A DNA stretch of 64,000 nt from Desulfatiglandales bacterium (GTDB lineage: Bacteria > Desulfobacterota > DSM-4660 > Desulfatiglandales > Desulfatiglandaceae). The translations under genes and the position numbers were made by a program. Where the stretch lies: assembly GCA_963662465.1 (NCBI GenBank), contig OY759599.1, positions 8,064,001 to 8,128,000 on the forward strand, in the 5' to 3' direction. Shown one piece after another: positions 1-64,000 of this stretch (within the stretch, counting starts at the first letter, position 1; the number at the start of each line of letters is the position of its first letter). The notes under the pieces are model-generated. The model worked only from the letters and a program-made list of their open reading frames with translations, was not told where the DNA came from and ran no database searches.

Positions 1-1
1 C

Positions 2-697
2 CGGGAAAAAAACCAGTTCCTGGGAATGGCGGCTCACGATTTGCGCAAACCCATCGGGCTCATTATCTCCTATTCCGAATTTCTGATGGAAGAGGCGGCT
101 GACCGGCTGGATGGTGAACAACAAGGGTTCCTCAATACCATTCATTCCTCCTGTTCCTTTATGAAAAGGCTGGTGGATGACTTTCTGGATGTCAGTGCCA
201 TCGAAGCCGGGAAATTCGATCTGGACCTGCAGCCGGTCAATATCGACGATATTTTGGCGGAAAGCCTCAAACTAAATCATCTTCAGGCCGTCAAAAAGGG
301 GATTGAACTGCAAGTTGGTTCCGAAAACCGCGGTCCTTTAATGACCATGGATGCATCCAAGATCGAACAGGTCATCACGAATCTGGTGTCAAACGCCATC
401 GAGCATACCGGGCCCGGTACAAAGGTCAGTATCGGCCTTGCTTGTGATCGGCACGCCATGACCTTCTCGGTCCGGGACCGGGGACCGGGAATCCCGCCGG
501 AAGAGATGAACAAACTGTTCAAACCCTTTGAAAAAACCAGCGTCAAAAAAACCGCCGGCGAAAAAAGCACGGGTCTTGGCATGCTGATCACCCGAAAAAT
601 CATCGAAGCGCATGGGGGTGAAATATGGGTGGAGAGTACATTGGGCAGCGGAACGACCGTCTATTTTAGATTACCCCAAAAGGAATGGGAGCAATGA
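2..697 (+). CDS. Sensor histidine kinase, C-terminal part (runs off the left edge)
   Basis: H-box AAHDLRKP, N-box NLVSNAI, DRGPGI, G2 GLGM. Confidence 0.9.
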   Translation, partial: REKNQFLGMAAHDLRKPIGLIISYSEFLMEEAADRLDGEQQGFLNTIHSSCSFMKRLVDDFLDVSAIEAGKFDLDLQPVNIDDILAESLKLNHLQAVKKGIELQVGSENRGPLMTMDASKIEQVITNLVSNAIEHTGPGTKVSIGLACDRHAMTFSVRDRGPGIPPEEMNKLFKPFEKTSVKKTAGEKSTGLGMLITRKIIEAHGGEIWVESTLGSGTTVYFRLPQKEWEQ

Positions 698-1326
698 ATC
701 AGCGTATCAAAGTACTGGTAGTGGATGATGATCCGGACGTGCTTTTTGCCACATCGCGAATCGTCAAATCAGCGGGATATGAGGTGTTAGAAGCTTCCAC
801 GGGCGCTCAGTGCATGGAAACCGCGCGAGAAATCCGGCCGGATCTTATCCTGCTGGATGTGGTGTTGCCGGATGTGGACGGAACAAAAGTGTGCCGGGAA
901 ATCAAGTCCGATCCCGCGCTCAAGGCGACTTTTGTGGTCTTGATTTCGGGCGCGAAAACATCCTCTCTTGAGCAAGCAGATGGGCTTGACGTGGGTGCGG
1001 ATGGCTATATCGCACGGCCCATATCCAACCGTGAATTGAAAGCGCGGGTCGATGCCATGGCACGGATCTATATTGCCGAGCAAGAGCGGGATCGACTCAT
1101 TGTCGAACTCAAAGAAGCCCTTTCGAAAGTCAAACTGTTGAGCGGGTTGATTCCCATTTGTGCCAATTGTAAAAAAATACGAGACGACCAGGGATACTGG
1201 AATCGGATTGAAAAGTATATCGGTGAACACTCCAACGCGCAATTTACCCACAGTATCTGTCCGGAATGCGCGAAAAAACTGTATCCGGATTTGGAAATTT
1301 ATGATGATGAGGGCAAGCTTATTTAG
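694..1326 (+). CDS. Response regulator with C-terminal CxxC...HSICPEC tail
   Basis: VLVVDD and DLILLD receiver motifs; ATGA overlap with the kinase stop. Confidence 0.9.
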   Translation: MNQRIKVLVVDDDPDVLFATSRIVKSAGYEVLEASTGAQCMETAREIRPDLILLDVVLPDVDGTKVCREIKSDPALKATFVVLISGAKTSSLEQADGLDVGADGYIARPISNRELKARVDAMARIYIAEQERDRLIVELKEALSKVKLLSGLIPICANCKKIRDDQGYWNRIEKYIGEHSNAQFTHSICPECAKKLYPDLEIYDDEGKLI

Positions 1327-1378
1327 CACGTAAACAGTTTGATCGGCGTTAATCTTCAACAAGGAGAGGGGACTGAAA

Positions 1379-3868
1379 ATGATGGGAAAAACGATAATTC
1401 ATCTGGTTTTGATTATATTCATCCTTATCACGACCCCCTGTTTTGGGGACGATTCAACATTACCGTTAAGCCCTGAAGAAAAATCGTGGATCAGCGAAAA
1501 CCATACCGTCAGGGTCCGCATCGGCAATGCGCCGCCATTCATGTTGACGGATGGAAAGATCCGAGGGATCGCCATCGACTATTTGACACACATCTTCAAT
1601 CTTAATGGCATTAAATTTCAGTATATCAATGATTCCGAAGTGACCTGGCCGCAAGCCCTCAACTATATCGAACAGCATGAGGTTGTGGACATGGTCCCCA
1701 CCGCGAAAATTACCGATGAACGTAAGAAACACATGATCTTTACGGATGAGTACCTTATTGCGCCATGGGTGATATTCACCCGGTCGGACGCGGATTTTGT
1801 CAGTTCAATAGAAGACTTGAAAGGGAAAACCGTGTCGGTCCAGGAAGGTTATGTTATGCATGAAAAGCTGAAACGGGATTACCCCGGCATCAACCTCAAA
1901 GTCGCTTCAGCCAAATTGGAAAATTTTGCCGAGATACCGGTCAAGGACTTGTCCACGGGGTTGGTCGATGCCTATATCGGCAATCTAATGATGACGACGT
2001 ATCTGATTCAGTCCAAAGGGTATGCCAACATAAAGGTCGCGGCGCCGACGCCCTTTGACAACCATAATCAGGCCATGGCCATCCGCAACGACTGGCCCGA
2101 ATTGGCCGGCATCATCAACAAGACCCTCGCCGCCATGACGCCGGAGGAACATGCCGCCATTCGCAATAAGTGGCTTACCATGCGATACGAATATGGAATC
2201 AGTAAAGCCGATTTATTAATGTGGATTTTAGGTATTTTGGCGGTTGCATCGGTTTTTGTGTTGTTTTTCTTGTTTTGGAACAAACGGCTTAAAGGGGAGA
2301 TTGCGCTTCGACAACAAATCGAAGAGAATTTGCGCGAAAACGAAGAAAGATACAAAAAAGCGCAAGGCATGGGCCAGGTGGGGAATTGGGAATACGACTT
2401 GAAAACGGAGAGATTCTGGGGGTCTGACGAAGCCAAAAAAATCTATGGGTTTGATCCGGAAAGTCAAAACTTCACCACTGAGGAGGTTGAGAGCTGTATC
2501 CCGGAGCGAGAAAGGGTTCATCAGGCGCTGATGGATCTGATGGAAAGAAACATCCCATACAATATTGAGTTTGAAATTCAACCCATTACCGGGCCGGATA
2601 AAAAGATTATCAAATCCATTGCCGAGGTCATGCGTGATGATTCGGGCGCCCCCCTAAAAGTGATGGGGCTGGTACAAGATATCACAGCGCAAAAAAAGGC
2701 TGAAAAGGCCATGATCAATTTAGAACGCCAACTGAGGCAATCCCAGAAAATGGAATCCATCGGGACTCTGGCCGGTGGCATCGCCCATGATTTCAACAAT
2801 ATGCTGGGAATTATCTTAGGCAATGCGGAACTGGCCATGGATGATGTGCCCGAATGGAATCCCGCCAGGCAAAACCTGGATGAGGTAAGGAAGGCCTGCA
2901 TGAGGGCAAAAGAGGTGGTCAGGCAAATTTTGGCCTTCAGCCGCAAATCTGAAACCGAGCAAAAAACGTTCAACATGGCATCCGTTGTCGCTGAATCGCT
3001 CAAACTCCTACGGGCTTCCATTCCCACCAGTATTGATATCCGCCACAATGTATCCGGCGACACGGCCGAGATCCTTGGAGATCCCACCCAAATCCATCAG
3101 GTCATGATCAATCTCTGCACCAATGCGGCGCATGCCATGGAAAATGAGGGGGGAGTTCTGGAAGTCGCTTTGGAAAATACGGAGCTCTATGAGGATACGG
3201 CTTCCCCATATCCTGAGTTACATCCCGGGCCCCATGTGCAATTGGTGGTGAGCGATACAGGAGCCGGCATCAGCCCTGAAGCCATAGACCGGGTCTTTGA
3301 TCCTTATTTTACCACAAAAGAGGTGGGCAAAGGCACGGGGCTTGGTCTTTCGGTGGTTCACGGGATTGTCAATAGCCACCATGGCGGAATTTCGGTTGCG
3401 AGCCGGCCGGGAAAAGGAACCACATTCACCCTATTGTTCCCGGCGCTTCAAGGGAAGACCATGGACGAACCGAAGGCGTTTCGAGAACTCCCCACCGGCA
3501 AAGAGAGAATTCTGTTTGTCGACGATGAAGAAACAATGGTGAAACTGAATCAGCAGCGATTGGAAAGACTCGGATATACGGTCATCCCCAAAACCGATCC
3601 TACCGAAGCGTTAAGGTTTTTCCGTAGCCATCCGGATCAAATCGACCTTGTCATCACTGATATGACCATGCCCCGCATGACCGGGGACAAACTCGCTCAA
3701 GAAATCCTCAAAGTGAGATCCGACATGCCCATCATTCTCTGCACCGGGTACAGTAACCGGATCTCGGAGGCGCGTGCCCGGGAACTCGGTATTCGGAAAT
3801 ACATTGAGAAACCCATTGAAATGGAAAACCTGGCGAGGTCGGTCCGAGAGGTTTTGGATGGCCCGTGA
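1379..3868 (+). CDS. Hybrid sensor kinase (periplasmic binding domain, PAS, HisKA, HATPase, receiver)
   Basis: Signal peptide, TM helix, GGIAHDFNN, NLCTNA, GKGTGLGL, ILFVDDE. Confidence 0.92.
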   Translation: MMGKTIIHLVLIIFILITTPCFGDDSTLPLSPEEKSWISENHTVRVRIGNAPPFMLTDGKIRGIAIDYLTHIFNLNGIKFQYINDSEVTWPQALNYIEQHEVVDMVPTAKITDERKKHMIFTDEYLIAPWVIFTRSDADFVSSIEDLKGKTVSVQEGYVMHEKLKRDYPGINLKVASAKLENFAEIPVKDLSTGLVDAYIGNLMMTTYLIQSKGYANIKVAAPTPFDNHNQAMAIRNDWPELAGIINKTLAAMTPEEHAAIRNKWLTMRYEYGISKADLLMWILGILAVASVFVLFFLFWNKRLKGEIALRQQIEENLRENEERYKKAQGMGQVGNWEYDLKTERFWGSDEAKKIYGFDPESQNFTTEEVESCIPERERVHQALMDLMERNIPYNIEFEIQPITGPDKKIIKSIAEVMRDDSGAPLKVMGLVQDITAQKKAEKAMINLERQLRQSQKMESIGTLAGGIAHDFNNMLGIILGNAELAMDDVPEWNPARQNLDEVRKACMRAKEVVRQILAFSRKSETEQKTFNMASVVAESLKLLRASIPTSIDIRHNVSGDTAEILGDPTQIHQVMINLCTNAAHAMENEGGVLEVALENTELYEDTASPYPELHPGPHVQLVVSDTGAGISPEAIDRVFDPYFTTKEVGKGTGLGLSVVHGIVNSHHGGISVASRPGKGTTFTLLFPALQGKTMDEPKAFRELPTGKERILFVDDEETMVKLNQQRLERLGYTVIPKTDPTEALRFFRSHPDQIDLVITDMTMPRMTGDKLAQEILKVRSDMPIILCTGYSNRISEARARELGIRKYIEKPIEMENLARSVREVLDGP

Positions 3869-3980
3869 GGAGGATGCGAAGATGGAATATGTTTCGAGTG
3901 TCGAAAGAATCGGTTACAAAAAGGGGCCTTGATCATTGTTTCGACCAATGTGGGACACCGTGTTTGGTGTTGTCCGCTTC

Positions 3981-4004
3981 TAGGGGCGAAAAATTTTTCG
4001 CCCT
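3981..4004. repeat. REP-like palindrome TAGGGGCGAAAAATTTTTCGCCCT
   Basis: Intergenic hairpin GGGCGAAAAA/TTTTTCGCCC. Confidence 0.55.
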
Positions 4005-4052
4005 TTGCAAAATGGCAGAATGAATGATCAAGGCCGATATCGAGAAAAAATA

Positions 4053-6623
4053 ATGGGTAAAATAAAATTTCAAAATAGAGCGTTGTTCACGATTTCAGTG
4101 GTTATATATGTAACCGCCTTATTTATCTATGGGGTTTTGAATTATATCTATCACAAAAGCGAAATCATGGCATCCGTCGATGCAAAGTTGTACAATGGCG
4201 CAGCCGTTCTGAAGTATGTTTTGCCGGATGATTTTCATGACAGAGCCATAAACGAAAACGCTGTTTCAGTGAATGAGGATCAGCATATTTCTCGAAAGCT
4301 GACGAAATTGATTAAAGATACGGGTTATAAATTTGCCTATACCATCATTAAAATAGGGAACGACCTCTTCTTTATCGCTTCCGATATCGCAGCGGATCCT
4401 AAAAATAAAAGAGGAACTTTCTATTTTTATCCCTACAAGGAAGCAGACGAGAGCTTCTTCGAGGCTTTCAACCGGCAAACCCCCACTTATAAAACGGTAA
4501 CGGACCAGTGGGGTACTTTTCGAACCGTCATGATTCCGGAAACGTCGCCGGGCGGTGTCAAATATCTTGCATGTGCCGACTATGACATCAGTTATGTCAA
4601 CGGATTGCTTCAAAAGAGTCTGCTGCAATCGCTGGCAACGGTTCTTTTGTTCATATTATTGGCCGTTCCCATTGTCATCATTTACAACCGCGCCCTCAGA
4701 AATTACACAATCTCGTTGGCCGAGAGCGAGGAAAAATTCCGCAATTTTACGGAACAGTCCCTTGTGGGCATCTATCTGATTCAAGACGGGGTGTTCCGCT
4801 ATGTGAATCCTAAATTTGCTGAAATTTTCGGTTGCACCCCTGAGGAATGCCTCGATCATATGTCCTTTCAAAATTTCGTGCATCCGGATGACAAAGCCGC
4901 CGTTCAGGAGCAGATTCGCAAGAGAACCTCCGGGGAAACTGAATTTGCGCACTACACGTTCAAGGGGATAAAGAAAACAGGCGACATAATCGATGTCGAG
5001 ATATTCGGGACCGCCACCATTTTCGATGGAAAGCCCGCTGTTTCGGGAACGTTATTGGACATTACCCGGCGAAAGCGGGCCGAGGCCGCGGTTTTAGAGA
5101 GTGAAGCCAACCTTCAGAGCGTCTTCGATGCGGTGCCGGTGGGCATCTGTTTCATGAAGGATCGCGTGTATCGGCGTGCAAACCAAAACTGGTGCGTCAG
5201 CTTCGGCTATGCCGAGGCGGACCTTTTGGGCAAAACAACCGATTTCCTTTATGAAACAAAGGAAGAATCCGACCGTGTGGGAAAGAAATTAAATGAGCAT
5301 ATGCAAGAACATGGCATTGTAACCATCAATACCCGCTTGAAACGCAGTGATGGCGAATTCAGGGATGTTGTTTTGACGGCGAAACCGTTAAACGATCAGG
5401 ATATAGGGGCCGGCACCGTCGTTGTCGTTCACGATGTCACCGAACTCAAGCGTATTGAGGCGGAAAGAAAGGGCCTCGAAGACCAGTTGCGTCAATCCCA
5501 GAAACTGGAAGCCATCGGCACCCTGGCGGGCGGCATTGCCCATGACTTCAACAATATCCTCGGGGGGATTATCGGGTATTCAGAGCTGGCAAAAATGAAG
5601 GCCCTTGAAGGGGCCGACGTTATGGGCGATCTGAATCAGATCATAAAAGCGGGAAACCGGGCGGCAAAGCTGGTTGAACATATTCTGACCGTGAGTCGCC
5701 GGCACAAGCAGGAACAAAGGCCGGTGCGGATCAAAACCATCGTTGAGGAGGCCCTGAAGCTGATAAGGTCCACCCTCCCCACAACCATTGAGATTAGGGC
5801 GCGCCTGGCCATGGGGGGCGGTATCGTTCATGCGGACCCCACCCAGATGCATCAGGTGGTTATGAATCTCTGTACCAATGCCGGTCATGCCATGCAGGCG
5901 GAGGGTGGTGTTTTGATGGTCGAACTGGCCAATGTGGAACTGGATGACACGGAGGCGGCCAAATATTTGGATTTGTCCGCCGGTCCCTTCCTCAGGATGA
6001 CGGTCAGTGACACCGGACGCGGTATGGGTCATGAGACAATGGAGCGGATCTTTGATCCCTATTTCACCACCAAGGATACGGGAGAGGGAACGGGGTTGGG
6101 GTTGTCCGTGGTCCAGGGCATTGTCAAGGCCCACGGGGGCGCCATCACGGTTTACAGCCAACCCGGGGAGGGCACCACTTTCCATGTGTATTTACCCGTC
6201 ATTCTGGCGGAGGAAAGGGAGGAAGACCGGTCCGAGGAACCCCTTCCCACCGGAAGCGAGCGCATTCTGCTGGTTGATGATGAGCAGGCCCTGGTGGATG
6301 TGGGGGAGCAGATGCTGGATTGGCTGGGATATCAGGTGGTTGCCACCAGAAGCAGTATCGAGGCATTGGAACTGTTCCGGGCGGCGCCCGACCGTTACGA
6401 TCTGGTGATTACCGACATGACCATGCCCCATATGACGGGCGACAAACTGGCTTTGGAGTTGATGAAGATTCGCCCTGATATCCCGATTATCCTTTGTACC
6501 GGACACAGCAAACTGATTTCAAAAGAGAAGGCAAGACGCTTGGGAATACGGGCATTTGTCATAAAGCCTCTTTTGAAACGGGTGATGGCGGAGACGGTTC
6601 GGAATGTGCTGGATAAAAAATGA
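4053..6623 (+). CDS. Hybrid sensor kinase (2 TM, 2 PAS, HisKA, HATPase, receiver)
   Basis: GGIAHDFNN, GEGTGLGL, ILLVDDE; C-terminal half paralogous to 1379-3868. Confidence 0.92.
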   Translation: MGKIKFQNRALFTISVVIYVTALFIYGVLNYIYHKSEIMASVDAKLYNGAAVLKYVLPDDFHDRAINENAVSVNEDQHISRKLTKLIKDTGYKFAYTIIKIGNDLFFIASDIAADPKNKRGTFYFYPYKEADESFFEAFNRQTPTYKTVTDQWGTFRTVMIPETSPGGVKYLACADYDISYVNGLLQKSLLQSLATVLLFILLAVPIVIIYNRALRNYTISLAESEEKFRNFTEQSLVGIYLIQDGVFRYVNPKFAEIFGCTPEECLDHMSFQNFVHPDDKAAVQEQIRKRTSGETEFAHYTFKGIKKTGDIIDVEIFGTATIFDGKPAVSGTLLDITRRKRAEAAVLESEANLQSVFDAVPVGICFMKDRVYRRANQNWCVSFGYAEADLLGKTTDFLYETKEESDRVGKKLNEHMQEHGIVTINTRLKRSDGEFRDVVLTAKPLNDQDIGAGTVVVVHDVTELKRIEAERKGLEDQLRQSQKLEAIGTLAGGIAHDFNNILGGIIGYSELAKMKALEGADVMGDLNQIIKAGNRAAKLVEHILTVSRRHKQEQRPVRIKTIVEEALKLIRSTLPTTIEIRARLAMGGGIVHADPTQMHQVVMNLCTNAGHAMQAEGGVLMVELANVELDDTEAAKYLDLSAGPFLRMTVSDTGRGMGHETMERIFDPYFTTKDTGEGTGLGLSVVQGIVKAHGGAITVYSQPGEGTTFHVYLPVILAEEREEDRSEEPLPTGSERILLVDDEQALVDVGEQMLDWLGYQVVATRSSIEALELFRAAPDRYDLVITDMTMPHMTGDKLALELMKIRPDIPIILCTGHSKLISKEKARRLGIRAFVIKPLLKRVMAETVRNVLDKK

Positions 6624-6720
6624 GGCGCCGTGAATGGTTCCCATAGTAAAGCAGACCGGAAGGGTTGCCGGTCATCGTCAAGCCCTGAGATCTACATTAT
6701 GTTTATGATAGGATGATGTT

Positions 6721-8082
6721 ATGTCATTTTACCAACTTGGCCTTCGGGTCGAACTGCTTAAAACCGTTAAAACCAAGGGTTACCTTGCCCCCACTCCCAT
6801 TCAGACCCAGGTCATTCCCTTTATTCTTGATGGACGGGATGTTTTTGCCCGCGCTCAGACCGGAACGGGAAAAACAGACGCATTTGCACTCCCTTTGGTT
6901 GAAATGCTGAGTCGCCGGAAGGGCAGCGGGCGACATCCCCGTGCGCTGGTTTTGACCCCCACGCGGGAATTGGCGCTTCAGGTGGGAGAGAGCATCAAGG
7001 GCTATGCCAGGCGGGTCTCCCTTCGATGCACCGTTGTTCATGGCGGGGTTCGCATTCATCCGCAGATTGATCGGCTGCGGCGCGGTATCGACATCCTTGT
7101 GGCCACGCCGGGTCGTTTGCTGGATCTTGCCGGCGGGAGGCATCTGAAACTTTCCCGTATCGAGTTTCTGGTTTTCGATGAGGCGGATAGAATGCTGGAT
7201 CTGGGATTCAGTGAGGAGATCTCCGAAATCCTCGATCTTGTTCCAACTGAACGCAGGACCATGCTGTTTTCCGCTACTTACACCCAGCAGATCCGGGATC
7301 TTGCCGGAAAGATACTGCTGGATCCGGAATATATCGAGGCGACGCCTGAGCATACGGCGGCGGAATCTGTTGTTCAGAAGGTACACCTGGTGGACCGCTC
7401 CAATAAACGGGCGCTCCTCACTCACCTGATCACCCGGGGACGCTGGACCCGGGTACTGGTCTTTACCCGCACCAAACACGGGGCAAACAAGCTTACGGAG
7501 AAACTTGCGGCAAAAGGGATCAATGCCGTTGCCCTGCATGGCAACAAGAGCCAGTCTTTCCGGACGCGTACGCTAAAAGAGTTCAAGAACGGCGAGATCC
7601 GCATCCTCGTGGCGACGGATGTGGCCGCAAGGGGCCTGGATATCAGCCATCTGCCCTATGTGGTTAACTACGATATGCCCGGCATCCCAGAGGATTATGT
7701 TCACCGCATCGGTCGCACCGGTCGGGCGGGTGTTAGCGGTATTGCCGTTTCCCTGGTCTCTCACGATGAAAAGTCTTGTCTCCAGGCTATTGAAGCATTG
7801 CTGAAGCAGAAGATTCCGGTGGAAAAGGTTGATGGTTATACCGTAGACAGCGATGTCCCGGATTTTGTTCTATTTCGCCCCGACAGCCCGTCCAGTGAAA
7901 AACAGGCGGACAAGGACATCAAAGAGATCGTCGTCACAAGAAATGCCTCAAAACAGCGTGCGAAAATCCGTAAGGCGAAAGGCGCCGGTTCGGGCAGACG
8001 CTCGGGAGCGCAATCGAAATCCCGATCCGGCGGGCGAAACCATAAAGCGGGGGAAAACCGCCCTGGTAAGGGATCGTTTTAA
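6721..8082 (+). CDS. rhlE: DEAD-box RNA helicase, RhlE-like
   Basis: AQTGTGKT, PTRELA, DEAD, SAT, HRIGRTGR, basic tail. Confidence 0.88.
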   Translation: MSFYQLGLRVELLKTVKTKGYLAPTPIQTQVIPFILDGRDVFARAQTGTGKTDAFALPLVEMLSRRKGSGRHPRALVLTPTRELALQVGESIKGYARRVSLRCTVVHGGVRIHPQIDRLRRGIDILVATPGRLLDLAGGRHLKLSRIEFLVFDEADRMLDLGFSEEISEILDLVPTERRTMLFSATYTQQIRDLAGKILLDPEYIEATPEHTAAESVVQKVHLVDRSNKRALLTHLITRGRWTRVLVFTRTKHGANKLTEKLAAKGINAVALHGNKSQSFRTRTLKEFKNGEIRILVATDVAARGLDISHLPYVVNYDMPGIPEDYVHRIGRTGRAGVSGIAVSLVSHDEKSCLQAIEALLKQKIPVEKVDGYTVDSDVPDFVLFRPDSPSSEKQADKDIKEIVVTRNASKQRAKIRKAKGAGSGRRSGAQSKSRSGGRNHKAGENRPGKGSF

Positions 8083-9356
8083 TGCAGCAGCCAGTTGGGC
8101 AGCAGCAGCGAAATGGCCGGCACGTAGGTGACTGCCAGCAGGCAAAGGAGCATGATCACCAGAAAGGGCATGACCCCTTGCGCGATGCGGGTAAGCGGTT
8201 TTCCGGTAATGCCCGATGATACGAAAAGATTCAGTCCGAAGGGCGGCGTAAGCATGCCCATTTGAATGTTCAGCACCATGACCACGCCGAAGTGAACCAG
8301 GTCGATGCCGTATCGGTTGAGGGTTTCCAGGAACAGGGGCGCCAGCACCAGCATGGCGCTCACATCATCCATGAAACAGCCCAGAATCAAAAAAAGAATG
8401 TTGACCGTCAGCAGAAACATCCAGGGACTGTGGATGTATTGCATGATGAGGTCGGCCAGCTGGTTGGGGATTTGCTCCGCCGTCAACAGCCAGATGAAGG
8501 TCATGGCGCAGGACAGGATGAACAGCAGGCAGGCGGACAGGATGGCCGCTTCCTGGCAGACGGAGGTCAGGTCCTTGAGACCGAATTCCCGGTATATGAG
8601 CATCTCAACCAGGAGGGCATAGATGACGCTGACGGCGGCCGCTTCCGTGGGGGTGAAGACCCCCGAGTAGATGCCCCCCAGAACGATGATGGGCAACAGG
8701 AGCGCCCAGAATCCCCGTTTTGCCGTTCGGATGATTTCCTTGAGGGATGCCTTTTTTTCGATGCGCCAGTTATGCTTTTTGGCAATCACATAGGTATAGG
8801 CGATGAGGGCCGCGCCGATCAGGAGTCCCGGCAGAACGCCTGCCATAAACATCTCGGCCACGGAGACGTTCATTACCAGACAATAGAGGATCATGGGGAT
8901 GGATGGGGGAATGACAATGCCGAGTGAGCCGGACACGGTAATTAACCCCAGTGAAAATCTTTCGCCGTAGCCCGCCTTGATGAGGGCGGGAATCATGACG
9001 GAGCCGATGGCCACCACCGTTGCCGGAGAAGATCCGGAAATGGCCGCGAAAAAGATACAGGCCAGGACTCCCGCAATGGCCAGGCCCCCCGGAAACCATC
9101 CCACCAGGGCATTGATGAAATCGATCAACCGCCGGGCGATGGCCCCCTTGGTCATGATGCTTCCCGCAACGATGAAAAAGGGGATGGCCAGAAGGACGAA
9201 TTTATCCAGAGCGTTAAACAGTTGCTGGGTCAGAATGTGAAGGGGGGTATTGGAAAACAGATAAAGGGTGACCGTGGTGGTAATGCCCAGGATCACGGCG
9301 ATGGGAACGCCCGCCAGGAGCAACAGCGCAAAGCAGAGGCAGATGGTCAGGGTCAT
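8079..9356 (-). CDS. dctM: TRAP transporter large permease
   Basis: LLAIPFF, SGSSPAT, IPPSI, TPPFGLNLFV. Confidence 0.93.
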   Translation of the reverse strand: MTLTICLCFALLLLAGVPIAVILGITTTVTLYLFSNTPLHILTQQLFNALDKFVLLAIPFFIVAGSIMTKGAIARRLIDFINALVGWFPGGLAIAGVLACIFFAAISGSSPATVVAIGSVMIPALIKAGYGERFSLGLITVSGSLGIVIPPSIPMILYCLVMNVSVAEMFMAGVLPGLLIGAALIAYTYVIAKKHNWRIEKKASLKEIIRTAKRGFWALLLPIIVLGGIYSGVFTPTEAAAVSVIYALLVEMLIYREFGLKDLTSVCQEAAILSACLLFILSCAMTFIWLLTAEQIPNQLADLIMQYIHSPWMFLLTVNILFLILGCFMDDVSAMLVLAPLFLETLNRYGIDLVHFGVVMVLNIQMGMLTPPFGLNLFVSSGITGKPLTRIAQGVMPFLVIMLLCLLAVTYVPAISLLLPNWLLH

Positions 9357-9865
9357 GGGGTTGCCTCCCGGGCCGGTTTTCCAGGCCCTTTGGGTTCCAA
9401 TTCCTTGAGAAAATTGACGGCCGCGGTAAAAAACCGAAAGCCCATGACCATGGAAAAAAACGGAATGGGCAGGTAGGCCACGTACATGGGTATCTCCATG
9501 GCCGGGGAGGTGGTTTCGTATCCGTACATGCGGATCACGATTCTCCAGGAATAATAGGCCACGAGTACAAAAAAGAGGGCGGAGAGAATGCTGGTGGCGG
9601 ATTTGAGCAACTGTTGCCAGGGCCGGTTCAGGTGCATAACGATGAGGTCCATGGTGAAATGGCTGCCGGTTTTGACGCCGATGCCGCCACCCAGGAATGC
9701 CACAAATACGCCCAGGTAACGGCCCAGCTCTTCAAACCAGGTGAAGCTGTAGTTGAACAGGTAACGGGCGAACACCTGTATAAACCCGATCAAGGCCAGT
9801 CCCAGAATCGTCCATACCAGGGTGGCTCTTTCAAGTCGATCGATGAAGTGACTTATTTTTTTCAA
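9353..9865 (-). CDS. dctQ: TRAP transporter small permease (probable TTG start after GGAGGG)
   Basis: QVFARY..WFEELGRY, 4 TM, overlaps dctM start. Confidence 0.88.
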   Translation of the reverse strand: MKKISHFIDRLERATLVWTILGLALIGFIQVFARYLFNYSFTWFEELGRYLGVFVAFLGGGIGVKTGSHFTMDLIVMHLNRPWQQLLKSATSILSALFFVLVAYYSWRIVIRMYGYETTSPAMEIPMYVAYLPIPFFSMVMGFRFFTAAVNFLKELEPKGPGKPAREATP

Positions 9866-9883
9866 ACCGGCATCCCTCCAGAA

Positions 9884-9939
9884 GCTGTTAGCCGTTAGCT
9901 TTTCGCTTTTCAATGCTAACAGCTAACAGCTAACCGCTA
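9884..9939. repeat. Inverted heptamer tandem repeat (GTTAGCy)n...(GCTAACA)n
   Basis: gctgttagccgttagc...gctaacagctaacagctaaccgctaa between iorB and dctQ. Confidence 0.8.
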
Positions 9940-10485
9940 AAAACCATATCCCGCGTCAAAAACCTTGAGATTATTCTCCCTTAAACGGTCAGGGCTTACG
10001 GCAATAATAGTATTGCGCAATTCATCACAGGTAAAGGGTTCATTCTCAAGAGAGGTAAAAAAGCCCATGAGCGCCAGGTTGGTGGACATGGGATTGCCTA
10101 AGTCCGCGGCTGTCTTCTGAGCCGGGAAGGCATGGACTGAAATGTTCTGTTGTTCAAGATAGTGCCTCACTTCCTTTCTGGGAAAGTCGTTGCTTTCAGC
10201 ATTGACGTAAATGCTTCCCCCTGGCGCCAGGAAGGGCAGGTTCCGATAGGCTTCATTTTCTTCCAGGGCCAGGAGGAACCGGGCCGTTTGGTCCCGGATC
10301 AGGCTGCTTGCCATCTTTCCCAGTTTGAGATGGGAAACCACGGATCCTCCCCGCTGGGCCATGCCGTGGGTTTCGGCGCCCAGGGTGGCAAGTCCCTTGT
10401 CCAGGGCCGCCCGGGCAAAAATCTTGGTCATGAAAAGGATGCCCTGTCCACCCAGACCGCAGAATATCATGTTTATATTTTCCAT
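9937..10485 (-). CDS. iorB: Indolepyruvate:ferredoxin oxidoreductase beta subunit
   Basis: GLGGQG, ETHGMAQRGGSVVSH. Confidence 0.92.
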   Translation of the reverse strand: MENINMIFCGLGGQGILFMTKIFARAALDKGLATLGAETHGMAQRGGSVVSHLKLGKMASSLIRDQTARFLLALEENEAYRNLPFLAPGGSIYVNAESNDFPRKEVRHYLEQQNISVHAFPAQKTAADLGNPMSTNLALMGFFTSLENEPFTCDELRNTIIAVSPDRLRENNLKVFDAGYGF

Positions 10486-10531
10486 TATGTTCCTCTTATT
10501 TGATGTTATTTGCAAACGGCGCGAACGAAAA

Positions 10532-12397
10532 TTATTCCGCAATCCTCACAATGGCCCCCTTGGGGCAGACTTGCAGGCATACGCCGCATTGAACGCACAG
10601 GGCCTGGTTGATATTGGTTCGGCCCAGGTGTTCGTCATGGTAGAGGGCCGGGCATTCAAACCGGTCCAGGCAGAAATTGCATTCTGTGCAGTCATCGGTG
10701 ATGGCGACCGGTATGCGCTCCGGAATCGCTTCTCCCCGGTAAGCAATGACGCAGGGATGGCGGGCGATGATGACCGCAATACCGCCCTCGGGGGACTCCG
10801 TATATTGGGCGGCTTTTTTTATGAGCTTGCCCATGCTTACGGTGTCATAGGGATCCACTGCTTCGATGAAATCGATGCCGCATCCCTTGACCACCCGTTC
10901 CAGGGGAATGGCTTTTCCTTTGCTGCCGTCAGCGCGGATGCCGATGCCGGGGGTGGGCTGCATGCCGGTCATGGCGGTGATAAGGTTGTCTAGGATGACC
11001 AGGATGAACCGGGCGTCATTGTACACGGCGTTGATAAGCCCCGCCGTGCCAGAGTGATAAAAGGTGGAATCCCCGATGGTGGCCACCACCGGTTGTTCCA
11101 CCCCGTCCTGCTTGTAGGCATGGTAAAAGCCCGAGGCCATGGTGATGGCGGCCCCCATGTCCAGCACCGTATCCACGGCGCCCAGGTTGAGTCCCAGGGT
11201 ATAGCACCCGATGTCCGAGGTGAAGATGGCCTTGGGCCGGGCCTTTCGAATGGCAAAAAAGGAGGCCCGGTGGGGACACCCCGCGCAGAGGGTCGGTTTT
11301 CGAATGGGCAAATCCAGGCTTTGGACCAGTTGTAAAACCCCGTAATCTTCTTTTGGAACGAAGGGTTCTATGTTCAGTTCTTCAAGGACCCGGGCTGTGA
11401 CATCAAAAATCACCTGGGGCAGCAGTTCTCCCTGAGAGGGTACATGACCCGAAATGCGGCCGAGTACTTTCCGGTGGTCCCCCAGCAGATATTCGATGAG
11501 GGTGTCGGTTTCTTCCAGCACCAGTACTTTTTCGCAGGCCGCCATGAACGCATCGGTCAGGCCCTTGGGAAGAGGGTAGGGGGCGCCCAGTTTCAACAGG
11601 GGAATGTCGTTTCTCTTCTCATCGGATAAAATGTCCCGGATGGCGGCGAAGGGCACGCCGCCGGCGATGATGCCCAGGGGGTATGTTTTTCCGGATTCCA
11701 GGTTGTGATAATTGATGGCGGAAAGGGTGGAAAATCGTTCCCCAATGGCCTCGAGCTTTTTATTCAGTTCCCCATGGAGAATGAACCGGAATCGGGGGGT
11801 CGCGGCCCAGCGGCCCGGATCTTTTTCAAAAGAGGCCTTGCGCGTGTTATTCGCCAACGTGTCCCATGTGAGGTTTTGCCGGGCGTGACAAACACGAATC
11901 GCCGGTCTTAAGATAAAAGGGATGCGGAATTCCTCCGAGAGCTCCATGGCAAGGCCTGCCATGAGCCTGGCCTCCTCGGGTGTTGCCGGATCCAGGATCG
12001 GAATTTTGGCGAGCCGTGCCATGAACCGGGTGTCCTGCTCGGTCTGGGAGGAATGGGGCCCCGGATCATCGCAGGAGATAATGACCAACCCTCCCACGGT
12101 TCCCATGTAAACCGCGCTCATGAGCGTGTCGGCGGCCACGTTGAGCCCCACCTGTTTCATGCAGCATGCGGCTCTTTTGCCGGAAATGGCCGCTGCAAAG
12201 GCATTGTCCAAAGCTACCTTTTCGTTGGTGGACCATTCCACGTAAGTGTTCAGTCCTTCCGATTTCACCAGACGGATCACTTCGGGCAGTATCTCGGAAC
12301 TGGGCGTGCCTGGATAGGAGGTCATCACCTGACACCCTGCCTCCATCAATCCCAGTGCAATGGCGCCGTTTCCTAAAAAAATCTCCTGTTTCTTCAT
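10532..12397 (-). CDS. iorA: Indolepyruvate:ferredoxin oxidoreductase alpha subunit
   Basis: YPGTPSSE, MKQVGLNVA, CAGCPH, DIGCY, GDSTF, two ferredoxin Cys clusters. Confidence 0.94.
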   Translation of the reverse strand: MKKQEIFLGNGAIALGLMEAGCQVMTSYPGTPSSEILPEVIRLVKSEGLNTYVEWSTNEKVALDNAFAAAISGKRAACCMKQVGLNVAADTLMSAVYMGTVGGLVIISCDDPGPHSSQTEQDTRFMARLAKIPILDPATPEEARLMAGLAMELSEEFRIPFILRPAIRVCHARQNLTWDTLANNTRKASFEKDPGRWAATPRFRFILHGELNKKLEAIGERFSTLSAINYHNLESGKTYPLGIIAGGVPFAAIRDILSDEKRNDIPLLKLGAPYPLPKGLTDAFMAACEKVLVLEETDTLIEYLLGDHRKVLGRISGHVPSQGELLPQVIFDVTARVLEELNIEPFVPKEDYGVLQLVQSLDLPIRKPTLCAGCPHRASFFAIRKARPKAIFTSDIGCYTLGLNLGAVDTVLDMGAAITMASGFYHAYKQDGVEQPVVATIGDSTFYHSGTAGLINAVYNDARFILVILDNLITAMTGMQPTPGIGIRADGSKGKAIPLERVVKGCGIDFIEAVDPYDTVSMGKLIKKAAQYTESPEGGIAVIIARHPCVIAYRGEAIPERIPVAITDDCTECNFCLDRFECPALYHDEHLGRTNINQALCVQCGVCLQVCPKGAIVRIAE

Positions 12398-12423
12398 GTC
12401 AACTCCTCATTTTGTCTGTTCAA

Positions 12424-13740
12424 TCAAAAATTGTATAAATTGTCCAAAGCCGGGGTCAGGGGCAACAGCAGGCCCCCCAGGGGGAATATGTTTGCCGTGG
12501 CGTTGGGTTTTCTTTTCTGTTCTTCGCTGATGGCGGCTGCCAGGGTGGGGGCATAATGAAAGCCCAGCCGGTTTACGGCGGTTTCGTCCAGATCTTCGCT
12601 GACGATGGTGATGCGGGTGCGGGAAGCGCAGACCAAAGCAAAGAAAATGGCGCAGTTGAAGTCGATGGCCCCTTCGGCCATGGGTTTGGCCGATTTGAAG
12701 GCGTTTACCGCATAGCGGCCCGGATGTTCCGGGTGGGTTTCGAAAATTTTATCAAATGAACGCAGCATGGGTTCGGGTATGCCGCCCGGGCATCGGGCCA
12801 GAACAATGACGGCGCCTCCGGGTTGGGTGGTCATGAGGGAAGCGGGAATGATGGGTTTTATGATCTGGGGGCCTTCATCGTAGGGATCGGCTGAAACAAG
12901 GGTCACATCCGCGGGTGTTTTCATGTGAAAAGCATAGTTTCGTTTGCTTTTTTCGATGCCCGCAAGGTGGGCTTTTCTGAAATCACCGGCTACCACGTCA
13001 ACGACCCGTTCGCGGGCGTCAAAGACGCCATTGACGATAAAGTTTAACCCCGCCGCTTCTGCCATGCGGCAGACTTCGTGATGGAAGGGGTTTTGCTCGG
13101 TATGCCCCAGAATGCATCCCGGCGCCGGCGTATAATGAAAATGGTGTTCGCTGATGGACTTGAAATCGGCGACCCCGGGAAACAAAATTTTGGCGCCGCC
13201 CCCAAATCCGTTCATGGGGTGGGGAAAGATGCTTCCGATACCGATTTTAAGTTGAGCCCGGGCCACAACCGGGTCAATGGCGACTTCACATCCCGTGGAA
13301 AGCTTTCCAATGGACACCAGGTTGTCGGCATGACAGTCATGCTGCACCACCCGGTATTTTCGAAGAACGGTCTTTCCGATCTTGGCTTCAAGCTCTTTTT
13401 CCGAGGCAAAGCGATGGGTCCCCAGGGCCACCACGATGGTGATGTTTTCCCGTCTGACCCCGGCTTCCAGAAGGGCATCGAGAATGGGGGGGAGCATTTT
13501 GTCAACCGGTGTCGTGCGGGCCGGATCATCCACCAGAATCGCCACTTCCGCATCTTTTTCCACCATCTCGCAAAGGGTGGGGGACCCTACGGGTGTGTTC
13601 AGAGCGTTTTTTACCAGATCTTCGATGGATGTCGTCGGTGTTTCCTCCGTGATATTGGGATGTTCCAATATCGTCCATGCCGGCGGCAGGGTAAATGCTT
13701 TCTTTTTTTCACCATAATAGAGGAAATAATTTTCTTGCAC
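12424..13740 (-). CDS. Nickel-pincer lactate racemase family (LarA-like) protein
   Basis: DDPARTTP, ALGTHR, QHD, PHPMNGFGGGAKILFPG. Confidence 0.85.
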   Translation of the reverse strand: MQENYFLYYGEKKKAFTLPPAWTILEHPNITEETPTTSIEDLVKNALNTPVGSPTLCEMVEKDAEVAILVDDPARTTPVDKMLPPILDALLEAGVRRENITIVVALGTHRFASEKELEAKIGKTVLRKYRVVQHDCHADNLVSIGKLSTGCEVAIDPVVARAQLKIGIGSIFPHPMNGFGGGAKILFPGVADFKSISEHHFHYTPAPGCILGHTEQNPFHHEVCRMAEAAGLNFIVNGVFDARERVVDVVAGDFRKAHLAGIEKSKRNYAFHMKTPADVTLVSADPYDEGPQIIKPIIPASLMTTQPGGAVIVLARCPGGIPEPMLRSFDKIFETHPEHPGRYAVNAFKSAKPMAEGAIDFNCAIFFALVCASRTRITIVSEDLDETAVNRLGFHYAPTLAAAISEEQKRKPNATANIFPLGGLLLPLTPALDNLYNF

Positions 13741-14005
13741 GGGCTTCTACTCCTGACGGCTATTTTTTTGCTTACGCAAAGGCGCAAATTGAAGGTTGTA
13801 ATTTCATAAGAAGATTTCTCAGTGGTGTCAAGGCTTATTGTATTAGGAGGCCCTTCGATTTTAGTTTCTTTAATTGCCTTTTGTGTTTTCCGGCGCCAAA
13901 GTCATTCTGATTGCCATTGAAATCTCCTCATGCTATAAAAGTAACCGTTCACGGTTTACGGTTACCTAATGTCCTACAGAAGTACTGATTGATGTGGGAG
14001 GGGTT

Positions 14006-14458
14006 ATGAGCAGCAAAAAGGGAACATTTACAAGGGTGGAGAAGACAACGGAGAGGATGTATGGGCCGCGAAAGCTTCTGGTGTGCGGCTATCCCGCAAA
14101 GGAACAGGATGGTCTTGCGGCATGTCTAAAGGAAACGGCGCTGAATGATCTTCCTCTGGTATTTATTGGCGAAAATGAGGGCGAGCAGTGCATCAACGAG
14201 ATTCTGATGTGTGATGATGGGCACGGCGCCGGAGAAGATTCCCGTCTCGGCAGAGCCGTAATCATGTCGGGATTAACCCAGGAAGAGCTGCACCGTCTTA
14301 TAAAAGGTTACAGGGAAAGCGGGATGCCGAGCCAGCTATGGGCCACTGTTACCCCGATTTCCGAAGGATGGCGGGTAATCGATCTTCTAAAGGAATTGGC
14401 TAAAGAAGCCGAAGCAATGAGAAGAAGAGCCTCCTCGACAGGAAAATCGATAGTTTAA
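14006..14458 (+). CDS. DUF3783-like protein
   Basis: LWATVTPISEGW..L..EL..E C-terminal pattern; GGAGG RBS. Confidence 0.7.
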   Translation: MSSKKGTFTRVEKTTERMYGPRKLLVCGYPAKEQDGLAACLKETALNDLPLVFIGENEGEQCINEILMCDDGHGAGEDSRLGRAVIMSGLTQEELHRLIKGYRESGMPSQLWATVTPISEGWRVIDLLKELAKEAEAMRRRASSTGKSIV

Positions 14459-14569
14459 ACATAACGGGCGTTCGTTAGATTATGTCGAGAGCCAACTGGG
14501 TCTTTGGACGCGAATCAATCTCTATTTTGCTCCAAGCGCCATGAGAAGAATCCCATGGCGTGAGAGATG

Positions 14570-15403
14570 TTATTGAACCGTAAATTCCAGGTTGTCTAGG
14601 CCGCCGGTGTAAACGGCTTTGTAGCTGCCCGGCTTGCCGGGATACATTTTGCCCAGTGAGCCCGTGATCACCACCATCCCCTTCTTGATGTCGCCGCCAT
14701 TGGCCAGCACATTGTTCAGCGCCCATGAGAGCGCCTTCCACTGGTCCCCGAGGGCTGCTCTTCCCGGAATCGCGGGACCCATGGCTTTTTCATTCATGAA
14801 CAATTGACCGGTGACCGTATTGGGATCTACTTTGTCGACGGGTTGTTCTTTCCCGAGAATATACCCTCTGGCGCCCACGTTGTCCGCAATGATGTCTGTA
14901 AAGGCAAGGCCCTTGAAGGTGGCAAAATTCAGGTCCGGCACTTCAACCGCGGGCAATATGGCGCCGACCATTTCTTTGACGTTTTGAGGGGTAGTGGGTG
15001 TTTTCATGTCCTGGTTCAGGATGTAGCCGATCTCCACCTCCAGCATCAACCTGGTGTAGGGTTTGCTCGAAACCTTTCCGTCTGCAATCCGCATATTTTC
15101 AAGCAGGACCCCTGTGACCGGTCCCGGCGCCTTGAATTTCTTCTGTGCCGGCGGGCTGGTGAGTCCGGCCTTGTAGCCGGCTATCACGGCCCCGTCCTTT
15201 ATGAGCCTTGAAACAAACCGGTTCTGGATCTCGTAGGCCTGATTGACGGTGAGACCCGGTATGGCGGATGAGGGCAGCGGGACGGGTGTACAGGCCTTAT
15301 AGTTTTCAAGCAGCACCTGGGAAACGTCTTCCCCGGCTTGAACGGTGGAAAAGAGAAAAGCGACCATAACAAGGGCTGAAACTGTCAAATGCATTTTTTT
15401 CAT
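14570..15403 (-). CDS. 2-keto-4-pentenoate hydratase / FAH superfamily protein with signal peptide
   Basis: AYEIQ, GYKAGLTS, EVEIG, ADN, VITGS; N-terminal hydrophobic stretch ending VQA. Confidence 0.85.
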   Translation of the reverse strand: MKKMHLTVSALVMVAFLFSTVQAGEDVSQVLLENYKACTPVPLPSSAIPGLTVNQAYEIQNRFVSRLIKDGAVIAGYKAGLTSPPAQKKFKAPGPVTGVLLENMRIADGKVSSKPYTRLMLEVEIGYILNQDMKTPTTPQNVKEMVGAILPAVEVPDLNFATFKGLAFTDIIADNVGARGYILGKEQPVDKVDPNTVTGQLFMNEKAMGPAIPGRAALGDQWKALSWALNNVLANGGDIKKGMVVITGSLGKMYPGKPGSYKAVYTGGLDNLEFTVQ

Positions 15404-15467
15404 GGGTAATCCTCCAAATAAAAAAGGTGTTTTGTTCGGGCCTCAGCAAGAAATGCCTGCGCCTGCC

Positions 15468-17414
15468 TTATTCAAAACAAAAATCCGATTCTTCGAAGAT
15501 AAGAGAACATACGTCTACCACCTCAGGGTCATAAAATATTCCCTTTTGCCGGTTGATTTCCTCAAGGGCCACTGGAATGCCGAGGGCGGCACGGTACGGT
15601 CTGTGGGAGGCCATGGCTTCGACCACGTCCGCCACGCACAATATCCTGGCTTCCAAAAGAATTTCATCACCGGATAACCCTTGCGGATATCCGGATCCAT
15701 CCAGTCTCTCATGGTGCTGGTAAACGATTTGGGATACAGGCCAGGGGAACTCAACCTCTTTTAATATCTCGTAACCGACCCGTGGATGTTTCTTGATCAG
15801 CGCGAATTCCTCCTTGTCCAATATCCCCGGTTTACTGAGAATGGCCGCTGGAATGGCCATTTTGCCGATATCATGAATGAGGCTTGAAATGCGAATACCC
15901 TCAATTTGTTCCTCTGAAAGCCCCATTTTTTCAGCGATTGCCTGCGCCAGCACGGATACCCGCCGCTGATGTCCGGCCGTGTAAGGGTCCTTTCTTTCCA
16001 CAATTAGGGCGATGGCTTGAATGGTGCCGTTTAATATCCGATTCAGCTTTCTGACGCTGTCATCCAGATCCGCCTTGGCCCTTTCCTTCTTCGCGATTTC
16101 CTGTTGAGCGATCTGATAAAGCTTTGCATTTTCAATGGCCGTGGCGGCGGATGCCGCCAACCACTCCAGAAGCGTCTGATGGTTGATATCGAACCTTCCC
16201 GGCGCCGTGTCCACCACCTGTACGACGCCGATGAGGTTTCCCCTGGCGATCAATGGCACGCTGAGGATGGATCGGGTCTCCAGACCTGTTGAGCCATCGA
16301 CCCCTTTGAAATGGCGAAAATCGATGCGTGTGTCCGAGACATTCAAGAGTTTACCGTGGTGGGCAACCCAACCTGCCAGCCCTTGCCTGGGTTCCAGACA
16401 CCATCCATTGAGGACATCGGCGCAAAGCCCGGCGGCCTGCCGACATACCAGTTTTTCAGTCTCCGGTTCCAGAAGCCAGATCGTGCTGCCCAGTACGTCC
16501 ATCAGGCGGCGCAATTCCTCCAGGACCGTAACGAGTACGCGGTCCAGATCAAGGCTGGAGTTAAATGTGCGACCGGCCATGTTCAGGAGTTCAAGTTCAT
16601 GGTTGCGTCTCTTGAGGGATGCCTCGGCTTGCTTCTGCAGGGTGACGTCATTTAGAATCAGTACCGATGAAGATCCATTTTCGTTGATGGGCAGGGCCTT
16701 GATCATCAAATGGTATGAGTTCATGTATACGAGAATATCTTCGGTGCTGTTTTTTGCGTTCTCACCAATGGCGGCAATAAGTTCTGAAACCGGCCGTTGG
16801 TAATTCGTCGGGAATATCTCTAAAACAGGTGATGCAAGGAGTTTTTCTTCAGGAAGATCAATGATGACAATGGCGGCGGGGTTGGCGTAGACAACCCGGC
16901 CGTCTTCTGAAATTTCGAGGATGCCCTCGGTCATCCTTTCAAATATAATCTCAAAGTGTTTTTTGAGGGAAAATAATTCACTGGTGATTGATTTTGAAGA
17001 TACACATTCTCTTTTCAGCGTCTTTTGGTCTGAAGATATTGCCGGGGTCGCGGGTCGTCGATGGTTGACGACGCAAAGCACATTCCGCTTCATTTCTTCA
17101 AAAGCGCCCTTTGGAATACATTGGTCTACTCCCAATGCTTTCAGGTCAGCTGGTTCTTCAAGGGTAGCGGAGAGGACAATGAGATAGACTTTTTCCAGCT
17201 TTCGCATCCCCCTGATAATTTTGCAGAGCCGCTTTCCGTCAATATTGGGCATAATCAAGTCGACAATGATAATGTCGGGGGTATGCTGTTCCAGGACATC
17301 AACGGCGTAAAGCCCATCTTTTGCGGTGAGAACCTCATGGCCTTCATTTGAAAGGATATCTTTCAGGAATTCAAGGATGAACGGGTCGTTGTCCACCGCC
17401 AGTATTTTGCTCAT
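15468..17414 (-). CDS. Response regulator with PAS, GAF and HD-GYP phosphodiesterase domains
   Basis: ILAVDND receiver; YTAGHQRRV, HDIGK, HHERLDGSGYP. Confidence 0.92.
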   Translation of the reverse strand: MSKILAVDNDPFILEFLKDILSNEGHEVLTAKDGLYAVDVLEQHTPDIIIVDLIMPNIDGKRLCKIIRGMRKLEKVYLIVLSATLEEPADLKALGVDQCIPKGAFEEMKRNVLCVVNHRRPATPAISSDQKTLKRECVSSKSITSELFSLKKHFEIIFERMTEGILEISEDGRVVYANPAAIVIIDLPEEKLLASPVLEIFPTNYQRPVSELIAAIGENAKNSTEDILVYMNSYHLMIKALPINENGSSSVLILNDVTLQKQAEASLKRRNHELELLNMAGRTFNSSLDLDRVLVTVLEELRRLMDVLGSTIWLLEPETEKLVCRQAAGLCADVLNGWCLEPRQGLAGWVAHHGKLLNVSDTRIDFRHFKGVDGSTGLETRSILSVPLIARGNLIGVVQVVDTAPGRFDINHQTLLEWLAASAATAIENAKLYQIAQQEIAKKERAKADLDDSVRKLNRILNGTIQAIALIVERKDPYTAGHQRRVSVLAQAIAEKMGLSEEQIEGIRISSLIHDIGKMAIPAAILSKPGILDKEEFALIKKHPRVGYEILKEVEFPWPVSQIVYQHHERLDGSGYPQGLSGDEILLEARILCVADVVEAMASHRPYRAALGIPVALEEINRQKGIFYDPEVVDVCSLIFEESDFCFE

Positions 17415-17678
17415 TGCTTTCCCCTGTTTTTCCTTGATAAAGCCGCATGTGTATCTCAATGACCATACTTTAAATAAATATTTTATATTTATCTTGTTGC
17501 TTGGATCAAGTAAAATCTTCCAGAGTCGTTATGAAAAGGGAAATGTCCGGTTTTCCTTTTTTTTCCAAATGTGCCCGACAATTATCTCCCGTCATGTTGC
17601 CCGTTTGAGAAAACACACCGGAAACCATAGCCTACGGATTGTATTTGTGCTTCAAGGCTGCATAAAGAAAGTCGGCTA

Positions 17679-17706
17679 TTGACTTTTTTTCGGGAGTGGT
17701 TACCTT
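17679..17706 (+). promoter_or_regulatory. Possible sigma70 promoter of ssrA
   Basis: TTGACT-16-TACCTT upstream of the tmRNA 5' end. Confidence 0.4.
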
Positions 17707-17764
17707 ATGGTCGTTGTTGATAAGGGGTTTTATCCTGGTATTCAAAAACGTAAAAAACAACATA

Positions 17765-18118
17765 GGGGGCGAAACGGTTTCGACGGGGATAACTGAAGCT
17801 TAGATTGCATACCGAGGTTCCGACTGCTCGTTAAACGGTTGGGCGAAACACAAACGCAGACGATTACGCGTATGCTCTAGCCGCATAAATGGCTAGCGTC
17901 TTACCGGTCTTTGCCTGCGAGACCGGATAAGGCGTCGACTAGTAGGCTAGCCGATCCCTTCTACCTGTGAAACGGTGAGGCGAAAATAAATACAGGTTAG
18001 TCTTTGGCCGGCTTGCTCAGTTGCGACCCCAAAGGCGAAGTTTAGATACTGGGCTATGTATGTAGAGATCTGAGTGGAATATTTTCGGACGCGGGTTCGA
18101 CTCCCGCCGCCTCCACCA
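17765..18118 (+). ncRNA. ssrA: tmRNA; tag peptide ADDYAYALAA* at 17856-17888
   Basis: 5' GGGGGCG..TTCGAC, 3' GGGTTCGACTCCCGCCGCCTCCACCA, internal tag ORF ending ALAA. Confidence 0.97.
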
Positions 18119-18205
18119 ATAATATTTCAAGCAATATCAATAGGTTGAGTCAATAAGGCAACCCCGAAATAGGCGATTGTGCCCAAAATTGTGCCTATTT
18201 TGTGT

Positions 18206-19510
18206 CTAAATCGGTTGTCTTTTTTCATTGGCGGCCTCCATATACTGTCTCTCAAAGGCGGAACCGTCTTGCCTTGTGAGGTTGGGGATATAGCGGCCAT
18301 ACGTTCTGTAGACCATGGAAGTGTCGACGTGCCCCAGGGTTCTGGCTACCCACTCCGGTGTTTCACCGGCCGCCAGCGCCCAGGATGCAAAGGTGTGTCG
18401 GGTTTCATACATACGTCGGTATCTAATGTCCGTTTTCTTCAAAACCCTTGCCCATACTTCCCTGAGCTTATCCTGGAGGATCGGCCTTCCCTCCGTATTT
18501 ACGAACACATACGGGCTATCAAGGTAATGATTTAGTGCCCTTTGCTGCTTCAAACATTTCTTAATGCTCGGCCTGATTTTGATACTCCGTCTGCTTTCTT
18601 CGGTCTTAAGGTCAGACTTTTCTCTGTTGCGCACCCTGCTTAACTCAATATGGATATACTCATTATCAATTGCTTTCCATTTGAGTGCAACCTGCTCAGA
18701 AGGCCTGAGGCCTGTTTGAATCGCGAAATCGAAGTAGGGTTTGTACCAGGGCAGCATGATTTTCATGACCGTTTCCCACTCCTCAAAGCTGAAGGGAAAT
18801 ATCCTGATTTTCCTCACTTTCGGGAGCTTGAGCCTTGAAAATGGATCCGGAAGATCGGTCCAGCCGTATTCATCTATCGCATCTCTTACGATTATCCGCA
18901 ACGGGATCATGACATTCTGAATTGTCTTTCCCGAAATGGGCTGTCCGTACCGGTTTTTCTTGCTCTTGAGATTCGCGACAAATTTTTTCATCCCAACCTT
19001 CGAGCAGATCTCCTTAAAAGATGTATCTTTAAAGTAGGGGAGATGGTGCATTTTGAGAATGGTGGTGTAGTCTTTGACTTGACTGAAATTCATCCCTGGT
19101 TCCATTTCATCCCACCACTTCTTTACATATTCCCCAAATAGCACCTCATCAGGGTCCTTTACGACGTTCTTTCCTTCCAGTATGGCAAAATACGCTTTCT
19201 TTTTGCTGCAAGGAAACCTTTCCGAAAATTCAAATACACCATTTTCAATTTCGGCTACTACGAGATCAAGCTGCTTACGAACGATATTTCGATTGGATGA
19301 GGTGTCTTTCAGACCGGACGGTTCGCGTACACGTTCATCCAGATACCGGAAATCCACCCACAATTTTCCACTACGGCTATAAACCCTTCCTTTTTTTCCC
19401 GCATTTAGCAGACTACGCTTTCTCTTTTTCTCTTCATCCGTGCGGTAACGGGATATTTCGATGACTTTTAATCTTTCCACAAAAAGCCCCCTTTCCGCTT
19501 CTTCAACCAC
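18206..19510 (-). CDS. Tyrosine integrase with N-terminal arm-binding domain (start may lie further in)
   Basis: TGLRPSE, K in DLKT, YETRHTFAS, LGH, catalytic Y in VYRTYGRY. Confidence 0.93.
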   Translation of the reverse strand: MVEEAERGLFVERLKVIEISRYRTDEEKKRKRSLLNAGKKGRVYSRSGKLWVDFRYLDERVREPSGLKDTSSNRNIVRKQLDLVVAEIENGVFEFSERFPCSKKKAYFAILEGKNVVKDPDEVLFGEYVKKWWDEMEPGMNFSQVKDYTTILKMHHLPYFKDTSFKEICSKVGMKKFVANLKSKKNRYGQPISGKTIQNVMIPLRIIVRDAIDEYGWTDLPDPFSRLKLPKVRKIRIFPFSFEEWETVMKIMLPWYKPYFDFAIQTGLRPSEQVALKWKAIDNEYIHIELSRVRNREKSDLKTEESRRSIKIRPSIKKCLKQQRALNHYLDSPYVFVNTEGRPILQDKLREVWARVLKKTDIRYRRMYETRHTFASWALAAGETPEWVARTLGHVDTSMVYRTYGRYIPNLTRQDGSAFERQYMEAANEKRQPI

Positions 19511-19580
19511 CTCCTTTCTGTCCGGATATCACCATAACATGGCTAACACGAACCGGAAGAGGAGGTCAATAGAATAGAGG

Positions 19581-19808
19581 TCATATGTTTATCAAACCCT
19601 TTGGGCGATTGTCTGATCGAGGGTAACCACCGGAATTGCGGTGCAACCATTGTTGAACTTCGCTCCATACAAAAAGAAGTTTTCTGGATGTAGGCTTAAG
19701 ATAATGGACATTCTTTTTGAGTTCATTTTTCCAAACGAGATTCCGGATGGTACCGGGTGCCATCTTTATACGTTCGCTGAGTTCGACTGTGGTAAGATAC
19801 TCTTCCAT
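19581..19808 (-). CDS. Excisionase-like HTH protein
   Basis: YLTTVELSERIKMAPGTIRN; directly upstream of the integrase. Confidence 0.75.
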   Translation of the reverse strand: MEEYLTTVELSERIKMAPGTIRNLVWKNELKKNVHYLKPTSRKLLFVWSEVQQWLHRNSGGYPRSDNRPKGLINI

Positions 19809-19820
19809 TCCGATGCCTTT

Positions 19821-20897
19821 CTATGAAGAACTGTGTTTACGACCATTAGATTGGATCAGTGCCCGAGGATCTTCCTCAGAAGAAATCTGCTTTTTGCTAT
19901 CCTTCCATTGCCTAACTGAACAGAATACTTCACAAAAAGGCTCTATGGCTGCACTGCTACAACCATACCCTGAATATGAACTTTTAAAGGCATATGATGT
20001 CTGGGCCAAGATCTCCGACTCATGGATGACCTCTTTTCCATTGATAGGTCTGTTCTTCAATGCCCATGTCTTAAGCGCCGCTACTGCCATATCGTAGGGC
20101 AGACCCAGTCTCTTTAGATGTACTGCAAGCCTAAAACACCCAACCCTCTGGTATTGGGAAACGCCGTCCTTAAGAATCCTGACCGCACAAGGCGGAAGAG
20201 CGAATGTGCCCTCACCGGTCTTTTGTGAGGAGTGCTCCGAAGACAAGACCTCTTTTTTGGCCGATAGCTCGTTGAGCTCAATTACCTCATCCAGAACCCG
20301 TTCACTGGATCGCTCTACCGATTCAAGAAAGCTCCACTGGTCAGGGTATGGGCTAAACTCTGCGGGTTCTACAAAAGCGGTTTTCCCTTGGAGGACGAGC
20401 GGGCCGAACAAAGGGGCATTAATGAAATTGCCGTAGCGCATATCACCGCCCAGTTTGTCCTGCTTGGGGAATATCTCTGTTTGGGGCAGTTCGATTTCTT
20501 CGAGAATATGTTGCGCTACCATCCGTGCTTTGAGTGCCTGAACTCCATTTTCATCAAAAAAGATCCATACATGGTAGCCTTTCGATTTGCTGGCCTCGAC
20601 ATAGGCGGAAAGCCCATAATGCTTCGCCCTGCCGACAAATTCCGATGGTGCGGTACGGTCTTTTGTATCAAAATCAACGGCGATGGCTCGGGTTCGATCC
20701 TTGACCAGGAGGTACACTCCGTACGGTTGTTTCCCGGTAAGATGGGCCAGAAGCACCTCGTTCGTAACCGGTTCTTTCACCTGTCTTGCCCGGGCGGTTT
20801 TGAGATCATATGTTCCGTAGACGTTGCTAAGCCCGGAAAAACACGATCTGAAAATCGCCACCTTTTCTGTGTTCGTCCTTTTGCTGGTTGTGTCCAT
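19821..20897 (-). CDS. Archaeo-eukaryotic primase (AEP/TOTE-type) domain protein with Cys-containing helical C-terminus
   Basis: AVDFD (DxD), SKSKGYHVW, EIFPKQ, GNFINAPL. Confidence 0.78.
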   Translation of the reverse strand: MDTTSKRTNTEKVAIFRSCFSGLSNVYGTYDLKTARARQVKEPVTNEVLLAHLTGKQPYGVYLLVKDRTRAIAVDFDTKDRTAPSEFVGRAKHYGLSAYVEASKSKGYHVWIFFDENGVQALKARMVAQHILEEIELPQTEIFPKQDKLGGDMRYGNFINAPLFGPLVLQGKTAFVEPAEFSPYPDQWSFLESVERSSERVLDEVIELNELSAKKEVLSSEHSSQKTGEGTFALPPCAVRILKDGVSQYQRVGCFRLAVHLKRLGLPYDMAVAALKTWALKNRPINGKEVIHESEILAQTSYAFKSSYSGYGCSSAAIEPFCEVFCSVRQWKDSKKQISSEEDPRALIQSNGRKHSSS

Positions 20898-20998
20898 TTT
20901 CTCCTCCGCTCAGTGAAAAGGCCTGAACGAACCTCCCTAACAGGAAGGTTCAAAGCTTTCACCACATTAAGCGGATGAAAAAAGGGATGCATTTCACC

Positions 20999-21598
20999 CT
21001 AAAGAGAGTTTTTAATGAAATACCATAAATGATGTGCCAGTCGGGATGGATTCAAGGCGAGCAAATCAGGGGGAAAGAATTCTGTATTTCGTTTCCGATA
21101 AACAGCCGCGATACGCAGTTTGGCATTCCAGTCCAGTTGGTCAACATTGTCGATGAAAACCCACTCCATATACTTTTCCCTCTCAACCTCCTTTATGGAT
21201 TCTGCCAATCGGGACAATATCAGCTCCATTCCCTCCAGTTTGGTGTCAGAGGCATCCATGAGCGCCACATCATAACCATCGTCGTGAGCGCCCGGGTAAT
21301 TTTTTCTGAGCAGGGAAACGGCCTCGGCAAGGGCCTCTTCGGTGGAAAGGTGTCGGGGAAGGCGAAGCCCGGTCTTGTAGACGTGGGAAACAAACCTGCC
21401 GATTATTCTATTGAAGTCACAATGGGAACAACCTTCTTCGGTCTCCCATCGAAATGCCTGTGCCGCCTGATCGATGGGGTCATCAATTTCATTAGCCATC
21501 TGTTTTCCATCGAGGAGCATCATGATGGCATCGATGGCCTTGTCTGCCGAATGATCGGTATCAGAACTCCTCATAGGTGAACTCCTCGGGTGCTTCAC
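20999..21598 (-). CDS. Hypothetical protein, copy of the island's repeated helical domain
   Basis: Aligns by eye with the C-terminal about 190 aa of 23780-25336. Confidence 0.7.
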   Translation of the reverse strand: MKHPRSSPMRSSDTDHSADKAIDAIMMLLDGKQMANEIDDPIDQAAQAFRWETEEGCSHCDFNRIIGRFVSHVYKTGLRLPRHLSTEEALAEAVSLLRKNYPGAHDDGYDVALMDASDTKLEGMELILSRLAESIKEVEREKYMEWVFIDNVDQLDWNAKLRIAAVYRKRNTEFFPPDLLALNPSRLAHHLWYFIKNSL

Positions 21599-23756
21599 TT
21601 TGGACAGGGGTCAAAGGACTATGGTGGAGATCCCAACGCCGGTTCCTTTGCCGGATGAGATCACGGACCACATGCACCGGTTTGTAATATTGCCTGTAGG
21701 AGCGCTCTATAATGGCATCTCTAAAATGTCGCTCGGGAATTTCCAGAGGGCCGGACAACTCCACCTTTACGATGTCTATTCCGATACGGGCGACTGCCTG
21801 GCCAAGTTTTAGATTTACGAGGTCATCGCTTCGAACAAGGCCGTTAAGGTCCTTGGTCAAATAGCGGGCATCTTTACCGTCCACATTCATGATGATGGTC
21901 GTACCCACGCTGGATAAGGCGTCAATCTTCTTGGTGCCAAACTGGCTGAGGTAATGATGGGCCAAGGTAAGGCTGGCATTGAATTTTCTCGTCTCGGAAA
22001 TGAGGTCTTCCATTGCGGGGGTCAGGAAGCGATGGGCCTCATCTACATGAAGAAAAAACTGTTTACGTTCTTTTTCCTTGGTGTCACTCCGGCCCAAGGC
22101 GGCAAGATGGAAAAGCGATAAAATAAAACACCCCAGTATCTCCCGGACTTCTGAGCCTATGGTGGAAAGGTCTACCAGAAAAATCATTCCTTCGTCCATG
22201 ATCCGACGAAAATCGATGACGTTCTCCGGCTGGGACAGCATCAGGGCGACCGTGCCGGAGACGAGAAGCTTGCTCAGTTTATGTTTTGGAGGGCCAAGGG
22301 CCTCGTTGGAATAATTCAGGAAATCCTCTTGCCAGAATCGGAGGGCGGTCTGGTTATCCACCACCTTGATGATCTCTTTGCGGAGCCGCTCGCTCTCTTC
22401 GCTCCCGCGGCGAAGAAGGTCAGACAGATCCAAAAGAGTGCTGCCGGGTAGCTGAAGAAGGGCATAGAGGCCGTGCCTGAGCAGGTGCTCTAATCGATCC
22501 CCCCATCCCGTAACCACGCTCTTGAACGCAGCCACAATGTCATCTGCGGTACGGGTTACATCCTGCCCGCGATTTCTCTTGAGACAGTTCCACAAAGGAA
22601 CATGATCATGGTTTCCGGGATCAAAGTAGATCGTTTTTTCAACATGCTCTTCCTTTATCAGGCAAAGAAGATCTTCAATAAGGTCTCCATGGGGATCCAG
22701 CACGGCCACACCCATCCCCTTGTCAATGTCGTCTAATATCATTCGAGCCATGGTGGTGGATTTGGCGGTTCCGGGCCTGCCAATGATGTGGGTGGAACGG
22801 GAACGAGACATAAGGGGCATGCAGACCGGGGATTCAACCCCCGCATACTCGCATGTTCCGATAAGCGTGCCCTTATGGAGAGCGATATTTCGTACAGGGA
22901 GCGTTTCAAGGATGTCCATCGGCGCTTCCCGATATTCCAGGATTCCAACCGGAGGAATGTGTACAAGTCCGGCAAGCTCTGCAGAGTTGACAAGGAAGCC
23001 GGGACGATACGTCACGCCCAAGAGAAACATATCCATGATCCTTTCACTGGAGATAACCCTGCGGTATTGTGTATCGGTGATGGATTCAAGGGGACGACCG
23101 CCGTGCTGGAATACGCTCAAAAATGTAGAGATTGCCTTGAGATAGAAATCCCCAAATTCCTTCCCTGATATCATTCCCACTCGGATCGCAGCAGAATAGA
23201 AGGGTTTATCGTTGTGGGCTTTACATTCAACATCCTTGGCCATTTCCCGCAAATCCCCGGATGGCGCCTGCTGAAGGTGTTTTTGAGGGGTCTGAAGGCC
23301 GTTTAACAACTTGAGTGAATATTCCAGATCCAGAAGACTTTCCACATTCTGGTGCCAGCAGTGCTCAGGCCTGACGGGTTGCAGGAGTGCTTGATAAAAT
23401 CCAATCCCCGGAGGTTTTATTTCCATGAGGGCGGCGATCAGCGGTTTATAAGAGGAAACCTGGATTTCATCCGGTTGTGTAAGAATGATGTTTCCACCCT
23501 GACGTCTATATTCTTTCTCTAATATTTCCTTTGCCCGTCCCGCGGCCTCGGTGCGGGACATAACTCCCCCATGTACCACACACAGGCTGAAGTGGTAGCT
23601 GAAATAGTCGGCAATCACGTTGGTAAACTCGTCAAAATCTCCGACCGTGTTCTTGCTGAGAGAGAAATGCACGCGCGCTTCGTCGTGAGAATTCGTGACA
23701 TTCTTGGCAATTGCCAGCTCATCCAATGCTGCCACAAGGCTTTCCAATGATCCCAT
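21561..23756 (-). CDS. VirD4/TraG/HerA-like P-loop ATPase with a fused N-terminal fragment of the repeated domain
   Basis: THIIGRPGTAKST, LDPHGDL, LHVDEAHRF, ETRKF, LAHH. Confidence 0.8.
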   Translation of the reverse strand: MGSLESLVAALDELAIAKNVTNSHDEARVHFSLSKNTVGDFDEFTNVIADYFSYHFSLCVVHGGVMSRTEAAGRAKEILEKEYRRQGGNIILTQPDEIQVSSYKPLIAALMEIKPPGIGFYQALLQPVRPEHCWHQNVESLLDLEYSLKLLNGLQTPQKHLQQAPSGDLREMAKDVECKAHNDKPFYSAAIRVGMISGKEFGDFYLKAISTFLSVFQHGGRPLESITDTQYRRVISSERIMDMFLLGVTYRPGFLVNSAELAGLVHIPPVGILEYREAPMDILETLPVRNIALHKGTLIGTCEYAGVESPVCMPLMSRSRSTHIIGRPGTAKSTTMARMILDDIDKGMGVAVLDPHGDLIEDLLCLIKEEHVEKTIYFDPGNHDHVPLWNCLKRNRGQDVTRTADDIVAAFKSVVTGWGDRLEHLLRHGLYALLQLPGSTLLDLSDLLRRGSEESERLRKEIIKVVDNQTALRFWQEDFLNYSNEALGPPKHKLSKLLVSGTVALMLSQPENVIDFRRIMDEGMIFLVDLSTIGSEVREILGCFILSLFHLAALGRSDTKEKERKQFFLHVDEAHRFLTPAMEDLISETRKFNASLTLAHHYLSQFGTKKIDALSSVGTTIIMNVDGKDARYLTKDLNGLVRSDDLVNLKLGQAVARIGIDIVKVELSGPLEIPERHFRDAIIERSYRQYYKPVHVVRDLIRQRNRRWDLHHSPLTPVQSEAPEEFTYEEF

Positions 23757-23779
23757 GTATCCCCCCCTTTTTTATGTCC

Positions 23780-25336
23780 TTAGAGTGTTTTCAGCAGTTC
23801 CGAAACCCTGTCTAACGATTCCATATAGTAGAGTATAACCTCTTCCCAATGGAACGAAAGCTGTTCTGGCGATTTCCCCCTGAGGTCGACTGGCAGTTGC
23901 GGCCCTATCCGTTCCATAAAGACCTTCATTAACCTGATTTTTGCATCCTGGTCAAGAGGGTCTATTGAAACTTTGAGCACCATACCAGTGTGGTTTTTCA
24001 TTTTCTCGTGCTTCAAGTGTTCCGTCATGGAGTCAAACACCAGGCGCATTCCCCCGTTAATGCCGTGCTTTCCCTCTGCCAGTGCGGCATTGTACCCTCC
24101 TTTGCGTGCAAAAGCGGCTCTTACCAGTTCAATTGCCTCAGAAGCAAGAGCACTCCTCTTGAGGCTCCCTTCAGGCGAGCCGATGTGCCGGAAAATATGG
24201 CCATAAAAGGAGGTAATTGCATCGTTGAATGTGAAGCCGTCTTTGACCGTAACGGAATCAGGGGCATAACTGCCCCGGGCATTGTCGAAAGGGTGCCCGA
24301 TCTTTTTGGCCAGGTTTTCTTTGCTTAGTTCTGCCAGGAGCCTTTCAAAAAGCGCGTTTTCCGTGTCATGTTCATGCGATTCGGCGGCGCTGGCTGCATT
24401 GATTGCAAAAGGCCGCTCGCCAAAACCGTCACCAAACAAGGCCTTGTAGAGCTTCCGAACATCCTCTATATCATTTTTTTTGGCATGTTGTGTCAGCTGG
24501 ATACAAAACTCAGGTGAAACCAGTGGAAACAGGTCATCTAACGTTCGTGTGGAGGGAGGCAGGGAAACAACCAGTCGAAATAGTTGTTCACCGAAACGCT
24601 CGGGATAGCTCTGATTTTTGAGGTGAAAATCAACGTAGGCTTGGAGCAGCAGCCGGCCATTTTCGACCATACGATTCATAAGGGACCGCCCCAGGGCATC
24701 CCAGAACCTCTTTTCGTTTCCCTCAACAAACATGCCAACTGTCCTGCCTATGGGGTCTTGGGCCTCTCCGGGAGGGGTCTTCAAACCAAAAAAACCGGTC
24801 TTTAAGCTGCCGAGCACAATGGATGAATCTGTGGCGAAAATCCTCAAGGCATCGGACACATCACCCAAGGGGTAGATCTTTAAATCTCCTTTGTGACGGA
24901 GCAGACTCTCTTTTGCGGATTGATATTCAATTGGCGTCAGGACCTGTAAGGATCGGTCCATTTCAAGTTCCGGAAAGGCCTCGGCCTCCTTTTTAATGCG
25001 CTCATATTCCGCATTCCAATGGGGAATGCTCCTGAATGTGCTTATCAGGGTTTCCTCCTGTTCTTCATTGCCTGTGAACGTATCGGTGGCCAGATCATAG
25101 AGTAAACCGTAGATTACGTCCCTGATTTGTTGTATCCCCTGGTCGGCCCTTACACCGGATGGTTTGAGAGCGGCCCTGGTAAATTCCATGAACTGGCGAA
25201 AACCTTCTAAATATTCCGGTTGGCTGCCGAGTTCTCTGATCTCCTCGAAAGCGTCATCCATTGCGTCTCTTGTATTTACGTTGTTAAGGGCACGAGCAAT
25301 TATCGGAATAAAGTACAAATCCTTGTTATTTGTCAT
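23780..25336 (-). CDS. Hypothetical protein (probable start 25336) ending in the repeated helical domain
   Basis: Long ORF; purine-rich RBS before MTNNKDLYFIP. Confidence 0.65.
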   Translation of the reverse strand: MTNNKDLYFIPIIARALNNVNTRDAMDDAFEEIRELGSQPEYLEGFRQFMEFTRAALKPSGVRADQGIQQIRDVIYGLLYDLATDTFTGNEEQEETLISTFRSIPHWNAEYERIKKEAEAFPELEMDRSLQVLTPIEYQSAKESLLRHKGDLKIYPLGDVSDALRIFATDSSIVLGSLKTGFFGLKTPPGEAQDPIGRTVGMFVEGNEKRFWDALGRSLMNRMVENGRLLLQAYVDFHLKNQSYPERFGEQLFRLVVSLPPSTRTLDDLFPLVSPEFCIQLTQHAKKNDIEDVRKLYKALFGDGFGERPFAINAASAAESHEHDTENALFERLLAELSKENLAKKIGHPFDNARGSYAPDSVTVKDGFTFNDAITSFYGHIFRHIGSPEGSLKRSALASEAIELVRAAFARKGGYNAALAEGKHGINGGMRLVFDSMTEHLKHEKMKNHTGMVLKVSIDPLDQDAKIRLMKVFMERIGPQLPVDLRGKSPEQLSFHWEEVILYYMESLDRVSELLKTL

Positions 25337-25418
25337 TCCCTGAGCCCCTTTCACGTTCAATAAGATCCAGTACCTCTTCCAAACCGCCTGCAACACCGGA
25401 AGAGAGAACTGTTTCCAC

Positions 25419-25535
25419 ACCGTATCCACCATCTTACAGAGAGAGGCCTATATCGGGACCATGGTCTACAACAAGGTCAGCAAGGTCCCGGGCACCGAAA
25501 AAAGAAAGAGAAATCCGGAATCAGAATGGGTGAAT
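25419..25535 (+). pseudogene. Fragment of a large serine recombinase (recombinase domain)
   Basis: Frame reads TVSTILQREAYIGTMVYNK...KRNPESEWV. Confidence 0.6.
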
Positions 25536-25639
25536 GGGATTGTTTACGAATCAACCTCCGGAGGATTGTTTCGCACGAAAAATTCAGGGGCCTGAATTGT
25601 TAGTGCAACAACAAAAAAATAACCGCGTAATCTGTGAAA

Positions 25640-25988
25640 TGCGCCTGTCGGAGATGCCGCTAAGCGGTGCCCCGTTAAATTGGTGGAACCACAGCGTATT
25701 TATCTGGGGTGCCAAGAAAAGCATCAAGAGGGCAATGGCCGCTGAGTGCAGCCGGAAACTGGGCTGTAAGGCCAAGCAGGAAACCCAACGACGATGTCGA
25801 CCTCTAAAAGATGGTGAAAGCCTTTAAGCAGGATTGCAGAAAATGGGCGATGGACCTTCTTTAACAACAGCGGAATCGGGATTCCCTGTGCATGCCTTAC
25901 GACAAGAGTATCGGGAGAGCCGTACAGTGGAAATCTCTACCTACGGTTCGACGAGGACCTCGGGATTAAACCCCCGAGGTTACTCTAC
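25640..25988 (+). mobile_element. ORF-less or internally deleted group II intron
   Basis: 5' TGCG; domain V GAGCCGTA..GAAA..TACGGTTC (25917-25949, AGC triad); domain VI hairpin ending TACTCTAC. Confidence 0.8.
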
Positions 25989-26021
25989 CGGTTCACACAA
26001 CTAAATCCCTTTTTGCTTCTA

Positions 26022-26073
26022 CCTGCCCCGTGAAACCGTTGTTGCAGTTGTTTCACTGGGGTTTAACCGGGGT
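26022..26073. repeat. REP-like hairpin CCTGCCCCGTGAAA..TTTCACTGGGGT with a second right arm; family copies at 45618-45656 and 59777-59828
   Basis: Conserved arms with variable loop in three copies. Confidence 0.75.
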
Positions 26074-26472
26074 GCCAGAAACCCCTTGTCGTTAATAACC
26101 GGGTACAGACCTCAACATAACAACCACCAAGAGTCAACGGCAGATTTGACCCCATGCCCTTTGATGCACATCCCAAGGTCACTGAAGGTGTAAAACCACG
26201 ACCCGGCATCGAGTGGCAGGTGACTTCAATATAAGGACGTTATAACCAACACCCAAATAACGGCAATAAGGAAGGCCTGACCCCATCATCACAACCCTCT
26301 AACGCATCCAAATCCGTGTAACCCAAAGGGCGGAGCTGTCTTCAAGATTTGACTGCAAAACAAAACCAAAAACCGTGTCATCCGTGAAATCCGCGCCAAA
26401 AAAACTAAAGAAACCACCAACGTCCCCTGCACCAATTTGTGTTTCCGCTTTTCACATATGAGGTAACCAGTC

Positions 26473-26697
26473 ATGAAAAGTCGCATCTTTGATAAACATT
26501 TTCCGACGATTCTTGGGGCAGGCAGTGTAATGGAAATCTGGCCAACGGAAAATTATGATCGTTATATGCCAGACCCTATTCCGGCAAATAGCCTCAAGGG
26601 ATATTGGATGAACGTTAACTCGTACGTGTGCAAAGGCATTGTGCAATATGAGTTGGATTGCCATACCAGACTAGCCGAAAGTCTAAATGATGAATAA
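26473..26697 (+). CDS. Small hypothetical protein
   Basis: GAGG RBS; lies between two CCCC-ending motifs. Confidence 0.5.
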   Translation: MKSRIFDKHFPTILGAGSVMEIWPTENYDRYMPDPIPANSLKGYWMNVNSYVCKGIVQYELDCHTRLAESLNDE

Positions 26698-26989
26698 TAA
26701 GCGAAGCCTGACCCCCTAATTTTATGGTCTCGTCCCCCTACCTTTCCGAATACGAACTGAAGAAGAGGGAGTTTAGGGATCGTACGAAAAGGTACGCTTC
26801 GGCTGTTAGTGCCAACGTTCCCCATTACTCCCCAAATGACAAAGAGAGCAAAATACCCTCAGTCCATGAGAAATGCAGTTGCGTAGCAACGTCCCCCATT
26901 CCACAGACCTCAGGAAATTGGGAACCGCTATAAAAATCTGTTGTCATTTTGGCGTCATTAATTTATCCTGTTTGTAAAGAAGGAGGTGT

Positions 26990-27280
26990 ATGATGACGCT
27001 GAACAAAACAGAAGAAAGAATTCCTGCCCGAATGCCCCATGAGGTTTACGAGCGAATTGTTGCGGCTGCCCATACTGTCGGAGCCACACTGAACCAGTTT
27101 CTTGTTCAGGCGGCTATTGACAAAGCGAATGAAATTCTGGAAAGGGAGCGCATTATTTCTCTTACTTCAAAAGACGCAGATACGCTTTTTCATCTGATCG
27201 ATAATCCGCCTGAACCGAATGATCATCTCAAAGCAATTATGAATCAGAGAGAGGCAGAGGCGCTTTTGTGCCGGAAATAG
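26990..27280 (+). CDS. DUF1778 family RHH antitoxin
   Basis: ERIPARMP..TLNQFLVQAA..NPPEPN; AGGAGG RBS. Confidence 0.88.
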   Translation: MMTLNKTEERIPARMPHEVYERIVAAAHTVGATLNQFLVQAAIDKANEILERERIISLTSKDADTLFHLIDNPPEPNDHLKAIMNQREAEALLCRK

Positions 27281-27771
27281 GTTCTCTTTTTCGCCATCAT
27301 GACCGGGCCGGATTTGATTGCGGAGTTCCAGCACTGAACGGTTTTCTCAAGTTCACGGCCAGGCAGCATGGTGATAAAGGGATTTCACGCACATTTGTTT
27401 TAACCGGGCCGGAAAACCCATCCATCATTCTGGGCTATTTTACACTGACACTCTGTGAAGTCAAAACAGAACATCTTCCAGCCTTATATGCCAGGAAATT
27501 TCCGAAACACGGGCTTCCAGCCGTTCGACTGGCCCGCCTGGCCGTTGACACGCGATTTCAGGGTCGTGGATATGGTGGACGTCTTCTTGCCGAAGCGATC
27601 CATCGGACGGTTTTGATTGCGGAACATGCAGGCGTGATTGGACTGTTTGTGGATGCGAAAGATGAAACTGCCTGTCTGTTTTATCAACGGTATGATTTTA
27701 AGTCTCTTCCGGACAATATCCGGAAATTGTTTCTGCCGATTGAAACCCTACGAAAAGGGTCCCTGCGATAA
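27268..27771 (+). CDS. GNAT acetyltransferase toxin (AtaT/TacT type)
   Basis: FDCG..LN.FL, LARLAVD..FQGRGYG, VDAKD, FY; overlaps the antitoxin. Confidence 0.9.
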   Translation: MPEIGSLFRHHDRAGFDCGVPALNGFLKFTARQHGDKGISRTFVLTGPENPSIILGYFTLTLCEVKTEHLPALYARKFPKHGLPAVRLARLAVDTRFQGRGYGGRLLAEAIHRTVLIAEHAGVIGLFVDAKDETACLFYQRYDFKSLPDNIRKLFLPIETLRKGSLR

Positions 27772-27789
27772 CTTCAAAAAGAAGGACCC

Positions 27790-27952
27790 GGAAGCCATCA
27801 GGAAGAACCCGGAAAAGTTCCCGGCAGATTTTATATTCGAGTTGAACGAAAAGGAACAGGATTTTTTAAGGTCGAAAATTTCGACCATAAAGACAGGAAG
27901 GGGCAAGCACGGAAAATTTGCCACAAAGGCTTTCGCGGAACAAGGCATTTGA
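27790..27952 (+). pseudogene. ORF6N (KilA-N-like) domain fragment
   Basis: AIRKNPEKFPADFIFEL...AFAEQGI, no start. Confidence 0.65.
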
Positions 27953-28261
27953 TATTCGACAAAGGAAAAACAGGCGCGGTATGGAAAACACGGCAAATAG
28001 AAATATGAGAGAAACGCAAGAACGCATGGGCGTCCCCAAGGGCCCCAGAATATGCTGGTCAGCTGGGTGAGATCCATGCCCTGGGTTTATAATGCGTGCC
28101 CTAATCAAGTCCTTAACCCCTAAATCTTAAATCCTAATAACCACAATAAATAAACCCTGACCCCCTAATAAAAAATCCGTGTAATCCGTGAAATCCGCGC
28201 CAAAAAAAGAAAAAACAGTCATCCCCAACCCCAATAACGACAATAAAGAAAGCCTGACCCC

Positions 28262-28480
28262 CTGATTGTTATGACCCATGTCGCAGGTTTTCCATTTTCC
28301 ATCGTGAACTTTCACAGTATTTATGCCGCGCCCAAAGATTATCTCCTGGAACTGGCCGGCAGACAGAACCTACGCATTCGGCTTCGGCCGCCATACCGGG
28401 AAAACCTGTCGCAGGCCTTTGGCAAGTATTTTATGCGTGTTGGGCTTCCTCTGGATATTCGAGCGTTTGCTCGCAGTTAG
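28262..28480 (+). pseudogene. 3' fragment of a conserved hypothetical gene
   Basis: LRPPYRENLSQAFGKYFMRVGLP; begins right after GCCTGACCCC. Confidence 0.5.
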
Positions 28481-28539
28481 ATAGGATGTCCCCATTATAA
28501 TACAAGCGTAAACTAGTGAAACAAGCAACGTCCCCCATT

Positions 28540-29288
28540 ATTTTTTTGACAGGTTCGAAATAGTTACATTCAAGTATCCAGTCGAATGTTGTACTTTGAC
28601 CTCCACCTCTCAGATTTATAGGAATTTCCTTTAAGTAGCCATTTACTATTATTTTTGTGCCAGGGCATGACCTCTTTTCAGATATTGGCGATATAAGGTC
28701 TTGTTTTAAGAAAATTTTCATTTTTTTTGGTTGTTCACCACCGTCAAGGGTTTCAATATCTTCTTCAATCGTCATATGTTGGGCATCTATCAATTCTTTA
28801 GAAAGCATTTTGAATTTACCCTTACGCCCACATCCACATCTTGAAGGCTCTCTAAATTTCTGTTCAAGTTGAAGAAGTGGTATGATATTTCCACATGAAG
28901 GGCATTCAAATTTTGATGTTACAACTTGAGGTCTAATGTCGCTTTTTTGTCGAATAGTTCCTTGAACACAAATGAATTTTTCTAAATGTTTGCTTCGTAA
29001 GTCTCTGATTCGCTTTTTCTGACTTTTTGGAATATTTTTAATCCTTACAATTACTTCAATATTATTTTTGATAGCGAGATCAAATAATGAAATTGATATA
29101 CTTACTGCCTTAAGGGATTCCTCAGGATTTTCAATCAGGTCTTCTGCTAAATTGATATTCTGTTTTGATATTTCATTAAAATCCATAACGAAATATCTAT
29201 CCCCTTTTCTTACAGATTCTATAAGGGTGTCATAATAGAGGATTTCTATTAATTTTCTGTATTCACCTATTTGTTCTTGGGTTTCCAT
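28540..29288 (-). pseudogene. mcm: Archaeal-type MCM helicase, N-terminal domain only; ATPase domain missing
   Basis: IRDLRSKHL, VQGTIRQKSDIRPQ, FECPSCG..CGCG zinc finger, DAQ, GGEQP, PGTKIIVNG; similarity stops at the CAACGTCCCCCATT motif. Confidence 0.88.
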
Positions 29289-30034
29289 TGTATAATTTGT
29301 TTAGGAGATAATTTTCTATAGCATTCTTTATGCAGAAATACTCCATTGTACACTTCTGAATAATCTTTTGAGTCTTTGTGAATAGGGCGCTTACATTTAG
29401 CACAGTCACCTATCTTGTTTTTTTCTATATCAGCATCTTCATTGATTTCTCCGATTTTAGATTTGTATATTTTATTGAAAGAGATTTTTCTTCTTTCGAT
29501 ATTCGCATAGTCACTTTGATAAAGATATTTGCCATATATCTCATCTAAGAATTGTTCAACAACTGGTTTGAAATCATCAGAGAGTTTGAATAGTTTTGTT
29601 TTTTTATAACTTCTTTTGCCATTTGGATGAATCATATTCCATGTTTCTCTTATAGCTTTATTCTCATTAGAGTCTTCATGCAATTCTTCAACAATATTCT
29701 TCGTTTCAAAGTGAAATAATAAATCTCTTAGGTCTTTGCCATAACCTAGATTGAAATGCATTGTTAGTTCCCAAAGGCTTGAGACTCCAACGTTATATAG
29801 GACATAAACTAATTTGCTTTTCGTTTTATCAAGGAATATAGAAAGGATATCTCTGAAGTTTCTTTCAAAATTCAGATTTATATTTTGATCATTATGGATT
29901 TCGAGTTTTGAGACAAAATCACAGATTACACATACCCTTCTCTGAAATTTGTTTTCAGTGGGTGTGATTGTTGCCACCTCTTTCAAATTTATCCGGCCTT
30001 GCAGAGAAATCAGTAATTTCTTCAGGATCAACAA
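29267..30034 (-). CDS. Hypothetical protein with C-terminal CxxC..HxxC zinc finger (start uncertain)
   Basis: AT-rich ORF overlapping the mcm start; CAKC..HKEC. Confidence 0.6.
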   Translation of the reverse strand: MLILKKLLISLQGRINLKEVATITPTENKFQRRVCVICDFVSKLEIHNDQNINLNFERNFRDILSIFLDKTKSKLVYVLYNVGVSSLWELTMHFNLGYGKDLRDLLFHFETKNIVEELHEDSNENKAIRETWNMIHPNGKRSYKKTKLFKLSDDFKPVVEQFLDEIYGKYLYQSDYANIERRKISFNKIYKSKIGEINEDADIEKNKIGDCAKCKRPIHKDSKDYSEVYNGVFLHKECYRKLSPKQIIQWKPKNK

Positions 30035-30185
30035 GCCAAATGAAATTAGATCCTTTTATGAATAGTTTATTATCTGAAGTAATATTTTTTAGAATTCCGA
30101 TTGCTTTTCTTTTATTCTTTCTTTCAGCAACAACAAACATTCCTATAAAGTTTCTGTACTGCTCAACTAAACTATCATTTGTCAA
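29955..30185 (-). CDS. Small hypothetical protein, possibly Sm/SH3-like
   Basis: GAGGTG RBS before TTG; beta-strand-like pattern. Confidence 0.55.
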   Translation of the reverse strand: MTNDSLVEQYRNFIGMFVVAERKNKRKAIGILKNITSDNKLFIKGSNFIWLVDPEEITDFSARPDKFERGGNNHTH

Positions 30186-30689
30186 ATATACACCTCTAAA
30201 CTTATCTTATCTAAAACAGTAAAATATATATACTCATTACCCTTAGAATTCACTAAGTTGCTCAATCTTAATGTTTGAGTGATTTAGCCTTGTTCTTTCA
30301 GGGTGGGATCAAGACCAGGGCTGGGTGCTCTGGTCTGCTTTTTTTTAATATCATCTGGAATATCTACAGTTACTATACTTCCTATTTCAACAACATCATT
30401 ATACATTGGTGGGACAGAAATAAATTTTCTTGTGTTTCCATGTCTATCCTTTCCAGCTTTGATTGCCTTTGCCTATAGCGCTCAGATAAACTGGTACAGG
30501 TCTGCTCAGATAAATTGATACACCAATTTTTTTTGGATTTCCCTACCTCTAAAGATAAAAACCCTTTACAGAAAAAGATACCCCTCGTAATACCCTATAA
30601 TTTTGAGACCAATCAAAAAGAAAGAGGTATCACGAGGGTATGCCCAATTACATCAGTGACATAAGTGAGCAACTGGCTTTTTTATAATA

Positions 30690-31235
30690 GAAATCCAAGG
30701 CCATTTTCAATTTATTTCTGGCTGGTACCGGGATGGAGAGGTCCGTGGTCTTGTTGCTCGCTATTATTTTGTTGTTCGCTCGGTTCTCAAGGAGAAACCC
30801 CACCTTAAAAACTGCCTGACTCGTTGCAAGCACTGCGGCATCTTTTTTATCACCCATCCCCGGAATGCCGGCCGAAATAATCTTGGTTGCCCCTTTGGCT
30901 GCCGGGAAGCTCACCGCCGAAAAAAATCCACGGAGAGAAGTACGGAGTATTACCGTAATAAAGAAGGCAAGGAAAAGAAAAAGGCCTTAAACGAGAATCG
31001 CGGCAAAAAGGACAGCCCCCCGAAAGAAAAACAGGCGGAAACAATAGATGATGAACGTGAAGTGGTTGATGGCATTGTTCATCATGTTCGGATGGTTACG
31101 AGCTTGATTGAAGGTCGTAATGTAAGCCTGGATGAAATTTATCGCATGCTGAACAATCCGATGAGACAACACAGCATCGACTCTGCGGAAAAATCGTTTT
31201 ATGGTGGCCCTGGCTCTCGAAAAACTCCCCCGTGA
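30690..31235 (+). CDS. Cys-rich IS21 accessory reading frame; start not evident, possible frameshift in the T-run near 30680
   Basis: Open frame RCKHCGIFF..GCPFGCRE..ending TPP* just before the parB-like gene; absent from the ORF track. Confidence 0.6.
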   Translation, partial: EIQGHFQFISGWYRDGEVRGLVARYYFVVRSVLKEKPHLKNCLTRCKHCGIFFITHPRNAGRNNLGCPFGCREAHRRKKSTERSTEYYRNKEGKEKKKALNENRGKKDSPPKEKQAETIDDEREVVDGIVHHVRMVTSLIEGRNVSLDEIYRMLNNPMRQHSIDSAEKSFYGGPGSRKTPP

Positions 31236-31244
31236 GGAAGCAAA

Positions 31245-32141
31245 ATGGTCGATCAGATAGAAATTTCCAGTTTTGATTTACGATATGAGGATTGCCGTTT
31301 GAAATCAGCAGGGACGGAAAGAGCCCTTTTGACCTCTGTGTCGGAAAACGGTATCCGGGATCCGCTCCAAGGGGTGGACATTGAAGACCACAAAATTTTG
31401 CTCGATGGCTTCAAAAGATACCGGTGCGCAAAGAAATTGCATATCGAGATTGTGCCTTATCGGTCGATGGGGCGCGATGAGGCGAGTGGCATCATTGATC
31501 TGATCCGGTTATCAAACACAAAATCCCTTAACATTCTGGAGCAGGCCCGTTTAATCGATGAACTGAAGCGAGGTCACCAGATGAGTCATTCAGATATCGC
31601 CGGACTGCTTGAAAAAAGCAAATCCTGGGTCAGCATGCGTTGCGGCATTATGGGTGAGATGAGTGAAACCGTGAAGAAAGAAGTTTTTGCCGGAAAATTT
31701 CCGGTCTATTCATTTATGTATACTCTGCGGGGGTTCATACGTATGAACACCGTTAAAAAAAGTGAAATTGATGAATTTGTTCGGTCCGTGTCAGGCAAAA
31801 AGCTGAGCATACGGGATATTGATCTGTTGGCAAATGGCTATTTCAAGGGTTCGGAGGAATTCCGGGAACAAATCAGAACCGGCAATCTTTCCTGGGGACT
31901 TGAGCGATTAAAACATCATAGCGCAATAAGCGATGGTCTGAGTAAGCGGGAAAAAACCCATTTGAAAACCCTCGAAACCATCTTGAGATACATACAGCGA
32001 TTTATGGCGCAACAAAATGTTTCCTCCATGAGCAACGCATTTGCAGCCCAGGCCAACATGTTGTCGGGCGATATTATACAACTTTTTGATGCTTTTAAAA
32101 TAGCAATGGAAGCCTTTCATGATACCACCGAACAAACGTAA
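31245..32141 (+). CDS. ParB N-terminal domain protein
   Basis: SVSENGIRDPL, LLDGFKRY, HTH SHSDIAGLLEKSKSWVS. Confidence 0.82.
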   Translation: MVDQIEISSFDLRYEDCRLKSAGTERALLTSVSENGIRDPLQGVDIEDHKILLDGFKRYRCAKKLHIEIVPYRSMGRDEASGIIDLIRLSNTKSLNILEQARLIDELKRGHQMSHSDIAGLLEKSKSWVSMRCGIMGEMSETVKKEVFAGKFPVYSFMYTLRGFIRMNTVKKSEIDEFVRSVSGKKLSIRDIDLLANGYFKGSEEFREQIRTGNLSWGLERLKHHSAISDGLSKREKTHLKTLETILRYIQRFMAQQNVSSMSNAFAAQANMLSGDIIQLFDAFKIAMEAFHDTTEQT

Positions 32142-33603
32142 AGCGATTTTCCTGCTGCATCAGGAGGGCATGGGCGTACGGGAGATCGCTCGCAGCATAC
32201 ACATCAGTCCCACCACCGTAATGGAAATTATTGGCCAAAAGGGCGAGATGCCTGAAATCATACGTAAAGATAAAATCAAGATTGATTCGGCGCTTTTGGC
32301 AAATCTTTATGAAACATGTCAGGGCCGTGCGCAAAGAGTGTATGAAAAACTGACCGAAGAAGAAGGGATTGATGTTGCCTATTCAACCTTGACTCGAATG
32401 CTCCGGGAACAGGGTTTGAGCCATAAAAAATCCGACCGGTGTCAACAGGTTCCGGACGTGCCCGGAGCTGAGATGCAGCATGACACGTCGCCTTATCGTA
32501 TAAAACTGGGCAAAGAAATAGTGTTGGTCCAAGGGAGTCTTTTATATTTTCGGTATTGCAAAATTCGCTATCTGAAATTCTATCGTTCATTCAACCGGTT
32601 TCAAATGAAATGCTTTTTTCATGAAGCCCTTATGTACTGGCAATACGCGGCAGCGAACTGCATCATCGATAATACGAATCTGGCCCGTTTACGGGGCACC
32701 GGCAAAGATGTCGTCATCGTTCCTGAAATGGAACGGTTCGCCAAACAGTACAGTTTCAAATTTGTATGCCATGAAATAGGGCATGCAAACCGAAAAGCAG
32801 GCAATGAGCGGGGTTTTTATACAGTGGAAACCAACTTTTTTCCAGGCCGTTCTTTTGAAAACCTTGAAGACATGAATTACCAGTCTTACATATGGGCGAC
32901 TGATCGATCGGCCAACAGGCCCACCGGAAAGACGCGGCTGATCCCCTCCGTGGCTTTTGAATCTGAAAAACCATATCTCAGAAAAATGCCGCCATATGTC
33001 GAACCGCCCTACCTTGTTCATAAAAGAAAGATCGATCAGTACGGCTACGCCGCGGTTAATGGGAATTACTATTGGATTCCGGGAACGCGACGTCATGACG
33101 TCAAAGTCCTGCAATATGCCGATTATTTAGATATTTATCACCAAAGAAAATTCTTGGGACGCTATGTTTTGCCGCCTGACGGCGTCAGGAATGACGTCAT
33201 CACTCCCGAGGGGGTAACAAAACCTTCTCACAAACCCTCGCAACGAAAAAAGCCAACGGCGCGGGAAGAAAACATCCTGCGATCAGATAAGGCCATTAAT
33301 GATTATTTGAATTTCGCTTTACCCAAAAGTGGTAAGGCCAGGCATCACTTCATTCGAGCGCTTTTCAGCCTATATCGAAAAACCGCTCCTACGGTTTTTA
33401 TAAAAACGCTACAACGAGCCTTGAAATATCGCATTAAGGACATCAAAGTCATTGAAAACATAGTTGTTTTGATTTTAAGAGACGCTAGTATCGAATTGGG
33501 GACACCTGAAATTGAACCGGATTTCACGAAAAGGGATGCCTATATCGAGGGCTGTTTTACCGATGAGCCGGATCTTTCCATTTATGAGGATGAAAATGAA
33601 TGA
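32119..33603 (+). CDS. istA: IS21 transposase
   Basis: N-terminal HTH, PGAEMQHD, IDN, KAGNER, NGNYYWIP. Confidence 0.9.
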   Translation: MIPPNKRKAIFLLHQEGMGVREIARSIHISPTTVMEIIGQKGEMPEIIRKDKIKIDSALLANLYETCQGRAQRVYEKLTEEEGIDVAYSTLTRMLREQGLSHKKSDRCQQVPDVPGAEMQHDTSPYRIKLGKEIVLVQGSLLYFRYCKIRYLKFYRSFNRFQMKCFFHEALMYWQYAAANCIIDNTNLARLRGTGKDVVIVPEMERFAKQYSFKFVCHEIGHANRKAGNERGFYTVETNFFPGRSFENLEDMNYQSYIWATDRSANRPTGKTRLIPSVAFESEKPYLRKMPPYVEPPYLVHKRKIDQYGYAAVNGNYYWIPGTRRHDVKVLQYADYLDIYHQRKFLGRYVLPPDGVRNDVITPEGVTKPSHKPSQRKKPTAREENILRSDKAINDYLNFALPKSGKARHHFIRALFSLYRKTAPTVFIKTLQRALKYRIKDIKVIENIVVLILRDASIELGTPEIEPDFTKRDAYIEGCFTDEPDLSIYEDENE

Positions 33604-34342
33604 TGAGTTGATAAAGATGCTGAAATACCTTCGGCTCAATGTGTTGATTGAAAACTGGGATCGGTATCTCAAAATCGGCGCAAAAGGGGATTATTCCCAT
33701 GCGCGGCTGTTGGAATATGTTGTTTCCGAGCAATATCAAATTAAAAAGGAAAACGCCCGCAAGATGAGAGTCAAACGAGCCGGTATTCCAGAAAAATTTG
33801 TTTTGGAGACCTTTCCTTTCAAGCGCCAGCTTAATCTCAATAAAAAGAGAATCGAATCCATATACGACGGTTTTGATTACATGACCAAATCCCGCAATAT
33901 CATCTTCATTGGACCGACGGGCACGGGAAAAAGCGGGCTGGCCACGGCGTTTCTGATCCACGCTATCAACCAGGGCTACAACGGGCTGTTTATCACTTTC
34001 CCTGAACTGGTGGAACGTCTTTACCAATCGATGGCGGATAATACTCAGGCAAAGACCATCAAGAAGCTGTTATCCTATGATTGTTTGCTGATTGATGAGC
34101 TTGGTTATATTCAAATAGAATCGGTTCAAGTGGGTCTATTTTTTAATCTAATGCAAAAAAGACATAAAAACAAAACGACCCTCATTACATCCAACCTCGG
34201 ATTCGAAAAATGGAATTCCTTTCTTAAGAACAAGCATCTCACAGCCGCCCTGATCGATCGACTGACTGAAAGCAGTCATATCATCAATATGAAAAACTGC
34301 ATAAGCTTAAGGCAGAGGCTTGATGAGGTTCCGGAGACATGA
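33596..34342 (+). CDS. istB: IS21 helper ATPase
   Basis: GPTGTGKS, LLIDELGY, ITSN, ALIDRL. Confidence 0.93.
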   Translation: MNDELIKMLKYLRLNVLIENWDRYLKIGAKGDYSHARLLEYVVSEQYQIKKENARKMRVKRAGIPEKFVLETFPFKRQLNLNKKRIESIYDGFDYMTKSRNIIFIGPTGTGKSGLATAFLIHAINQGYNGLFITFPELVERLYQSMADNTQAKTIKKLLSYDCLLIDELGYIQIESVQVGLFFNLMQKRHKNKTTLITSNLGFEKWNSFLKNKHLTAALIDRLTESSHIINMKNCISLRQRLDEVPET

Positions 34343-34833
34343 CAAAACTTTTTTCGGCAAAGGAGCTTTACAGCGTGAGAAATGACATCCCGATTTCCGG
34401 TCTGATTGAAAACGTGCTGAATATACCGGCTCGCACAACTGAAGGGGTTTTCAGATTTCTTTGTCCTGTATGCGGGGAATTTAACACGGCGGTTAATCCA
34501 AAAACCAATCTGGCCAGATGTTTCTACTGTAAAAAAAACTTCAACACCATTGATCTGGTGATGATTGTCAAAAAGGCAAATTTTGTAGAAGCCGTCCACT
34601 TTCTGAAAGCACATAAAAATAGATGTCAAAGTCATTGTGTTTCCAAAAAATCGGAAGATCACACTCAATCTCCCCAGCATATTGCCGACATTGTAAAATC
34701 AATCATGCCCGCCAAACCGGATTCTGACCATCCAGAATCCATTGAAAGCATATCGAAGCGGGTTTTATGCATCGAGAAGATGCTTGAGCAAATGACCCAT
34801 CAAATGGAAATTATAGTAAAAACAATCACATAA
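34339..34833 (+). CDS. CHC2/primase-type zinc-finger protein
   Basis: FLCPVCGE..ARCFYC..NTIDLV. Confidence 0.75.
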   Translation: MTKLFSAKELYSVRNDIPISGLIENVLNIPARTTEGVFRFLCPVCGEFNTAVNPKTNLARCFYCKKNFNTIDLVMIVKKANFVEAVHFLKAHKNRCQSHCVSKKSEDHTQSPQHIADIVKSIMPAKPDSDHPESIESISKRVLCIEKMLEQMTHQMEIIVKTIT

Positions 34834-34914
34834 CTCATTTCCTGGAATTTCATGCGAAAATAGGGTGTTCTGTTTTGATAGTCGTGTAACGCTAATCAAA
34901 TTTTGGAGGTGGAA

Positions 34915-35112
34915 ATGCGAGGCGGAAAGCGTGCTGGAGCCGGTCGAAAAAAGAAGCCGGATCACTTGAGACGTGAGTTGGTGACAATTCGACTACCGAG
35001 GTGGATGATTACACAGCTTAAAAACAATGGTGAAATTGGCTATTTGATTGAGGATCTACTGGCAAAAAAGGGTTCCCTGAATCCACCTGATGATTATGAT
35101 TTCAATAGCTGA
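34915..35112 (+). CDS. Small DNA-binding protein
   Basis: RGGKRAGAGRK then RHH-like VTIRLP; GGAGG RBS. Confidence 0.65.
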   Translation: MRGGKRAGAGRKKKPDHLRRELVTIRLPRWMITQLKNNGEIGYLIEDLLAKKGSLNPPDDYDFNS

Positions 35113-35539
35113 AATCGACGGACCCATTCATCTCTTTTCTACGATTTGATTGAAAACGCCTTCCAACCGACATCTGAAATAGCCCCAGGTTGTATCCAAC
35201 ACTGAAGTCCCCCACAAGTCAGCGTGTTTGTCCATAGCTTAGCACGGCTTTTCGGATCGAACCTGTCGCAAATATCCAGGTCAAATTTCGATACGGCCTG
35301 CTGGTTTGTAGTCGTTTGCTCAGCCGTTCCGGCATCAATCTCCTTCTCCAACTTAAGCCATTTTTCCGCTGCGGGGTAGCAGCAAAGGCGGGGTTCTATT
35401 CAATTCTTGGGGCGGGGTGAGCATAGCTGCAGGGTAGTCGTGCGAACGAACGTATCAGTTTTCATGAGCAGAAGTGTATCAGTTTATCTGAGCGCCATAG
35501 CCTTTGCTCTAAACCTCATACACACACGATAAACACAGC

Positions 35540-35556
35540 ATATATTTAAACTTTCC
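35540..35556 (-). promoter_or_regulatory. Archaeal-type BRE-TATA promoter GGAAAGTTTAAATA
   Basis: About 25 nt upstream of the ATG of the IS-split gene, no RBS. Confidence 0.65.
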
Positions 35557-35839
35557 TAACTCCTTTTAAGTGGTTAATAAACTCTACGCCATTTTACGTA
35601 GAGTGTTTTTGCAACATGTTATAAAAAACTATCAAAAAGTATGATTTTTGCCGGAAAATGGACTCTACGGAATTATCACGTAGAGTCCTATTTTGGCCTA
35701 TTTGTTGCCTCTGAAAAATAACTCTACGGTCAAAACACGTAGAGTGGTTTTTATGCATTTACCGTGTTTAACTTAACTACTACTCTACGTATTTTCTACT
35801 AGTAGTTAGTCTACGTTACATAGATATATATTATATAAT

Positions 35840-37366
35840 ACTTGAGTTTTCGAAAAAAAGTAATGGACACGGTAGGAACACTGTGAGAAAATACCTTGGT
35901 GTAGTGTTGTCATTTGCTATAATACCAGGGGAAACTCATGCAAATTCCGTGTGCCAGACGGCTTCCATTTCTTGTTTCTGGGTTGGCATTTCTACAACCG
36001 GCCTTGACGAACGCCCAATTCTACAATCTAACGCTGGTTGCAACAGCTTTGGTTTTGGGCGCAAAATTCAGTCTTTCAGCAATCAATCGCATGTGGCTTG
36101 AAGAAAAATGCGTGAGCACCTTATCGTATTTCTTCTCAGATGCTAAATTCTGCACAGCTGAAATGCAACATCTTTATGCTTTACAAATCATGCATTTATA
36201 CAAACTTCAAAGTGGCTATTACTGTATCGATGACACCATGAAACACCACACAAATTTCTGTAAATGGATCCACGGTGTCTTTGTTTTATTCGATCATGCG
36301 CTCAAGACAAACCTCAAAGCGACCTGTATCGTAGTCCTTTATTACAGCAATGGTGGAATAATCAAATTTCCCATTGCTCATCGAATCTATTACCAGGATA
36401 GCAATAAGATGCCTTGGCAGAAAGGGAAAAAGCATATTTGCAAACCGAAATACGAATTGGCAATTGATATGCTTCAATGGGCTATCGACAGGGGTTTTCC
36501 CAGAGGCATCGTCCTTGCTGACTCCTGGTTCGGGAGCGGTCCATTTGTAAAAGGCCTTAAAGGCTTGAAGTTGAGTTATGTTATTGAAATAAAGTCAACT
36601 TTAACCGTAAGAATCCCATGCAAAGAGCCTAAACTCACCCCCAAGGGTAAGATATCTAAGAAGCAGCATGACCTTATCAAATTGCCCAATGTTTTTCAGT
36701 CTACATCATCCTTCAGCACATGCGGTTTTGCCGCCAATATGGGCATTGGCAAAAAGGAAAAAGTCCTGTATCATACCAAAGTTATCACGGGGAACCTGAA
36801 CTCTATTGCCGGAAAACATAGGATTGTTCAAAGTGTTGACCCAACCAAACAAACCACCAAATATCTTCTCACCAATGAACTCACCTGGGAGGCCACCAAG
36901 ATTATTTCCGCTTATAGCAACAGATGGGTTATCGAGGAATTTTTCAGGAATGCGAAGCAGTTAACCGATATGGAGGGAGCCACTATTAGGAGCGAGCAAG
37001 GCGTGACATTAGCGTTATGCCTGGTGTCCTGGATTGACTCCCTCCTCCATCTGGAAAACTATAAGCAAAGCACTGCTGGAAAATTGCCAAAGGAGCCATT
37101 AACGGTTCCTTCGATAGTCCGTTTGGCTCAATACGATAATCTTGAAACTTTTCTGGATCGACTTCAAAAGGAAGATGGGCTTCTCAAAAAGTGGTGTGAT
37201 GTTGAACAAAAAGGTTTGGTCAGAAAGCGGAAGAAATCTAAAGAGTTGATAAAGCTACAAGATTTCTCTGAAGACCGTTCCCGGAAACAATTATCAAAGG
37301 CTGCATAAAGCAAATATTGCGCCAAAAGATCAAATTGTCAAAGAACTATTTTTCGAAAACTCAAGT
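35840..37366 (+). mobile_element. IS701-like (IS4 superfamily) insertion sequence, target duplication ATAAT
   Basis: IRs ACTTGAGTTTTCGAAAAA / TTTTTCGAAAACTCAAGT; ATAAT on both flanks. Confidence 0.88.
35938..37308 (+). CDS. DDE transposase, IS701-like
   Basis: CIDDT, LADSWFG, RWVIEEFFRNAKQ. Confidence 0.88.
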   Translation: MQIPCARRLPFLVSGLAFLQPALTNAQFYNLTLVATALVLGAKFSLSAINRMWLEEKCVSTLSYFFSDAKFCTAEMQHLYALQIMHLYKLQSGYYCIDDTMKHHTNFCKWIHGVFVLFDHALKTNLKATCIVVLYYSNGGIIKFPIAHRIYYQDSNKMPWQKGKKHICKPKYELAIDMLQWAIDRGFPRGIVLADSWFGSGPFVKGLKGLKLSYVIEIKSTLTVRIPCKEPKLTPKGKISKKQHDLIKLPNVFQSTSSFSTCGFAANMGIGKKEKVLYHTKVITGNLNSIAGKHRIVQSVDPTKQTTKYLLTNELTWEATKIISAYSNRWVIEEFFRNAKQLTDMEGATIRSEQGVTLALCLVSWIDSLLHLENYKQSTAGKLPKEPLTVPSIVRLAQYDNLETFLDRLQKEDGLLKKWCDVEQKGLVRKRKKSKELIKLQDFSEDRSRKQLSKAA

Positions 37367-37474
37367 ATAATATACTCTACGGAATTATCGCGTAGAGTTA
37401 AATCCTTATTTTTTGATGAAAATGTCAAAATCCACCAAAAAGTATATATACTCAAGTATGTATGAATAAAAAAT

Positions 37475-38686
37475 ATGGCAGAAATTGATATCCTTGCACC
37501 TTTCCGAAACATCAGCCCAGGCCAATTCATATCCAGATATTCTGATTGGATTCTTTTTATACTCCTGATCTTCTTTTTTTGGTCCGTTATCACAATCTCA
37601 CTCAAAAAACGCTTTGGTGATTCAAAGGCATTTAGAATCCTAGCAACCTCTACAGCCCTATTATTATCAGTTAGTACATACTATATGATTTACAAAGGCA
37701 AACTTAACATATCTCTAGAAGGGCTTGGTATGTTTGGAGCCATGCTCGTCCTGATTGTGATATTTTTCATTCTTTTTGCTCTACAAAGAAACTTTAATAT
37801 GAAAACTAAACTTTCTCTTCCATTGGGATTTGTCCTGTTTTATTTGTCGCTAGTTAGACTAACACCTAACATCATGAATGATATCCAAAATGCATTTCCA
37901 TTTGCAAAAGCAATTATGGTAGGACTATTTTTATTTTCATTATATAGGGTGATAGTCGAGTTCATAAAACATTCAAAAGGAGATTTGAAGTTAGAAGCAC
38001 AAAAAATAGAAAATATTCGAATCCCACCAAAAGATGTGCCAGAGATCAACCATGAGCTGAAGGATGACAAGAAGGAAAGAAATCTGCTGAAAGGCAAAAC
38101 CTTGAAACTTACAAAGATGGAAATCAATACTGTTGATGATATAGAAAACCTACTAGGCCACCTAATTAAATTGATTAAGGAGAAAGGCAAAAATATCAGT
38201 CAGGATGAAGCCTTGCAGATCTCCAACTATCTTAGGCAATTGTCTAACAAAGAAAATATTCTCATCAGAAGTATGCCTATTTTGAAAAGGCAGGCAGAAA
38301 TCTTCAAATCAAAACATAGAAAAGATATCAATGAACTCCAAAAGCGATACCAGGAAGCCAAGGATAATCCTAAACAACAGGAAATAATAAAAGAAGAAAT
38401 CTCATTCCAAAAGCGAATGATTGAAGTGCTGGACTTCATCGAAACCTATGAAAATAGAATCGTAGAATTCACACAATCACTCAACCAAACAATCTCTAAG
38501 TCTATGATTAAGCTCAGAAGTATTTACCCTCATGAATGCGTGGAATATCTGGAATCTGCCAGAAAATCGATTGAAGGCATGAAACATATTTTCAAAAAAC
38601 AAAAAGAGCTTGAGAAATATGTCCTCTCGCTGAACAAGAAAACAATTAAGGATCTGAAGAAAGAAAAAAAGGCAGATCAATCTTAA
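37475..38686 (+). CDS. Membrane protein: about 5 N-terminal TM helices and a long coiled coil
   Basis: Hydrophobic N-terminus, K/E-rich C-terminus; preceded by CAAAAAGTATATATA (BRE-TATA-like). Confidence 0.75.
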   Translation: MAEIDILAPFRNISPGQFISRYSDWILFILLIFFFWSVITISLKKRFGDSKAFRILATSTALLLSVSTYYMIYKGKLNISLEGLGMFGAMLVLIVIFFILFALQRNFNMKTKLSLPLGFVLFYLSLVRLTPNIMNDIQNAFPFAKAIMVGLFLFSLYRVIVEFIKHSKGDLKLEAQKIENIRIPPKDVPEINHELKDDKKERNLLKGKTLKLTKMEINTVDDIENLLGHLIKLIKEKGKNISQDEALQISNYLRQLSNKENILIRSMPILKRQAEIFKSKHRKDINELQKRYQEAKDNPKQQEIIKEEISFQKRMIEVLDFIETYENRIVEFTQSLNQTISKSMIKLRSIYPHECVEYLESARKSIEGMKHIFKKQKELEKYVLSLNKKTIKDLKKEKKADQS

Positions 38687-39342
38687 AATTAGAACAACGC
38701 TCAACGATTAATCTTTTGCCTTCTGATTTGGCACGCCAGACATCTGTTTGACTCAATGCATTGTTAAGAAGGAAGTTTCTTTGTAGAAATTGGTTTCGTG
38801 CTTTCAATTTTAGTCACCTCAAATTGCCAAAATAGGCATTATAGTTTTTACCGAAAGAAGGGTTTAAATTGCTCACCTTTTTTCTATTCTCATCCTCAAT
38901 AACGAGGCAAATATTTCCGTTCTGAATCCTATATTTGTCGATTACTTTGCCATCAATTGTCTGCAATGAATTCATATAACCCATTCTTGTCGAAGCCTTT
39001 AGTTGTTTGGGAAATACTGGAAGCTTTTAAATCTTTCGGTTTAGGGTGAGCAGCCTTGGATTTTCGAGGTATGGTTACAAAATGTGATTTCTTGTCTATG
39101 TATTTAAGCGATTATCAGCTGAAAGGGAAGCAGCATTGGAATATCTTTCGCAGAACTACCCTCACCTGCCCGCCAATGCCTTTCTGGGCGTAATGGTTCA
39201 GACAGCTTAAATGGCAAAAAAGTGATCCAGCATCATAGATTGTGTATAATGGCGATGGCAGGCGGAGATGGTAAAAGAAGTGCAAAAGATCCTGGCCCGA
39301 TCGGAAACCGAGGTTTTATCCTGAAATTTTATCGTTTTTTCC

Positions 39343-39371
39343 TTGACAATATTTTTGGCCCCGCTTATAAG
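39343..39371 (+). promoter_or_regulatory. Sigma70-like promoter
   Basis: TTGACA-17-TATAAG. Confidence 0.65.
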
Positions 39372-39426
39372 ACCGTTCTATGTAAAACGTTTCGATCAGG
39401 CATTCATCCTTCTGGCATAGAATAAA

Positions 39427-39987
39427 ATGGAACTCTCGGAAAAATCTTTTCAGATATTAGATGCCCTCGACACGCATGAAGTCGTCAGCCAACGTCAGCT
39501 GGCTAAACACTCCGGTGTAAGCCTTGCCCAGGTCAATTATCTCCTCAAGAGGCTTTTAGAAAAAGGCCTTGTGAAGGTAAAAAACTTCCAAAAGAAACCC
39601 AATAAATCAAGCTATCTCTATCTCTTAACACCAAAAGGCCTGGAAGCCAAATCTCAGGTGGCCGTCCGATTTATAAAATCCAGACTGAAAGAATACAACC
39701 ATCTCAAAGACTCATTGACCAAAAAGTTGACCTCCATTGAAAGAACGGCCCCCGTCAGGGTTATTTTTGTTGGACCTCTTATGGTGAAAGACTTTGTGGA
39801 TTCCGTAATAAAAGAGAACGGTCTGAAGCTTATTGTAGTTGGTCACTATAACCAATGGAAGGATCTGAAAGAAACCGAACCGGAATCGTTCGATGTCGCG
39901 CTATTGTTCGACGGTAATAAAGAAGGCATAAAGAAGATCAGTAATCACCTGAATATTCCCAAGGATAAATTGGCCGTCTTGTGGTGA
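39427..39987 (+). CDS. MarR-family EPS-associated transcriptional regulator
   Basis: SQRQLAKHSGVSLAQVNY, YLYLLTPKGLEAK. Confidence 0.88.
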   Translation: MELSEKSFQILDALDTHEVVSQRQLAKHSGVSLAQVNYLLKRLLEKGLVKVKNFQKKPNKSSYLYLLTPKGLEAKSQVAVRFIKSRLKEYNHLKDSLTKKLTSIERTAPVRVIFVGPLMVKDFVDSVIKENGLKLIVVGHYNQWKDLKETEPESFDVALLFDGNKEGIKKISNHLNIPKDKLAVLW

Positions 39988-40080
39988 GGTTTTGCACAAA
40001 ATAGTGCAAACTCTGCGGTGAAAAAAACGCTATTGAACAACTTATTAAACAAAATGTACAGGTTACAGCAAATCATCCAG

Positions 40081-40103
40081 CGTAACCCAAGGGGCGGAGC
40101 TGT
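40081..40103 (+). promoter_or_regulatory. ops/JUMPStart-like element CGTAACCCAAGGGGCGGAGCTGT (also 26318, 40316, 52615)
   Basis: Four co-oriented copies; three follow marR-EPS genes. Confidence 0.5.
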
Positions 40104-40450
40104 ATCAACATCTTTTGCCCCCTCCAGAGGATTGAAGTTCATCTCGTCTATGCTTACTGAATAAAACAGCAGAACTTCAACCCAAAACCCAAAACTCAAA
40201 ACCCAAAACCGCTGTTCCAATGCCCAAAACCAAAAACTCAAAACCGCTGTTCCAATGCCAAAAACCCAAAACCCCTAACTCAAAACTCAAAACCCAAAAC
40301 CCAAAACCGCTTTTTCGTAATCCAAAGAGCGGAGCTATGTGCGAAGTATCTTAAGAACCATGATCTTACTGCCCCCTGCCCCCTGACAACTGCACCCTTT
40401 AACAACGACAATAAGGAAAGCCTGACCCCCTTACACGCGCCCCACCTGAA

Positions 40451-40756
40451 TTGACCCAGGAACAGGAACACCAACGCGAGCAGATTCTAGCGCGACTTCA
40501 AGAGGTGGCAGCAATGCTGAAAAGCCGCTTTGGTGTTCGACGAGTTATTTTATTTGGCTCGCTTGCCCGAAAGCTCTCGTTTACTCCTGGTTCAGATGTG
40601 GATATAGCCGTTGAAGGACTGAACACGAAAAAATATTGGCAGGCTTGGAAGTTGGCTGAGGAGATGATCGGAGATCGCCCAGTGGACTTTGTCCAAATTG
40701 AGACAGCGAAAGAGTCTCTCAAGCGAGCGGTTCAACGCTATGGAATAGACCTATGA
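40451..40756 (+). CDS. Minimal nucleotidyltransferase (MNT antitoxin), 5' end possibly lost
   Basis: LFGSLAR..SDVDIAV..VD. Confidence 0.85.
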   Translation: MTQEQEHQREQILARLQEVAAMLKSRFGVRRVILFGSLARKLSFTPGSDVDIAVEGLNTKKYWQAWKLAEEMIGDRPVDFVQIETAKESLKRAVQRYGIDL

Positions 40757-40998
40757 ACAGGGAATTGGAAGAGCTTGTTGAGCGAATTCATGGAGAAATC
40801 CCTGATTTGGATCGACTTGTGCAAAGGGTGTTATCTGCTTGGAACCGCTCCAAAAGCAAATTGAAGGAGCAAGACATTTACTTGGAATCTGTTGCTTTAA
40901 ACCTCCACGGCTTTTATTCAGGAGTTGAACGTCTATTTGCTGAACCACTGGCTTTCGCAGATTTTCTAGCAGATTTGGCTCAGGCAAGTAAGACGTGA
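40753..40998 (+). pseudogene. HEPN toxin-like gene with internal deletion
   Basis: ALNLHGFYSGVERLF then jumps to a C-terminal helix; no RxxxxH motif. Confidence 0.65.
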
Positions 40999-41304
40999 TC
41001 ATTCTTAGTTCAATATTCCACAGAAATTCTCAAAAGGACTTCATTCCCCATGCTCTCTGCCATTATACGCACCTCCGGTGGATTTTTCGTATCCTATTCA
41101 AATTCCCTGGTAGATTCAGCAGAAATGATGAAGAAAGGGAAAACTTTCATCCATTAACCTTCAAGCCCTTCATGTCCTTCATGGTAAAACACATTTTTTC
41201 AATTCGTCCATAGCCCATTTGCCCATAGCCCATTGCCTACCATACCGATGCCGCAGGCTTCATAAACTTACACCTTTAAAAAATCTCAATCCAAGAGGAA
41301 TCAA

Positions 41305-42957
41305 ATGAAAAACAATCAACCCAACATCGCCGTCATCGGCTCCGGCTACTGGGGCAAGAACCTCGTTCGAAACTACCACCAGATCGGTGCTCTCAAACTC
41401 ATCTGCGATAAAAACGAAACCGTCCTCTCCAGCTTTCAAGAGCAATACCCCGGCGTGGACACCTGCATGGCCCTAAACGACACCCTCTCCCGAGAAGACA
41501 TCCAAGGCATCGTCATCGCCACACCGGCCGAAACCCACTACATCCTGGCTCGGGAAGCCCTTCTTGCCGGTAAACACGTCTACATCGAAAAACCCCTGGT
41601 ACTCAAAGAGGAAGATGGGCAGGATCTGATCCGTCTGGCCAAAGAGAAAGATCTGGTTCTCATGGTCGGCCACCTGCTTCAGTACCATCCCGTCTTTCTC
41701 AAACTGAAGGAGATGGCCGCCTCCGGTGAACTGGGCCGCATCAACTACATCTATTCCCATCGCCTCAACCTAGGCAAAATCCGGCGCGAAGAAAATATCC
41801 TCTGGTCCTTCGCCCCCCACGATATCTCCATGATCCTCTCCCTGGCTGGGGAAGAACCGGATGAGGTCATGGCAACCGGCGGCAACTACCTGCACAAAAG
41901 GATCGCCGACGTGACCACCACCCACCTGGAGTTCCCCTCGGGCCTTCGCGCTCACATCTTTGTCTCCTGGCTGCACCCCTTCAAGGTCCAGCAACTGGTG
42001 GTGGTTGGGGACAAAAAGATGGCGGTATTTGACGACACCCAACCATGGGAAGACAAATTGCTGCTCTACCCCCATGAAATCAAATGGCAGAACAACATCC
42101 CCATCCCCTCCAAAGGGGAAGCCGAAAGGGTCGATATTCCTCAGGCCGAACCACTCAAAATGGAATGCGAACATTTTCTCCATTGCATGACAAATTGCCG
42201 GAGACCCCAGACCGACGGTGCCGAAGGCCTCCGCGTTCTCCGTATCCTGAATGCCGCACAACAATCGCTGGATGGTGACAGTGAGAAGATTGATCTCGCG
42301 CAAAGACGCAAAGACGCAAAGGGAACAGAGAAAGGGGTATTGGAAAAGAAACCGACCACCGACCACCGACCACCGACCACTGATTTTTTTGCTCACGAAA
42401 CGGCCCTTATTGACGATAATGTAACAGTCGGGGATGGAAGCAAAATCTGGCATTTCAGTCACGTACTTTCCAACTCGACCATCGGTGAAAACTGCAACAT
42501 CGGGCAGAACGTGGTGATCGGTCCGGATGTCACCATCGGTAAAGGGTGCAAAATCCAGAACAACGTCTCCGTCTACAAAGGCGTCACCCTGGAAGACGGG
42601 GTCTTTTGCGGTCCCTCCATGGTTTTTACCAACATCTACAATCCAAGAGCTGAAATCCGGAAGATGGACCAGGTACGTCCCACCTTGGTCAAACATGGCG
42701 CAACCCTGGGCGCCAACTGCACAATCGTCTGTGGAACCACCATCGGGGAATACGGCTTTGTGGGCGCCGGCGCCGTGGTCACCCGAAATGTCCCTAGGCA
42801 TGCCCTAATGTTGGGCAATCCAGCCAGAAGGGTCGGATGGATGTGCCAATGCGGAGAACGCCTCACCGACGACCTCGACTGCCTCACGTGCGGAAAGACC
42901 TATGAAAAGAATGAAGAAGGCCTAAAAGAAAAAATTAGACAGGATCAACAGGATTAA
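41305..42957 (+). CDS. Gfo/Idh/MocA oxidoreductase fused to a hexapeptide N-acetyltransferase (WbpB/WbpD-like)
   Basis: GSGYWG, EKP, HDIS; then [28 protein letters not shown]. Confidence 0.9.
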
Positions 42958-43023
42958 CAAGATTAAAAACAAAAACAATCCTGCAAAATCCTGTAAATCC
43001 TGTCTAAAAAAAGAGAGGAAAAA

Positions 43024-44115
43024 ATGCAATTCATAGACCTAAAAACCCAACAATCCCGCATCCGTCAAAAACTCGAAGCCCGAATAAATCATGTCCTCGA
43101 TCACGGTCAATACATCATGGGCCCGGAAGTGAAAGAGCTGGAAGAGAAGCTCCGTGCTTTCATCGGCACCAACCACTGCATCACCTGTTCATCCGGCACC
43201 GACGCCCTACTCATCGCCCTCATGGCTCTGAACATCGGTCCCGGTGACGAGGTGATCACCGTCCCCTACACCTGGATTTCAACCGCCGAAGTCATTGCGC
43301 TCCTGAACGCCAAACCCGTTTTCGTGGACATCCAGCCCGACACCTTCAACATGAACCCGGATCTGATTGAAGCGGCCATCACCCCCAATACCAAAGCCAT
43401 CATGCCGGTGAGTATCTATGGCCAATGTGCGGACATGACCCGGATCAATGCCATTGCGGAAAAGCACAGCATCCCGGTCATCGAAGACGGCGCCCAGAGT
43501 TTCGGCGCCACTCACTACGAGCAAAAGTCCTGCGGTCTTTCCGCTATTGGCTGCACGTCCTTTTTCCCGTCCAAACCCCTGGGCTGTTATGGCGACGGTG
43601 GCGCCATCTTCACCCATGATGATGGATTGGCGGAGAAAATGCGACAGATCCGCGTCCACGGTCAGAAGGTCAAGCATCAGCATCCCCTGGTCGGCATCAA
43701 TGGACGTTTGGACACCCTGCAGGCAGCCATTCTGCTTGAAAAATTGGAGCTATTCCCCGAGGAATGCCGGCTACGCTGGGAAGTCGGGCAGCGTTACAAT
43801 GAACTCCTTTCTGAAGTCACAGGTATTAAAGCCCCCGTCATTTCAAAGGGAAACGATTCCGTCTATGCCCAGTATACGCTTCTAACGGAAAATCGCGACA
43901 AGGTATCGAATGTGCTGAAGGCAGAGGGCATCCCATCTGTAGCCTACTATGCCGTACCGTTGCACCTGCAGGGGGCATTTACAGATCTCGGTCATAAAGC
44001 AGGGGATTTTCCCGTTGCGGAATATGTTGCGGCAAACTGCCTGAGTTTACCCATGCATCCATATCTCAGTCTGGAAGACCAGAAGCGGATCGCTTCCGCC
44101 ATTGAAGATGGATGA
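43024..44115 (+). CDS. DegT/DnrJ/EryC1/StrS aminotransferase (WbpE-like)
   Basis: SSGTDAL, IEDGAQSFGA, SFFPSKPLGCYGDGG. Confidence 0.93.
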   Translation: MQFIDLKTQQSRIRQKLEARINHVLDHGQYIMGPEVKELEEKLRAFIGTNHCITCSSGTDALLIALMALNIGPGDEVITVPYTWISTAEVIALLNAKPVFVDIQPDTFNMNPDLIEAAITPNTKAIMPVSIYGQCADMTRINAIAEKHSIPVIEDGAQSFGATHYEQKSCGLSAIGCTSFFPSKPLGCYGDGGAIFTHDDGLAEKMRQIRVHGQKVKHQHPLVGINGRLDTLQAAILLEKLELFPEECRLRWEVGQRYNELLSEVTGIKAPVISKGNDSVYAQYTLLTENRDKVSNVLKAEGIPSVAYYAVPLHLQGAFTDLGHKAGDFPVAEYVAANCLSLPMHPYLSLEDQKRIASAIEDG

Positions 44116-44292
44116 TGGTCATTAACTCAAAACCCATAACCCAACACTCAAAACTGATTTTCCACCCATGCATCCATATCTCAGCGGTGAAGACCAAAAG
44201 CGAATCGCGGTCAGTATTGGAGATGGGCGATGTAACTGTTTAACTGGGGTTGGCAACGTCTCCCATTATACAAGATTTGACAACGATCCTTA

Positions 44293-44321
44293 TTGACTAA
44301 AATAGCCGATATGTCTATAAT
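44293..44321 (+). promoter_or_regulatory. Sigma70 promoter of the TA cassette
   Basis: TTGACT-17-TATAAT. Confidence 0.75.
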
Positions 44322-44357
44322 GCCTACATTAGCTAACAATCAATTGGGGGATATAGT

Positions 44358-44600
44358 ATGGACGTTACGGCGACAGAGTTGAAAAACAGATTGGGGAGAT
44401 ACCTGGATACGGCCGAGAGGGTTCCTGTCATTGTCAAAAAGTCAGGAAGGAAAAAGTCAGTCATCATATCCCATAGAATGTATGAGAGATTCCTTGAAAT
44501 GGAGGACACATACTGGGCTCAGAAGGCTCGCGAAGCTGAAGAGGGGGGCTACTTGGGTGAGATTGAAACCAAACGCCTTTTGAGCGAAGAAGATGTATAA
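44358..44600 (+). CDS. Phd/YefM antitoxin
   Basis: VTATELKNRLGRYLD..PVIVKKSGR. Confidence 0.88.
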   Translation: MDVTATELKNRLGRYLDTAERVPVIVKKSGRKKSVIISHRMYERFLEMEDTYWAQKAREAEEGGYLGEIETKRLLSEEDV

Positions 44601-44868
44601 GCTGGATATCACCAAGGCTGCCGGAAAATTTGTCAAAAAATTGGATGCAAAACAATACCGTCAAGTATTATCAAAAATTCTGGAACTGAGAGAAGAGGCC
44701 GATCCCCATGACTCAAAGCAACTCATCGGCAGCCCTGAGTACAGACGAGTGGATATAGGTGAGTATCGTGTCATCTATAGAGTTGAAAAAGATACTGTTA
44801 AAATCGCTGTCGTTGGCAAACGAAACGATGACGATGTTTACAGAAGATTTAAAAGAAAAGACAAATGA
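44593..44868 (+). CDS. RelE/ParE toxin
   Basis: YRRVDIGEYRVIY..VGKR. Confidence 0.9.
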   Translation: MYKLDITKAAGKFVKKLDAKQYRQVLSKILELREEADPHDSKQLIGSPEYRRVDIGEYRVIYRVEKDTVKIAVVGKRNDDDVYRRFKRKDK

Positions 44869-45113
44869 GTGTAATAAGGGAAATTAGAGAAGTTCTTGAT
44901 GGGTCGATTTCTATCGATATGCCGGCAAGCCTGCTTCATCGGAAAGTGGAGGTGATTGTTATTCCTTTGGATGAAATCTCCAGTGATGATGATTTTAATG
45001 GGGAGGATACCTGGCCTTACGGATTTTTTGAGAAAACGGTCGGTTGCATGGCTGATGATCCTATTCGAAGGCCAGATCAAGGGGAGTACGAACAGCGGGA
45101 GCTTCTTGCATGA
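44865..45113 (+). CDS. Putative antitoxin of the downstream VapC
   Basis: VEVIVIP..RPDQGEYEQRE; ATGA overlap with vapC. Confidence 0.7.
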   Translation: MSVIREIREVLDGSISIDMPASLLHRKVEVIVIPLDEISSDDDFNGEDTWPYGFFEKTVGCMADDPIRRPDQGEYEQRELLA

Positions 45114-45523
45114 GATACCTTCTCGACACGAATGTGTGTATTTCGTATTTGAATAACCCTCAGTCACCCGTTCGTTTTCATCTCGAGCGCTCGGAACCAA
45201 GCTCCATATTTGTATGTTCTGTCGTGAAGGCCGAGCTTTATTTCGGCGTAATGAATAGTCAGTGGTCAGAGAAGAATCTGGAAAAGCTGGAAGTTTTTCT
45301 GAAGCCGCTTGGCTCTTTTCCCTTTGATGACTTGGCAGCTAAACATTATGGGGAAATACGAGCGAAGTTATCAAAAGCAGGCAAAGTGATAGGACCTCAC
45401 GATATTCAAATCGCCGCTATTGGGCTCTGCCGGGAGGCGATTCTTGTAACACATAATACACGAGAGTTTTCGCGTGTGGAAGGCCTGGTTGTTGAAGACT
45501 GGGAATTGGAAAAACGCAGTTGA
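45110..45523 (+). CDS. vapC: VapC/PIN-domain toxin
   Basis: YLLDTN, IGPHDIQIAA, LVTHNTREF. Confidence 0.92.
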   Translation: MRYLLDTNVCISYLNNPQSPVRFHLERSEPSSIFVCSVVKAELYFGVMNSQWSEKNLEKLEVFLKPLGSFPFDDLAAKHYGEIRAKLSKAGKVIGPHDIQIAAIGLCREAILVTHNTREFSRVEGLVVEDWELEKRS

Positions 45524-45539
45524 GTACCAACCCCCATTA

Positions 45540-45735
45540 CACTCGCCGCTTGGATGGATGAAGCCGTGAAGCACAGGAACAAACATCGTGAGGTCAAGTG
45601 GACGGAAAGCATCGCGGCCTGCCCAGTTAAATCTGGTTGTTCTATTTAACCGGGGTGGGAAGCAAGGAGTTCGTGGAAAAGATCAAAGAAAAGCTGAAGG
45701 CCTTATTTCTGAGTCGTAAGGTGGAAGGGGAAGAA
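45540..45735 (+). pseudogene. C-terminal fragment of a REP-associated (IS200-like HUH) transposase, interrupted by a REP hairpin
   Basis: REVKWTESIA|VGSKEFVEKIKEKL after removing about 45618-45654; family recalled, not searched. Confidence 0.55.
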
Positions 45736-45937
45736 TGCCGATATCTCACAGAGGAAGACCAAAAGAAAATTGCGGCTGCTATCGGGGATAGACCATAGCC
45801 GAAAGCCTTAACCCATAGCCTGTTTTTCGTGCCCATAGCCTATCGCCCCATAGCCTAATACCTTTTACACCTTGGTTTTCTTCGTTACCTTCTTTAAAAA
45901 TATGTAAAGATCTAAATATCCCTTTTGTGAGGTAGAG

Positions 45938-46162
45938 ATGAAATTTAGAGCGGTCATAAAGAAATCAGAGGGCTGGTGGATTGGCTGGCTGGTCGATTTG
46001 CCAGGTGTAAATGCTCAGGAAAAGACACAAAAGGAACTGCTTGATTCTTTAAGAATCGGCGCTGAAGATATGCTTTCGATGGAAGTCCCTTTTGAGCCCG
46101 AAGCGCAAATGACGACCGTTATGGTCAAAGATCCGGCATGGGCGGAAAACCAGACTGCCTAA
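45938..46162 (+). CDS. HicB-like antitoxin, orphan
   Basis: WWIGWLVDLPGVNAQEKT..EL. Confidence 0.8.
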   Translation: MKFRAVIKKSEGWWIGWLVDLPGVNAQEKTQKELLDSLRIGAEDMLSMEVPFEPEAQMTTVMVKDPAWAENQTA

Positions 46163-46317
46163 AATTGCAACAGCTATCGTCCCAACCTGTAGCCCATGGC
46201 CCATCGCCTAATACCTTTTCATTCTTCGTTTTCTTCGTTACCTTCTGTAAAAAGCCCTTAACAAAAATCCTGTAAAATCCTGTAAATCCTGTCTAAAAAA
46301 AAACCGGAGACCCCTTG

Positions 46318-48072
46318 ATGCAACAACACCAACCCAATGCAACCATTGACCACGCCTCCTCTCCTCTCGACGTGTCCACCTCCCCCAGCGGAGAGGAGTT
46401 CCCTTTGCCGCGGCCCGAGGACTATAACCAGGAATTCAAGAGACTCAAGCAACTGGTGAATGAACAACGCCTCAAAGGACGGGAAATTGTCGTCGTCATG
46501 GGTGTCGGGTTTGTGGGCGCTGTCATGGCGGGCGTGGTTGCCGACTCCGTGGATGGGGAAACAGGGGAATCCAGGTACTTCGTCATCGGTATGCAGCGGC
46601 CTTCTCCCCGATCTTTTTGGAAAATCCCGTACCTAAACCGGGGCATTTCCCCTGTGGAGGCTGAAGACCCGGATGTGGCGCCCTTGATTCAACGGTGTGT
46701 ACAGGACAAGCAGACCCTCACAGCCACCTTTACCTACGACGCTCTGTCACTTGCTGATGTGGTGGTAGTGGATGTTCAGTGCGATTACCACAAGGAGAGC
46801 CTGGGGAATGTTCGTCAGGGACATGCCGACATAGAGGCGCTGGAAGAGAGTCTCAAGATTATCGGAGAGAAGATTGAAGCGCACTGTCTGGTCTTGATCG
46901 AAACGACCGTTCCTCCCGGCACCACGGAGTATGTGGCTTTCCCCATCATAAAAAGGGCCTTTGAAAAACGCGGCCTTTTCCAGAAACCGACCTCCGACCT
47001 CCGTCCTCTGACCTCCGACCTCCGTCCTCCGACCTCCGACCTCCGAAAAACGGCGGAGCCGCTTTTAGCCCATTCCTTTGAGCGGGTCATGCCTGGGCGG
47101 GAATACGTGGCCTCCATCCGCGACTTCTGGCGGGTTTGCTCCGGTATCAACCAAGAATCCAGGGAGCGGGTGGAACTGTTTTTGTCCAACATCCTGAATG
47201 TAGATAAGTTCCCCCTGACCGTGCTGGACCGGCCCATTGAAAGCGAGACCTGCAAGATCGTAGAGAACTCCTACAGGGCCACCATTCTGGCATTCATGGA
47301 CGAATGGAGCCGGTTTTCCGAGAAAAACGGGGTTGACCTCATCAAGGTCGTGAAGGCCATCAAGGTGCGACCCACGCACGCCAACATGATTTTCCCCGGT
47401 CCCGGCATTGGGGGATACTGCCTTCCGAAAGACGGAGGTCTTGGCGTCTGGGCCTATCATACGCTTATGGGGTTTGAAGATGACATCTTCAAGATCACCC
47501 CCATGGCCATCGACATCAACGATACCCGTGCCCTGCATGTGGCCCAGTTGGTGCGTGATGCGCTGCGGAATATGGGACGGATAGTGGCCGCCTCCAAAAT
47601 TGCGGTATTGGGCGCCTCCTACCGGGAAGATGTGGGCGACACGCGTTACAGCGGTTCAGAGATGGTCGTCCGGAAACTCACGGAGATGGGCGCGGATGTG
47701 GTGGTTCATGATCCGTATGTCAGCCACTGGTGGGAGCTGGAAAAGCAGGATACCTATCCCTCTCCCGGCCATTCGTGGTCGCGGTTTTTCAGGAACCAGG
47801 AAAAGTTGAAGGAAACCGTTGTCCAAGATGACCTGAATAAGACCCTGTCCGGAGCCGATGCCGTTATTTTGGCGGTGAGACATCAGGCTTATCTCAATCT
47901 GGACCCGGATGGGGTGGTGGAAATGATCGGTGGTCCGGCGGCTGTGGTGGACTGCTTCGGGGTGTTGGACGATGTGGCCATCAAGCGGTATTTCGAGTTG
48001 GGCTGCGAGGTCAAGGGACTTGGGCGGGGGCATATTAAGCGGATTAAGGATGCGGTCAGAGCTTCTGCGTAG
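46318..48072 (+). CDS. Nucleotide-sugar 6-dehydrogenase (UDP-glucose/GDP-mannose family)
   Basis: GVGFVG, ETTVPPGTT, ERVMPG, KIVEN, GGYCLPKD. Confidence 0.9.
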   Translation: MQQHQPNATIDHASSPLDVSTSPSGEEFPLPRPEDYNQEFKRLKQLVNEQRLKGREIVVVMGVGFVGAVMAGVVADSVDGETGESRYFVIGMQRPSPRSFWKIPYLNRGISPVEAEDPDVAPLIQRCVQDKQTLTATFTYDALSLADVVVVDVQCDYHKESLGNVRQGHADIEALEESLKIIGEKIEAHCLVLIETTVPPGTTEYVAFPIIKRAFEKRGLFQKPTSDLRPLTSDLRPPTSDLRKTAEPLLAHSFERVMPGREYVASIRDFWRVCSGINQESRERVELFLSNILNVDKFPLTVLDRPIESETCKIVENSYRATILAFMDEWSRFSEKNGVDLIKVVKAIKVRPTHANMIFPGPGIGGYCLPKDGGLGVWAYHTLMGFEDDIFKITPMAIDINDTRALHVAQLVRDALRNMGRIVAASKIAVLGASYREDVGDTRYSGSEMVVRKLTEMGADVVVHDPYVSHWWELEKQDTYPSPGHSWSRFFRNQEKLKETVVQDDLNKTLSGADAVILAVRHQAYLNLDPDGVVEMIGGPAAVVDCFGVLDDVAIKRYFELGCEVKGLGRGHIKRIKDAVRASA

Positions 48073-48513
48073 GGAACTATAAATGTAAGAGTTGGCAACT
48101 CAAAACTCAAAACCCAAAACTCAAAACTCAAAACCCAAAACCATCTTTGCTCTCTTCGTTACCTTCTGTAAAAAGCCCTTAAAAAAAATCCTGTAAAATC
48201 CTGTTAATCCTGTCAAAAAAAGAGTTATGGAATTATGAACAATGTCCCCCATTCCCCTCTATCTCACAGAGGATGACCAAAAGAAAATTGCGGCTGCTAT
48301 CGGGGATAGACCATAGCCTAATACCTATCGCCCATAGGGGGAGGAATATGAGGGAAACCAGTGGCATTATGAACTGGGAGAGAAAGGGGCTGCTTACAGT
48401 GCCAATTTTGCCCCCAAAAATGTACTTCTAAGCCCAGAAAACGCATATATTTTGGACTTAAATATTGAATAATCAATAGGATAGTTTGGTCAGACCCCAG
48501 ACTGCAGCATGAC

Positions 48514-49368
48514 ATGAGCGCAGAAAATAAAATTCAGTTATTTCAAAACCAAAGCGTAAGAACACATTGGGATGAAGAACAAGAAAAATGGTTTTTTTCT
48601 ATTGTGGATGTTATTGCAATTTTAACGGAGCAAAAAGATTATCAAGGAGCAAGAAATTACTGGAAAGTATTAAAACATAGACTTGTAAAAGAAGGAAACG
48701 AAACGGTTACAAATTGTAACCGTTTGAAAATGATTGCCAAAGATGGCAAAATGCGAATGACTGATGTAGCTGATACTCAACAGCTATTACGTCTTATCCA
48801 ATCTGTTCCATCGCCGAAAGCAGAGCCTTTTAAAATCTGGTTGGCAAAAGTAGGTGCACAGCGGATAGACGAAATAGAGGATCCCGAACTATCTTTTGAA
48901 CGTGCTATGGAAACCTACCTTGCAAAAGGATACTCCAGGGAGTGGATAAACCAACGCCTGAAAAGTATTGAAGTTAGAAAAGAACTAACAGACGAATGGC
49001 AAGAAAGAGGAATGAAACAAGGCTTGGAATACGCCATTTTAACCAATGAACTCACTCAAGCCTGGGCCGGAAAAAATGTAAAAGAATACAAGAAATACAA
49101 AGGGTTGAAAAAGGAAAACTTGCGAGATAATATGAGCAACCTTGAACTGGTTTTGAATATGCTTGCAGAAGCTTCTACAGCAGAAATATCGAAAGAAAAG
49201 ATACCAAAAGGATTAGAAGAAAATAAGGATATTGCTCGTAAAGGTGGTAATGCTGCTAAAAAAGCAAGATTGGAGATTGAAAAACAAACAGGGAAACCAG
49301 TCGTAACAACTAAAAATGCAAACAACCTTTTAGACAAACCTAATCATGAAAATATTGAAAATGAGTAA
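48514..49368 (+). CDS. Bro-N domain protein
   Basis: WFFSIVDVI, RNYWKVLK, IQSVPSPKAEPFK, LRDNMS. Confidence 0.88.
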   Translation: MSAENKIQLFQNQSVRTHWDEEQEKWFFSIVDVIAILTEQKDYQGARNYWKVLKHRLVKEGNETVTNCNRLKMIAKDGKMRMTDVADTQQLLRLIQSVPSPKAEPFKIWLAKVGAQRIDEIEDPELSFERAMETYLAKGYSREWINQRLKSIEVRKELTDEWQERGMKQGLEYAILTNELTQAWAGKNVKEYKKYKGLKKENLRDNMSNLELVLNMLAEASTAEISKEKIPKGLEENKDIARKGGNAAKKARLEIEKQTGKPVVTTKNANNLLDKPNHENIENE

Positions 49369-49461
49369 ATCATTAGGCTTTTACAGCTTAGTTTTCTTCC
49401 TTAACTTCTGTAAAAAGCCCGAAGCAAACATCCTGATAATCCTGTAAATCCTGTCAAAAAA

Positions 49462-50240
49462 AATGGAGCCGGTTTTCCGAGAAAAACGGGGTTGACCTCA
49501 TCAAGGTTGTGAAGGCCATCAAGGTGCGACCCACGCACGCCAACATGATTTTCCCCGGCCCGGGCATTGGGGGATACTGCCTTCCGAAAGACGGAGGTCT
49601 TGGCGTCTGGGCCTATCACACCCTGATGGGGTTTGAAGATGACATCTTCAAAATCACCCCCATGGCCATCGACATCAACGATACCCGTGCCCTGCATGTG
49701 GCCCAGTTGGTGCGTGATGCGCTGCGGAATATGGGACGGATAGTGGCCGCCTCCAAAATTGCGGTATTGGGCGCTTCCTACCGGGAAGATGTGGGCGACA
49801 CGCGTTACAGCGGTTCAGAGATGGTCGTCCGGAAACTCACGGAGATGGGCGCGGATGTGGTGGTTCATGATCCGTATGTCAGCCACTGGTGGGAGTTGGA
49901 AAAGCAGGATACCTATCCCTCTCCCGGCCATTCGTGGTCCCGGTTTTTCAGGAACCAGGACAAACTGAAGGAAATCGCCGTTCAGGATGACCTGAATAAG
50001 ACCCTGTCTGGAGCCGATGCCATTATTTTGGCGGTGCGACACCGGGCCTATCTTGATCTGGACCCGGATGGGGTAGTGGAAATGATCGGGGGTCCGGCGG
50101 CCGTGGTGGATTGTTTCGGGGTGTTGGACGATGCGGGGATCAAGCGGTATTTCGAGTTGGGTTGTGAAGTGAAAGGCCTGGGTCGAGGCCACGTGAAACG
50201 GATTAAAGACAAGGTGCGCAGTGCTTTTCAGAGCCGATAA
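49462..50240 (+). pseudogene. 3' half copy of the nucleotide-sugar dehydrogenase
   Basis: Near-identical to 47303-48060; starts abruptly after the 9-mer repeat. Confidence 0.9.
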
Positions 50241-50369
50241 AAAATAAACCCGCTCACCCCTTTACACTATCACGGTAATCGGAAAATCGAAAGAAACGCA
50301 TGAATGCATGGGCGTCCCTCTGCCCAAAAACTCAAAACTCAAAACCCAAAACCCAAACCCAACCCCCAA

Positions 50370-50946
50370 CGACTACTTCGCTCACGAAACCGCGGTAATT
50401 GACGATGACGTTACTATCGGAAAAGGGACGAAAATCTGGCATTTCTCCCATATCCTGTCCAATTCTAATCTGGGTGAAAACTGCAACATCGGCCAGAATG
50501 TGGTGATCGGCCCGGATGTCACCATCGGCAAAGGGTGCAAGATCCAGAACAATGTCTCCGTCTACAAAGGCGTCACCCTGGAAGACGGTGTCTTCTGCGG
50601 CCCTTCCATGGTCTTTACCAACATCTACAACCCCCGGGCGGAAATTCGCAAAATGGACCAGGTCCGCCCCACCCTTGTGAAACACGGCGCCACCCTGGGC
50701 GCCAACTGTACCATCGTATGCGGAACCACCATCGGGGAATACGGCTTTGTGGGTGCCGGCGCCGTCATCACCCACAATGTCCCCAACCACGCCCTCATGC
50801 TGGGCAACCCCGCCCGCCGTGTCGGTTGGATGTGTCAATGCGGAGAACGTCTGACCGACGACCTCGACTGCCTCACGTGCGAAAAAACCTATGAAAAAAA
50901 TGAAGAAGGCCTAAGAGAAATAATTAGACAGGATCAACAGGATTAA
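50370..50946 (+). pseudogene. Second, diverged copy of the WbpD-like acetyltransferase domain (could be expressed from ATG 50308)
   Basis: Matches 42380-42957; N-terminus replaced by heptamer repeats. Confidence 0.8.
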
Positions 50947-51012
50947 CAAGATAAAATATTAAAAAAATCCTGTAAAATCCTGTTAATCCTGTCAAATAAA
51001 AACAGAGGAAAA

Positions 51013-51096
51013 ATGCAATTCATCGATCTCAAAACCCAACAAACCAGAATCCGCCAGGCCTTTGACTACGGCCGGTACATAATGGACCCGGAATAG
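51013..51096 (+). pseudogene. 5' stub of the DegT gene
   Basis: MQFIDLKTQQTRIRQ..YIMDPE*; another stub at 55784 (MHFIDLSAQQQ). Confidence 0.8.
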
Positions 51097-51105
51097 GCAT
51101 TAAGA

Positions 51106-51142
51106 ATGAAAACAGGGTTCAAAGATTTAAAAGTTTGGCAAA
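51106..51142 (+). pseudogene. 5' stub of a four-helix-bundle (23S IVP-like) gene
   Basis: MKTGFKDLKVWQ, cut at the GGTCCGACCCC motif. Confidence 0.55.
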
Positions 51143-51226
51143 ACGTGAGGTCCGACCCCAAGCTCCTAAATGATATAGAAGTATAGAATTGCAAACCGAC
51201 GTTCCCCATTGTACATTGGAGAGGAT

Positions 51227-51403
51227 ATGTCCAAAGAGATTGGAAAACACTTTTCGAATATGTCATTAGTTTTTCTCGGCGGTGTTTTTGTTCAATCTGC
51301 TTTGAAGGAAGACTGGAGGATAGCACTTGTAGGACTTGGATTTAGCGTATTTTTCACATGTTTAGGCGCTGCAATCTTAGCAAAACAAAAGGAGAAAGAA
51401 TAA
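51227..51403 (+). CDS. Small two-TM protein, followed by a 29-aa single-TM ORF at 51403-51492
   Basis: GAGGA RBS, hydrophobic, TAATG coupling. Confidence 0.55.
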   Translation: MSKEIGKHFSNMSLVFLGGVFVQSALKEDWRIALVGLGFSVFFTCLGAAILAKQKEKE

Positions 51404-51767
51404 TGCTTGAGGTATTTATAGCGGCCGGGATAGCTTTCGGGATTCTGGGTATATTTCTTTACAAACTTCTTACCAAAGAAAAGAAAACCTAGCGGCATAT
51501 CCAAGATGCCGCAGCTCGGAGTTCTGTAGATTCGGAACGTCCCTTTTTTACCCATTCGAAAGCTTTTTCTTAAAGGCCCCATTTTGACCCCAAAAAAAGG
51601 TCTTCCAAGGTCTTAAAACAGTCTGTTTTTGAGCTGTATTGCAACCCTATCAGTTTGTTACTGAGGCCCTCAAGACCCCTGAAAAAATTAGCCAGGGTTT
51701 ACAAGGTTAACGAGATAAAATAATAAAAAAATCCTGCAAAATCCTGTTAATCCTGTCAAAAAAAAAA

Positions 51768-52063
51768 GGTCCCGGTTTTTCAGGAACCAGGACAAACTGA
51801 AGGAAATCTCAGTTCAGGATGACCTGAATAAGACCTTGTCCGGAGCCGATGCCGTTATTTTGGCGGTGCGACACCGGGCCTATCTTGATCTGGACCCGGA
51901 TGGGGTGGTGGAAATGATCGGTGGTCCGGCGGCTGTGGTGGACTGCTTCGGTTTCTTGGACGATGCAGCCATCAAGCGGTATTTTGAGTTGGGTTGTGAG
52001 GTTAAAGGTCTTGGCCGGGGGCATATTAAGCGGATTAAGGATGCGGTCAGAGCTTCTGCGTAG
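51768..52063 (+). pseudogene. 3' end copy of the dehydrogenase
   Basis: Matches 47777-48072. Confidence 0.9.
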
Positions 52064-52186
52064 GGAACTATAAGCTGTATTTTTTTCCTTAACTCAAAAC
52101 CCAAAACCCAAAACCTGGGCGTCCCACTGCCCATAATGAGAATTGCTGCTTGACATCCGCCGCTCCTTGGAATATATGTTCGCACC

Positions 52187-52570
52187 ATGAACCAATCATT
52201 CGAACAGGAAATCCGGTACAAGATCCTCAAGATTTTAGCCGCTGAACCCCATATCGCCCAGCGGGAACTGGCCCGCCGGATGGGCATCAGCCTGGGCAAG
52301 ACCAACTTTGTCCTGTCCGAGCTGGCGGAAAAGGGCATCATCAAAATCAAGCGTTTCAAGGACGCGCCCCAAAAGATTCCCTATTCCTACATGTTGACGC
52401 CCCTGGGCCTGGAGCAAAAAGCCAAAATCACCGCCCTGTTCCTGAAGCGAAAATTAATGGAATACGAAGAAATCAAATACCAGATAGAAGAAATCACCGA
52501 AGAACTCAAAACAGTCGAAAACCTGGGTGATTCAGACCTGCATTTATTGAAAGAAACAGCCAAAATTTAA
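52187..52570 (+). CDS. MarR-family EPS-associated regulator, second copy
   Basis: AQRELARRMGISLGKTNF, YSYMLTPLG; TTGACA at 52150. Confidence 0.88.
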   Translation: MNQSFEQEIRYKILKILAAEPHIAQRELARRMGISLGKTNFVLSELAEKGIIKIKRFKDAPQKIPYSYMLTPLGLEQKAKITALFLKRKLMEYEEIKYQIEEITEELKTVENLGDSDLHLLKETAKI

Positions 52571-52761
52571 ACGGAAGACTTAAAACGTAAAACGTAAAAC
52601 CTTTTCCCCACTTTCGTAACTCAAGGGGCGGAGCTGTCTGAAGCGGCAAGCCGCGGATTTAAGTTTTACGTTTTAGGGGGATAACCTTACAAACCTGCCA
52701 ACGTCCCATTACGTCCCCCTAATTAAAGGGCGTTATGCTATTAGGATGAAGGAGGTTGCAG

Positions 52762-53351
52762 ATGGAGACACAAACATCAAAAACAAAAACCTCTTCTTTG
52801 GAAGCCATTGTTCGCAAAACCATACAGAGCAATTTGTTGGAAGGGATTATCGAAATTCCTAACAAACTTAGGAATCGTTTGGTGGAGGTGATTCTTTTGC
52901 CTGTTGTTAGTGAAAAACACAACGGTCAAAGTAATATGAAGTCAGGTTCCTCTCTGAAGCGCTTCGCAGGTGCATGGTCCGGGGAACAACTCGTCAGGGA
53001 AGATCAGGGAAACTATGAGGTCCGTTTCTTTCAGCTGATCCAGCAACAATTTGGCTTTGTTCGGTTGTAAAAGCCGAATTGTTCTTCGGTGCTCTGAAAA
53101 GTGTTCGAATCAAAGAAAACCTTCGGCTTTTGGATGAATTGTTTGCAAATTTCGATTCTGTTTTTTTTGACGACGATGCTGCTCGAAAATACGGCGAGAT
53201 CCGTTCGGATCTTGCTCGGAAGGGTACTCCAATTGGTCCGAACGATTTGATGATTGCGGCTATAGCTTCAGTGCATGAGGCAGTACTTGTTACGCATAAC
53301 ACCAGAGAATTTGCGCGAGTAATAGGCCTCACAATTGAAGACTGGGAATAG
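52762..53351 (+). pseudogene. Antitoxin-vapC pair with a deletion across their junction
   Basis: Paralogous to 44865-45523; vapC lacks YLLDTN but keeps CSVVKAEL..IGPNDLMIAA..VTHNTREF. Confidence 0.8.
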
Positions 53352-53626
53352 CCAAAAAGAGCTGATCTGTATCCAAAGGAAGCAAGAAGGGAATGAGATA
53401 ATCTGCACTCACGCCACAAAAGCCCTTTTGATTCCCATGCTGCACGATGCTAGGAAAAAAGGTGTAGGGTATAGGGTTTAAGGTATAAGGCGAACCCCGC
53501 ACCTTGTTCCCTACACCTTAAACCTTAAACCCTGAACCCTGCGTAAAGAAAGCCTGACCCCAGCAATAGAAAAAAAAAGATAAATCCTTGAAATCCTGTT
53601 AATCCTGTCAAAAAAAAAGGCTGAAA

Positions 53627-53842
53627 ATGAAAACTACCCAAGCCAACATCGCCTTCATCGGTGCCGGTGCTGTGGTCACACGAAACGCCCCGGCCCACGC
53701 CCTCATGCTCGGCAACCCCGCTCGCAGAACGGGCTGGATGTGCCGGTGCGGAGAACGCTTGACCGACGACCTGGACTGCCTTGCCTGCGGCAAAACCTAT
53801 GAAAAAAACGAAGACGGCTTAAAAGAAATTAGACAGGATTAA
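53627..53842 (+). pseudogene. Collapsed wbpB-wbpD gene (first 12 codons joined to the last about 59)
   Basis: MKTTQANIAFIG + [19 protein letters not shown]. Confidence 0.85.
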
Positions 53843-53994
53843 CAGGATCAACAAGATTAAAAACAAGAAAACAATCCTGCAAAATTCTGTTAATCCTGTC
53901 AGAAAACAGTTTTTTGTTGAAAAAACCTTTCAGATGTGTATAAGAACTTGCCTTCTTTGTAAAGCATCCGGTAATATTTGATAATCTTCTTGAG

Positions 53995-54528
53995 ATGATG
54001 GGGTCGAATGCTGAAATTGTCTATGTTGATAAAATCGTTCCCGATGCTTACCATGGAACTGAGCTTAAAACAGCTCTAAAAATACTCAGAGGAAAGAACT
54101 TTATTCCGAGCAGAGGGAAAGAAACATATTTAGGGGATGGCGTATATTTTTACGAAAGCTCATTATGGCACGCCAGACAATGGTGTCAAAGGCGTTTTCC
54201 TGGTTTAAGACATGGTGTAATTTGTGCTGCAATCAATTTAAGGAGGTGTTTGGACCTCCATAATTACGAACACCGCAAGCTTCTTCAGCAAGTAAGATTA
54301 AACTTGGAAATGAAAGGTTACAAAAAATTAACCGACACTTTTTTGATAAACTTCTGCGCTACCAACATAAAAGAATTTGACACCGTTAGATGGACATACA
54401 CCGCAACTGGCGGCAAATATGGCAAAATATATCCAGGATCAAGAATAGATGATTTTTCACAGCTCATAATTTGCGTAAGAAACCAGGAATCAATTCTCAG
54501 CATTGAACTGGCTGATGAGGGGGGCTGA
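53995..54528 (+). CDS. Putative ADP-ribosyltransferase-fold toxin
   Basis: AYHGT, LGDGVYFY, QLIICVRN. Confidence 0.65.
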   Translation: MMGSNAEIVYVDKIVPDAYHGTELKTALKILRGKNFIPSRGKETYLGDGVYFYESSLWHARQWCQRRFPGLRHGVICAAINLRRCLDLHNYEHRKLLQQVRLNLEMKGYKKLTDTFLINFCATNIKEFDTVRWTYTATGGKYGKIYPGSRIDDFSQLIICVRNQESILSIELADEGG

Positions 54529-54530
54529 AA

Positions 54531-54803
54531 ATGGAAAATGAGTTAAGAGATTTCAGGCAAAAAATAGTTCAGTATTTTTCCGAAATAAGCGATGACCAAC
54601 TCCGTAAAGATATGGAAAAGGCCGGATATGAGGTTTATAAAAATGTAGATGTCCATATTTTGAGCGATGCTGTTTCTGAAGAAGAATTTACATTTTCGGT
54701 AAAGAGCAGAACAGCCCGGACTGCCTTCAACAAAGTAGACCTTAGGTTTCATAACGTTTTTACGCCAGACAACCATCCATATAATTTCAAGATTGCTGCT
54801 TAA
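54531..54803 (+). CDS. Putative antitoxin with extended C-terminal tail
   Basis: 90 aa between the toxin and the SecB-like gene; ends YNFKIAA. Confidence 0.6.
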   Translation: MENELRDFRQKIVQYFSEISDDQLRKDMEKAGYEVYKNVDVHILSDAVSEEEFTFSVKSRTARTAFNKVDLRFHNVFTPDNHPYNFKIAA

Positions 54804-54818
54804 AGGCGCCTTCATAAA

Positions 54819-55283
54819 ATGATGACAAGTCAGGCACAATTCAAACACCATCCCATCTGTTTGAGGGATGTGCGGGTTATAGAACTATACATCAGAGGAA
54901 ATATCCATCCTGATGAAATCAACGAAGAGCAAGCAGCGAGGAACTCATCAATTAACGTTGGTCATTCTGAATACGACACGGCAAACCATCGTATAGTTGT
55001 GGGTCTCACTTTAGAACTCAAAGAGGGTGAGGAAAAGGAAAGTGAATTGCCCTATTTCCTCAAGGTTGAATTAGCAGCCTTGTTCGAAGTTGATGAGTCT
55101 AAGTTCGACAAAGAACACATTTATGATTGGGCCAGAAGGAACGCGCCATTTATTCTTTTTCCATACCTAAGAGAAGAAGCTTATGCTCTCACAATAAGGG
55201 CTGGTTATAAGCCGTTAATTCTTCCTCTTCTTGAAGTTCCTACATTTCAATCCGAAAGAATGGCTCCAACAACTGGACTGTGA
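54819..55283 (+). CDS. SecB-like chaperone
   Basis: VELAALFEV, NAPFILFPYLRE..LT.RAG..PLILP. Confidence 0.88.
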   Translation: MMTSQAQFKHHPICLRDVRVIELYIRGNIHPDEINEEQAARNSSINVGHSEYDTANHRIVVGLTLELKEGEEKESELPYFLKVELAALFEVDESKFDKEHIYDWARRNAPFILFPYLREEAYALTIRAGYKPLILPLLEVPTFQSERMAPTTGL

Positions 55284-55338
55284 GCAATTCTTTTCGCAAA
55301 AGAAATCCTGTAAAATCCTGTTAATCCTGTCTAAAAAA

Positions 55339-55737
55339 ATGGAACAGGAAGACCTAACCCACAAAATCATCGGCTGTGCCTACAAAGTATATAACACCCT
55401 CGGCTTCGGTTTCCTTGAAAGCATCTATCACAAAGCCATGCTGATCGAACTTGCCGAAGTCGGGATGGTTGCCGAATCAGAAAAACCCCTGAAAGTCACT
55501 TACAGAGACAAAATAATTGGTGAATTTTCAATAGACATATTCGTTGAAAATGAAATCATCGTGGAACTCAAATCCGTTGAGCATCTGGTGAAAGCCCATG
55601 AGGTCCAGGTCGTCAACTACCTCACAGCCTCAAAAAAGGAAATCGGTCTCCTCATCAACTTCGGACCCACCGGAGTCAAAGTTAAAAGAAAATACAGAAA
55701 AAGTCTTGCACAGTATTTACAGGCTCAACCAGATTAA
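55339..55737 (+). CDS. GxxExxY protein (PD-(D/E)xK nuclease-like)
   Basis: LGFGFLESIY, DIFVENEIIVELKSV, QVVNYL, GLLINFG. Confidence 0.92.
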   Translation: MEQEDLTHKIIGCAYKVYNTLGFGFLESIYHKAMLIELAEVGMVAESEKPLKVTYRDKIIGEFSIDIFVENEIIVELKSVEHLVKAHEVQVVNYLTASKKEIGLLINFGPTGVKVKRKYRKSLAQYLQAQPD

Positions 55738-55944
55738 AACCAAAAAAAATCCTGTAAAATCCTGTTAATCCTGTCAAAAACAAATGCACTTCATAGATTT
55801 ATCAGCCCAACAACAAAACACTTAGACAGGATTTACAGAATCAACAAGATTAAAAACAAAAAAAATCCTGCAAAATCCTGTTAATCCTGTCTAAAATGTT
55901 TTTCACAAAATACAACAGAGCCAAGAAAACCTTTTCCCTTCGTT

Positions 55945-56025
55945 ACCTTTACAGTCCCGAGCAATCAGGAATACTCCGTACCGCAGGTCAAGATGTTACT
56001 GAAAGAAGTTGAAGTGGGAATAGGG
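55945..56025 (+). pseudogene. HicA-like toxin 3' fragment
   Basis: TVPSNQEYSVPQVKMLLKEVE. Confidence 0.5.
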
Positions 56026-56029
56026 GGCA

Positions 56030-57265
56030 AAACCTTTGCGAACACATCGAGGAGGGCCGGATCATACAGTCTGTGAACTGGTACTTGCTTCCTTTTCTGG
56101 AATGGCTTGCACAACACTGGGATCCCCTTCTGCATGAACAGAGACTTCCGATTAAGCACAGCGATGCCGGCAATACCGCATGGGCTTCTTTTCAGAGCCA
56201 CTTCCAGCCCCCCATCGGTTACGATCACGATCAGGCCTCAGAATGGGATACGAAGTGGGATGCCTGGATGACTCGGCACAGTCTCCTAATGGCCAGGGCC
56301 GGAGGACTTTTTCCAGATCTTTTCATTCGGCGGTATCGCGATCAAATAGAACTATCATGGGGAGAGATCTTGCACCCCGGCGCGCCCCGGGGGTTCCGTT
56401 TTTGCGCTCCTGCCGGGTTCGTACGGCTACCGCCTTCCACGGTTTCTCAACCCCTTTTCCAATTGTTGCTGGGATCCGCCCAATTCTTAATGGGGCGATG
56501 CGTCGATTCACAGAGGATAAAAACCCTCACCCAGGCAATTCAGAATATTCCGCGGGCTGATCAAACACCGCGTCTGGCCTGGCTGGCGGGTTTGGACCTG
56601 CAAATCGGGAAAGCCATAGGCCGGTGGAATCGATTTGCGGAGAAAGTCTCCGGTACGCTGGGCGATGCGGGCAAGCGCCTTTTTTCAGAGAGCCAATGTC
56701 TAGAAAATATCGTTATAACAGGTTCTTGCGATGCAGCCATGATGTTCGGTTCTCTTGCGCCGACCATAGAGGAAGAAGATGTGTTGGCGATTGCTCGAAA
56801 GATGATCGAAGCTGCGGAGCAGGAACAGCATGACGAATTATTGGAGCAAATGACAAGGCCAATTCAGTTGGATGACGATCCATCGCCCCCGTGGGAACAA
56901 GGCTATAATCTGGCCATGCCCTTATGCGAGGACATGGCCGTCAGCCAAACCGGCAGTTCTGTTGATGTGGCAAACGTGCTAAAGGGATTGGGTATTCATT
57001 TTGGGGAGATTGCCTTGACAGACAGCGAGATCCGGGCAATTAGCCTTGCAGGCCCTCATCATCACCCGACCATCCTGCTTAATATGAATAACCCTACAAA
57101 TCAGTACGATTCAGGCCGTCGATTCACCTTTGCCCATGAACTGTGTCATCTCCTTTATGACCGAACATACGGTATGAAACTGGCGATGGCGTCAGGCCCG
57201 TGGGCGCCCAGGGATATCGAAAGACGCGCCAATGCCTTTGCGGCCATGTTTATTATGCCCACCCA
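56030..57265 (+). pseudogene. ImmA/IrrE-family metallopeptidase gene, apparently truncated at both ends
   Basis: RRFTFAHELCH, ERRANAFAAMFIMP, then unrelated sequence. Confidence 0.75.
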
Positions 57266-57740
57266 TTTTAACTTTCATGAAATCATTGCAAACTCCTGAG
57301 TTCTCAGACTTAATCCATGATCGAGAAGGGAATAAGCAGCTTCAATTTTAGACGGTTGCTCGGCGTTGAGGGAAGGGTGGTTTTGGGTTTTGGGTTTTGG
57401 GTTTTGAGTTTTGGGTTTTAGGTTTTGGGTTTTGGGTTTTGAGTTTTGGGTTTTGGGTTTTGAGTTTTGGGTTTTGGGTTTTTCAGTCAATGAACTTCTT
57501 GTTTTTTGTGACAGAAAACCTGGAAATAAGGTACTAGGCTTTTTCCGAGACTACGCTCGGAAAAAGTGGCTTCTTGGAAGCCCTCAAGGATACAACTAGC
57601 TGTATTTTTTTCCTTAACTCAAAACCCAAAACCCAAAACCCAAAACCCAACACCCAACACCATCTTTGCTCTCTTCCTTACCTTCTGTAAAAAGCCCTAA
57701 AAAAAATCCTGTAAAATCCTGTAAATCCTGTCTAAAAAAA

Positions 57741-58036
57741 GGTCCCGGTTTTTCAGGAACCAGGACAAACTGAAGGAAACCGCCGTTCAGGATGACCTGA
57801 ATAAGACCCTGTCCGGAGCCGATGCCATTATTTTGGCGGTGCAACACCGGGCCTATCTTGAACTGGACCCGGCTTCTGTGGTTGAAATGACCGGCAACCC
57901 TGCCGCCATTGTGGACTGTTTCGGCATTCTGAACGATGCGGCCATCAAGCGCTACTTTGAACTGGGCTGTGAGGTCAAAGGTCTCGGCCGGGGACATGTG
58001 AAACGAATCAAGGATGCGGTCAGAGATTCTGCGTAG
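57741..58036 (+). pseudogene. 3' end copy of the dehydrogenase, more diverged allele
   Basis: ELDPASVVEMTGNPAAIVDCFG vs NLDPDGVVEMIGGPAAVVDCFG. Confidence 0.9.
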
Positions 58037-58196
58037 GAAAGCATAACAAAAATAAATCCTAAAAATCCTGTTAATCCTGTCTGAAAAAGAGTTATGGAAT
58101 TATGGAACAACGCCCCCCATTCCTACGGGGTGCCAAAAAAACGAAAGGTTCACGAGTAAAGAACCAAGCACTTAGAAAGATGGAGGACTGTGTGTA

Positions 58197-58403
58197 ATGG
58201 CAAAATTAACACTAGAATATTGGGAAGACGATGGATGGCTTGTCGGCCGCCTGATAGAGGTCCCCGGCATTTTTAGTCAAGGCGAAACAATGGAAGACCT
58301 TAAGGAAAACATCCAGGATGCTTATAAGTTAATGTTGGAAAGTGAACCTATGGAATCTTTCCCTAAACCACGTAATCGGATTCCCTTTGAGGTAAGGGTT
58401 TGA
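58197..58403 (+). CDS. hicB: HicB-like antitoxin
   Basis: GWLVGRLIEVPGIFSQGETMEDL. Confidence 0.85.
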   Translation: MAKLTLEYWEDDGWLVGRLIEVPGIFSQGETMEDLKENIQDAYKLMLESEPMESFPKPRNRIPFEVRV

Positions 58404-58585
58404 AGCGAAGAGAATTCATCCGTAAATTGTCAAATGAAGGATGTTCTTTATATCGTCGAGGCTCCAGGCATGACATCTATTTGAATTCCCAAACCGGTAA
58501 AAAAGCACCAGTTCCAAGGCATCAAGAAATCAAGAATTCTTTATGCGCACTTATCAGGAACCAACTTGGACTCTTGAAAGAATAA
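58400..58585 (+). CDS. hicA: HicA toxin
   Basis: RRGSRHDIY..VPRHQEI. Confidence 0.88.
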   Translation: MKRREFIRKLSNEGCSLYRRGSRHDIYLNSQTGKKAPVPRHQEIKNSLCALIRNQLGLLKE

Positions 58586-58689
58586 TACATGCCATCATCT
58601 ATCACCCCTAACCTAACCTTATTGGAGGTAAGTCAAGCAGAGACCTTTATATTAGCAAGGATGTCCCACATTGCGAACTTTCAAGCGCC

Positions 58690-58893
58690 CTCAAGGCCAA
58701 AGACATCCCCTCTGTCGCCTATTATGCGGTACCGCTTCATCTGCAAGGCGCCTTTGCCGATCTGGGTTATAAACCCGGCGACTTTCCCGTGGCTGAGCAT
58801 GTTGCGGCCAAGTGCCTTAGCCTGCCGATGCATCCGTATCTCAGCGGTGAAGACCAAAAGCGAATCGCGGTCAGTATTGGAGATGGGCGATAG
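58690..58893 (+). pseudogene. 3' end copy of the DegT gene (shorter copies near 44165, 45738, 48258)
   Basis: IPSVAYYAVPLHLQGAF..LSLPMHPYLS. Confidence 0.88.
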
Positions 58894-59039
58894 GTACAGA
58901 TAGATGTAAGAGTTGGCAACTCAAAACCCAAAACCCAAAACCCAACACCATCTTTGCTCTCTTCCTTACCTTCTGTAAAAAGCCCTTAAAAAAAATCCTG
59001 TAAAATCCTGTAAATCCTGTCTAAAAAACCGGAGAACCC

Positions 59040-59940
59040 TTGATGCAACAAAAACAACCCAATGCAACCATTAACAACGCCTCCTCTCCTCTCGGCGTGT
59101 CCACCTCCCCCAGCGGAGAGGAATTCCCTTTACCACGGCCCGAGGACTATAACCAGGAATTCAAGAGACTCAAGAAACTGGTGAATGAACAACGGCTCAA
59201 GGGCCGGGAAATAGTTGTTGTCATGGGTGTCGGGTTTGTAGGCGCTGTTATGGCGGGTGTGGTTGCCGACTCAGTGAATCGGGAAACGGGGGAATCCAGG
59301 TATTTCGTCATCGGCATGCAGCGGCCTTCTCCCCGATCTTTCTGGAAAATCCCGTACCTCAACCGGGGCATTGCCCCCGTGGAAGCCGAGGACCCGGATG
59401 TGGCGCCCTTGATTCAACGGTGTGTACAGGACAAGCAGACCCTCACAGCCACCTTTACCTACGACGCCCTGTCACTTGCGGATGTGGTGGTAGTGGATGT
59501 TCAGTGCGATTACCACAAGGAGAGCCTGGGGAATGTTCGTCAGGGACATGCCGACATCGAGGCGCTGGAAGAGAGTCTCAAGATTATCGGAGAGAAGATT
59601 GAACCGCACTGTCTGGTCTTGATCGAAACGACCGTTCCTCCCGGCACCACGGAGTATGTGGCATACCCCATCATAAAAAGGGCCTTTGAAGCGCGCGGGC
59701 TTTTTCAGATATCAGATGTCGGAGATCAGCGATCAGAGCAGGTAAATCCCGAATCAGAGCCCAAATCTCAGTCCTCCTTGCCCCGTGAAATTCACGTCAG
59801 TGACGAACACAGCGAATTTCACCGGGGTGACCTCCGTCCTCCGACGTCTGACCTCTGTCCTCACCCGTGCCTTGCATGTGGCCCAGTTGGTGCGCGATGC
59901 GCTGCGGAATATGGGACGGATAGTGGCTGCTTCCAAAATT
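59040..59940 (+). pseudogene. 5' copy of the dehydrogenase, broken at the repeat-bearing loop
   Basis: Matches 46315-46983, then heptamers plus REP, then a short piece matching 47525-47600. Confidence 0.9.
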
Positions 59941-60104
59941 ATTCCAGCGCTTGAATCGGAGAAGCCGGCGAAAGATAGATGTAAGAGTTGGCAACCCAAA
60001 ACTCAAAACTCAAAACCCAACACCATCTTTGCTCTCTTCCTTACCTTCTGTAAAAAGCCCTTAAAAAAAATCCTGTAAAATCCTGTTAATCCTGTCAAAA
60101 AAAA

Positions 60105-60253
60105 GGTCCCGGTTTTTCAGGAACCAGGACAAACTGAAGGAAACCGCCGTTCAGGATGACCTGAATAAGACCCTGTCCGGAGCTGATGCCGTTATTTTGG
60201 CGGTGAGGCATCGGGCCTATCTTGATCTGGACCCGGATGGGGTGGTGGAAATG
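60105..60253 (+). pseudogene. Short internal 3' copy of the dehydrogenase
   Basis: Same start point as the 51768 and 57741 copies. Confidence 0.88.
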
Positions 60254-60306
60254 CCCACCTATTTTTGAAGATGATTTTGGCGAAACGCTGTGTTAGCCGA
60301 AGATTC

Positions 60307-61458
60307 ATGATGACGGATGCAGATGAAAGGATAAAACCGCTTTTGGAAAACCCCACATATGTCACCAGGCCCGCCCTCCCACCGCTGGCCGAATTTATGG
60401 GCTATCTGGAGAAAATCTGGGACAACAAGATCCTGACCAACAACGGTCCCTTCCATCAGCAGCTTGAAAAGGAACTGGCCCAGTATCTGGGCGTGCAATA
60501 CCTTTCCCTGTTTTCAAACGGCACTCTGGCTCTGATGACGGCCCTGCAGGTCCTGCGCATTACGGGCGAAGTCATCACCACCCCCTTCAGTTTTGTGGCG
60601 ACCACCCATGCCCTTTGGTGGAACAACATCAAGCCCGTGTTTGTGGATATCGAACCCGACACCTTCAACCTGGACCCAAGCAAGGTTGAATCGGCTATTA
60701 CGCCAAAGACCACGGCCCTGTTGCCGGTACATGTGTACGGCAACCCGTGCGACGTGGATACGCTTGGGGTGATATGCGATATTTATGGGCTTAGGCTTAT
60801 TTACGATGCGGCCCATACCTTCGGGGTCAAGATCAATGGCACATCGGTTGCCGATTTCGGGGATCTCTCCGTTCTCAGTTTCCATGCCACCAAGGTTTTC
60901 AACACCTTTGAGGGCGGGGCTATTATCTGCCATGACCAGGCTACCAAAAAAAGGATCGATTATCTCAAGAATTTCGGCTTTGCCGGAGAGACCATCGTTG
61001 TCGCTCCGGGCATCAATGGTAAGATGAACGAGCTACAGGCGGCCTTTGGCCTTTTGCAGCTTAAATACATTGACGAGAATATCGACAAACGGAAGGCGGT
61101 TGCCGAAAGATACCGGGAAGGGCTGAGGCACATCAAGGGGATTCGATTTATTGAGGACATCCCCGGGGTTCATCACAACTATGCCTATTTTCCGATCTTT
61201 ATCCATGAAGACTACAGCAGTCCCCGGGACGCCCTGTACGAAGAACTTAAAAGCCACAATATTTATGGTCGTCGCTATTTTTACCCCCTAATCAGCAGCT
61301 TCCCCGCCTATCGGGGACTGGAATCTGCCGACCCCGCCAATCTCCCAGTGGCAACCCGTATTGCGGAGCAGGTGTTGTGCCTCCCCATGTTCCCGGATCT
61401 GGAGCCGGAGGTTCAGGACAGAGTGATTGAGATTTGCGCAACCTTTTCTGTCTCCTGA
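60307..61458 (+). CDS. DegT-family sugar aminotransferase, VioA-like
   Basis: LTNNGP, NGTLAL, YDAAH, SFHATKVFNTFEGG, GINGKMNE. Confidence 0.9.
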   Translation: MMTDADERIKPLLENPTYVTRPALPPLAEFMGYLEKIWDNKILTNNGPFHQQLEKELAQYLGVQYLSLFSNGTLALMTALQVLRITGEVITTPFSFVATTHALWWNNIKPVFVDIEPDTFNLDPSKVESAITPKTTALLPVHVYGNPCDVDTLGVICDIYGLRLIYDAAHTFGVKINGTSVADFGDLSVLSFHATKVFNTFEGGAIICHDQATKKRIDYLKNFGFAGETIVVAPGINGKMNELQAAFGLLQLKYIDENIDKRKAVAERYREGLRHIKGIRFIEDIPGVHHNYAYFPIFIHEDYSSPRDALYEELKSHNIYGRRYFYPLISSFPAYRGLESADPANLPVATRIAEQVLCLPMFPDLEPEVQDRVIEICATFSVS

Positions 61459-61559
61459 CGCGCAACCAGCATCCGATTCACAGCGACATTGAATTCGCTG
61501 AATTTGTTTCAATTGCCAATAATGCGACGGTCGGGGGTAACGTACATGTCCAAAAGGGC

Positions 61560-61711
61560 GTCCATATAGGACCAATGCAAGTATAAGGGAAGATATCGAG
61601 ATTGGCGAATTTAGCGTTATCGGGATGGGGTCGGTGGTATTGAAAAACGTGCCGCCAAGGTGTGTTGTCGCAGGAAATCCCGCCAAGATAATCCGAACAT
61701 TAGTTAGTTGA
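61560..61711 (+). pseudogene. Hexapeptide acetyltransferase 3' fragment
   Basis: IEIGEFSVIGMGSVVLKNVPPRCVVAGNPAKII*. Confidence 0.7.
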
Positions 61712-61803
61712 AGTAGCACGTCAACGGTCATGATCTGGATATACAAAATGTGAACAATATTGCCACGATAATTATTCAATTAATATGAGAACAGGTTAAT
61801 TTT

Positions 61804-62946
61804 ATGAAACATCATCAGTATAATCCGGAATTCGTTTTTTTCAAAGATCCTGTAGAATTCAACAAGTTTACAGAAAAAAGCTTGTTACAGTACTGTCTTG
61901 GGGCAACGCTATATATGCCCGGCACCCAACAAATTGTTAATAGGATCTTAGATAAAGACCTGCCGGACCTAACATCGATGGTCATGTGCTTCGAAGATTC
62001 CGTTCATGAAAAAGATCTTCCTAAAGCAGAGGATAATGTATTAAAACATCTGGAAATAATCTCAACCTCAATAGATTCTGGAAAAATCACCCATGACGAC
62101 GTTCCGTTAACTTTTTTGAGAGTTCGAAATCCTGAACAGTTTAAAAGCTTTGCTGCAAGACTGACCCATATGCAGGCGGAAGTCCTGTCCGGTTTTGTTT
62201 TCCCTAAGTTTTATAGCAGCAATGGGCATGAGTACTTCAGGTTTCTTGAATCACTGAATAGAAAATTAGATGTCAAATTGTATGGAATGCCTATCCTTGA
62301 AGGCAGAAACATTGCTTTAATAGAAACGAGAACCGATGAATTACGCCAGATCAGAAATCTGTTGAGTCCATACAGGGAAATTGTACTGAACATCAGGGTT
62401 GGTGGGACTGACCTTTCCTCAATATTCGGAGTCAGAAGAGGCATAAACTATTCTATTTACGATATACTGACAGTCAGAGATTGTCTTTCCGATATTTTGA
62501 ATTTCTTTAGCAGAGATGAAGAAGACTATGTCATTTCGGCACCTGTGTGGGAATACTTTTTGCTATATAACAAGGATGATCTCAAAATTTTGCTCGAAGA
62601 AAACATACATCGCTCGTTATTGCGAAGAAATCTCATTTTAAATGAAGCGATTGATGGACTCTTGCGAGAGGTCATTCTGGATAAGGCAAATGGTTTTGTC
62701 GGAAAGACAGTCATTCATCCATCACACTTGAAGTTTGTAAATGCCATGCAGGCCGTCACGAAGGAGGAATATGAAGATGCGCTTCAAATTCTTGGTACTT
62801 CGGGCGGGGTGATAAAAAGCACTAATTCAAACAAAATGAATGAAATAAACCCGCATAGAAGTTGGGCAAAAAAAATTGTCAACAGGTCCGAGGCATTTGG
62901 TGTCGTTGAAAACCAAAATTCGTATTTGGAATTATTTTTGGCATAG
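61804..62946 (+). CDS. HpcH/HpaI aldolase / citrate lyase beta-like protein
   Basis: LGATLYMP, CFEDS, FLRVRN, FVFPKF, MPILE, RVGGTD, GKTVIHP. Confidence 0.85.
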   Translation: MKHHQYNPEFVFFKDPVEFNKFTEKSLLQYCLGATLYMPGTQQIVNRILDKDLPDLTSMVMCFEDSVHEKDLPKAEDNVLKHLEIISTSIDSGKITHDDVPLTFLRVRNPEQFKSFAARLTHMQAEVLSGFVFPKFYSSNGHEYFRFLESLNRKLDVKLYGMPILEGRNIALIETRTDELRQIRNLLSPYREIVLNIRVGGTDLSSIFGVRRGINYSIYDILTVRDCLSDILNFFSRDEEDYVISAPVWEYFLLYNKDDLKILLEENIHRSLLRRNLILNEAIDGLLREVILDKANGFVGKTVIHPSHLKFVNAMQAVTKEEYEDALQILGTSGGVIKSTNSNKMNEINPHRSWAKKIVNRSEAFGVVENQNSYLELFLA

Positions 62947-63033
62947 CTGGTTTACGGGAATACTACTTTTAATGTGTTGACCCGAGAAGAAGTGCAGTTG
63001 TTTTGGAATAAACGAAAAATAGGGAATACCAAA

Positions 63034-63927
63034 ATGAAAGAGACCAGATTGTTTTTACATAAAATAGGGATGCCGTCCGGTGATGCATACGATCTGCCGA
63101 CATCCAAGAAAAGATTTTCAGACGGTGCGCAATACCGGTTTGAAGTTCCGGGGATTCAAGGCCCCGGGGCCATGAATGCGCTGCTGGAAGAGGTCGCTGC
63201 GAACGGGATGGCGATTCATCGGGTGACCCAGACGAAAGGCATTATGCTTTTGTCGGATGATGACATTCAACAAATGGTCGCTTTAGCACAGAAGTGGCAA
63301 GTTGAGTTGGTTTTGGCGATCGGTCCCCGGGCCACCTATGATACCAGCGCTTCCGTTCACACGCCGGAAGGCCAAAGAATGGGATACCGGCTCCGCGGCC
63401 AGGAACAAATTGTCCGCGCGATTGAAGATGTGAAGCGGGCCGTTGCTTTCGGCTGCCGGGCGTTTTTGATTTATGATGAAGGCTGCTTGTGGGTGCTGAA
63501 CGAGGCACGCAACCACGGCGAGATTCCTGCGGATTGCAAATTTAAAGTTTCCGCACATTGTGGGCATGGTAATCCGTGCTCAGTCAAACTCCTGGAAAGC
63601 ATTGGCGCCAATTCAGTCAATCCGATCCGGGATATTCAGCTCCAAATGCTGGCCGCGCTTCGTCAGGCCATCGACATCCCGCTTGATGTCCATACCGAAA
63701 ACCCGGCATCCTCAGGCGGATTTATCCGGCATTATGAAGTGCCTGAAATGATACGTGTAGCCGCGCCTATTTATCTGAAAACCGGTGGTTCGGTTGCCAA
63801 GACGCACAGTTGGGAATCCTCCGACGCCGATGCAAAAAAGCGGGCAAAGCAGGTGATGCTGGTGAAGCGGGTTATCGAGAGTTATTACCCGGATGCCGTA
63901 AGCTCAGTTAAGGGGTTCATAAAATAA
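63034..63927 (+). CDS. U32 peptidase-like TIM-barrel protein
   Basis: RFEVP, FKVSAHCGHGNP, GANSVNP, IPLDVH, PIYLK. Confidence 0.6.
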   Translation: MKETRLFLHKIGMPSGDAYDLPTSKKRFSDGAQYRFEVPGIQGPGAMNALLEEVAANGMAIHRVTQTKGIMLLSDDDIQQMVALAQKWQVELVLAIGPRATYDTSASVHTPEGQRMGYRLRGQEQIVRAIEDVKRAVAFGCRAFLIYDEGCLWVLNEARNHGEIPADCKFKVSAHCGHGNPCSVKLLESIGANSVNPIRDIQLQMLAALRQAIDIPLDVHTENPASSGGFIRHYEVPEMIRVAAPIYLKTGGSVAKTHSWESSDADAKKRAKQVMLVKRVIESYYPDAVSSVKGFIK

Positions 63928-63931
63928 AGAG

Positions 63932-64000
63932 ATGAAAGTGATGGATAAAATCAAACTGATATTGGGAGCCATGACTTTTGGACCTCAGGTGGATGTTGAG
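63932..64000 (+). CDS. Probable aldo/keto reductase, N-terminus (runs off the right edge)
   Basis: LILGAMTFG. Confidence 0.55.
   Translation, partial: MKVMDKIKLILGAMTFGPQVDVE

What the first reader, a model, noticed from the sequence alone, without database searches (positions are those of the whole stretch)
26140..58125. Candidate DNA-capture array: cargo joined at co-oriented half-sites ending in CCCC
Seen: about 12 copies of CAACGTCCCC(C)ATT, about 9 of (AATAArGAAA)GCCTGACCCC or GGTCmGACCCC, and 3 of TGGGCGTCCC (near 28027, 50309, 52116). All are on the + strand and I saw no inverted partners. They sit where unrelated DNA begins or ends: the GNAT TA pair, a headless gene (28262), the MCM truncation (28540), the MNT gene (40430), the double TA cassette (44268-45527), Bro-N (48499), the small TM genes (51211-51534), antitoxin-vapC (52711) and hicBA (58122). 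Several cargoes are cut mid-gene, unlike integron cassettes. Recalled: such motifs resemble single arms of the inverted repeats flanking REP-associated HUH (RAYT) transposases. Inference: an HUH enzyme acting in trans joins foreign DNA next to these half-sites and builds a directional, integron-like array without an integrase.
Basis: partly seen in the sequence, partly recalled or inferred. Interest (0 to 1): 0.88.

Follow-up and report, generated by a model that had tools for sequence, protein, structure and literature searches.

The report
Y1-transposase sites bounding gene cassettes
The repeated CCCC-ending motifs are the recognition ends of a little-studied single-strand-DNA (HUH/Y1) transposase family, and here and in related bacteria they line up in one direction behind small toxin-antitoxin gene units, so the locus looks like an integron-style cassette array run by a different kind of enzyme, though in this window it is an old, partly decayed copy.

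Summary
About 21 co-oriented sites of roughly 35 bp lie on the + strand between 26.2 and 58.2 kb. The core is CAACGTCCCCCATTAC or a GCCTGACCCC / TGGGCGTCCCC variant. They sit behind small gene units, mostly toxin-antitoxin pairs.

They are end repeats of TIRYT enzymes (RAYT-like Y1/HUH transposases with a DnaA-type tail; Di Nocera 2013, Quentin 2018). Elsewhere in this genome TIRYT genes carry inverted copies of such ends.

One TIRYT subfamily instead sits inside one-directional arrays, flanked by direct sites, in several genera. One related genome has 121 sites on one strand in 122 kb. There, the DNA left and right of a site assorts independently. A 1,166-bp block is duplicated exactly from site to site.

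Each site belongs to the unit on its left, like an attC.

Against it for this window:
- There is no TIRYT gene here.
- Large duplications and mid-gene cuts do not end at sites.
- Recent differences between the two island copies are IS insertions and mid-gene breaks.
- No excision product was seen.

This scan noted similar TIRYT repeat arrays in other genomes. Most follow-ups judged them ordinary.

The parts
26275..26284 (+). site, GCCTGACCCC type (arm AATAACGGCAATAAGGAAG)
26418..26428 (+). site CAACGTCCCCT
26706..26716 (+). site, GCCTGACCCCC type; a further CGTCCCCC core lies at 26731-26739
26813..26826 (+). site CAACGTTCCCCATT
26887..26900 (+). site CAACGTCCCCCATT (arm GCAGTTGCGTAG)
26990..27771 (+). 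TacA antitoxin plus GNAT toxin pair (cargo)
   Evidence: Pfam
28027..28037 (+). site TGGGCGTCCCC (arm AAACGCAAGAACGCA)
28155..28165 (+). site CCCTGACCCCC
28252..28262 (+). site GCCTGACCCCC, directly before a 69-aa ORF without family
28487..28493 (+). site core TGTCCCC with arm GCAGTTAGATAGGA
28526..28539 (+). site CAACGTCCCCCATT. Low-GC foreign DNA starts right after it, with a truncated MCM gene (28431-29288, -)
30473..37369 (.). IS21-type element and a DDE insertion sequence inside the array. The second island copy has an IS200 here instead.
40420..40430 (+). site GCCTGACCCCC, 21 nt before a nucleotidyltransferase (MNT) gene at 40451-40756
41305..44115 (+). sugar-nucleotide genes (GFO oxidoreductase-acetyltransferase fusion, DegT aminotransferase). 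Their fragments recur through 44-61 kb.
44254..44267 (+). site CAACGTCTCCCATT before the double TA unit
44358..45523 (+). Phd/ParE pair fused to an antitoxin/PIN pair. Bases 44863-45540 are 96% identical to a site-bounded cassette in locus L032.
45517..45545 (+). degenerate site ACGCAGTTGAGTACCAACCCCCATTAC. Homology with L032 stops right after it.
45544..45798 (+). remnant of the 3' part of a Y1 (RAYT-like, 256-aa type) gene fused to a DegT 3' end fragment
48240..48253 (+). site CAATGTCCCCCATT (arm GAGTTATGGAATTATGAA)
50309..50321 (+). site TGGGCGTCCCTC
51197..51210 (+). site CGACGTTCCCCATT before small membrane-protein ORFs
52116..52125 (+). site TGGGCGTCCC before an HTH_24 gene (52187-52570)
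52699..52720 (+). double site CAACGTCCCATTACGTCCCCC before an antitoxin/PIN unit (52756-53351)
53552..53561 (+). site GCCTGACCCC
58108..58121 (+). site CAACGCCCCCCATT before a HicB-like pair (58197-58585)
17765..19510 (.). tmRNA gene (+) and phage-type integrase (-): left edge of the genomic island that carries the array

Best explanation
The motifs are the roughly 35-bp, non-palindromic recognition ends of TIRYT enzymes. These are Y1/HUH single-strand-DNA transposases with a DnaA-type helix-turn-helix tail. Each site has two loose 8-nt sub-repeats, a core (C/G)AACGTCCCCC or CTGACCCC, and then ATTAC. In one TIRYT subfamily of the Desulfobacteria the sites are direct, co-oriented repeats that close small gene units, mostly toxin-antitoxin operons.

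I read the array as an integron-like cassette system. The enzyme would cut one strand 3-5 nt behind the C-run and rejoin it to another co-oriented site, so that a unit plus its own 3' site is excised, moved or duplicated.

Shown: site anatomy, strand polarity, link to TIRYT genes, independent assortment of the two flanks, and site-to-site block duplication in a related genome. Inferred: that TIRYT is the catalyst, the cut position, and a single-strand circular intermediate.

The window's array lies in a tmRNA-integrated island among fragments of a sugar-nucleotide operon. It has no TIRYT gene of its own, is partly degenerate, and was later scrambled by IS elements and ordinary duplications.
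For: Enzyme link. Long Y1 proteins with Y1_Tnp plus Bac_DnaA_C domains are flanked by inverted repeats ending GGGGACGTTCG...CGAACGTCCCC or AATGGGGTCAAG...CTTGACCCCATT. The stop codon of the 360-aa TIRYT gene at G000 7013342-7014424 lies in ...GGAATAGTGG|CAACGTCCCCCATA, and that arm type recurs at solo sites. Literature: TIRYT/TIRtron with the GGGGWSAS end motif (PMC3733652, section 16 read) and subclass 2.1 with a DnaA_C tail (PMC6006769, passages read).

Site anatomy. Across 145 distinct sites information falls to zero left of -23 and right of +13. There is no hairpin, but an 8-nt direct periodicity (0.478 against 0.293 in shuffles).

Polarity. Per-arm CGTCCCC counts are 7:0, 0:7, 9:0, 0:10, 39:1 and 0:4.

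Conservation. The exact 14-mer occurs in 47 of 209 genomes of the class. The reversed control gives single hits in 7 of 209.

Arrays elsewhere. L032 has 21 sites, all +, in 15.7 kb with TA pairs between them. G139 has 121 sites on one strand against 2 on the other in 122 kb, also with TA cargo.

Gene flanks. TIRYT orthologs of 56-95% identity are flanked by direct sites. Those of 44-50% identity have classical inverted ends.

Flank assortment. G000: left-only 31, right-only 3, both 37 pairs among 150 sites. G139: left-only 98, right-only 23, both 3 among 121 sites, with divergence 3-5 nt after the C-run. G139 duplication ends within 15 nt of a site: 29% of left ends and 39% of right ends against 4.2% at random (70 HSPs). 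A 1,166-bp block at 99.2% identity begins at the core of sites with different arms and ends right after CCCCCATTA.

Shared cassettes. Window 44863-45540 matches L032 7932-8612 at 96%, and both end at the same site type. G000 7082896-7083525 matches L033 1516-2145 at 88%, with its own 3' site kept and different upstream sites.

Co-occurrence (my hand count). 14 of 21 genomes with a close ortholog hold the 14-mer, against 33 of 188 without. 6 of the 8 genomes with 5 or more copies have the ortholog.
Against: - In G000 itself, ends of duplications of at least 150 bp and 90% identity are not enriched at sites: 3 of 96 left, 2 of 96 right, 2.4% at random. In the window part the counts are 0 of 26 and 0 of 26.
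- The two nearly identical island copies differ by an IS insertion and by breaks inside a PIN gene and a dehydrogenase gene, not at sites.
- Only 2 of 14 cross-genome homology blocks lie near sites at both ends in both genomes.
- A 1.4-kb duplicate in G000 starts 5 and 17 nt after sites but ends 180 nt past one.
- There is no TIRYT gene in the window or in islands A and B.
- All biochemically studied Y1 enzymes use hairpins (recalled), and these sites have none.
- Recombination within the shared 14-16-bp core by host enzymes would leave the same junctions.
- No excised circle or empty site was seen; the public runs were available only as contigs.
- Earlier follow-ups of this scan on other genomes found no capture evidence.
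Confidence: 0.55

Rival explanations
1. The sites are inert relics: solo ends of TIRtron-type elements that inserted repeatedly in one orientation into a variable island. The patchwork arises from host homologous or illegitimate recombination, IS activity and deletions. No enzyme moves cassettes.
For: In G000 large duplications and the A/B island differences do not end at sites. Many TIRYT gene pieces lie in the arrays (window 45544-45798). The left edges of the shared arms are ragged at 32, 43 and 54 nt. Earlier follow-ups on other genomes reached this reading.
Against: It does not explain 121:2 polarity over 122 kb. It does not explain an invariant 14-mer across 30 of 89 genera. It does not explain one site behind almost every operon, 98+23 one-sided pairs against 3 two-sided in G139, or a dispersed block duplication bounded by sites at both ends. 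A shared core of 14-16 bp is a poor substrate for RecA-type recombination (recalled).
Confidence: 0.3
2. The sites are REP-like short mobile or functional units of about 35-55 nt. They insert downstream of genes and act as RNA or DNA signals (transcript stability, termination, protein binding), without moving the neighbouring genes.
For: REPs and TIR repeat families sit mostly downstream of coding regions between co-directional genes (PMC3733652, abstract and section 16). The sites lie 0-140 nt after ORF ends. Tandem core duplications with a 12-14-nt period occur.
Against: There is no fixed unit length or left boundary and no hairpin. I found no filled-versus-empty pair differing only by a unit in the duplicates I inspected. 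The arrays are confined to a few loci rather than spread through intergenic space.
Confidence: 0.1
3. The array is built by another recombinase, such as the island's tyrosine integrase, an integron integrase or Xer, and the TIRYT link is coincidental.
For: A phage-type integrase lies 7 kb upstream (18206-19510, -). The genome has 58 PF00589 matches.
Against: That integrase sits beside the tmRNA gene and a 27-nt direct repeat of its 3' end, the usual island attachment. The sites lack attC-type inverted repeats. The G139 array has no integrase among the ORFs of 120 aa or more checked at its edges. The arm of one site type is the 3' end of the TIRYT gene itself.
Confidence: 0.03

Closest known systems
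TIRtrons / TIRYT (Di Nocera, De Gregorio, Rocco 2013, PMC3733652), equal to TnpA-REP subclass 2.1 (Quentin et al. 2018, PMC6006769)
   Same: A Y1/HUH core plus a Bac_DnaA_C-type tail. End repeats start with GGGG, and GGGGTCAGGC fits GGGGWSAS. The ends have no hairpins. Moderately abundant solo, paired or grouped end repeats are described.
   Different: TIRtrons are described as a gene between inverted ends. Here the closest subfamily sits between direct sites inside one-directional arrays of up to 121 sites that close gene units. Neither paper, in the parts I read, describes cargo or arrays of this kind.
Integrons, especially sedentary chromosomal integrons with TA cassettes
   Same: One-directional arrays. 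Each small, often TA-type unit carries its own recombination site at its 3' end. The two flanks of a site assort independently. Arrays exceed 100 units. Site clusters occur without the enzyme gene nearby, as with CALINs.
   Different: No IntI tyrosine recombinase, no attI-intI platform seen, and no attC hairpin with R/L boxes. The candidate enzyme is an HUH endonuclease.
IS200/IS605 family and its non-coding derivatives (PATEs)
   Same: Y1 enzyme, strand-specific ends that are not inverted repeats, and insertion 3' of a short specific sequence (recalled), which could produce head-to-tail arrays.
   Different: Those ends are sub-terminal hairpins with guide sequences. Here there is no hairpin, a distinct left end was not found, and the enzyme has an extra DNA-binding tail.
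REP / BIME / REPIN with RAYT
   Same: A related enzyme family, with a single-copy enzyme gene and many short cognate repeats.
   Different: REPs are GTAG-tagged palindromes spread genome-wide, often in inverted pairs. These sites are non-palindromic, locus-bound and strictly co-oriented.

Membership tests
TIRYT / TnpA-REP subclass 2.1 | Y1_Tnp (HUH) domain with HUH motif and catalytic tyrosine | tested here: met
   PF01797 E=3.5e-13 for the 360-aa protein. NCBIfam REP_Tyr_transpos scores 71.9 bits, below its cut-off of 80. HFH and NRYKS are seen in the translation; reading them as the catalytic motifs is recalled.
TIRYT / TnpA-REP subclass 2.1 | C-terminal Bac_DnaA_C or HTH extension | tested here: met
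   PF08299 E=3.2e-10 at residues 276-339
TIRYT / TnpA-REP subclass 2.1 | gene flanked by terminal INVERTED repeats carrying GGGGWSAS | tested here: not met
   Met for the 334-aa and 326-aa genes of this genome and for L034-L036. Not met for the array-type gene (G000 7013342-7014424) or its orthologs L012, L032 and L033, which have direct sites on both sides.
Integron | IntI tyrosine recombinase next to the array | tested here: not met
   No PF00589 gene lies at the array. The nearest is the tmRNA-island integrase. None was found at the G139 array edges.
Integron | attC sites: imperfect inverted repeats that fold as single strands | tested here: not met
   Mean folding energy is -2.0 (top strand) and -2.6 (bottom strand) against -2.2 +/- 1.6 for shuffles, over 77 sites. 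No inverted arms appear at the sites.
Integron | cassettes with the site at their 3' end, exchanged at the site | tested here: met
   Left-only against right-only flank homology is 31:3 in G000 and 98:23 in G139. A site-to-site block duplication was found. This is a likeness in behaviour, not membership.
REP/RAYT | GTAG-tagged palindromic repeats, genome-wide and abundant | tested here: not met
   No palindrome. Copies are confined to three islands.
IS200/IS605 | sub-terminal hairpins at distinct left and right ends; insertion 3' of a short target | tested here: inconclusive
   No hairpin at the right end. No separate left end was found: only ATTAC is conserved after the C-run. Head-to-tail arrangement fits target-specific insertion.

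The most novel reading that the evidence does not exclude
A second, independent invention of the integron principle. A Y1/HUH single-strand endonuclease (array-type TIRYT) would recombine short, non-palindromic, co-oriented sites. It would so assemble, shuffle and spread gene cassettes, mostly toxin-antitoxin and other accessory genes, in chromosomal arrays of more than 100 units across many genera of sulfate-reducing Desulfobacteria.
Probability: 0.5. Interest if true: 0.9.

Novelty: new variant of a known kind. Interest (0 to 1): 0.74.

Why it matters
Integrons are the only well-established system that stockpiles gene cassettes in ordered arrays, and they depend on a tyrosine recombinase and folded attC sites. 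An HUH-enzyme system doing the same with short linear sites would be a new route of gene capture. It would explain why toxin-antitoxin genes pile up in some genomes, and it would give a function to the unexplored TIRYT branch of RAYT-like enzymes.

The question is now directly testable, because three things are defined:
- the site: about 35 bp, with the junction 3-5 nt behind the C-run;
- the candidate enzyme: G000 7013342-7014424 and its orthologs;
- a young array: G139:C1, 1.277-1.400 Mb.

HUH enzymes that join DNA at short defined sequences are also useful tools.

Tried and rejected
- **Classical attC, Tn3-type inverted repeats, IS ends, sigma-54 and sigma-70 promoter readings.** I considered these by eye and dropped them. 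The IS21 and DDE element ends do not match the motif, and the promoter spacings do not fit.
- **DnaA-box reading of the arm.** The tetranucleotides vary (GTGG, AGTG, CCTT), so the arm is not a conserved DnaA box.
- **Ungapped flank comparison of 55 copies.** It gave only 1 left-only and 1 right-only pair. The gapped version superseded it.
- **Profile HMM scan of the genome.** It gave 41 hits at E<1, again confined to the islands, and added nothing new.
- **Breakpoint enrichment in G000.** Negative, and reported as evidence against.
- **A/B island comparison for cassette gain or loss.** Only IS and mid-gene differences appeared.
- **Public runs.** All were held as contigs only. The pieces break at the repeats, so the joints are uninformative. 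One contig of run X12 covers 44863-45531 with unlike flanks, which fits the cassette edge, but I could not read it.
- **Protein Data Bank search with the 360-aa TIRYT.** No match at E<=0.001.
- **Viral-contig scan for the 16-mer.** One match, not followed up.
- **Literature.** Only two papers hold the terms TIRYT or TIRtron. Searches for HUH or Y1 enzymes with integron-like cassette arrays listed nothing on point (listings and abstracts only). The library lacks most subscription journals.

Full report
**Observation.**
- The three motifs are present where stated and all lie on the + strand.
- CAACGTCCCC with up to one mismatch gives 13 matches (12 on +) against 4.1 expected, and 0 of 100 shuffles reach 13. 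Four of the + matches lie inside sugar-enzyme genes and are probably chance.
- GCCTGACCCC has 5 exact copies, all on +.
- TGGGCGTCCC has 3 exact + copies. Its count is not above chance alone, but 20-48 nt to the left of the copies are shared.
- With a loose core pattern, window 26001-58200 holds 25 + and 5 - matches. Window 1-26000 holds 5 + and 8 -.

**Wider setting.**
- The window is G000:C1:8064001-8128000 of an 8.16-Mb single contig.
- A tmRNA gene (17765-18118) is followed by a phage-type integrase on the other strand.
- From the last 27 nt of the tmRNA gene onward, 12 kb recur at 99.99% identity at 29146-41170 of the contig. Two islands therefore sit in tandem at the tmRNA gene, and the array lies inside the first.
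- Between 41 and 61 kb lie genes for a UDP-sugar pathway: an oxidoreductase-acetyltransferase fusion, a DegT aminotransferase and a UDP-sugar dehydrogenase. Many partial copies of their 3' ends are interleaved with toxin-antitoxin pairs, a Bro-N gene, HTH genes and others.
- An IS21-type element and a DDE insertion sequence interrupt 30.5-37.4 kb.

**Genome-wide distribution.**
- Copies of the 14-mer CAACGTCCCCCATT with 0-1 mismatch number 30 on + and 7 on -. Nearly all lie in three islands, and a profile scan gives the same picture.
- Each island has an arm with sites on + followed by an arm with sites on -. CGTCCCC counts per arm are 7:0, 0:7, 9:0, 0:10, 39:1 and 0:4, against 0.06 per kb on either strand elsewhere.
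- Cumulative GC skew puts the origin near 5.74 Mb and the terminus near 1.78 Mb. All three islands therefore lie on one replichore.
- On that replichore the C-rich strand of the + arms is the lagging-strand template (inference). The - arms do not fit this, so polarity follows the local gene direction rather than replication.

**What the motif is.**
- The genome has 30 matches to the Y1 transposase family.
- The long ones (326-360 aa) combine Y1_Tnp with a DnaA-type C-terminal helix-turn-helix.
- Four 334-aa genes lie between GGGGACGTTCGTCAGATTATAAGTT and AACTTATAAACTGACGAACGTCCCC. Two 326-aa genes lie between AATGGGGTCAAGTCCGCTCTTGACC and its inverse.
- These are TIRtrons, encoding TIRYT enzymes, as described by Di Nocera et al. 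2013. They report an end motif GGGGWSAS and 'moderately abundant families of TIRs' (PMC3733652; abstract, section 16 and passages read). Quentin et al. 2018 place them in TnpA-REP subclass 2.1 with a Bac_DnaA_C tail (PMC6006769; passages read).
- Only these two papers in the held library use the terms TIRYT or TIRtron.

**Site anatomy.**
- Over 145 distinct sites from this genome and four loci, information is confined to about -22 to +12 around GTCCCC. The consensus is A-rich arm, CAACGTCCCCC, then ATTAC.
- The arm shows an 8-nt direct periodicity (0.478 against 0.293). The sites do not fold: -2.0 and -2.6 against -2.2 +/- 1.6 for shuffles.
- Several arm families exist.
- One arm, AATAGTGGAATAGTGG, is the 3' end of the 360-aa TIRYT gene at 7013342-7014424. 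Its stop codon lies in that arm.

**A different architecture.**
- That 360-aa gene has direct sites on both sides, not inverted ones.
- The same holds for its orthologs of 56-95% identity in G007 (L012), L031, L032 and strain NaphS2 (L033). More distant TIRYT genes (44-50% identity; L034-L037) have classical inverted ends hugging the gene and no arrays.
- L032 has 21 sites, all +, in 15.7 kb. Nearly every interval holds a TA pair: PIN, HicAB, ParDE, TumE, MNT/HEPN.
- The exact 14-mer occurs in 47 of 209 genomes of the class (30 of 89 genera), always co-oriented within a contig where several are listed. The reversed control gives single hits in 7 genomes.
- G139 has 121 sites on one strand and 2 on the other between 1,277,470 and 1,399,460.
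- The G139 cargo is TA pairs, HTH_24 genes, an HNH nuclease, and NeuB and DegT fragments. There is one near-complete TIRYT gene and 28 TIRYT pieces, all on the site strand.
- The G139 array abuts a polysaccharide operon. No integrase was found among the ORFs of 120 aa or more at its edges.
- By my hand count, 14 of the 21 genomes with a close ortholog (E<=1e-90) hold the 14-mer, against 33 of the 188 without. Six of the 8 genomes with 5 or more copies have the ortholog. Related genomes are not independent and many assemblies are fragmented.

**Do the sites mark exchanges?**
- Among 150 sites of G000, 31 pairs share only the left flank, 3 share only the right flank and 37 share both; the last are segmental duplicates. 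A second method on 57 strict sites gives 16, 2 and 2.
- In G139 (121 sites) the counts are 98, 23 and 3. Identity stops mostly 3-5 nt after the C-run, and shared downstream units start 0-10 nt after it.
- The site therefore belongs to the unit on its left, and the junction lies just behind CCCCCATT(AC).
- In G139, of 70 internal duplications (at least 150 bp, at least 90% identity), 29% of left ends and 39% of right ends lie within 15 nt of a site, against 4.2% at random.
- One 1,166-bp block of three units, 99.2% identical, occurs twice 6.35 kb apart with different neighbours. Homology begins at the core of sites with different arms and ends right after ...GCAACGTCCCCCATTA.
- Across genomes, window 44863-45540 (antitoxin plus PIN) is 96% identical to L032 7932-8612. 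Both end in the same site type, degenerate in the window (ACGCAGTTGAGTACCAACCCCCATTAC), and diverge right after it.
- G000 7082896-7083525 matches L033 1516-2145 at 88%. Each follows a site of a different family and keeps its own 3' site.

**Evidence against, for this window.**
- In G000, ends of 48 duplications (at least 150 bp) lie near sites no more often than chance: 3 of 96 and 2 of 96 against 2.4%. The ends inside the window give 0 of 26 and 0 of 26.
- The two island copies differ by an ordinary IS insertion with its own inverted repeats, by a break inside the PIN gene and by a break inside the dehydrogenase gene.
- Only 2 of 14 cross-genome blocks are near sites at both ends.
- A 1.4-kb duplicate in island C starts 5 and 17 nt after sites but runs 180 nt past the next one.
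- The antitoxin/PIN unit at 52.7 kb shares its start with a copy in island C only from the ribosome-binding region, 28 nt after the site.
- The window has no TIRYT gene, only the remnant of a 256-aa Y1 gene at 45544-45798 fused to a DegT fragment.
- The 'cargo cut mid-gene' is therefore better explained by later IS activity, duplication and deletion than by capture at half-sites. One exception may be the truncated MCM gene, which starts exactly after the site at 28526-28539.

**Mechanism proposed.**
- By analogy with Y1 enzymes of IS200/IS605 (established biochemistry, recalled), TIRYT would recognise the arm and core on one strand and cut a few nucleotides 3' of the C-run. It would hold the 5' end on its tyrosine and join the 3' OH of another co-oriented site.
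- Two direct sites would then yield a single-strand circle (unit plus one site) and a deletion. The reverse reaction would place a unit behind a resident site.
- This explains co-orientation, one site per unit at its 3' end, independent assortment of the flanks, TIRYT genes behaving as units themselves, and tandem core duplications with a 12-14-nt period.
- None of these steps has been shown biochemically.
- Recombination within the shared 14-16-bp core by host enzymes would leave identical junctions. That is the main rival.

**Comparison and novelty.**
- The enzyme and the end motif belong to a known, barely studied family.
- The direct-repeat array with cargo is not described in the two papers I read in part. 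My searches for HUH or Y1 enzymes with integron-like cassette arrays listed nothing relevant (listings and abstracts only).
- This scan has noted co-oriented TIRYT repeats in at least six other genomes. Most follow-ups called them ordinary, and one found units coming and going at the repeats. I did not test those notes.
- My reading rests on the G139 and cross-genome tests above.

**Verdict.** The window holds a decayed example of what is probably an HUH-driven, integron-like cassette array.

Noticed in passing
window 42971-60132 (14 copies, e.g. 48181-48214, 50976-50997): AATCCTGT repeated three times at a 10-bp period lies directly before the ribosome-binding sites of many genes. Six copies have an inverted partner about 30 nt upstream, forming stems of about 21 bp between genes. 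The element is mostly confined to the same islands (35 + and 4 - exact copies genome-wide for the two main variants). It may be a shared operator, a terminator or another repeat family.
   Followed up: partly
window 40154-40314 and 57365-57496: Tandem heptamers AAAACCC / GGGTTTT in both orientations, forming a 46-nt inverted pair around 57421-57661.
   Followed up: no
window 18092-30116 and G000 29146-41170: Two genomic islands sit in tandem at the tmRNA gene. Each starts with the last 27 nt of the tmRNA gene and an integrase, and their first 12 kb are 99.99% identical.
   Followed up: partly
window 32119-34833: An IS21-type element: a 494-aa HTH protein and IstB, followed by an ORF with a DnaG-type CHC2 zinc ribbon.
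   Followed up: no
window 46975-47057: A run of 7-nt repeats (GACCTCC / GTCCTCC) lies inside the 585-aa UDP-sugar dehydrogenase ORF. Similar runs occur at 59829-59862 and in the minus arms of the islands.
   Followed up: no
G000 8147984-8149128 and 86282-88975 (outside the window): A tandem repeat with a 105-bp period, of different copy number in the two islands.
   Followed up: no
G139 array (L045-L053), e.g. array positions 2536/2550 and 17971/17985: Eight tandem duplications of the site core with a 12-14-nt period (CGTCCCCCATTAC-xCGTCCCC-ATTAC). They may be scars of enzyme action.
   Followed up: partly
G000 7044470-7052670 and 280858-286740: Groups of several adjacent tyrosine-recombinase genes, of the recombinase-in-trio kind, one of them inside island C.
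   Followed up: no
window 28431-29288 (-): An MCM-type helicase gene (OB domain) is truncated exactly at the site at 28526-28539. It lies in a 30-38% GC segment.
   Followed up: partly

Follow-up and report, generated by a model that had tools for sequence, protein, structure and literature searches.

A truncated MCM gene of archaeal type within a foreign low-GC block of a Desulfatiglandales chromosome

Features of the locus

The window analyzed here, a 64,000-nucleotide stretch of DNA from a Desulfatiglandales bacterium (contig OY759599.1, positions 8,064,001 to 8,128,000), contains a low-GC block (28543 to about 39050; 33% GC) residing in an 8.16-Mb bacterial chromosome of 49.5% GC. The block begins 10 kb into an island integrated at a tmRNA gene. 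Features of the island and the block are as follows.

17765..18118, plus strand: tmRNA (ssrA), found by ARAGORN; Rfam RF00023, 197 bits
18206..19510, minus strand: tyrosine integrase; Phage_integrase E 2e-17, Arm-DNA-bind_2 E 6e-17
19821-20897: AEP PrimPol gene; AEP-TOTE E 9e-35, PADLOC PrimPol E 2e-29
21561-23756: HerA/TrwB-like ATPase gene
28279..28542, no strand: small repeat unit, the right end of which truncates mcm at the N-C linker
28431..29288, minus strand: truncated mcm, 285 aa, with the MCM N-terminal domain in codons 1 to about 247 (28546-29288)
29267..30034, minus strand: ORF255, directly upstream of mcm with a 22-nt overlap; C-terminal CxxC...H..C motif
29955..30185, minus strand: ORF76, a small conserved gene upstream of ORF255
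30284..30472, minus strand: 3' part of a split small ORF, 68 aa if intact; first codons at 35501-35525
30473..35500, plus strand: IS21-family element, 5028 bp
35582..37397, no strand: palindromic box array, four boxes CTCTACG-N8-9-CGTAGAG and an AT-rich stretch
35838..37369, plus strand: IS4-like element of 1532 bp encoding a 456-aa DDE transposase
37475..38686, plus strand: ORF403, 5-6 predicted membrane helices and a C-terminal helical domain
38814..38984, minus strand: small ORF at the right edge of the block, 56 aa (69 aa in copy B, the second genomic copy)

An earlier, sequence-only reading of this DNA had proposed that the block is foreign and amounts to about 4 kb once its insertion sequences (IS) are removed, and the composition of the locus bears this out. 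Without its IS, the block measures 3898 bp at a GC of 0.329; the genome stands at 0.495 and both flanks at 0.48. A foreign origin of this DNA is supported. The right edge, previously set at about 39100, is diffuse: the block is real, but its boundary may lie anywhere from 38690 to about 39100, and at 39004 the two genomic copies go from 99% to 95% identity.

The closest relatives of the whole block are three unbinned metagenome contigs (L116, L117, and L118), which have in common the gene order ORF76-ORF255-mcm and whose shared proteins are 56-92% identical. ORF255 has five non-self homologues (53-79% identity), lies directly upstream of mcm in all three contigs, and has a poorly predicted fold (pLDDT 56); searches of Pfam, PHROGs, and PADLOC gave no match. 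ORF76 is 87-92% identical in L117 and L116 and has no family match, and homologue searches found no labelled relatives for either gene. In the second genomic copy, ORF76 is disrupted by an IS200/605 element. The 68-aa ORF, split in the window by the IS21-family insertion, is whole in copy B (L113:14969-15175) and has a 46-aa homologue in L117, with no family match among profiles that included PHROGs and PADLOC. ORF403 makes up a third of the block and is transcribed away from the mcm operon. It has 53 non-self homologues. A 64% identical copy stands beside the full mcm of L118, the only one of the three contigs to carry it. The model of ORF403 (pLDDT 74) found no match in the PDB at E<=1e-3 with Foldseek. 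PADLOC recognized no defence family in MCM-N, ORF255, ORF76, ORF68, ORF69, or ORF403.

Between ORF403 and the mcm operon lies the box array, with boxes at 35582, 35663, 35722, and 37375, 8-bp arms, and the IS4-like insertion splitting it. The window holds four box matches, whereas none of 100 shuffles held any, and the genome has nine in total: four in each of the two block copies and one elsewhere. Homology extends to the arrays of L117 and L118, while the L116 contig ends short of this region. Two boxes with identical arms occur in L117, and four boxes of the form ACTCTCCG-N8-9-CGGAGAGT occupy the homologous place in L118, where both arms have changed in step. This compensated change makes the array look like an origin or operator, and it is best described as a candidate for either. 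The paired arm changes are equally compatible with a hairpin and with a dimer-binding site. Four boxes and an AT-rich stretch beside an mcm operon, a putative origin-type layout, are conserved in L117 and L118; the boxes of the block are unlike the ORB-like TTCCACAGGA boxes found at Orc1 in the host.

The truncated mcm gene

The sequence-only reading had recognized an MCM N-terminal domain in this gene, cut ahead of the AAA+ domain at a short motif, and both observations held up. The ORF (...FECPSCGNIIPLLQLEQKFREPSRCGCGRKGKF...LDGGEQPKK...) encodes the helical subdomain, C4 zinc finger, and OB fold, and nothing past the first third of the helicase. Pfam MCM_OB (PF17207) matched residues 94-221 (E 7.1e-24), while MCM_N (PF14551) scored below its cut-off (E 0.0014; 19.5 bits vs 24.9), the corresponding helical subdomain A region aligning with relatives that do exceed it. 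In an alignment of 16 sequences, the zinc cysteines C129, C132, C151, and C153 show little or no variation. A phmmer search with residues 1-249 against 1.84 billion representatives yielded 2638 matches at E<=1e-3, and the top matches (E 1e-86, 55% identity) aligned over residues 1-248; the best solved relative is the MCM N-terminal domain 1LTL (E 1e-25). Inteins occur in 9 of the 17 closest representatives scanned and are lacking in the fragment.

Where full-length relatives run on through ...NYFEPINEDFGELKISEEE... into the AAA+ domain, the window's gene departs from them. The motif CAACGTCCCCCATT lies at 28526-28539, DNA homology with these relatives ends at 28546, and the last 36 codons are unrelated, being read from the small repeat unit up to a stop. 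The terminal 34 bp of that unit (28504-28537), which include the CAACGTCCCCCATT motif, are found in identical form at C1:7039460-7039493 as the end of an element with a Bac_DnaA_C ORF, and at C1:7039493 they adjoin a DegT gene that is truncated at profile position 150/360. In a metagenome contig (X5 record 25), the sequence of 28279-28542 is present between unlike flanks.

The P-loop ATPase (PF00493), lid, and winged helix are absent from the ORF, and a genome-wide PF00493 scan produced seven weak matches (best 26 bits) and no true MCM AAA+ part. The same scan was positive in 14 of 14 control genomes, bacteria included, which marks these matches as generic AAA+ proteins. A product that has no ATPase cannot act as a helicase, and the gene is an MCM fragment rather than a helicase gene. 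The window's branch has 33 synonymous and 9 non-synonymous codon changes, and that of the intact relatives 24 and 5; relaxed constraint was not seen on the former, and the 249 codons of the fragment contain no stop or frameshift. With the frame open and constraint not visibly relaxed, decay of the fragment itself is undemonstrated and a retained function is possible.

The island, its second copy, and the IS insertions

The island is a tmRNA (ssrA)-integrating genomic island: the last 27 nt of ssrA (18092-18118) form its left attachment repeat, and the integrase gene lies 88 bp past ssrA. The 27-nt repeat recurs at C1:29146, the exact start of a second island segment, and no third copy was found in the search for one, which leaves the far end of that segment undefined. 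Window positions 18092-30116 correspond to C1:29146-41170 at 99.99% identity, and further pieces are 99% identical. The block is present twice in the genome, with the same mcm truncation in both copies. The copies carry different IS, four insertions altogether, each with an empty site in the other copy, and in both of them the operon is interrupted upstream of ORF255.

The two IS that the sequence-only reading had seen in the window are corroborated by terminal repeats and by the empty sites in copy B, and the further copies it had suggested looking for were found, one for each IS. Members of the IS21 family encode an IstA transposase and an IstB ATPase, carry terminal inverted repeats, and generate target duplications of 4-8 bp. 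The insertion at 30473-35500 belongs to this family: it has ParB-like, IstA-like, IstB (PF01695, E 3.4e-48), and CHC2 zinc-finger genes together with a 69-aa ORF, and it is bounded by 21-bp terminal inverted repeats (CTATAGCGCTCAGATAAACTG) and a 7-bp target duplication (CCTTTGC). The 494-aa ORF upstream of IstB matches HTH domains only in Pfam. The second copy, 99.6% identical, starts at C1:6813482, has its right end at C1:6822866, and shows a 5-bp target duplication. The insertion at 35838-37369 is an IS4-like DDE element, with Pfam matches of its transposase to DDE_5 (E 1e-13) and DDE_Tnp_1 (E 4e-11), terminal repeats of about 19 bp, an AT-only and hence ambiguous target duplication, and a 99.9% identical copy at C1:2143319-2144850.

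A contig of the X1 run covers 28508-30116 with a single mismatch; independent short-read contigs thus contain the join of mcm to the repeat end. Between 30116 and 30472, the second-copy variant is the only one seen in X1, and none of its contigs bridges the IS21 junction at 30472/30473; as these contigs show presence only, the window's IS-bearing copy is unconfirmed by them.

Intact relatives and MCM phylogeny

Gene order in the metagenomic relatives is ORF403, box array, ORF76, ORF255, mcm. Their intact MCM proteins, of 686 or 693 aa, have a P-loop and lid (L116 and L118), and that of L118, a 73.8-kb contig with a GC of about 0.35, also has MCM_WH_arc.

Among 580 confirmed mcm loci from 185,579 species genomes, the best 80 all come from archaeal MAGs, most of them with Woesearchaeota, Nanoarchaeota, or Nanobdellota in the title, and the fragment is 48-55% identical to DPANN MAG proteins over 249 residues. 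In full-length trees, the group of L116 (with L117) and L118 is sister to four DPANN-labelled rows (SH-like support 99 in FastTree with 112 rows; SH-aLRT 99 in IQ-TREE LG+G4 with 42 rows), and FastTree places this group inside further DPANN-labelled groups with supports of 98, 94, 81, 98, and 100. On the 248 columns of the N-terminal domain, placement is unstable, with the fragment nested in DPANN rows by FastTree and beside them, with supports of 17-74, under an IQ-TREE mixture model. The sequence-only reading had pointed to a likeness to DPANN MCMs and had suggested BLASTP and phylogeny, of the mcm product among others, as a check; the archaeal best loci and the nesting of the intact relatives mean that this guess has now passed a test. 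Judged by sequence, the helicase of the module is DPANN-derived. Within the block, archaeal affinity is demonstrable for the mcm gene only.

Origin of the block

The reading we favour, with a probability of about 0.78, is that the block is a replication module, now decayed, that came from a foreign mobile element of low GC and is carried as passive cargo in the tmRNA island. In its intact form, seen in the metagenomic relatives, the module consists of an intergenic palindromic box array with an AT-rich stretch; an operon encoding two small proteins together with ORF255 and a full MCM helicase of archaeal type; and the membrane/coiled-coil gene ORF403, transcribed in the opposite direction. The element's lineage would have taken its MCM from Woesearchaeota-type DPANN archaea. 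In the host genome, mcm lost all that follows the N-C linker at the end of the small repeat element. The island segment was copied or integrated a second time, probably after this loss, and four different IS landed later in the two copies. The module can no longer act as a replicon. That it formerly replicated an element, and that truncation preceded duplication, we infer.

As for the donor, it is conceivable that the block came straight from a DPANN plasmid or virus and that L116-L118 are archaeal elements, a cross-domain capture to which we give somewhat less than even odds. The MCM lineage is nested in DPANN MCMs, with sister rows 60-61% identical over their full length, and the GC of the block (0.33) and of L118 is near the median of 0.36 for the best 80 of 580 loci, as opposed to 0.495 for the host. 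No species-representative genome has an MCM of the block's clade, the best of the 580 loci being 55% identical, which is compatible with an unbinned extrachromosomal element, and L118 encodes nearly all ORFans, with weak terminase and HNH matches. In addition, the commonest phylum in the Atlas cluster nearest to ORF403 is Nanobdellota (a lead only), and archaeal elements acquiring host MCM are cited in PMC5862659. ORF403 speaks against this capture: its labelled homologues (42-46%) are from a Desulfobacteraceae and a Thermodesulfobacteriota bacterium, both Desulfobacterota, and full-length copies (E 1e-106) occur in two genomes of the host's family, whereas 401 DPANN-phylum genomes gave just 15 weak matches (<=31% identity, best E 3e-14). 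Furthermore, neither ORF255 nor ORF403 lies within 6 kb of mcm at any of the best 80 DPANN loci, among which a single weak ORF76 match was found (E 0.008), and no close MCM came from archaeal viruses or plasmids, identity reaching at most 33% in phage records, 41% in IMG/VR, and 38% in PLSDB. The capture from an archaeal element advanced by the sequence-only reading is sustained as regards foreign DNA and the archaeal type of mcm, and an archaeal element is one of two candidate donors.

The Desulfobacterota labels of ORF403 would fit a bacterial element as the immediate donor, one of a family circulating in Desulfobacterota-type anaerobes that had recruited archaeal-type replication genes earlier and of which the window holds a dead member; this, too, is a tentative proposal that falls short of an even chance. 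Both the island that houses the block and the IS that entered it are bacterial. The host also carries an intact archaeal-type Orc1/Cdc6 cassette (C1:144017-145273) that encodes an initiator in a low-GC island patch, with repeated DNA boxes nearby, inverted and of the TTCCACAGGA type, around an AT-rich stretch. Orc1/Cdc6 (TIGR02928 above cut-off) was detected in four of 105 genomes of the host's family (its own, G093, G043, and G061), and all four are among the five with a full-length ORF403-type gene (G046 being the fifth), with 2.1 kb between the two genes in the host, 5.8 kb in G093, and 23 kb in G061. Even so, the four genomes fall in three genera and, by kinship, are not independent; G061, G043, G093, and G046 are without MCM, and the other 104 family genomes are without an MCM N-terminal domain. 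The low GC of the 73.8-kb L118 fits a DPANN-type host better. It is tempting, if doubtful, to regard the block and the Orc1/Cdc6 cassette as two traces of one kind of mobile element in anaerobic bacteria. Such elements might, just as speculatively, use an archaeal-type initiator and helicase at box-type origins, be marked by ORF403, and have L116-L118 as living members. If true, these contigs would be the first bacterial replicons run by a canonical, recently archaeal MCM.

Isolated MCM N-terminal domains form rings on DNA. Structures of such domains on their own are available (1LTL, 4POF, and others). The fragment could conceivably have been exapted as such a domain, with a role such as binding DNA as a ring or acting as a decoy against related elements, and the 285-codon frame that is open and identical in both copies, the three intact subdomains with their four zinc cysteines, and the lack of excess non-synonymous change on the window's branch agree with this idea. 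We consider it improbable nonetheless: searches revealed no further stand-alone copy of the lineage, the closest protein of comparable length being 58% identical and the short matches being contig-end fragments; IS cut the operon from its upstream region in both copies; the repeat end that truncates mcm also truncates the unrelated DegT gene; and the two copies differ too little for selection to be seen. A chimeric assembly or contamination, suggested by the alien composition of the block and by X1 contigs that break at the 34-bp repeat and do not show the window-specific IS junctions, is very unlikely. Two bacterial IS with copies elsewhere in the same chromosome have inserted into the block and duplicated their target sites, a single 8.16-Mb contig contains the block twice, with the two other IS of copy B likewise inside it, and mcm is continuous with the repeat end in a contig of X1.

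Comparison with known systems

Read as the remnant of a replication module, the block resembles several known systems in part. With archaeal DPANN-type MCMs, it shares the N-terminal architecture, known from the solved domains of M. thermautotrophicus (1LTL), P. furiosus (4POF/4POG), and S. solfataricus (2VL6), and the 48-55% identity given above. It differs in that the window's gene stops at the N-C linker, sits in a bacterium, and belongs to a lineage that has ORF255, ORF76, and ORF403 beside it instead of the neighbours of DPANN chromosomal mcm genes.

Krupovic et al. are said to have reported in 2010 that MCM genes were recruited by archaeal viruses and plasmids. Examples of MCM on such elements include an Altiarchaeum virus, haloarchaeal tailed viruses, and a Methanomethylovorans plasmid. 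The likeness here lies in a cellular-type MCM, apparently from the host lineage, within a small replication module by a putative origin; the differences lie in the low identities (<=33%, <=41%, and <=38%, as listed above) and in the remnant's place in a bacterial chromosome.

Bacterial integrated elements also encode MCM-family genes, and this much they have in common with the block. According to PMC2715239, BcMCM of a Bacillus cereus prophage is MCM-like in its AAA+ region only and is without a typical N-terminus, and PMC5862659 places MCM genes on bacterial integrative plasmids, calls bacterial MCMs "highly divergent", and describes a recent transfer from archaea as "unlikely". In contrast, the fragment in the window keeps a canonical N-terminal domain that is close to DPANN proteins.

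Finally, the host's own Orc1/Cdc6 cassette, about 100 kb from the block, is likewise an archaeal-type replication gene in a low-GC patch of an island beside repeated DNA boxes. It is an intact initiator, while the block holds a broken helicase; the only neighbour that the two have in common is an ORF403-type gene, at 27% identity.

A truncated archaeal-type helicase gene in a low-GC block

On the best-supported reading, the low-GC block in this window is the fossil of a replication module that belonged to a foreign low-GC mobile element, with a helicase of Woesearchaeota-type archaeal origin. Such a module would have been carried into a tmRNA island, broken by a repeat element and duplicated, after which both copies would have been riddled by IS.

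The host genome is a single contig (C1) of 8,161,625 bp, and the window, its bases 8,064,001-8,128,000, is bacterial in build, with a tmRNA gene, TacA/TacT, IS21 and IS4 elements, and sugar-nucleotide genes. GC content runs at 30-36% across 28,543 to ~39,050, and the block minus its two insertions comes to 3,898 bp at a GC of 0.329, against 0.495 for the genome and 0.48 for each flank. An earlier reading made from the sequence alone had described an abruptly AT-rich block with about 4 kb of foreign DNA once two IS are removed, and both points agree with these figures. The main features are as follows:

28431-29288, minus strand: truncated mcm ORF, 285 aa, Pfam MCM_OB at E 7.1e-24
30473-35500: IS21-family element of the window copy, with a 7-bp target duplication
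35838-37369: IS4-like element of the window copy
35582, 35663, 35722 and 37375: palindromes CTCTACG-N8-9-CGTAGAG, between ORF403 and the mcm operon

The claim of an MCM N-terminal domain with zinc finger, OB fold and GGEQP loop was borne out by the MCM_OB match and by the presence of the four zinc cysteines and the GGEQP loop; the Pfam MCM_N match to the 285-aa ORF was weak and below cut-off. Over their whole length, residues 1-248 can be aligned with the N-terminal domain of full-length MCMs. A search with the fragment returned 2638 matches at E<=1e-3 (top E 1e-86, 55% identity), and all 17 top representatives scanned carry MCM_OB and a P-loop domain, with inteins in nine and an archaeal winged helix in five.

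Relatives of the block genes

The gene order of the block is conserved in three unbinned metagenome loci (L116, L117 and L118), which outside the block have nothing in common with the host genome. In L116 and L117, ORF76 is 87-92%, ORF255 78-79% and the MCM N-terminal domain 77% identical to the block's versions. L118, a 73.8-kb contig with a GC of ~0.35, is more diverged (ORF403 64%, ORF255 56%, MCM N-terminal domain 62%); nearly all of its genes are ORFans, with weak HNH and terminase matches, and no tRNA was found in it. The mcm gene is intact in these relatives, encoding 686 aa in L116 and 693 aa in L118, the latter with P-loop, lid and archaeal winged-helix domains. At L118:9528-9707, the operon's first small gene is replaced by an unrelated 59-aa protein with a sub-threshold DUF7557 match (E 4.8e-5).

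No family in Pfam, PHROGs or PADLOC matched ORF255, ORF76, ORF68, ORF69 or ORF403. An AbrB-like identity for ORF68 was dropped, as no tool supported the resemblance. ORF255 has five non-self homologues (53-79% identity), no match in IMG/VR and a poor predicted fold (pLDDT 56); it bears no similarity to the N-terminal extension found in some MCMs (P0001), of which it had been considered a counterpart. For ORF403 there are 53 non-self homologues, ranging from 42% identity to the 99% of the second copy in this genome, and just two of them carry labels: a Desulfobacteraceae (46%) and a Thermodesulfobacteriota bacterium (43%). Its model (pLDDT 74) found no PDB match by Foldseek at E<=1e-3, and it had no match among plasmids. 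Full-length members of its family occur in 4 of 104 other host-family genomes, two of them at E 1e-106, and sit there in island-like contexts. Across 401 DPANN-phylum genomes, ORF403 gave 15 weak matches of <=31% identity (best E 3e-14), with no MCM, Orc1 or ORF255 near these loci; one of the 15 lies in a genome marked as unpublished. A language-model look-up placed it, as a lead only, in a mixed cluster that is 50% Bacteria with Nanobdellota as the commonest phylum.

Affinity of the MCM

MCM is regarded as a hallmark of archaea and eukaryotes. A scan of 185,579 species genomes with two degenerate peptide patterns taken from the MCM N-terminal domain produced 599 stretches. Confirmation left 580, and the best 80 of these are 48-55% identical to the window's fragment. 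By title, the best 80 comprise 33 Woesearchaeota, 8 Nanobdellota-rank names, 7 unplaced archaeal MAGs ('archaeon' or 'Nanobdellati archaeon') and 32 third-party 'uncultured Methanosarcinales'. The last are read as DPANN too, since they intermingle freely with Woesearchaeota rows in the tree and the genome behind one of them is ~0.8 Mb. Neither ORF255 nor ORF403 was found within 6 kb of these best 80 loci.

Trees of the N-terminal domain alone were unstable, nesting it in DPANN rows with FastTree and placing it beside the group, at low support, with an IQ-TREE mixture model. Full-length trees (672-673 columns) were read with the intact relatives standing in for the window's fragment; the trees include only rows that one long alignment piece covers, and the reduced trees omit rows marked as long or of odd composition. 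In these, L116 (with L117) and L118 are sister to four DPANN-labelled rows, 60-61% identical, with support of 99 both in FastTree (112 rows) and in IQ-TREE under LG+G4 (42 rows), and in the FastTree tree the whole assemblage sits within further DPANN-labelled groups. The likeness to DPANN MCMs that the sequence-only reading had proposed thus holds. Because intact sister genes lie inside the DPANN MCM radiation, DNA from the gene pool of DPANN archaea has found its way into a bacterial genome. Among 105 genomes of the host's family, the MCM N-terminal domain occurs in one, the host itself; a second match (E 8.7e-4, four stops) was set aside as noise.

Truncation by a repeat end

Intact relatives read NYFEPINEDFGELKISEEE onward into the ATPase domain. 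The window's gene reads ...NYFEPVKK, then 36 unrelated codons and a stop, and DNA homology to the intact relatives ceases at 28546. To the left lies a small repeat unit with its right end at 28542, whose final 34 bp (28504-28537) include CAACGTCCCCCATT, the motif at which the sequence-only reading had placed a cut before the AAA+ domain; the cut stands, and the motif belongs to the repeat's end. The same 34 bp recur exactly at C1:7039460-7039493, where they end an element with a Bac_DnaA_C ORF and adjoin a DegT gene that breaks off at profile position 150 of 360, and 28279-28542 was found between unlike flanks on a metagenome contig. On these two grounds, the repeat end, mobile or recombinogenic, is what took away the 3' two thirds of mcm. 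A whole-genome search found no MCM ATPase domain, and hence no missing half of the gene, anywhere in the genome.

The repeat family with this conserved 34-bp end cuts unrelated genes, namely mcm (28504-28537) and the DegT aminotransferase gene at 7.039 Mb, and a longer member (G000:C1:7038541-7039493) has an ORF of 306 aa containing a DnaA C-terminal HTH domain. REP-like short repeats are also very abundant in the host genome and its congeners, for example at window 28172-28208, 28236-28261 and 40175-40325 and at many genome sites, some in long tandem-like runs (C1:86288-88929, 8147985-8149141).

Between the fragment and L116, dN/dS is ~0.07, at a saturated dS. In a parsimony count that takes L118 as outgroup, 33 synonymous and 9 non-synonymous codon changes fall on the window branch, and 24 and 5 on the intact-relative branch. 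From these figures, the bulk of the divergence accrued under constraint. Either the truncation would be recent on the scale of that divergence or the fragment would still be constrained; that the N-terminal fragment retains some role is unlikely.

Duplication, insertions and read evidence

Window 18092-30116 is 99.99% identical to C1:29146-41170, and pieces 30116-30475, 35497-35840 and 37366-39004 correspond to C1:41800-44121 with 98.6-99.1% identity; beyond them to the right, likeness between the regions is ~95% as far as window 49884. The duplication starts inside the terminal 27 nt of the tmRNA gene, with a tyrosine integrase immediately following, and has the appearance of two related island segments lying one after the other at ssrA, ~109 kb apart. 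The duplicated segment is at least 32 kb (window 18092-49884 and G000:C1:29146-56484), spanning the numbering origin. Its left 12 kb is 99.99% identical and its right part, with sugar-nucleotide and toxin-antitoxin genes, ~95%, an unevenness that points to gene conversion or to related islands having integrated twice.

Both copies hold the same truncated mcm. The second (copy B) is without the two window IS, and carries an IS200/605 element within ORF76 and, close to its right edge, an element with a DDE transposase of 441 aa; each of the four insertions has an empty site in the opposite copy. The two IS insertions read from the sequence are thereby confirmed, and further copies of both elements, a check that had been suggested, are present in the chromosome. 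An IS cuts ORF255-mcm off from its upstream region in both copies. In order, the events would be acquisition and truncation, followed by duplication and lastly by four IS insertions, each independent of the others. A search of congeners for an empty site, with the right flank as query, matched nothing beyond short repeats and one small contig. At 5 kb, the IS21-family element is of unusual size, encoding IstA/IstB, a ParB/KorB-like protein, a CHC2 (DnaG-type) zinc-finger protein and a 69-aa ORF, and ~160 bp of its small-ORF region (34901-35099) recurs at more than 30 genome places at 77-88% identity.

Read-derived contigs were used as evidence of presence only. RNA runs contained no more than 0.10-0.19 of the words sampled. 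One contig of run X1 covers 28508-30116 with one letter different, joining mcm to the repeat end, which at the left edge counters the chimeric assembly that a lack of junction-spanning reads would have implied. Contigs break at the 34-bp repeat; within 30116-30472, X1 contigs carry the copy-B variant only, and none crosses the window's IS21 junction, so the window-specific insertions stay unconfirmed by reads. One X3 contig links 29010 directly back to 28071, which suggests that the repeat unit and mcm fragment are differently arranged in that sample. A contig from X4, a freshwater metagenome, matches 28546-28787 with six differences and past 28546 continues unlike the window.

A conserved box array

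Besides the four palindromes, the interval between ORF403 and the mcm operon holds a half-site as well as an AT-only stretch, the latter being where the IS4-like element is inserted. The window-type arms are ACTCTACG and CGTAGAGT; a box match occurred in none of 100 shuffles of the window, and eight of the nine boxes in the whole genome lie in the two block copies. L117 has the same arms with different spacers. L118, the locus with the replaced first operon gene, has four boxes at the homologous place with arms ACTCTCCG and CGGAGAGT, differing from the window's by one base, mirrored on both arms in every box. Judged from this pattern, the array would be a bound or folded cis element, most likely the module's origin or operator. 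A CRISPR reading was rejected because the unit loops differ between copies.

An intact Orc1/Cdc6 in the same genome

The chromosome also encodes an intact archaeal-type Orc1/Cdc6 of 418 aa (G000:C1:144017-145273; L126:12018-13274), scoring 235 bits against a cut-off of 181 for TIGR02928 and possessing Cdc6_C and lid domains. Inverted TTTCCTGTGGAA / TTCCACAGGA boxes surround an AT-rich stretch upstream of it (L126:11760-12013), and an ORF403 paralogue (27% identical) lies 2.1 kb away. The island further holds SIR2-HerA, a nucleoside deoxyribosyltransferase gene and a Replic_Relax gene, and the congener G093 has the Orc1/Cdc6 gene at 82% identity.

Orc1/Cdc6 occurs in 4 of 105 host-family genomes (the host G000, G093, G043 and G061), all four among the five with a full-length ORF403-type gene, and where the two share a contig they are 2-23 kb apart (loci L122, L147-L149; L103-L110). 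The hypergeometric figure for this overlap, ~1e-6, is a pointer only, as the related genomes (three genera) are not independent. No MCM was found in the three other Orc1 carriers or in G046 (0 of 4 family genomes searched).

Origin of the module and comparison with known systems

The sequence-only reading had proposed cross-domain capture from an archaeal mobile element. The archaeal part holds for mcm, which the trees place as DPANN-type. The block other than mcm is not visibly archaeal in character: the labelled homologues of ORF403 are bacterial, and ORF255 and ORF403 are absent near DPANN mcm genes. The host of the immediate donor may have been an archaeon or a bacterium, with roughly equal odds.

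On the reading of a fossil replication module, the fragment points to an unbinned family of elements that combine a conserved box array with a full MCM and, in ORF255, a new partner protein. The host genome adds this helicase-side relic beside an intact Orc1/Cdc6 cassette, and the presence of both in one genome makes it a testable question whether archaeal-type replication proteins can run bacterial replicons.

The closest solved structure to the fragment is 1LTL, the isolated N-terminal domain of the M. thermautotrophicus MCM, matched at E 1e-25. Within the library and terms covered by the literature search, no title or abstract opening was found on a canonical DPANN-type MCM, or a fragment of one, in a bacterial chromosome. 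Bacterial MCM-family genes are described from phages and integrative plasmids as highly divergent, with recent transfer of those genes from archaea to bacteria judged unlikely (PMC5862659), and BcMCM is described as being without the typical N-terminus (PMC2715239). Phage, plasmid and IMG/VR records gave distant MCM matches only. In contrast to the highly divergent MCM-like genes of bacterial elements, the window carries a canonical MCM N-terminal domain.

Follow-up and report, generated by a model that had tools for sequence, protein, structure and literature searches.

How did the head of a surface-sugar gene cluster come to hold a stack of accessory genes with leftover sugar-gene ends between them? 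This arrangement was confirmed by sequence analysis at positions 41305–60253 of a 64,000-nucleotide stretch of a Desulfatiglandales genome (hereafter the window; Table 1). The region contains one intact wbpB-wbpD fusion, one degT and one nucleotide-sugar dehydrogenase (DH) gene, each located with domain or homology matches, the last with a WbpA-like role suggested by its gene neighbours. Thirteen pieces derived from three genes lie in direct orientation with the cargo between them, and self-repetition accounts for 42% of the region in a comparison within it. A first-pass annotation had listed the same intact trio, five DH pieces, two acetyltransferase pieces, two degT 5' stubs and four degT 3' ends, all on the plus strand, with the C-termini RASA*, RSAFQSR* and RDSA*; every one of these was recovered. 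Its inventory had left out a second intact DegT-family gene (32% identical) starting at 60265, the repeats at the joints and a remnant of a Y1 transposase gene (45545–45768).

Table 1. Intact genes, gene pieces, repeats and accessory cassettes in and next to positions 41305–60253 (window coordinates; nt, position within the gene).
Position	Strand	Feature	Remarks
41305–42957	+	wbpB-wbpD fusion, intact	oxidoreductase and acetyltransferase, 550 aa; GFO_IDH_MocA and hexapeptide domains
42938–43012	.	full imperfect palindrome	built of the ATCCTG 9-mer repeat (R1)
43024–44115	+	DegT aminotransferase, WbpE-like, intact	PDB WbpE match, E 1e-133
44154–44232	+	degT 3' end, nt 1018 on	immediately behind heptamer tract
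44256–45523	+	R2 motif, then Phd-ParE pair and PIN-domain pair	
45527–45768	+	worn R2 motif joined to 3' remnant of Y1 (HUH) transposase gene	
45742–45798	+	degT 3' end	allele type intact in G010 (1 difference in 17 codons)
45938–46162	+	74-aa ORF without Pfam match	99% identical to locus M copy
46223–46301	+	R1 half-repeat unit	upstream of intact DH gene
46315–48072	+	nucleotide-sugar dehydrogenase, intact	ends RASA*
48142–48316	+	R1 unit, R2 motif, degT 3' end	R2 48242–48253; degT 48260–48316
48514–49368	+	Bro-N gene	100% identical in second haplotype and locus M
49384–50240	+	R1 unit joined to DH piece from nt 989	piece 49462–50240; ends RSAFQSR*
50308–50946	+	wbpD (acetyltransferase) piece	starts in heptamer tract; 85% identical to resident gene
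51013–51093	+	degT 5' stub	behind R1 palindrome
51725–52063	+	R1 joined to DH piece from nt 1463	piece 51768–52063; ends RASA*
52073–52115	+	43-bp perfect direct repeat	other copy 57598–57640
52187–52570	+	MarR_EPS regulator	TIGR04176
52756–53351	+	small ORF and broken PIN gene	98% identical to locus M
53570–53851	+	R1 and wbpB start fused in frame to wbpD end	acetyltransferase piece 53627–53851
53995–55283	+	three genes, last SecB-like	99.5% identical in locus M and G010
55298–55783	+	GxxExxY gene (55339–55737)	flanked by two R1 half-repeats
55784–55896	+	degT 5' stub joined to R1 palindrome	stub 55784–55813
56073–57299	+	IrrE/ImmA-type peptidase M78 gene	87% identical to locus M
57661–58036	+	R1 unit joined to DH piece from nt 1463	piece 57741–58036; ends RDSA*
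58110–58585	+	R2 motif, then hicB-hicA pair	
58661–58893	+	R2-like motif fused directly to degT 3' end	degT from 58673 (about nt 880)
58951–59940	+	R1 unit, DH 5' piece, repeat-rich linker, DH segment	piece 59040–59940; nt 1–670, then nt 1210–1287
60024–60253	+	R1 unit joined to DH piece nt 1463–1611	piece 60105–60253
60265–61458	+	second intact DegT-family gene	strain-specific glycan genes begin here

Most differences between the pieces and the resident genes were found at silent positions (pooled over 11 window pieces: pS 0.335, pN 0.048, dN/dS 0.11; Fisher p about 4e-91), and the dN/dS falls within the range of intact-versus-intact gene pairs (0.08–0.16). The pieces are therefore ends of alleles that were functional elsewhere rather than copies decaying in situ, in agreement with the earlier view that they are different alleles and not exact duplicates. 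They are closer to alleles of other loci and of G010, another species with core DNA 87–90% identical, than to the resident genes; the piece at 50308 is an open frame with its own ATG and the whole acetyltransferase domain. The suggestion that the pieces serve as templates for rearranging surface-glycan genes fits less well: exchange between a piece and a full-length gene is seen (haplotype S versus the window allele), but this exchange is largely silent, and any genes that determine the glycan type would be those further downstream. The pieces would be recombination handles rather than silent templates for new glycan chemistry. Silent cassettes of the pilS type carry amino-acid diversity that alters the expressed product, and antigenic variation of this kind was rejected on the dN/dS value.

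The joints between pieces and cargo carry an ATCCTG repeat (R1), heptamer tracts or a one-sided motif (R2) that also closes Y1 (HUH) transposase genes. The right arm of the palindrome at 42938–43012 is the half-repeat present at most joints. Of the ten fragment starts, eight have a repeat within 25 nt, as against 4% of positions (p 3e-10, a post hoc, descriptive value that counts three copies of one junction), although selection keeping toxin-antitoxin genes whole could be an alternative cause. The R1-rich regions of G064 and G010:C7 contain no sugar-gene fragments, so that R1 alone is no sign of scars. Among genome contigs, the R1 pattern was found at 13 loci, three of them in G010, and the other 10 showed no match to the sugar genes of the window.

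Junctions of the window occur again at another locus of the genome, in a second haplotype of the window's own locus and in G010. Junctions in DH fall at four sites (nt 989, 1463, 1495 and 1645), and nt 1463 alone is used seven times in G000. This site resembles the one at nt 989 (TGGNNCCGGTTTT), and in haplotype S a 10-bp deletion ends at it; repeated cutting by a nuclease could be an alternative origin of the nt-1463 junction. Haplotypes E and S differ at one position in 1,200 nt over the Bro-N cassette and have in common the nt-989 junction and the next 32 nt, after which 50 of 423 nt differ, 41 of them at third codon positions. The same cassette and junction followed by DH alleles 12% apart indicates that scars are reused as crossover points. 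In the downstream region with the genes expected to set the glycan type, the two haplotypes have no common match of ≥300 bp over about 21 kb. Around the nt-1463/1495 junction there are three left contexts and five tails; the first 94 nt of these pieces differ by 2–9 nt (11–14 in one outlier) and the last 93 by 4–25. A breakpoint was detected at p<0.05 in 8 of 12 pairs of such pieces, 4 of them after Bonferroni correction (the pairs had been picked after the alignment was viewed), and the same test found none in the intact E–M pair. The DH piece at 57741 is chimeric and changes to a distant allele near nt 1595.

Between loci, the cargo is 97–100% identical whereas the flanking sugar genes are 5–17% different. 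The PIN pair of 44256–45523 is 95–98% identical to a cassette in G084, which belongs to another genus, and the MarR_EPS gene is 98% identical in G010, where it lies behind a DH nt-1495 piece. In addition, G010 holds 53650–55779 at 98.9% identity, with an intact wbpB-wbpD at the place of the window's stub at 53627, which is a 1,425-bp internal deletion of an allele kept whole in G010; a deleted unit similar to that at 58951–59940 is present in locus M. The junction-sharing haplotypes, the chimeric pieces and the comparison with G010 support the proposal that cassettes travel with gene ends as homology arms. The accompanying idea, that each acquisition leaves a scar, is not supported in that form: a few junctions are inherited and reused, and in at least one case the stub is what an internal deletion left of a complete incoming allele.

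The C-terminal 107 aa of DH occur in 15 places in G000, in four in G010 and in two each in G022 and G134, compared with a single place in the other 109 of 113 matching genomes (123 searched); many of these 109 are so fragmented that they could hide copies. The junction of repeat and DH was found in only 2 of the 209 genomes of the order (three candidates scored per genome), which makes the DH hub a local trait. An exact 28-nt DH pattern had no matches in the metagenome and genome collections. In 80 of 528 confirmed metagenome stretches with the DH C-terminus, many on short contigs, R1 was present on 2, a few were broken or partial, and none carried an array like that of the window.

We favour, with a probability of about 0.62, the view that this is a tandem cassette stack carrying sugar-gene ends of other alleles, assembled and rearranged through homologous recombination inside those ends and the adjoining repeats. 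A rare illegitimate join would have linked a repeat end (R1 A-run, R2 or heptamer tract) to an internal position of a sugar gene or, alternatively, most of a redundant incoming gene would have been deleted; either way, a junction of repeat and gene end would be left. To judge from the mosaic sequences, an incoming segment consisting of a gene end, cargo and a repeat joined to a gene end would then cross over with the resident copy of that end, presumably by way of RecA and a DNA uptake route. A crossover in the resident end adds the cargo, keeps the intact gene and pushes the old end and its cargo downstream. As the comparisons above show, one and the same junction is then reused and passed among strains, loci and species, each time with another allele tail and other cargo. 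The sugar-gene ends are likely reusable landing pads where ordinary recombination adds or swaps accessory genes, with the crossovers read from sequence mosaics and none caught in progress. Among the 32 window proteins scanned (35.9 to 63.9 kb), the only recombinase was a DDE transposase at 35938. The genome encodes a ComEC homologue, a weak point given that 10 of 14 control genomes also carry one.

Could the tandem order be a product of assembly, with real cassettes of several co-occurring strains strung together? The contig does hold two haplotypes of the locus, at its start and its end, one of them with a prophage at tmRNA; a true large duplication was rejected here, as the start is a prophage closing in a 39-bp tmRNA att repeat. 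No contig of the sequencing runs examined spans the whole array, one contig of one run (X20) joins 57597 to 52073 and is thus permuted with respect to the window, and the R1–DH junction with 31 letters on both sides had no bridging contig among the matches listed. In X20 and X21, contig depth is far higher at the DH end than over the cargo, but it is not copy number and was given no weight. Nevertheless, the repeats are shorter than 800 bp and only 80–95% alike, the same junction types occur in locus M and also in G010, an independent genome, contigs of two studies (X20 record 15 and X1 record 7) bridge the R2–degT junction at 58673, and G109 has a similar kind of array. We consider an assembly product quite improbable; the junctions speak against pieces drawn from co-assembled strains, the reservation of the first-pass annotation, while the order of the pieces comes from the assembly only. 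Still less probable as the origin of the pieces are attR-type scars, left where integrase-driven elements entered one DH site and restored the 3' end of the gene. The exact start of seven pieces at nt 1463 is what displaced ends at an att site would look like, and tyrosine recombinases are encoded at 18209–19510 and in locus M, but the array has no integrase, the junctions occupy four DH positions and also lie in three other genes, and the sequence to their left is a generic intergenic repeat that also precedes intact genes. The nearest recombinase is encoded by an element linked to tmRNA, and the att repeat of that element is absent from the locus flanks. An integrative element with a displaced target end was accordingly rejected. 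Tandem duplication of the locus in place, followed by decay of the copies, would agree with the deletions between short repeats that do occur (the 53627 stub; 59709–59863). As a source of the divergence it is refuted by a dN/dS far from neutral and by the better matches of the pieces to alleles of other loci and of G010; with cargo closer to identity than the surrounding genes, we give it hardly any credence.

Involvement of a Y1 (HUH) transposase is possible, to judge from the R2 motif. Three junctions lie at R2, and its sharp end suggests an enzyme: in 347 R2 pairs, defined by a shared upstream 20 nt and different downstream sequences, identity ends within 6 nt of the R2 end in 346 and within 2 nt in 315, and one upstream family has 19 copies followed by 17 different sequences. 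Fusions of R2 to sites in the middle of degT, Y1, DH and GxxExxY genes occur, and the motif lies behind the 3' end of all four Y1 genes examined, none of which has an inverted R2 within 250 nt upstream. On the gene strand there are 193 copies versus 2 on the other, in 10 regions chosen for being motif-rich. The exact motif occurs in 36 of 123 genomes, but a reversed control matches about 25 genomes once or twice, so that only high counts are informative; in G109, a member of another genus, a 125-kb array has 107 R2 copies with many Y1, MarR, degT and GxxExxY pieces. On these data one might tentatively envisage an integrase-free, integron-like capture, in which Y1 would cut the one-sided repeat and fuse it into sugar genes, the scars would be sockets for interspecies cassette trade, and toxin-antitoxin, regulator and nuclease cassettes would be stacked at the head of surface-polysaccharide loci; we regard this as speculative. 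A true integron is not indicated, as no tyrosine recombinase for an integron integrase was found among the window proteins (35.9 to 63.9 kb). attC sites end in the consensus RYYYAAC/GTTRRRY; such ends are missing from the R1 palindrome, most copies of which are half-sites. It seems unlikely that Y1 is the routine engine, nicking single-stranded DNA at the R2 end and mobilizing upstream DNA in one-ended fashion, so that units would begin mid-gene, end at R2 and be joined head to tail or re-enter by homology as circles, in line with the model put forward for ISCR1. The permuted X20 join would be expected from such units, but it is a single contig, and no circle was seen among the contigs. Moreover, the window has a Y1 remnant only (intact Y1 genes are in locus M), all four DH junctions are at R1 and none at R2, the R2 statistics come from regions picked as motif-rich, and the chimeric pieces require homologous crossovers anyway.

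Displacement by homologous recombination is a known type of process, and the novelty is an array made of sugar-enzyme ends. According to the cited parts of the published accounts, the closest parallel is offered by the Vibrio cholerae T6SS effector-immunity arrays and orphan Rhs 3' ends, where modules enter behind a conserved anchor and displace old 3' ends together with the genes behind them, with no integrase known, and which subsequently spread by ordinary recombination (Kirchberger et al. 2017, PMC5361080). The window has the same layout: behind a single intact gene come orphan 3' ends from other alleles, each accompanied by a separate set of genes downstream, and these ends have recombined with other alleles. 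In those arrays, however, a variable toxin tip is displaced along with its immunity gene, whereas here the displaced part is a conserved sugar-enzyme tail with mostly silent differences, the cargo is unrelated and a few junctions are reused many times, so that the array works like a displacement array without being a member of the T6SS/Rhs class. As far as the cited parts go, the truncated galE2 of Neisseria meningitidis capsule region D/D' is likewise a 5'-truncated, mosaic sugar-gene copy from another lineage that serves as a recombination point in a polysaccharide locus, although it is one duplicated block driving inversion rather than 13 direct pieces with cargo (PMC6619384). In O-antigen clusters of Salmonella, gene remnants at the junctions between blocks similarly record past recombination in a surface-sugar cluster but are described there as single and from lost genes, not as repeated, reused allele ends (PMC3715488). 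In the Staphylococcus aureus lpl tandem paralog cluster, the moving unit is a gene 3' part plus the sequence behind it, with recombination in a conserved core; its members are all full paralogs in that account, in contrast to one intact gene and fragments (PMC2568036).

Two further comparisons bear on Y1, again within the parts cited. In complex class 1 integrons with ISCR1, for which a one-ended HUH element has been proposed, a partial conserved segment (qacE-sul1) moves with cargo and re-enters by homologous recombination, leaving cargo between direct repeats (PMC7707992). There, each unit has an IS91-like enzyme; here, the candidate is Y1, it is absent from most units, and most DH junctions lie at another repeat. 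No IS91-family transposase was found among the scanned proteins of the window (35.9 to 63.9 kb) and locus M. The Y1 protein of locus M has Y1_Tnp and Bac_DnaA_C domains with HFH and YIHLNP motifs and is of the subclass 2.1 type by these features. It resembles the transposases of TIRtrons (TIRYT; Di Nocera 2013, PMC3733652; Quentin 2018, PMC6006769), in which Y1 with a Bac_DnaA_C tail lies beside a repeat whose reverse strand begins GGGGAC. The reverse strand of R2 is GGGGACGT; compared with GGGGWSAS, its first six positions fit and the last two do not. TIRtrons as described have inverted repeat pairs whereas R2 is one-sided and polar, and polar arrays or gene-fragment fusions are absent from the TIRtron descriptions in the cited parts of these two papers, whose supplements may list R2-like repeats. 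The mostly open-access literature searched contained no such array in polysaccharide loci and no ATCCTG repeat.

Gene exchange is known to be concentrated at polysaccharide loci, but the addition of genes without an integrase, beyond their replacement, is poorly explained. If recombination alone acts, the locus described here is an exceptionally dense example of a process already known; R2, whose end is sharp and strand-biased, is a candidate substrate for a common group of Y1 enzymes of open role. The locus preserves the intermediates, namely junctions held in common, gene ends of chimeric origin, a pair of haplotypes and another species that carries the same cassettes, and it supplies exact, testable sites.

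The window (G000:8064001-8128000 in the source genome, G000) is part of a single 8.16-Mb contig. From 41305 it carries an intact set of sugar genes, comprising a wbpB-wbpD fusion, a WbpE-like aminotransferase and a nucleotide-sugar dehydrogenase (DH), which together make up the established pathway to 2,3-diacetamido-uronic acids. All 13 partial gene copies (pieces) named in the first-pass annotation were found, all of them on the forward strand. Between them lie accessory cassettes (cargo) that encode Phd-ParE, two PIN pairs, HicAB, a Bro-N protein, a MarR_EPS regulator, a SecB-like trio, GxxExxY and an ImmA-type peptidase. The C-terminus of DH has 15 matching sites in G000, and 109 of the 113 genomes with any match have just one.

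The genes and pieces of the window recur in two other parts of the genome, locus S at the contig start (46-59 kb) and locus M (7.00-7.09 Mb). Locus S and the window's locus are two haplotypes of one locus: the flanks of S are 99.99% identical to those of the window over 12 kb and 99.5% identical over 10 kb, and its sugar genes are 93-96% identical. A prophage fills the first 29 kb of the contig start and terminates in 39 bp that repeat the tmRNA end, and window positions 49884-60327 are absent from S. Locus M is flanked by housekeeping genes unlike those of the window. A fourth such locus is found in G010, a genome of the same genus whose core DNA is 87-90% identical.

Judged by their sequences, the pieces are the ends of working alleles. 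Pooled against the resident genes, 11 window pieces gave pS of 0.335, pN of 0.048 and dN/dS of 0.11 (leaving out three pieces too short for alignment to the resident allele); pairs of intact genes gave dN/dS of 0.08-0.16. The degT end at 45742 and the wbpD end at 53650 are near-exact matches to intact genes of G010, and the C-terminal tails vary among intact DH relatives in metagenomes just as they do among the pieces. The pooled dN/dS and the G010 matches bear out the earlier suggestion that the pieces are different alleles and exclude decay in place as the source of their differences. Not all pieces, however, are displaced ends. In the stub at 53627, a wbpB start is joined in frame to a wbpD end through the loss of 1,425 bp between repeats that agree at 15 of 18 nt, and G010 carries 53650-55779 at 98.9% identity behind an intact gene, so whole alleles also arrive and then collapse. 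As worded, the idea that each acquisition leaves a scar is not supported: this stub is an internal deletion, and a few junctions are passed on and used again.

Such reuse is seen in DH, whose pieces begin at nt 1463 of the gene (seven cases in G000, three in the window and four in M), nt 1495 (one in M, one in G010), nt 1645 (two in M, one in G010) or nt 989 (window and S). The nt-1495 form apparently arose from the nt-1463 form by the loss of 32 bp. In the clearest example of reuse, the Bro-N cassettes of the window and S show 1 difference in 1,200 nt and share the nt-989 junction with the next 32 nt, past which 50 of 423 nt differ, 41 of them at third positions; what comes after the Bro-N cassette in M is the nt-1495 junction. 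The nt-1463/1495 junction occurs with three left contexts and five tails, and its pieces are similar near the junction and widely diverged at the tail. A breakpoint was detected in 8 of 12 chosen pairs of these pieces (uncorrected p 0.002-0.037; four survive Bonferroni correction), and the same test found none in the intact DH pair of the window and M. Cargo is 97-100% identical between loci, as against differences of 5-17% in the flanking sugar genes. Mosaicism and junction reuse are thus directly visible, and the combination of shared cargo and junctions with diverged tails and flanking genes indicates that crossovers fall inside scars and repeats, in support of the earlier proposal that cassettes travel with gene ends as homology arms.

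Three kinds of repeat mark the joints. R1 (AAATCCTGTAAAATCCTGTWAATCCTGTC with an A-run) makes up the right arm of an imperfect palindrome; it has 15 forward-strand copies in the region, is nearly restricted to the three loci and stands before intact genes and all four DH junctions alike. Within the family, 54 of 105 genomes carry it (reversed control, 0 matches). R2, AACGTCCCCCATT, sits after the 3' end of each of the four Y1 (HUH) transposase genes inspected, none of which has an inverted partner of the motif. In 10 regions chosen as motif-rich, 193 R2 copies lie on the gene strand and 2 on the opposite one, and in 346 of 347 informative pairs the similarity between copies ends no more than 6 nt from the end of R2. 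R2 is joined to mid-gene sites in the window at 45545, 48260 and 58673, and elsewhere to DH, degT, GxxExxY and Y1 genes. A 125-kb array in G109, a member of another genus, has 107 copies of R2 and numerous partial Y1, degT and GxxExxY genes, and offers the best setting for studying the R2 system; smaller cases occur in G049 and G084. Heptamer tracts, the third repeat, lie in frame within the wbpB-wbpD linker and DH and differ in sequence and length among alleles. By a post hoc count, 8 of 10 window fragment starts have R1, R2 or a heptamer tract no more than 25 nt away.

Features of the array and related loci (coordinates without a genome label are those of the window)
Feature	Coordinates	Observations
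Integrated element common to both haplotypes	18209-25432	Adjoins tmRNA; tyrosine recombinase, primase-polymerase-like and MCM-like genes
Heptamer tracts	42350-42385, 46990-47045, 40178-40314, 57378-57482	One long tract inverted relative to the others
Open frame listed as a piece	50308-50946	Entire acetyltransferase domain; could encode a second working WbpD
Second haplotype of 18092 to contig end	G000:1-101959	Prophage at tmRNA, other IS content, unrelated glycan set
Full-length DH of S	G000:52911-54679	Frameshifting loss of 10 bp (nt 1456-1465) where the common junction lies, either a real event or an assembly error; continues past it as fragment-type haplotype
105-bp tandem repeat array in locus tail	G000:8147984-8149128, G000:86282-88975	Copy number differs between the two haplotypes
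Small element starting TGCCCCGT	G000:52838, G000:7038153, G000:7083964, G109:C1:1311646	Inserted within R1 at the same point in several of its copies
Locus M	G000:7000000-7095000	About 95 kb with toxin-antitoxin cassettes, clusters of tyrosine recombinases, three Y1 genes and pieces of other sugar genes (epimerase, asparagine synthase type)
Polar array in G109	G109:C1:1277000-1400300	R2 on one strand; many Y1 genes, both whole and partial; seven genes for MarR_EPS; repeated coiled-coil genes
Single scar in another genus	G022:C1:1955435-1960476	Intact dehydrogenase, broken partial copy 2 kb on; no R1

We favour, with a probability of about 0.6, a mechanism of two steps, in which rare illegitimate joins at repeat ends would create junctions between a repeat and a gene end, and ordinary homologous recombination would then use the gene ends as arms, adding or swapping cargo while one intact gene is kept. 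Inferred parts of this scheme are the involvement of RecA, how the DNA is taken up and how the junctions arose. One-ended capture driven by Y1 is a good fit to R2 but does not fit the R1 junctions, and we consider it rather unlikely; Y1 capture and homologous recombination can act together. The boldest reading, a capture system that is free of integrase, with Y1 cutting at the one-sided repeat and gene-end scars serving as recombination sockets for cargo, is a tentative possibility.

The remaining explanations fit worse. The contig is a merger of strains, which calls for caution; concatenated assembly of the array is nonetheless improbable, as the window's junction types are also present in M and G010 and the 58673 junction is bridged by contigs from two studies, those of sequencing runs X1 and X20, the latter possibly from the source sample. 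Several cassettes are present on contigs of X20, differing at 0-2 positions, and junctions of the M type show up as loose ends. In one X20 contig, 57597 is joined to 52073 over a 43-bp direct repeat, which could reflect a circular form, a tandem copy or a different order; the cassette order is likely to be as assembled. Scars of integrase att sites are a still weaker candidate, and the decay of copies in place is scarcely credible.

The array works like the displacement arrays of T6SS effectors and Rhs (PMC5361080) and the circle-plus-recombination model of ISCR1 (PMC7707992), and resembles galE2/region D' (PMC6619384) and the O-antigen remnants of Salmonella (PMC3715488). In the strict sense it does not qualify as an integron, an integrase element, an ISCR or a TIRtron (PMC3733652, PMC6006769); on flanking motifs, the excerpt of PMC5581495 had nothing to add. 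No description of an arrangement like that in the window was found in the literature searched.

The array is real, dense and informative. Further downstream, the glycan genes of S and the window are unrelated, so that, with the contig start representing a second haplotype, one locus is represented by two surface-sugar types in a single genome record.
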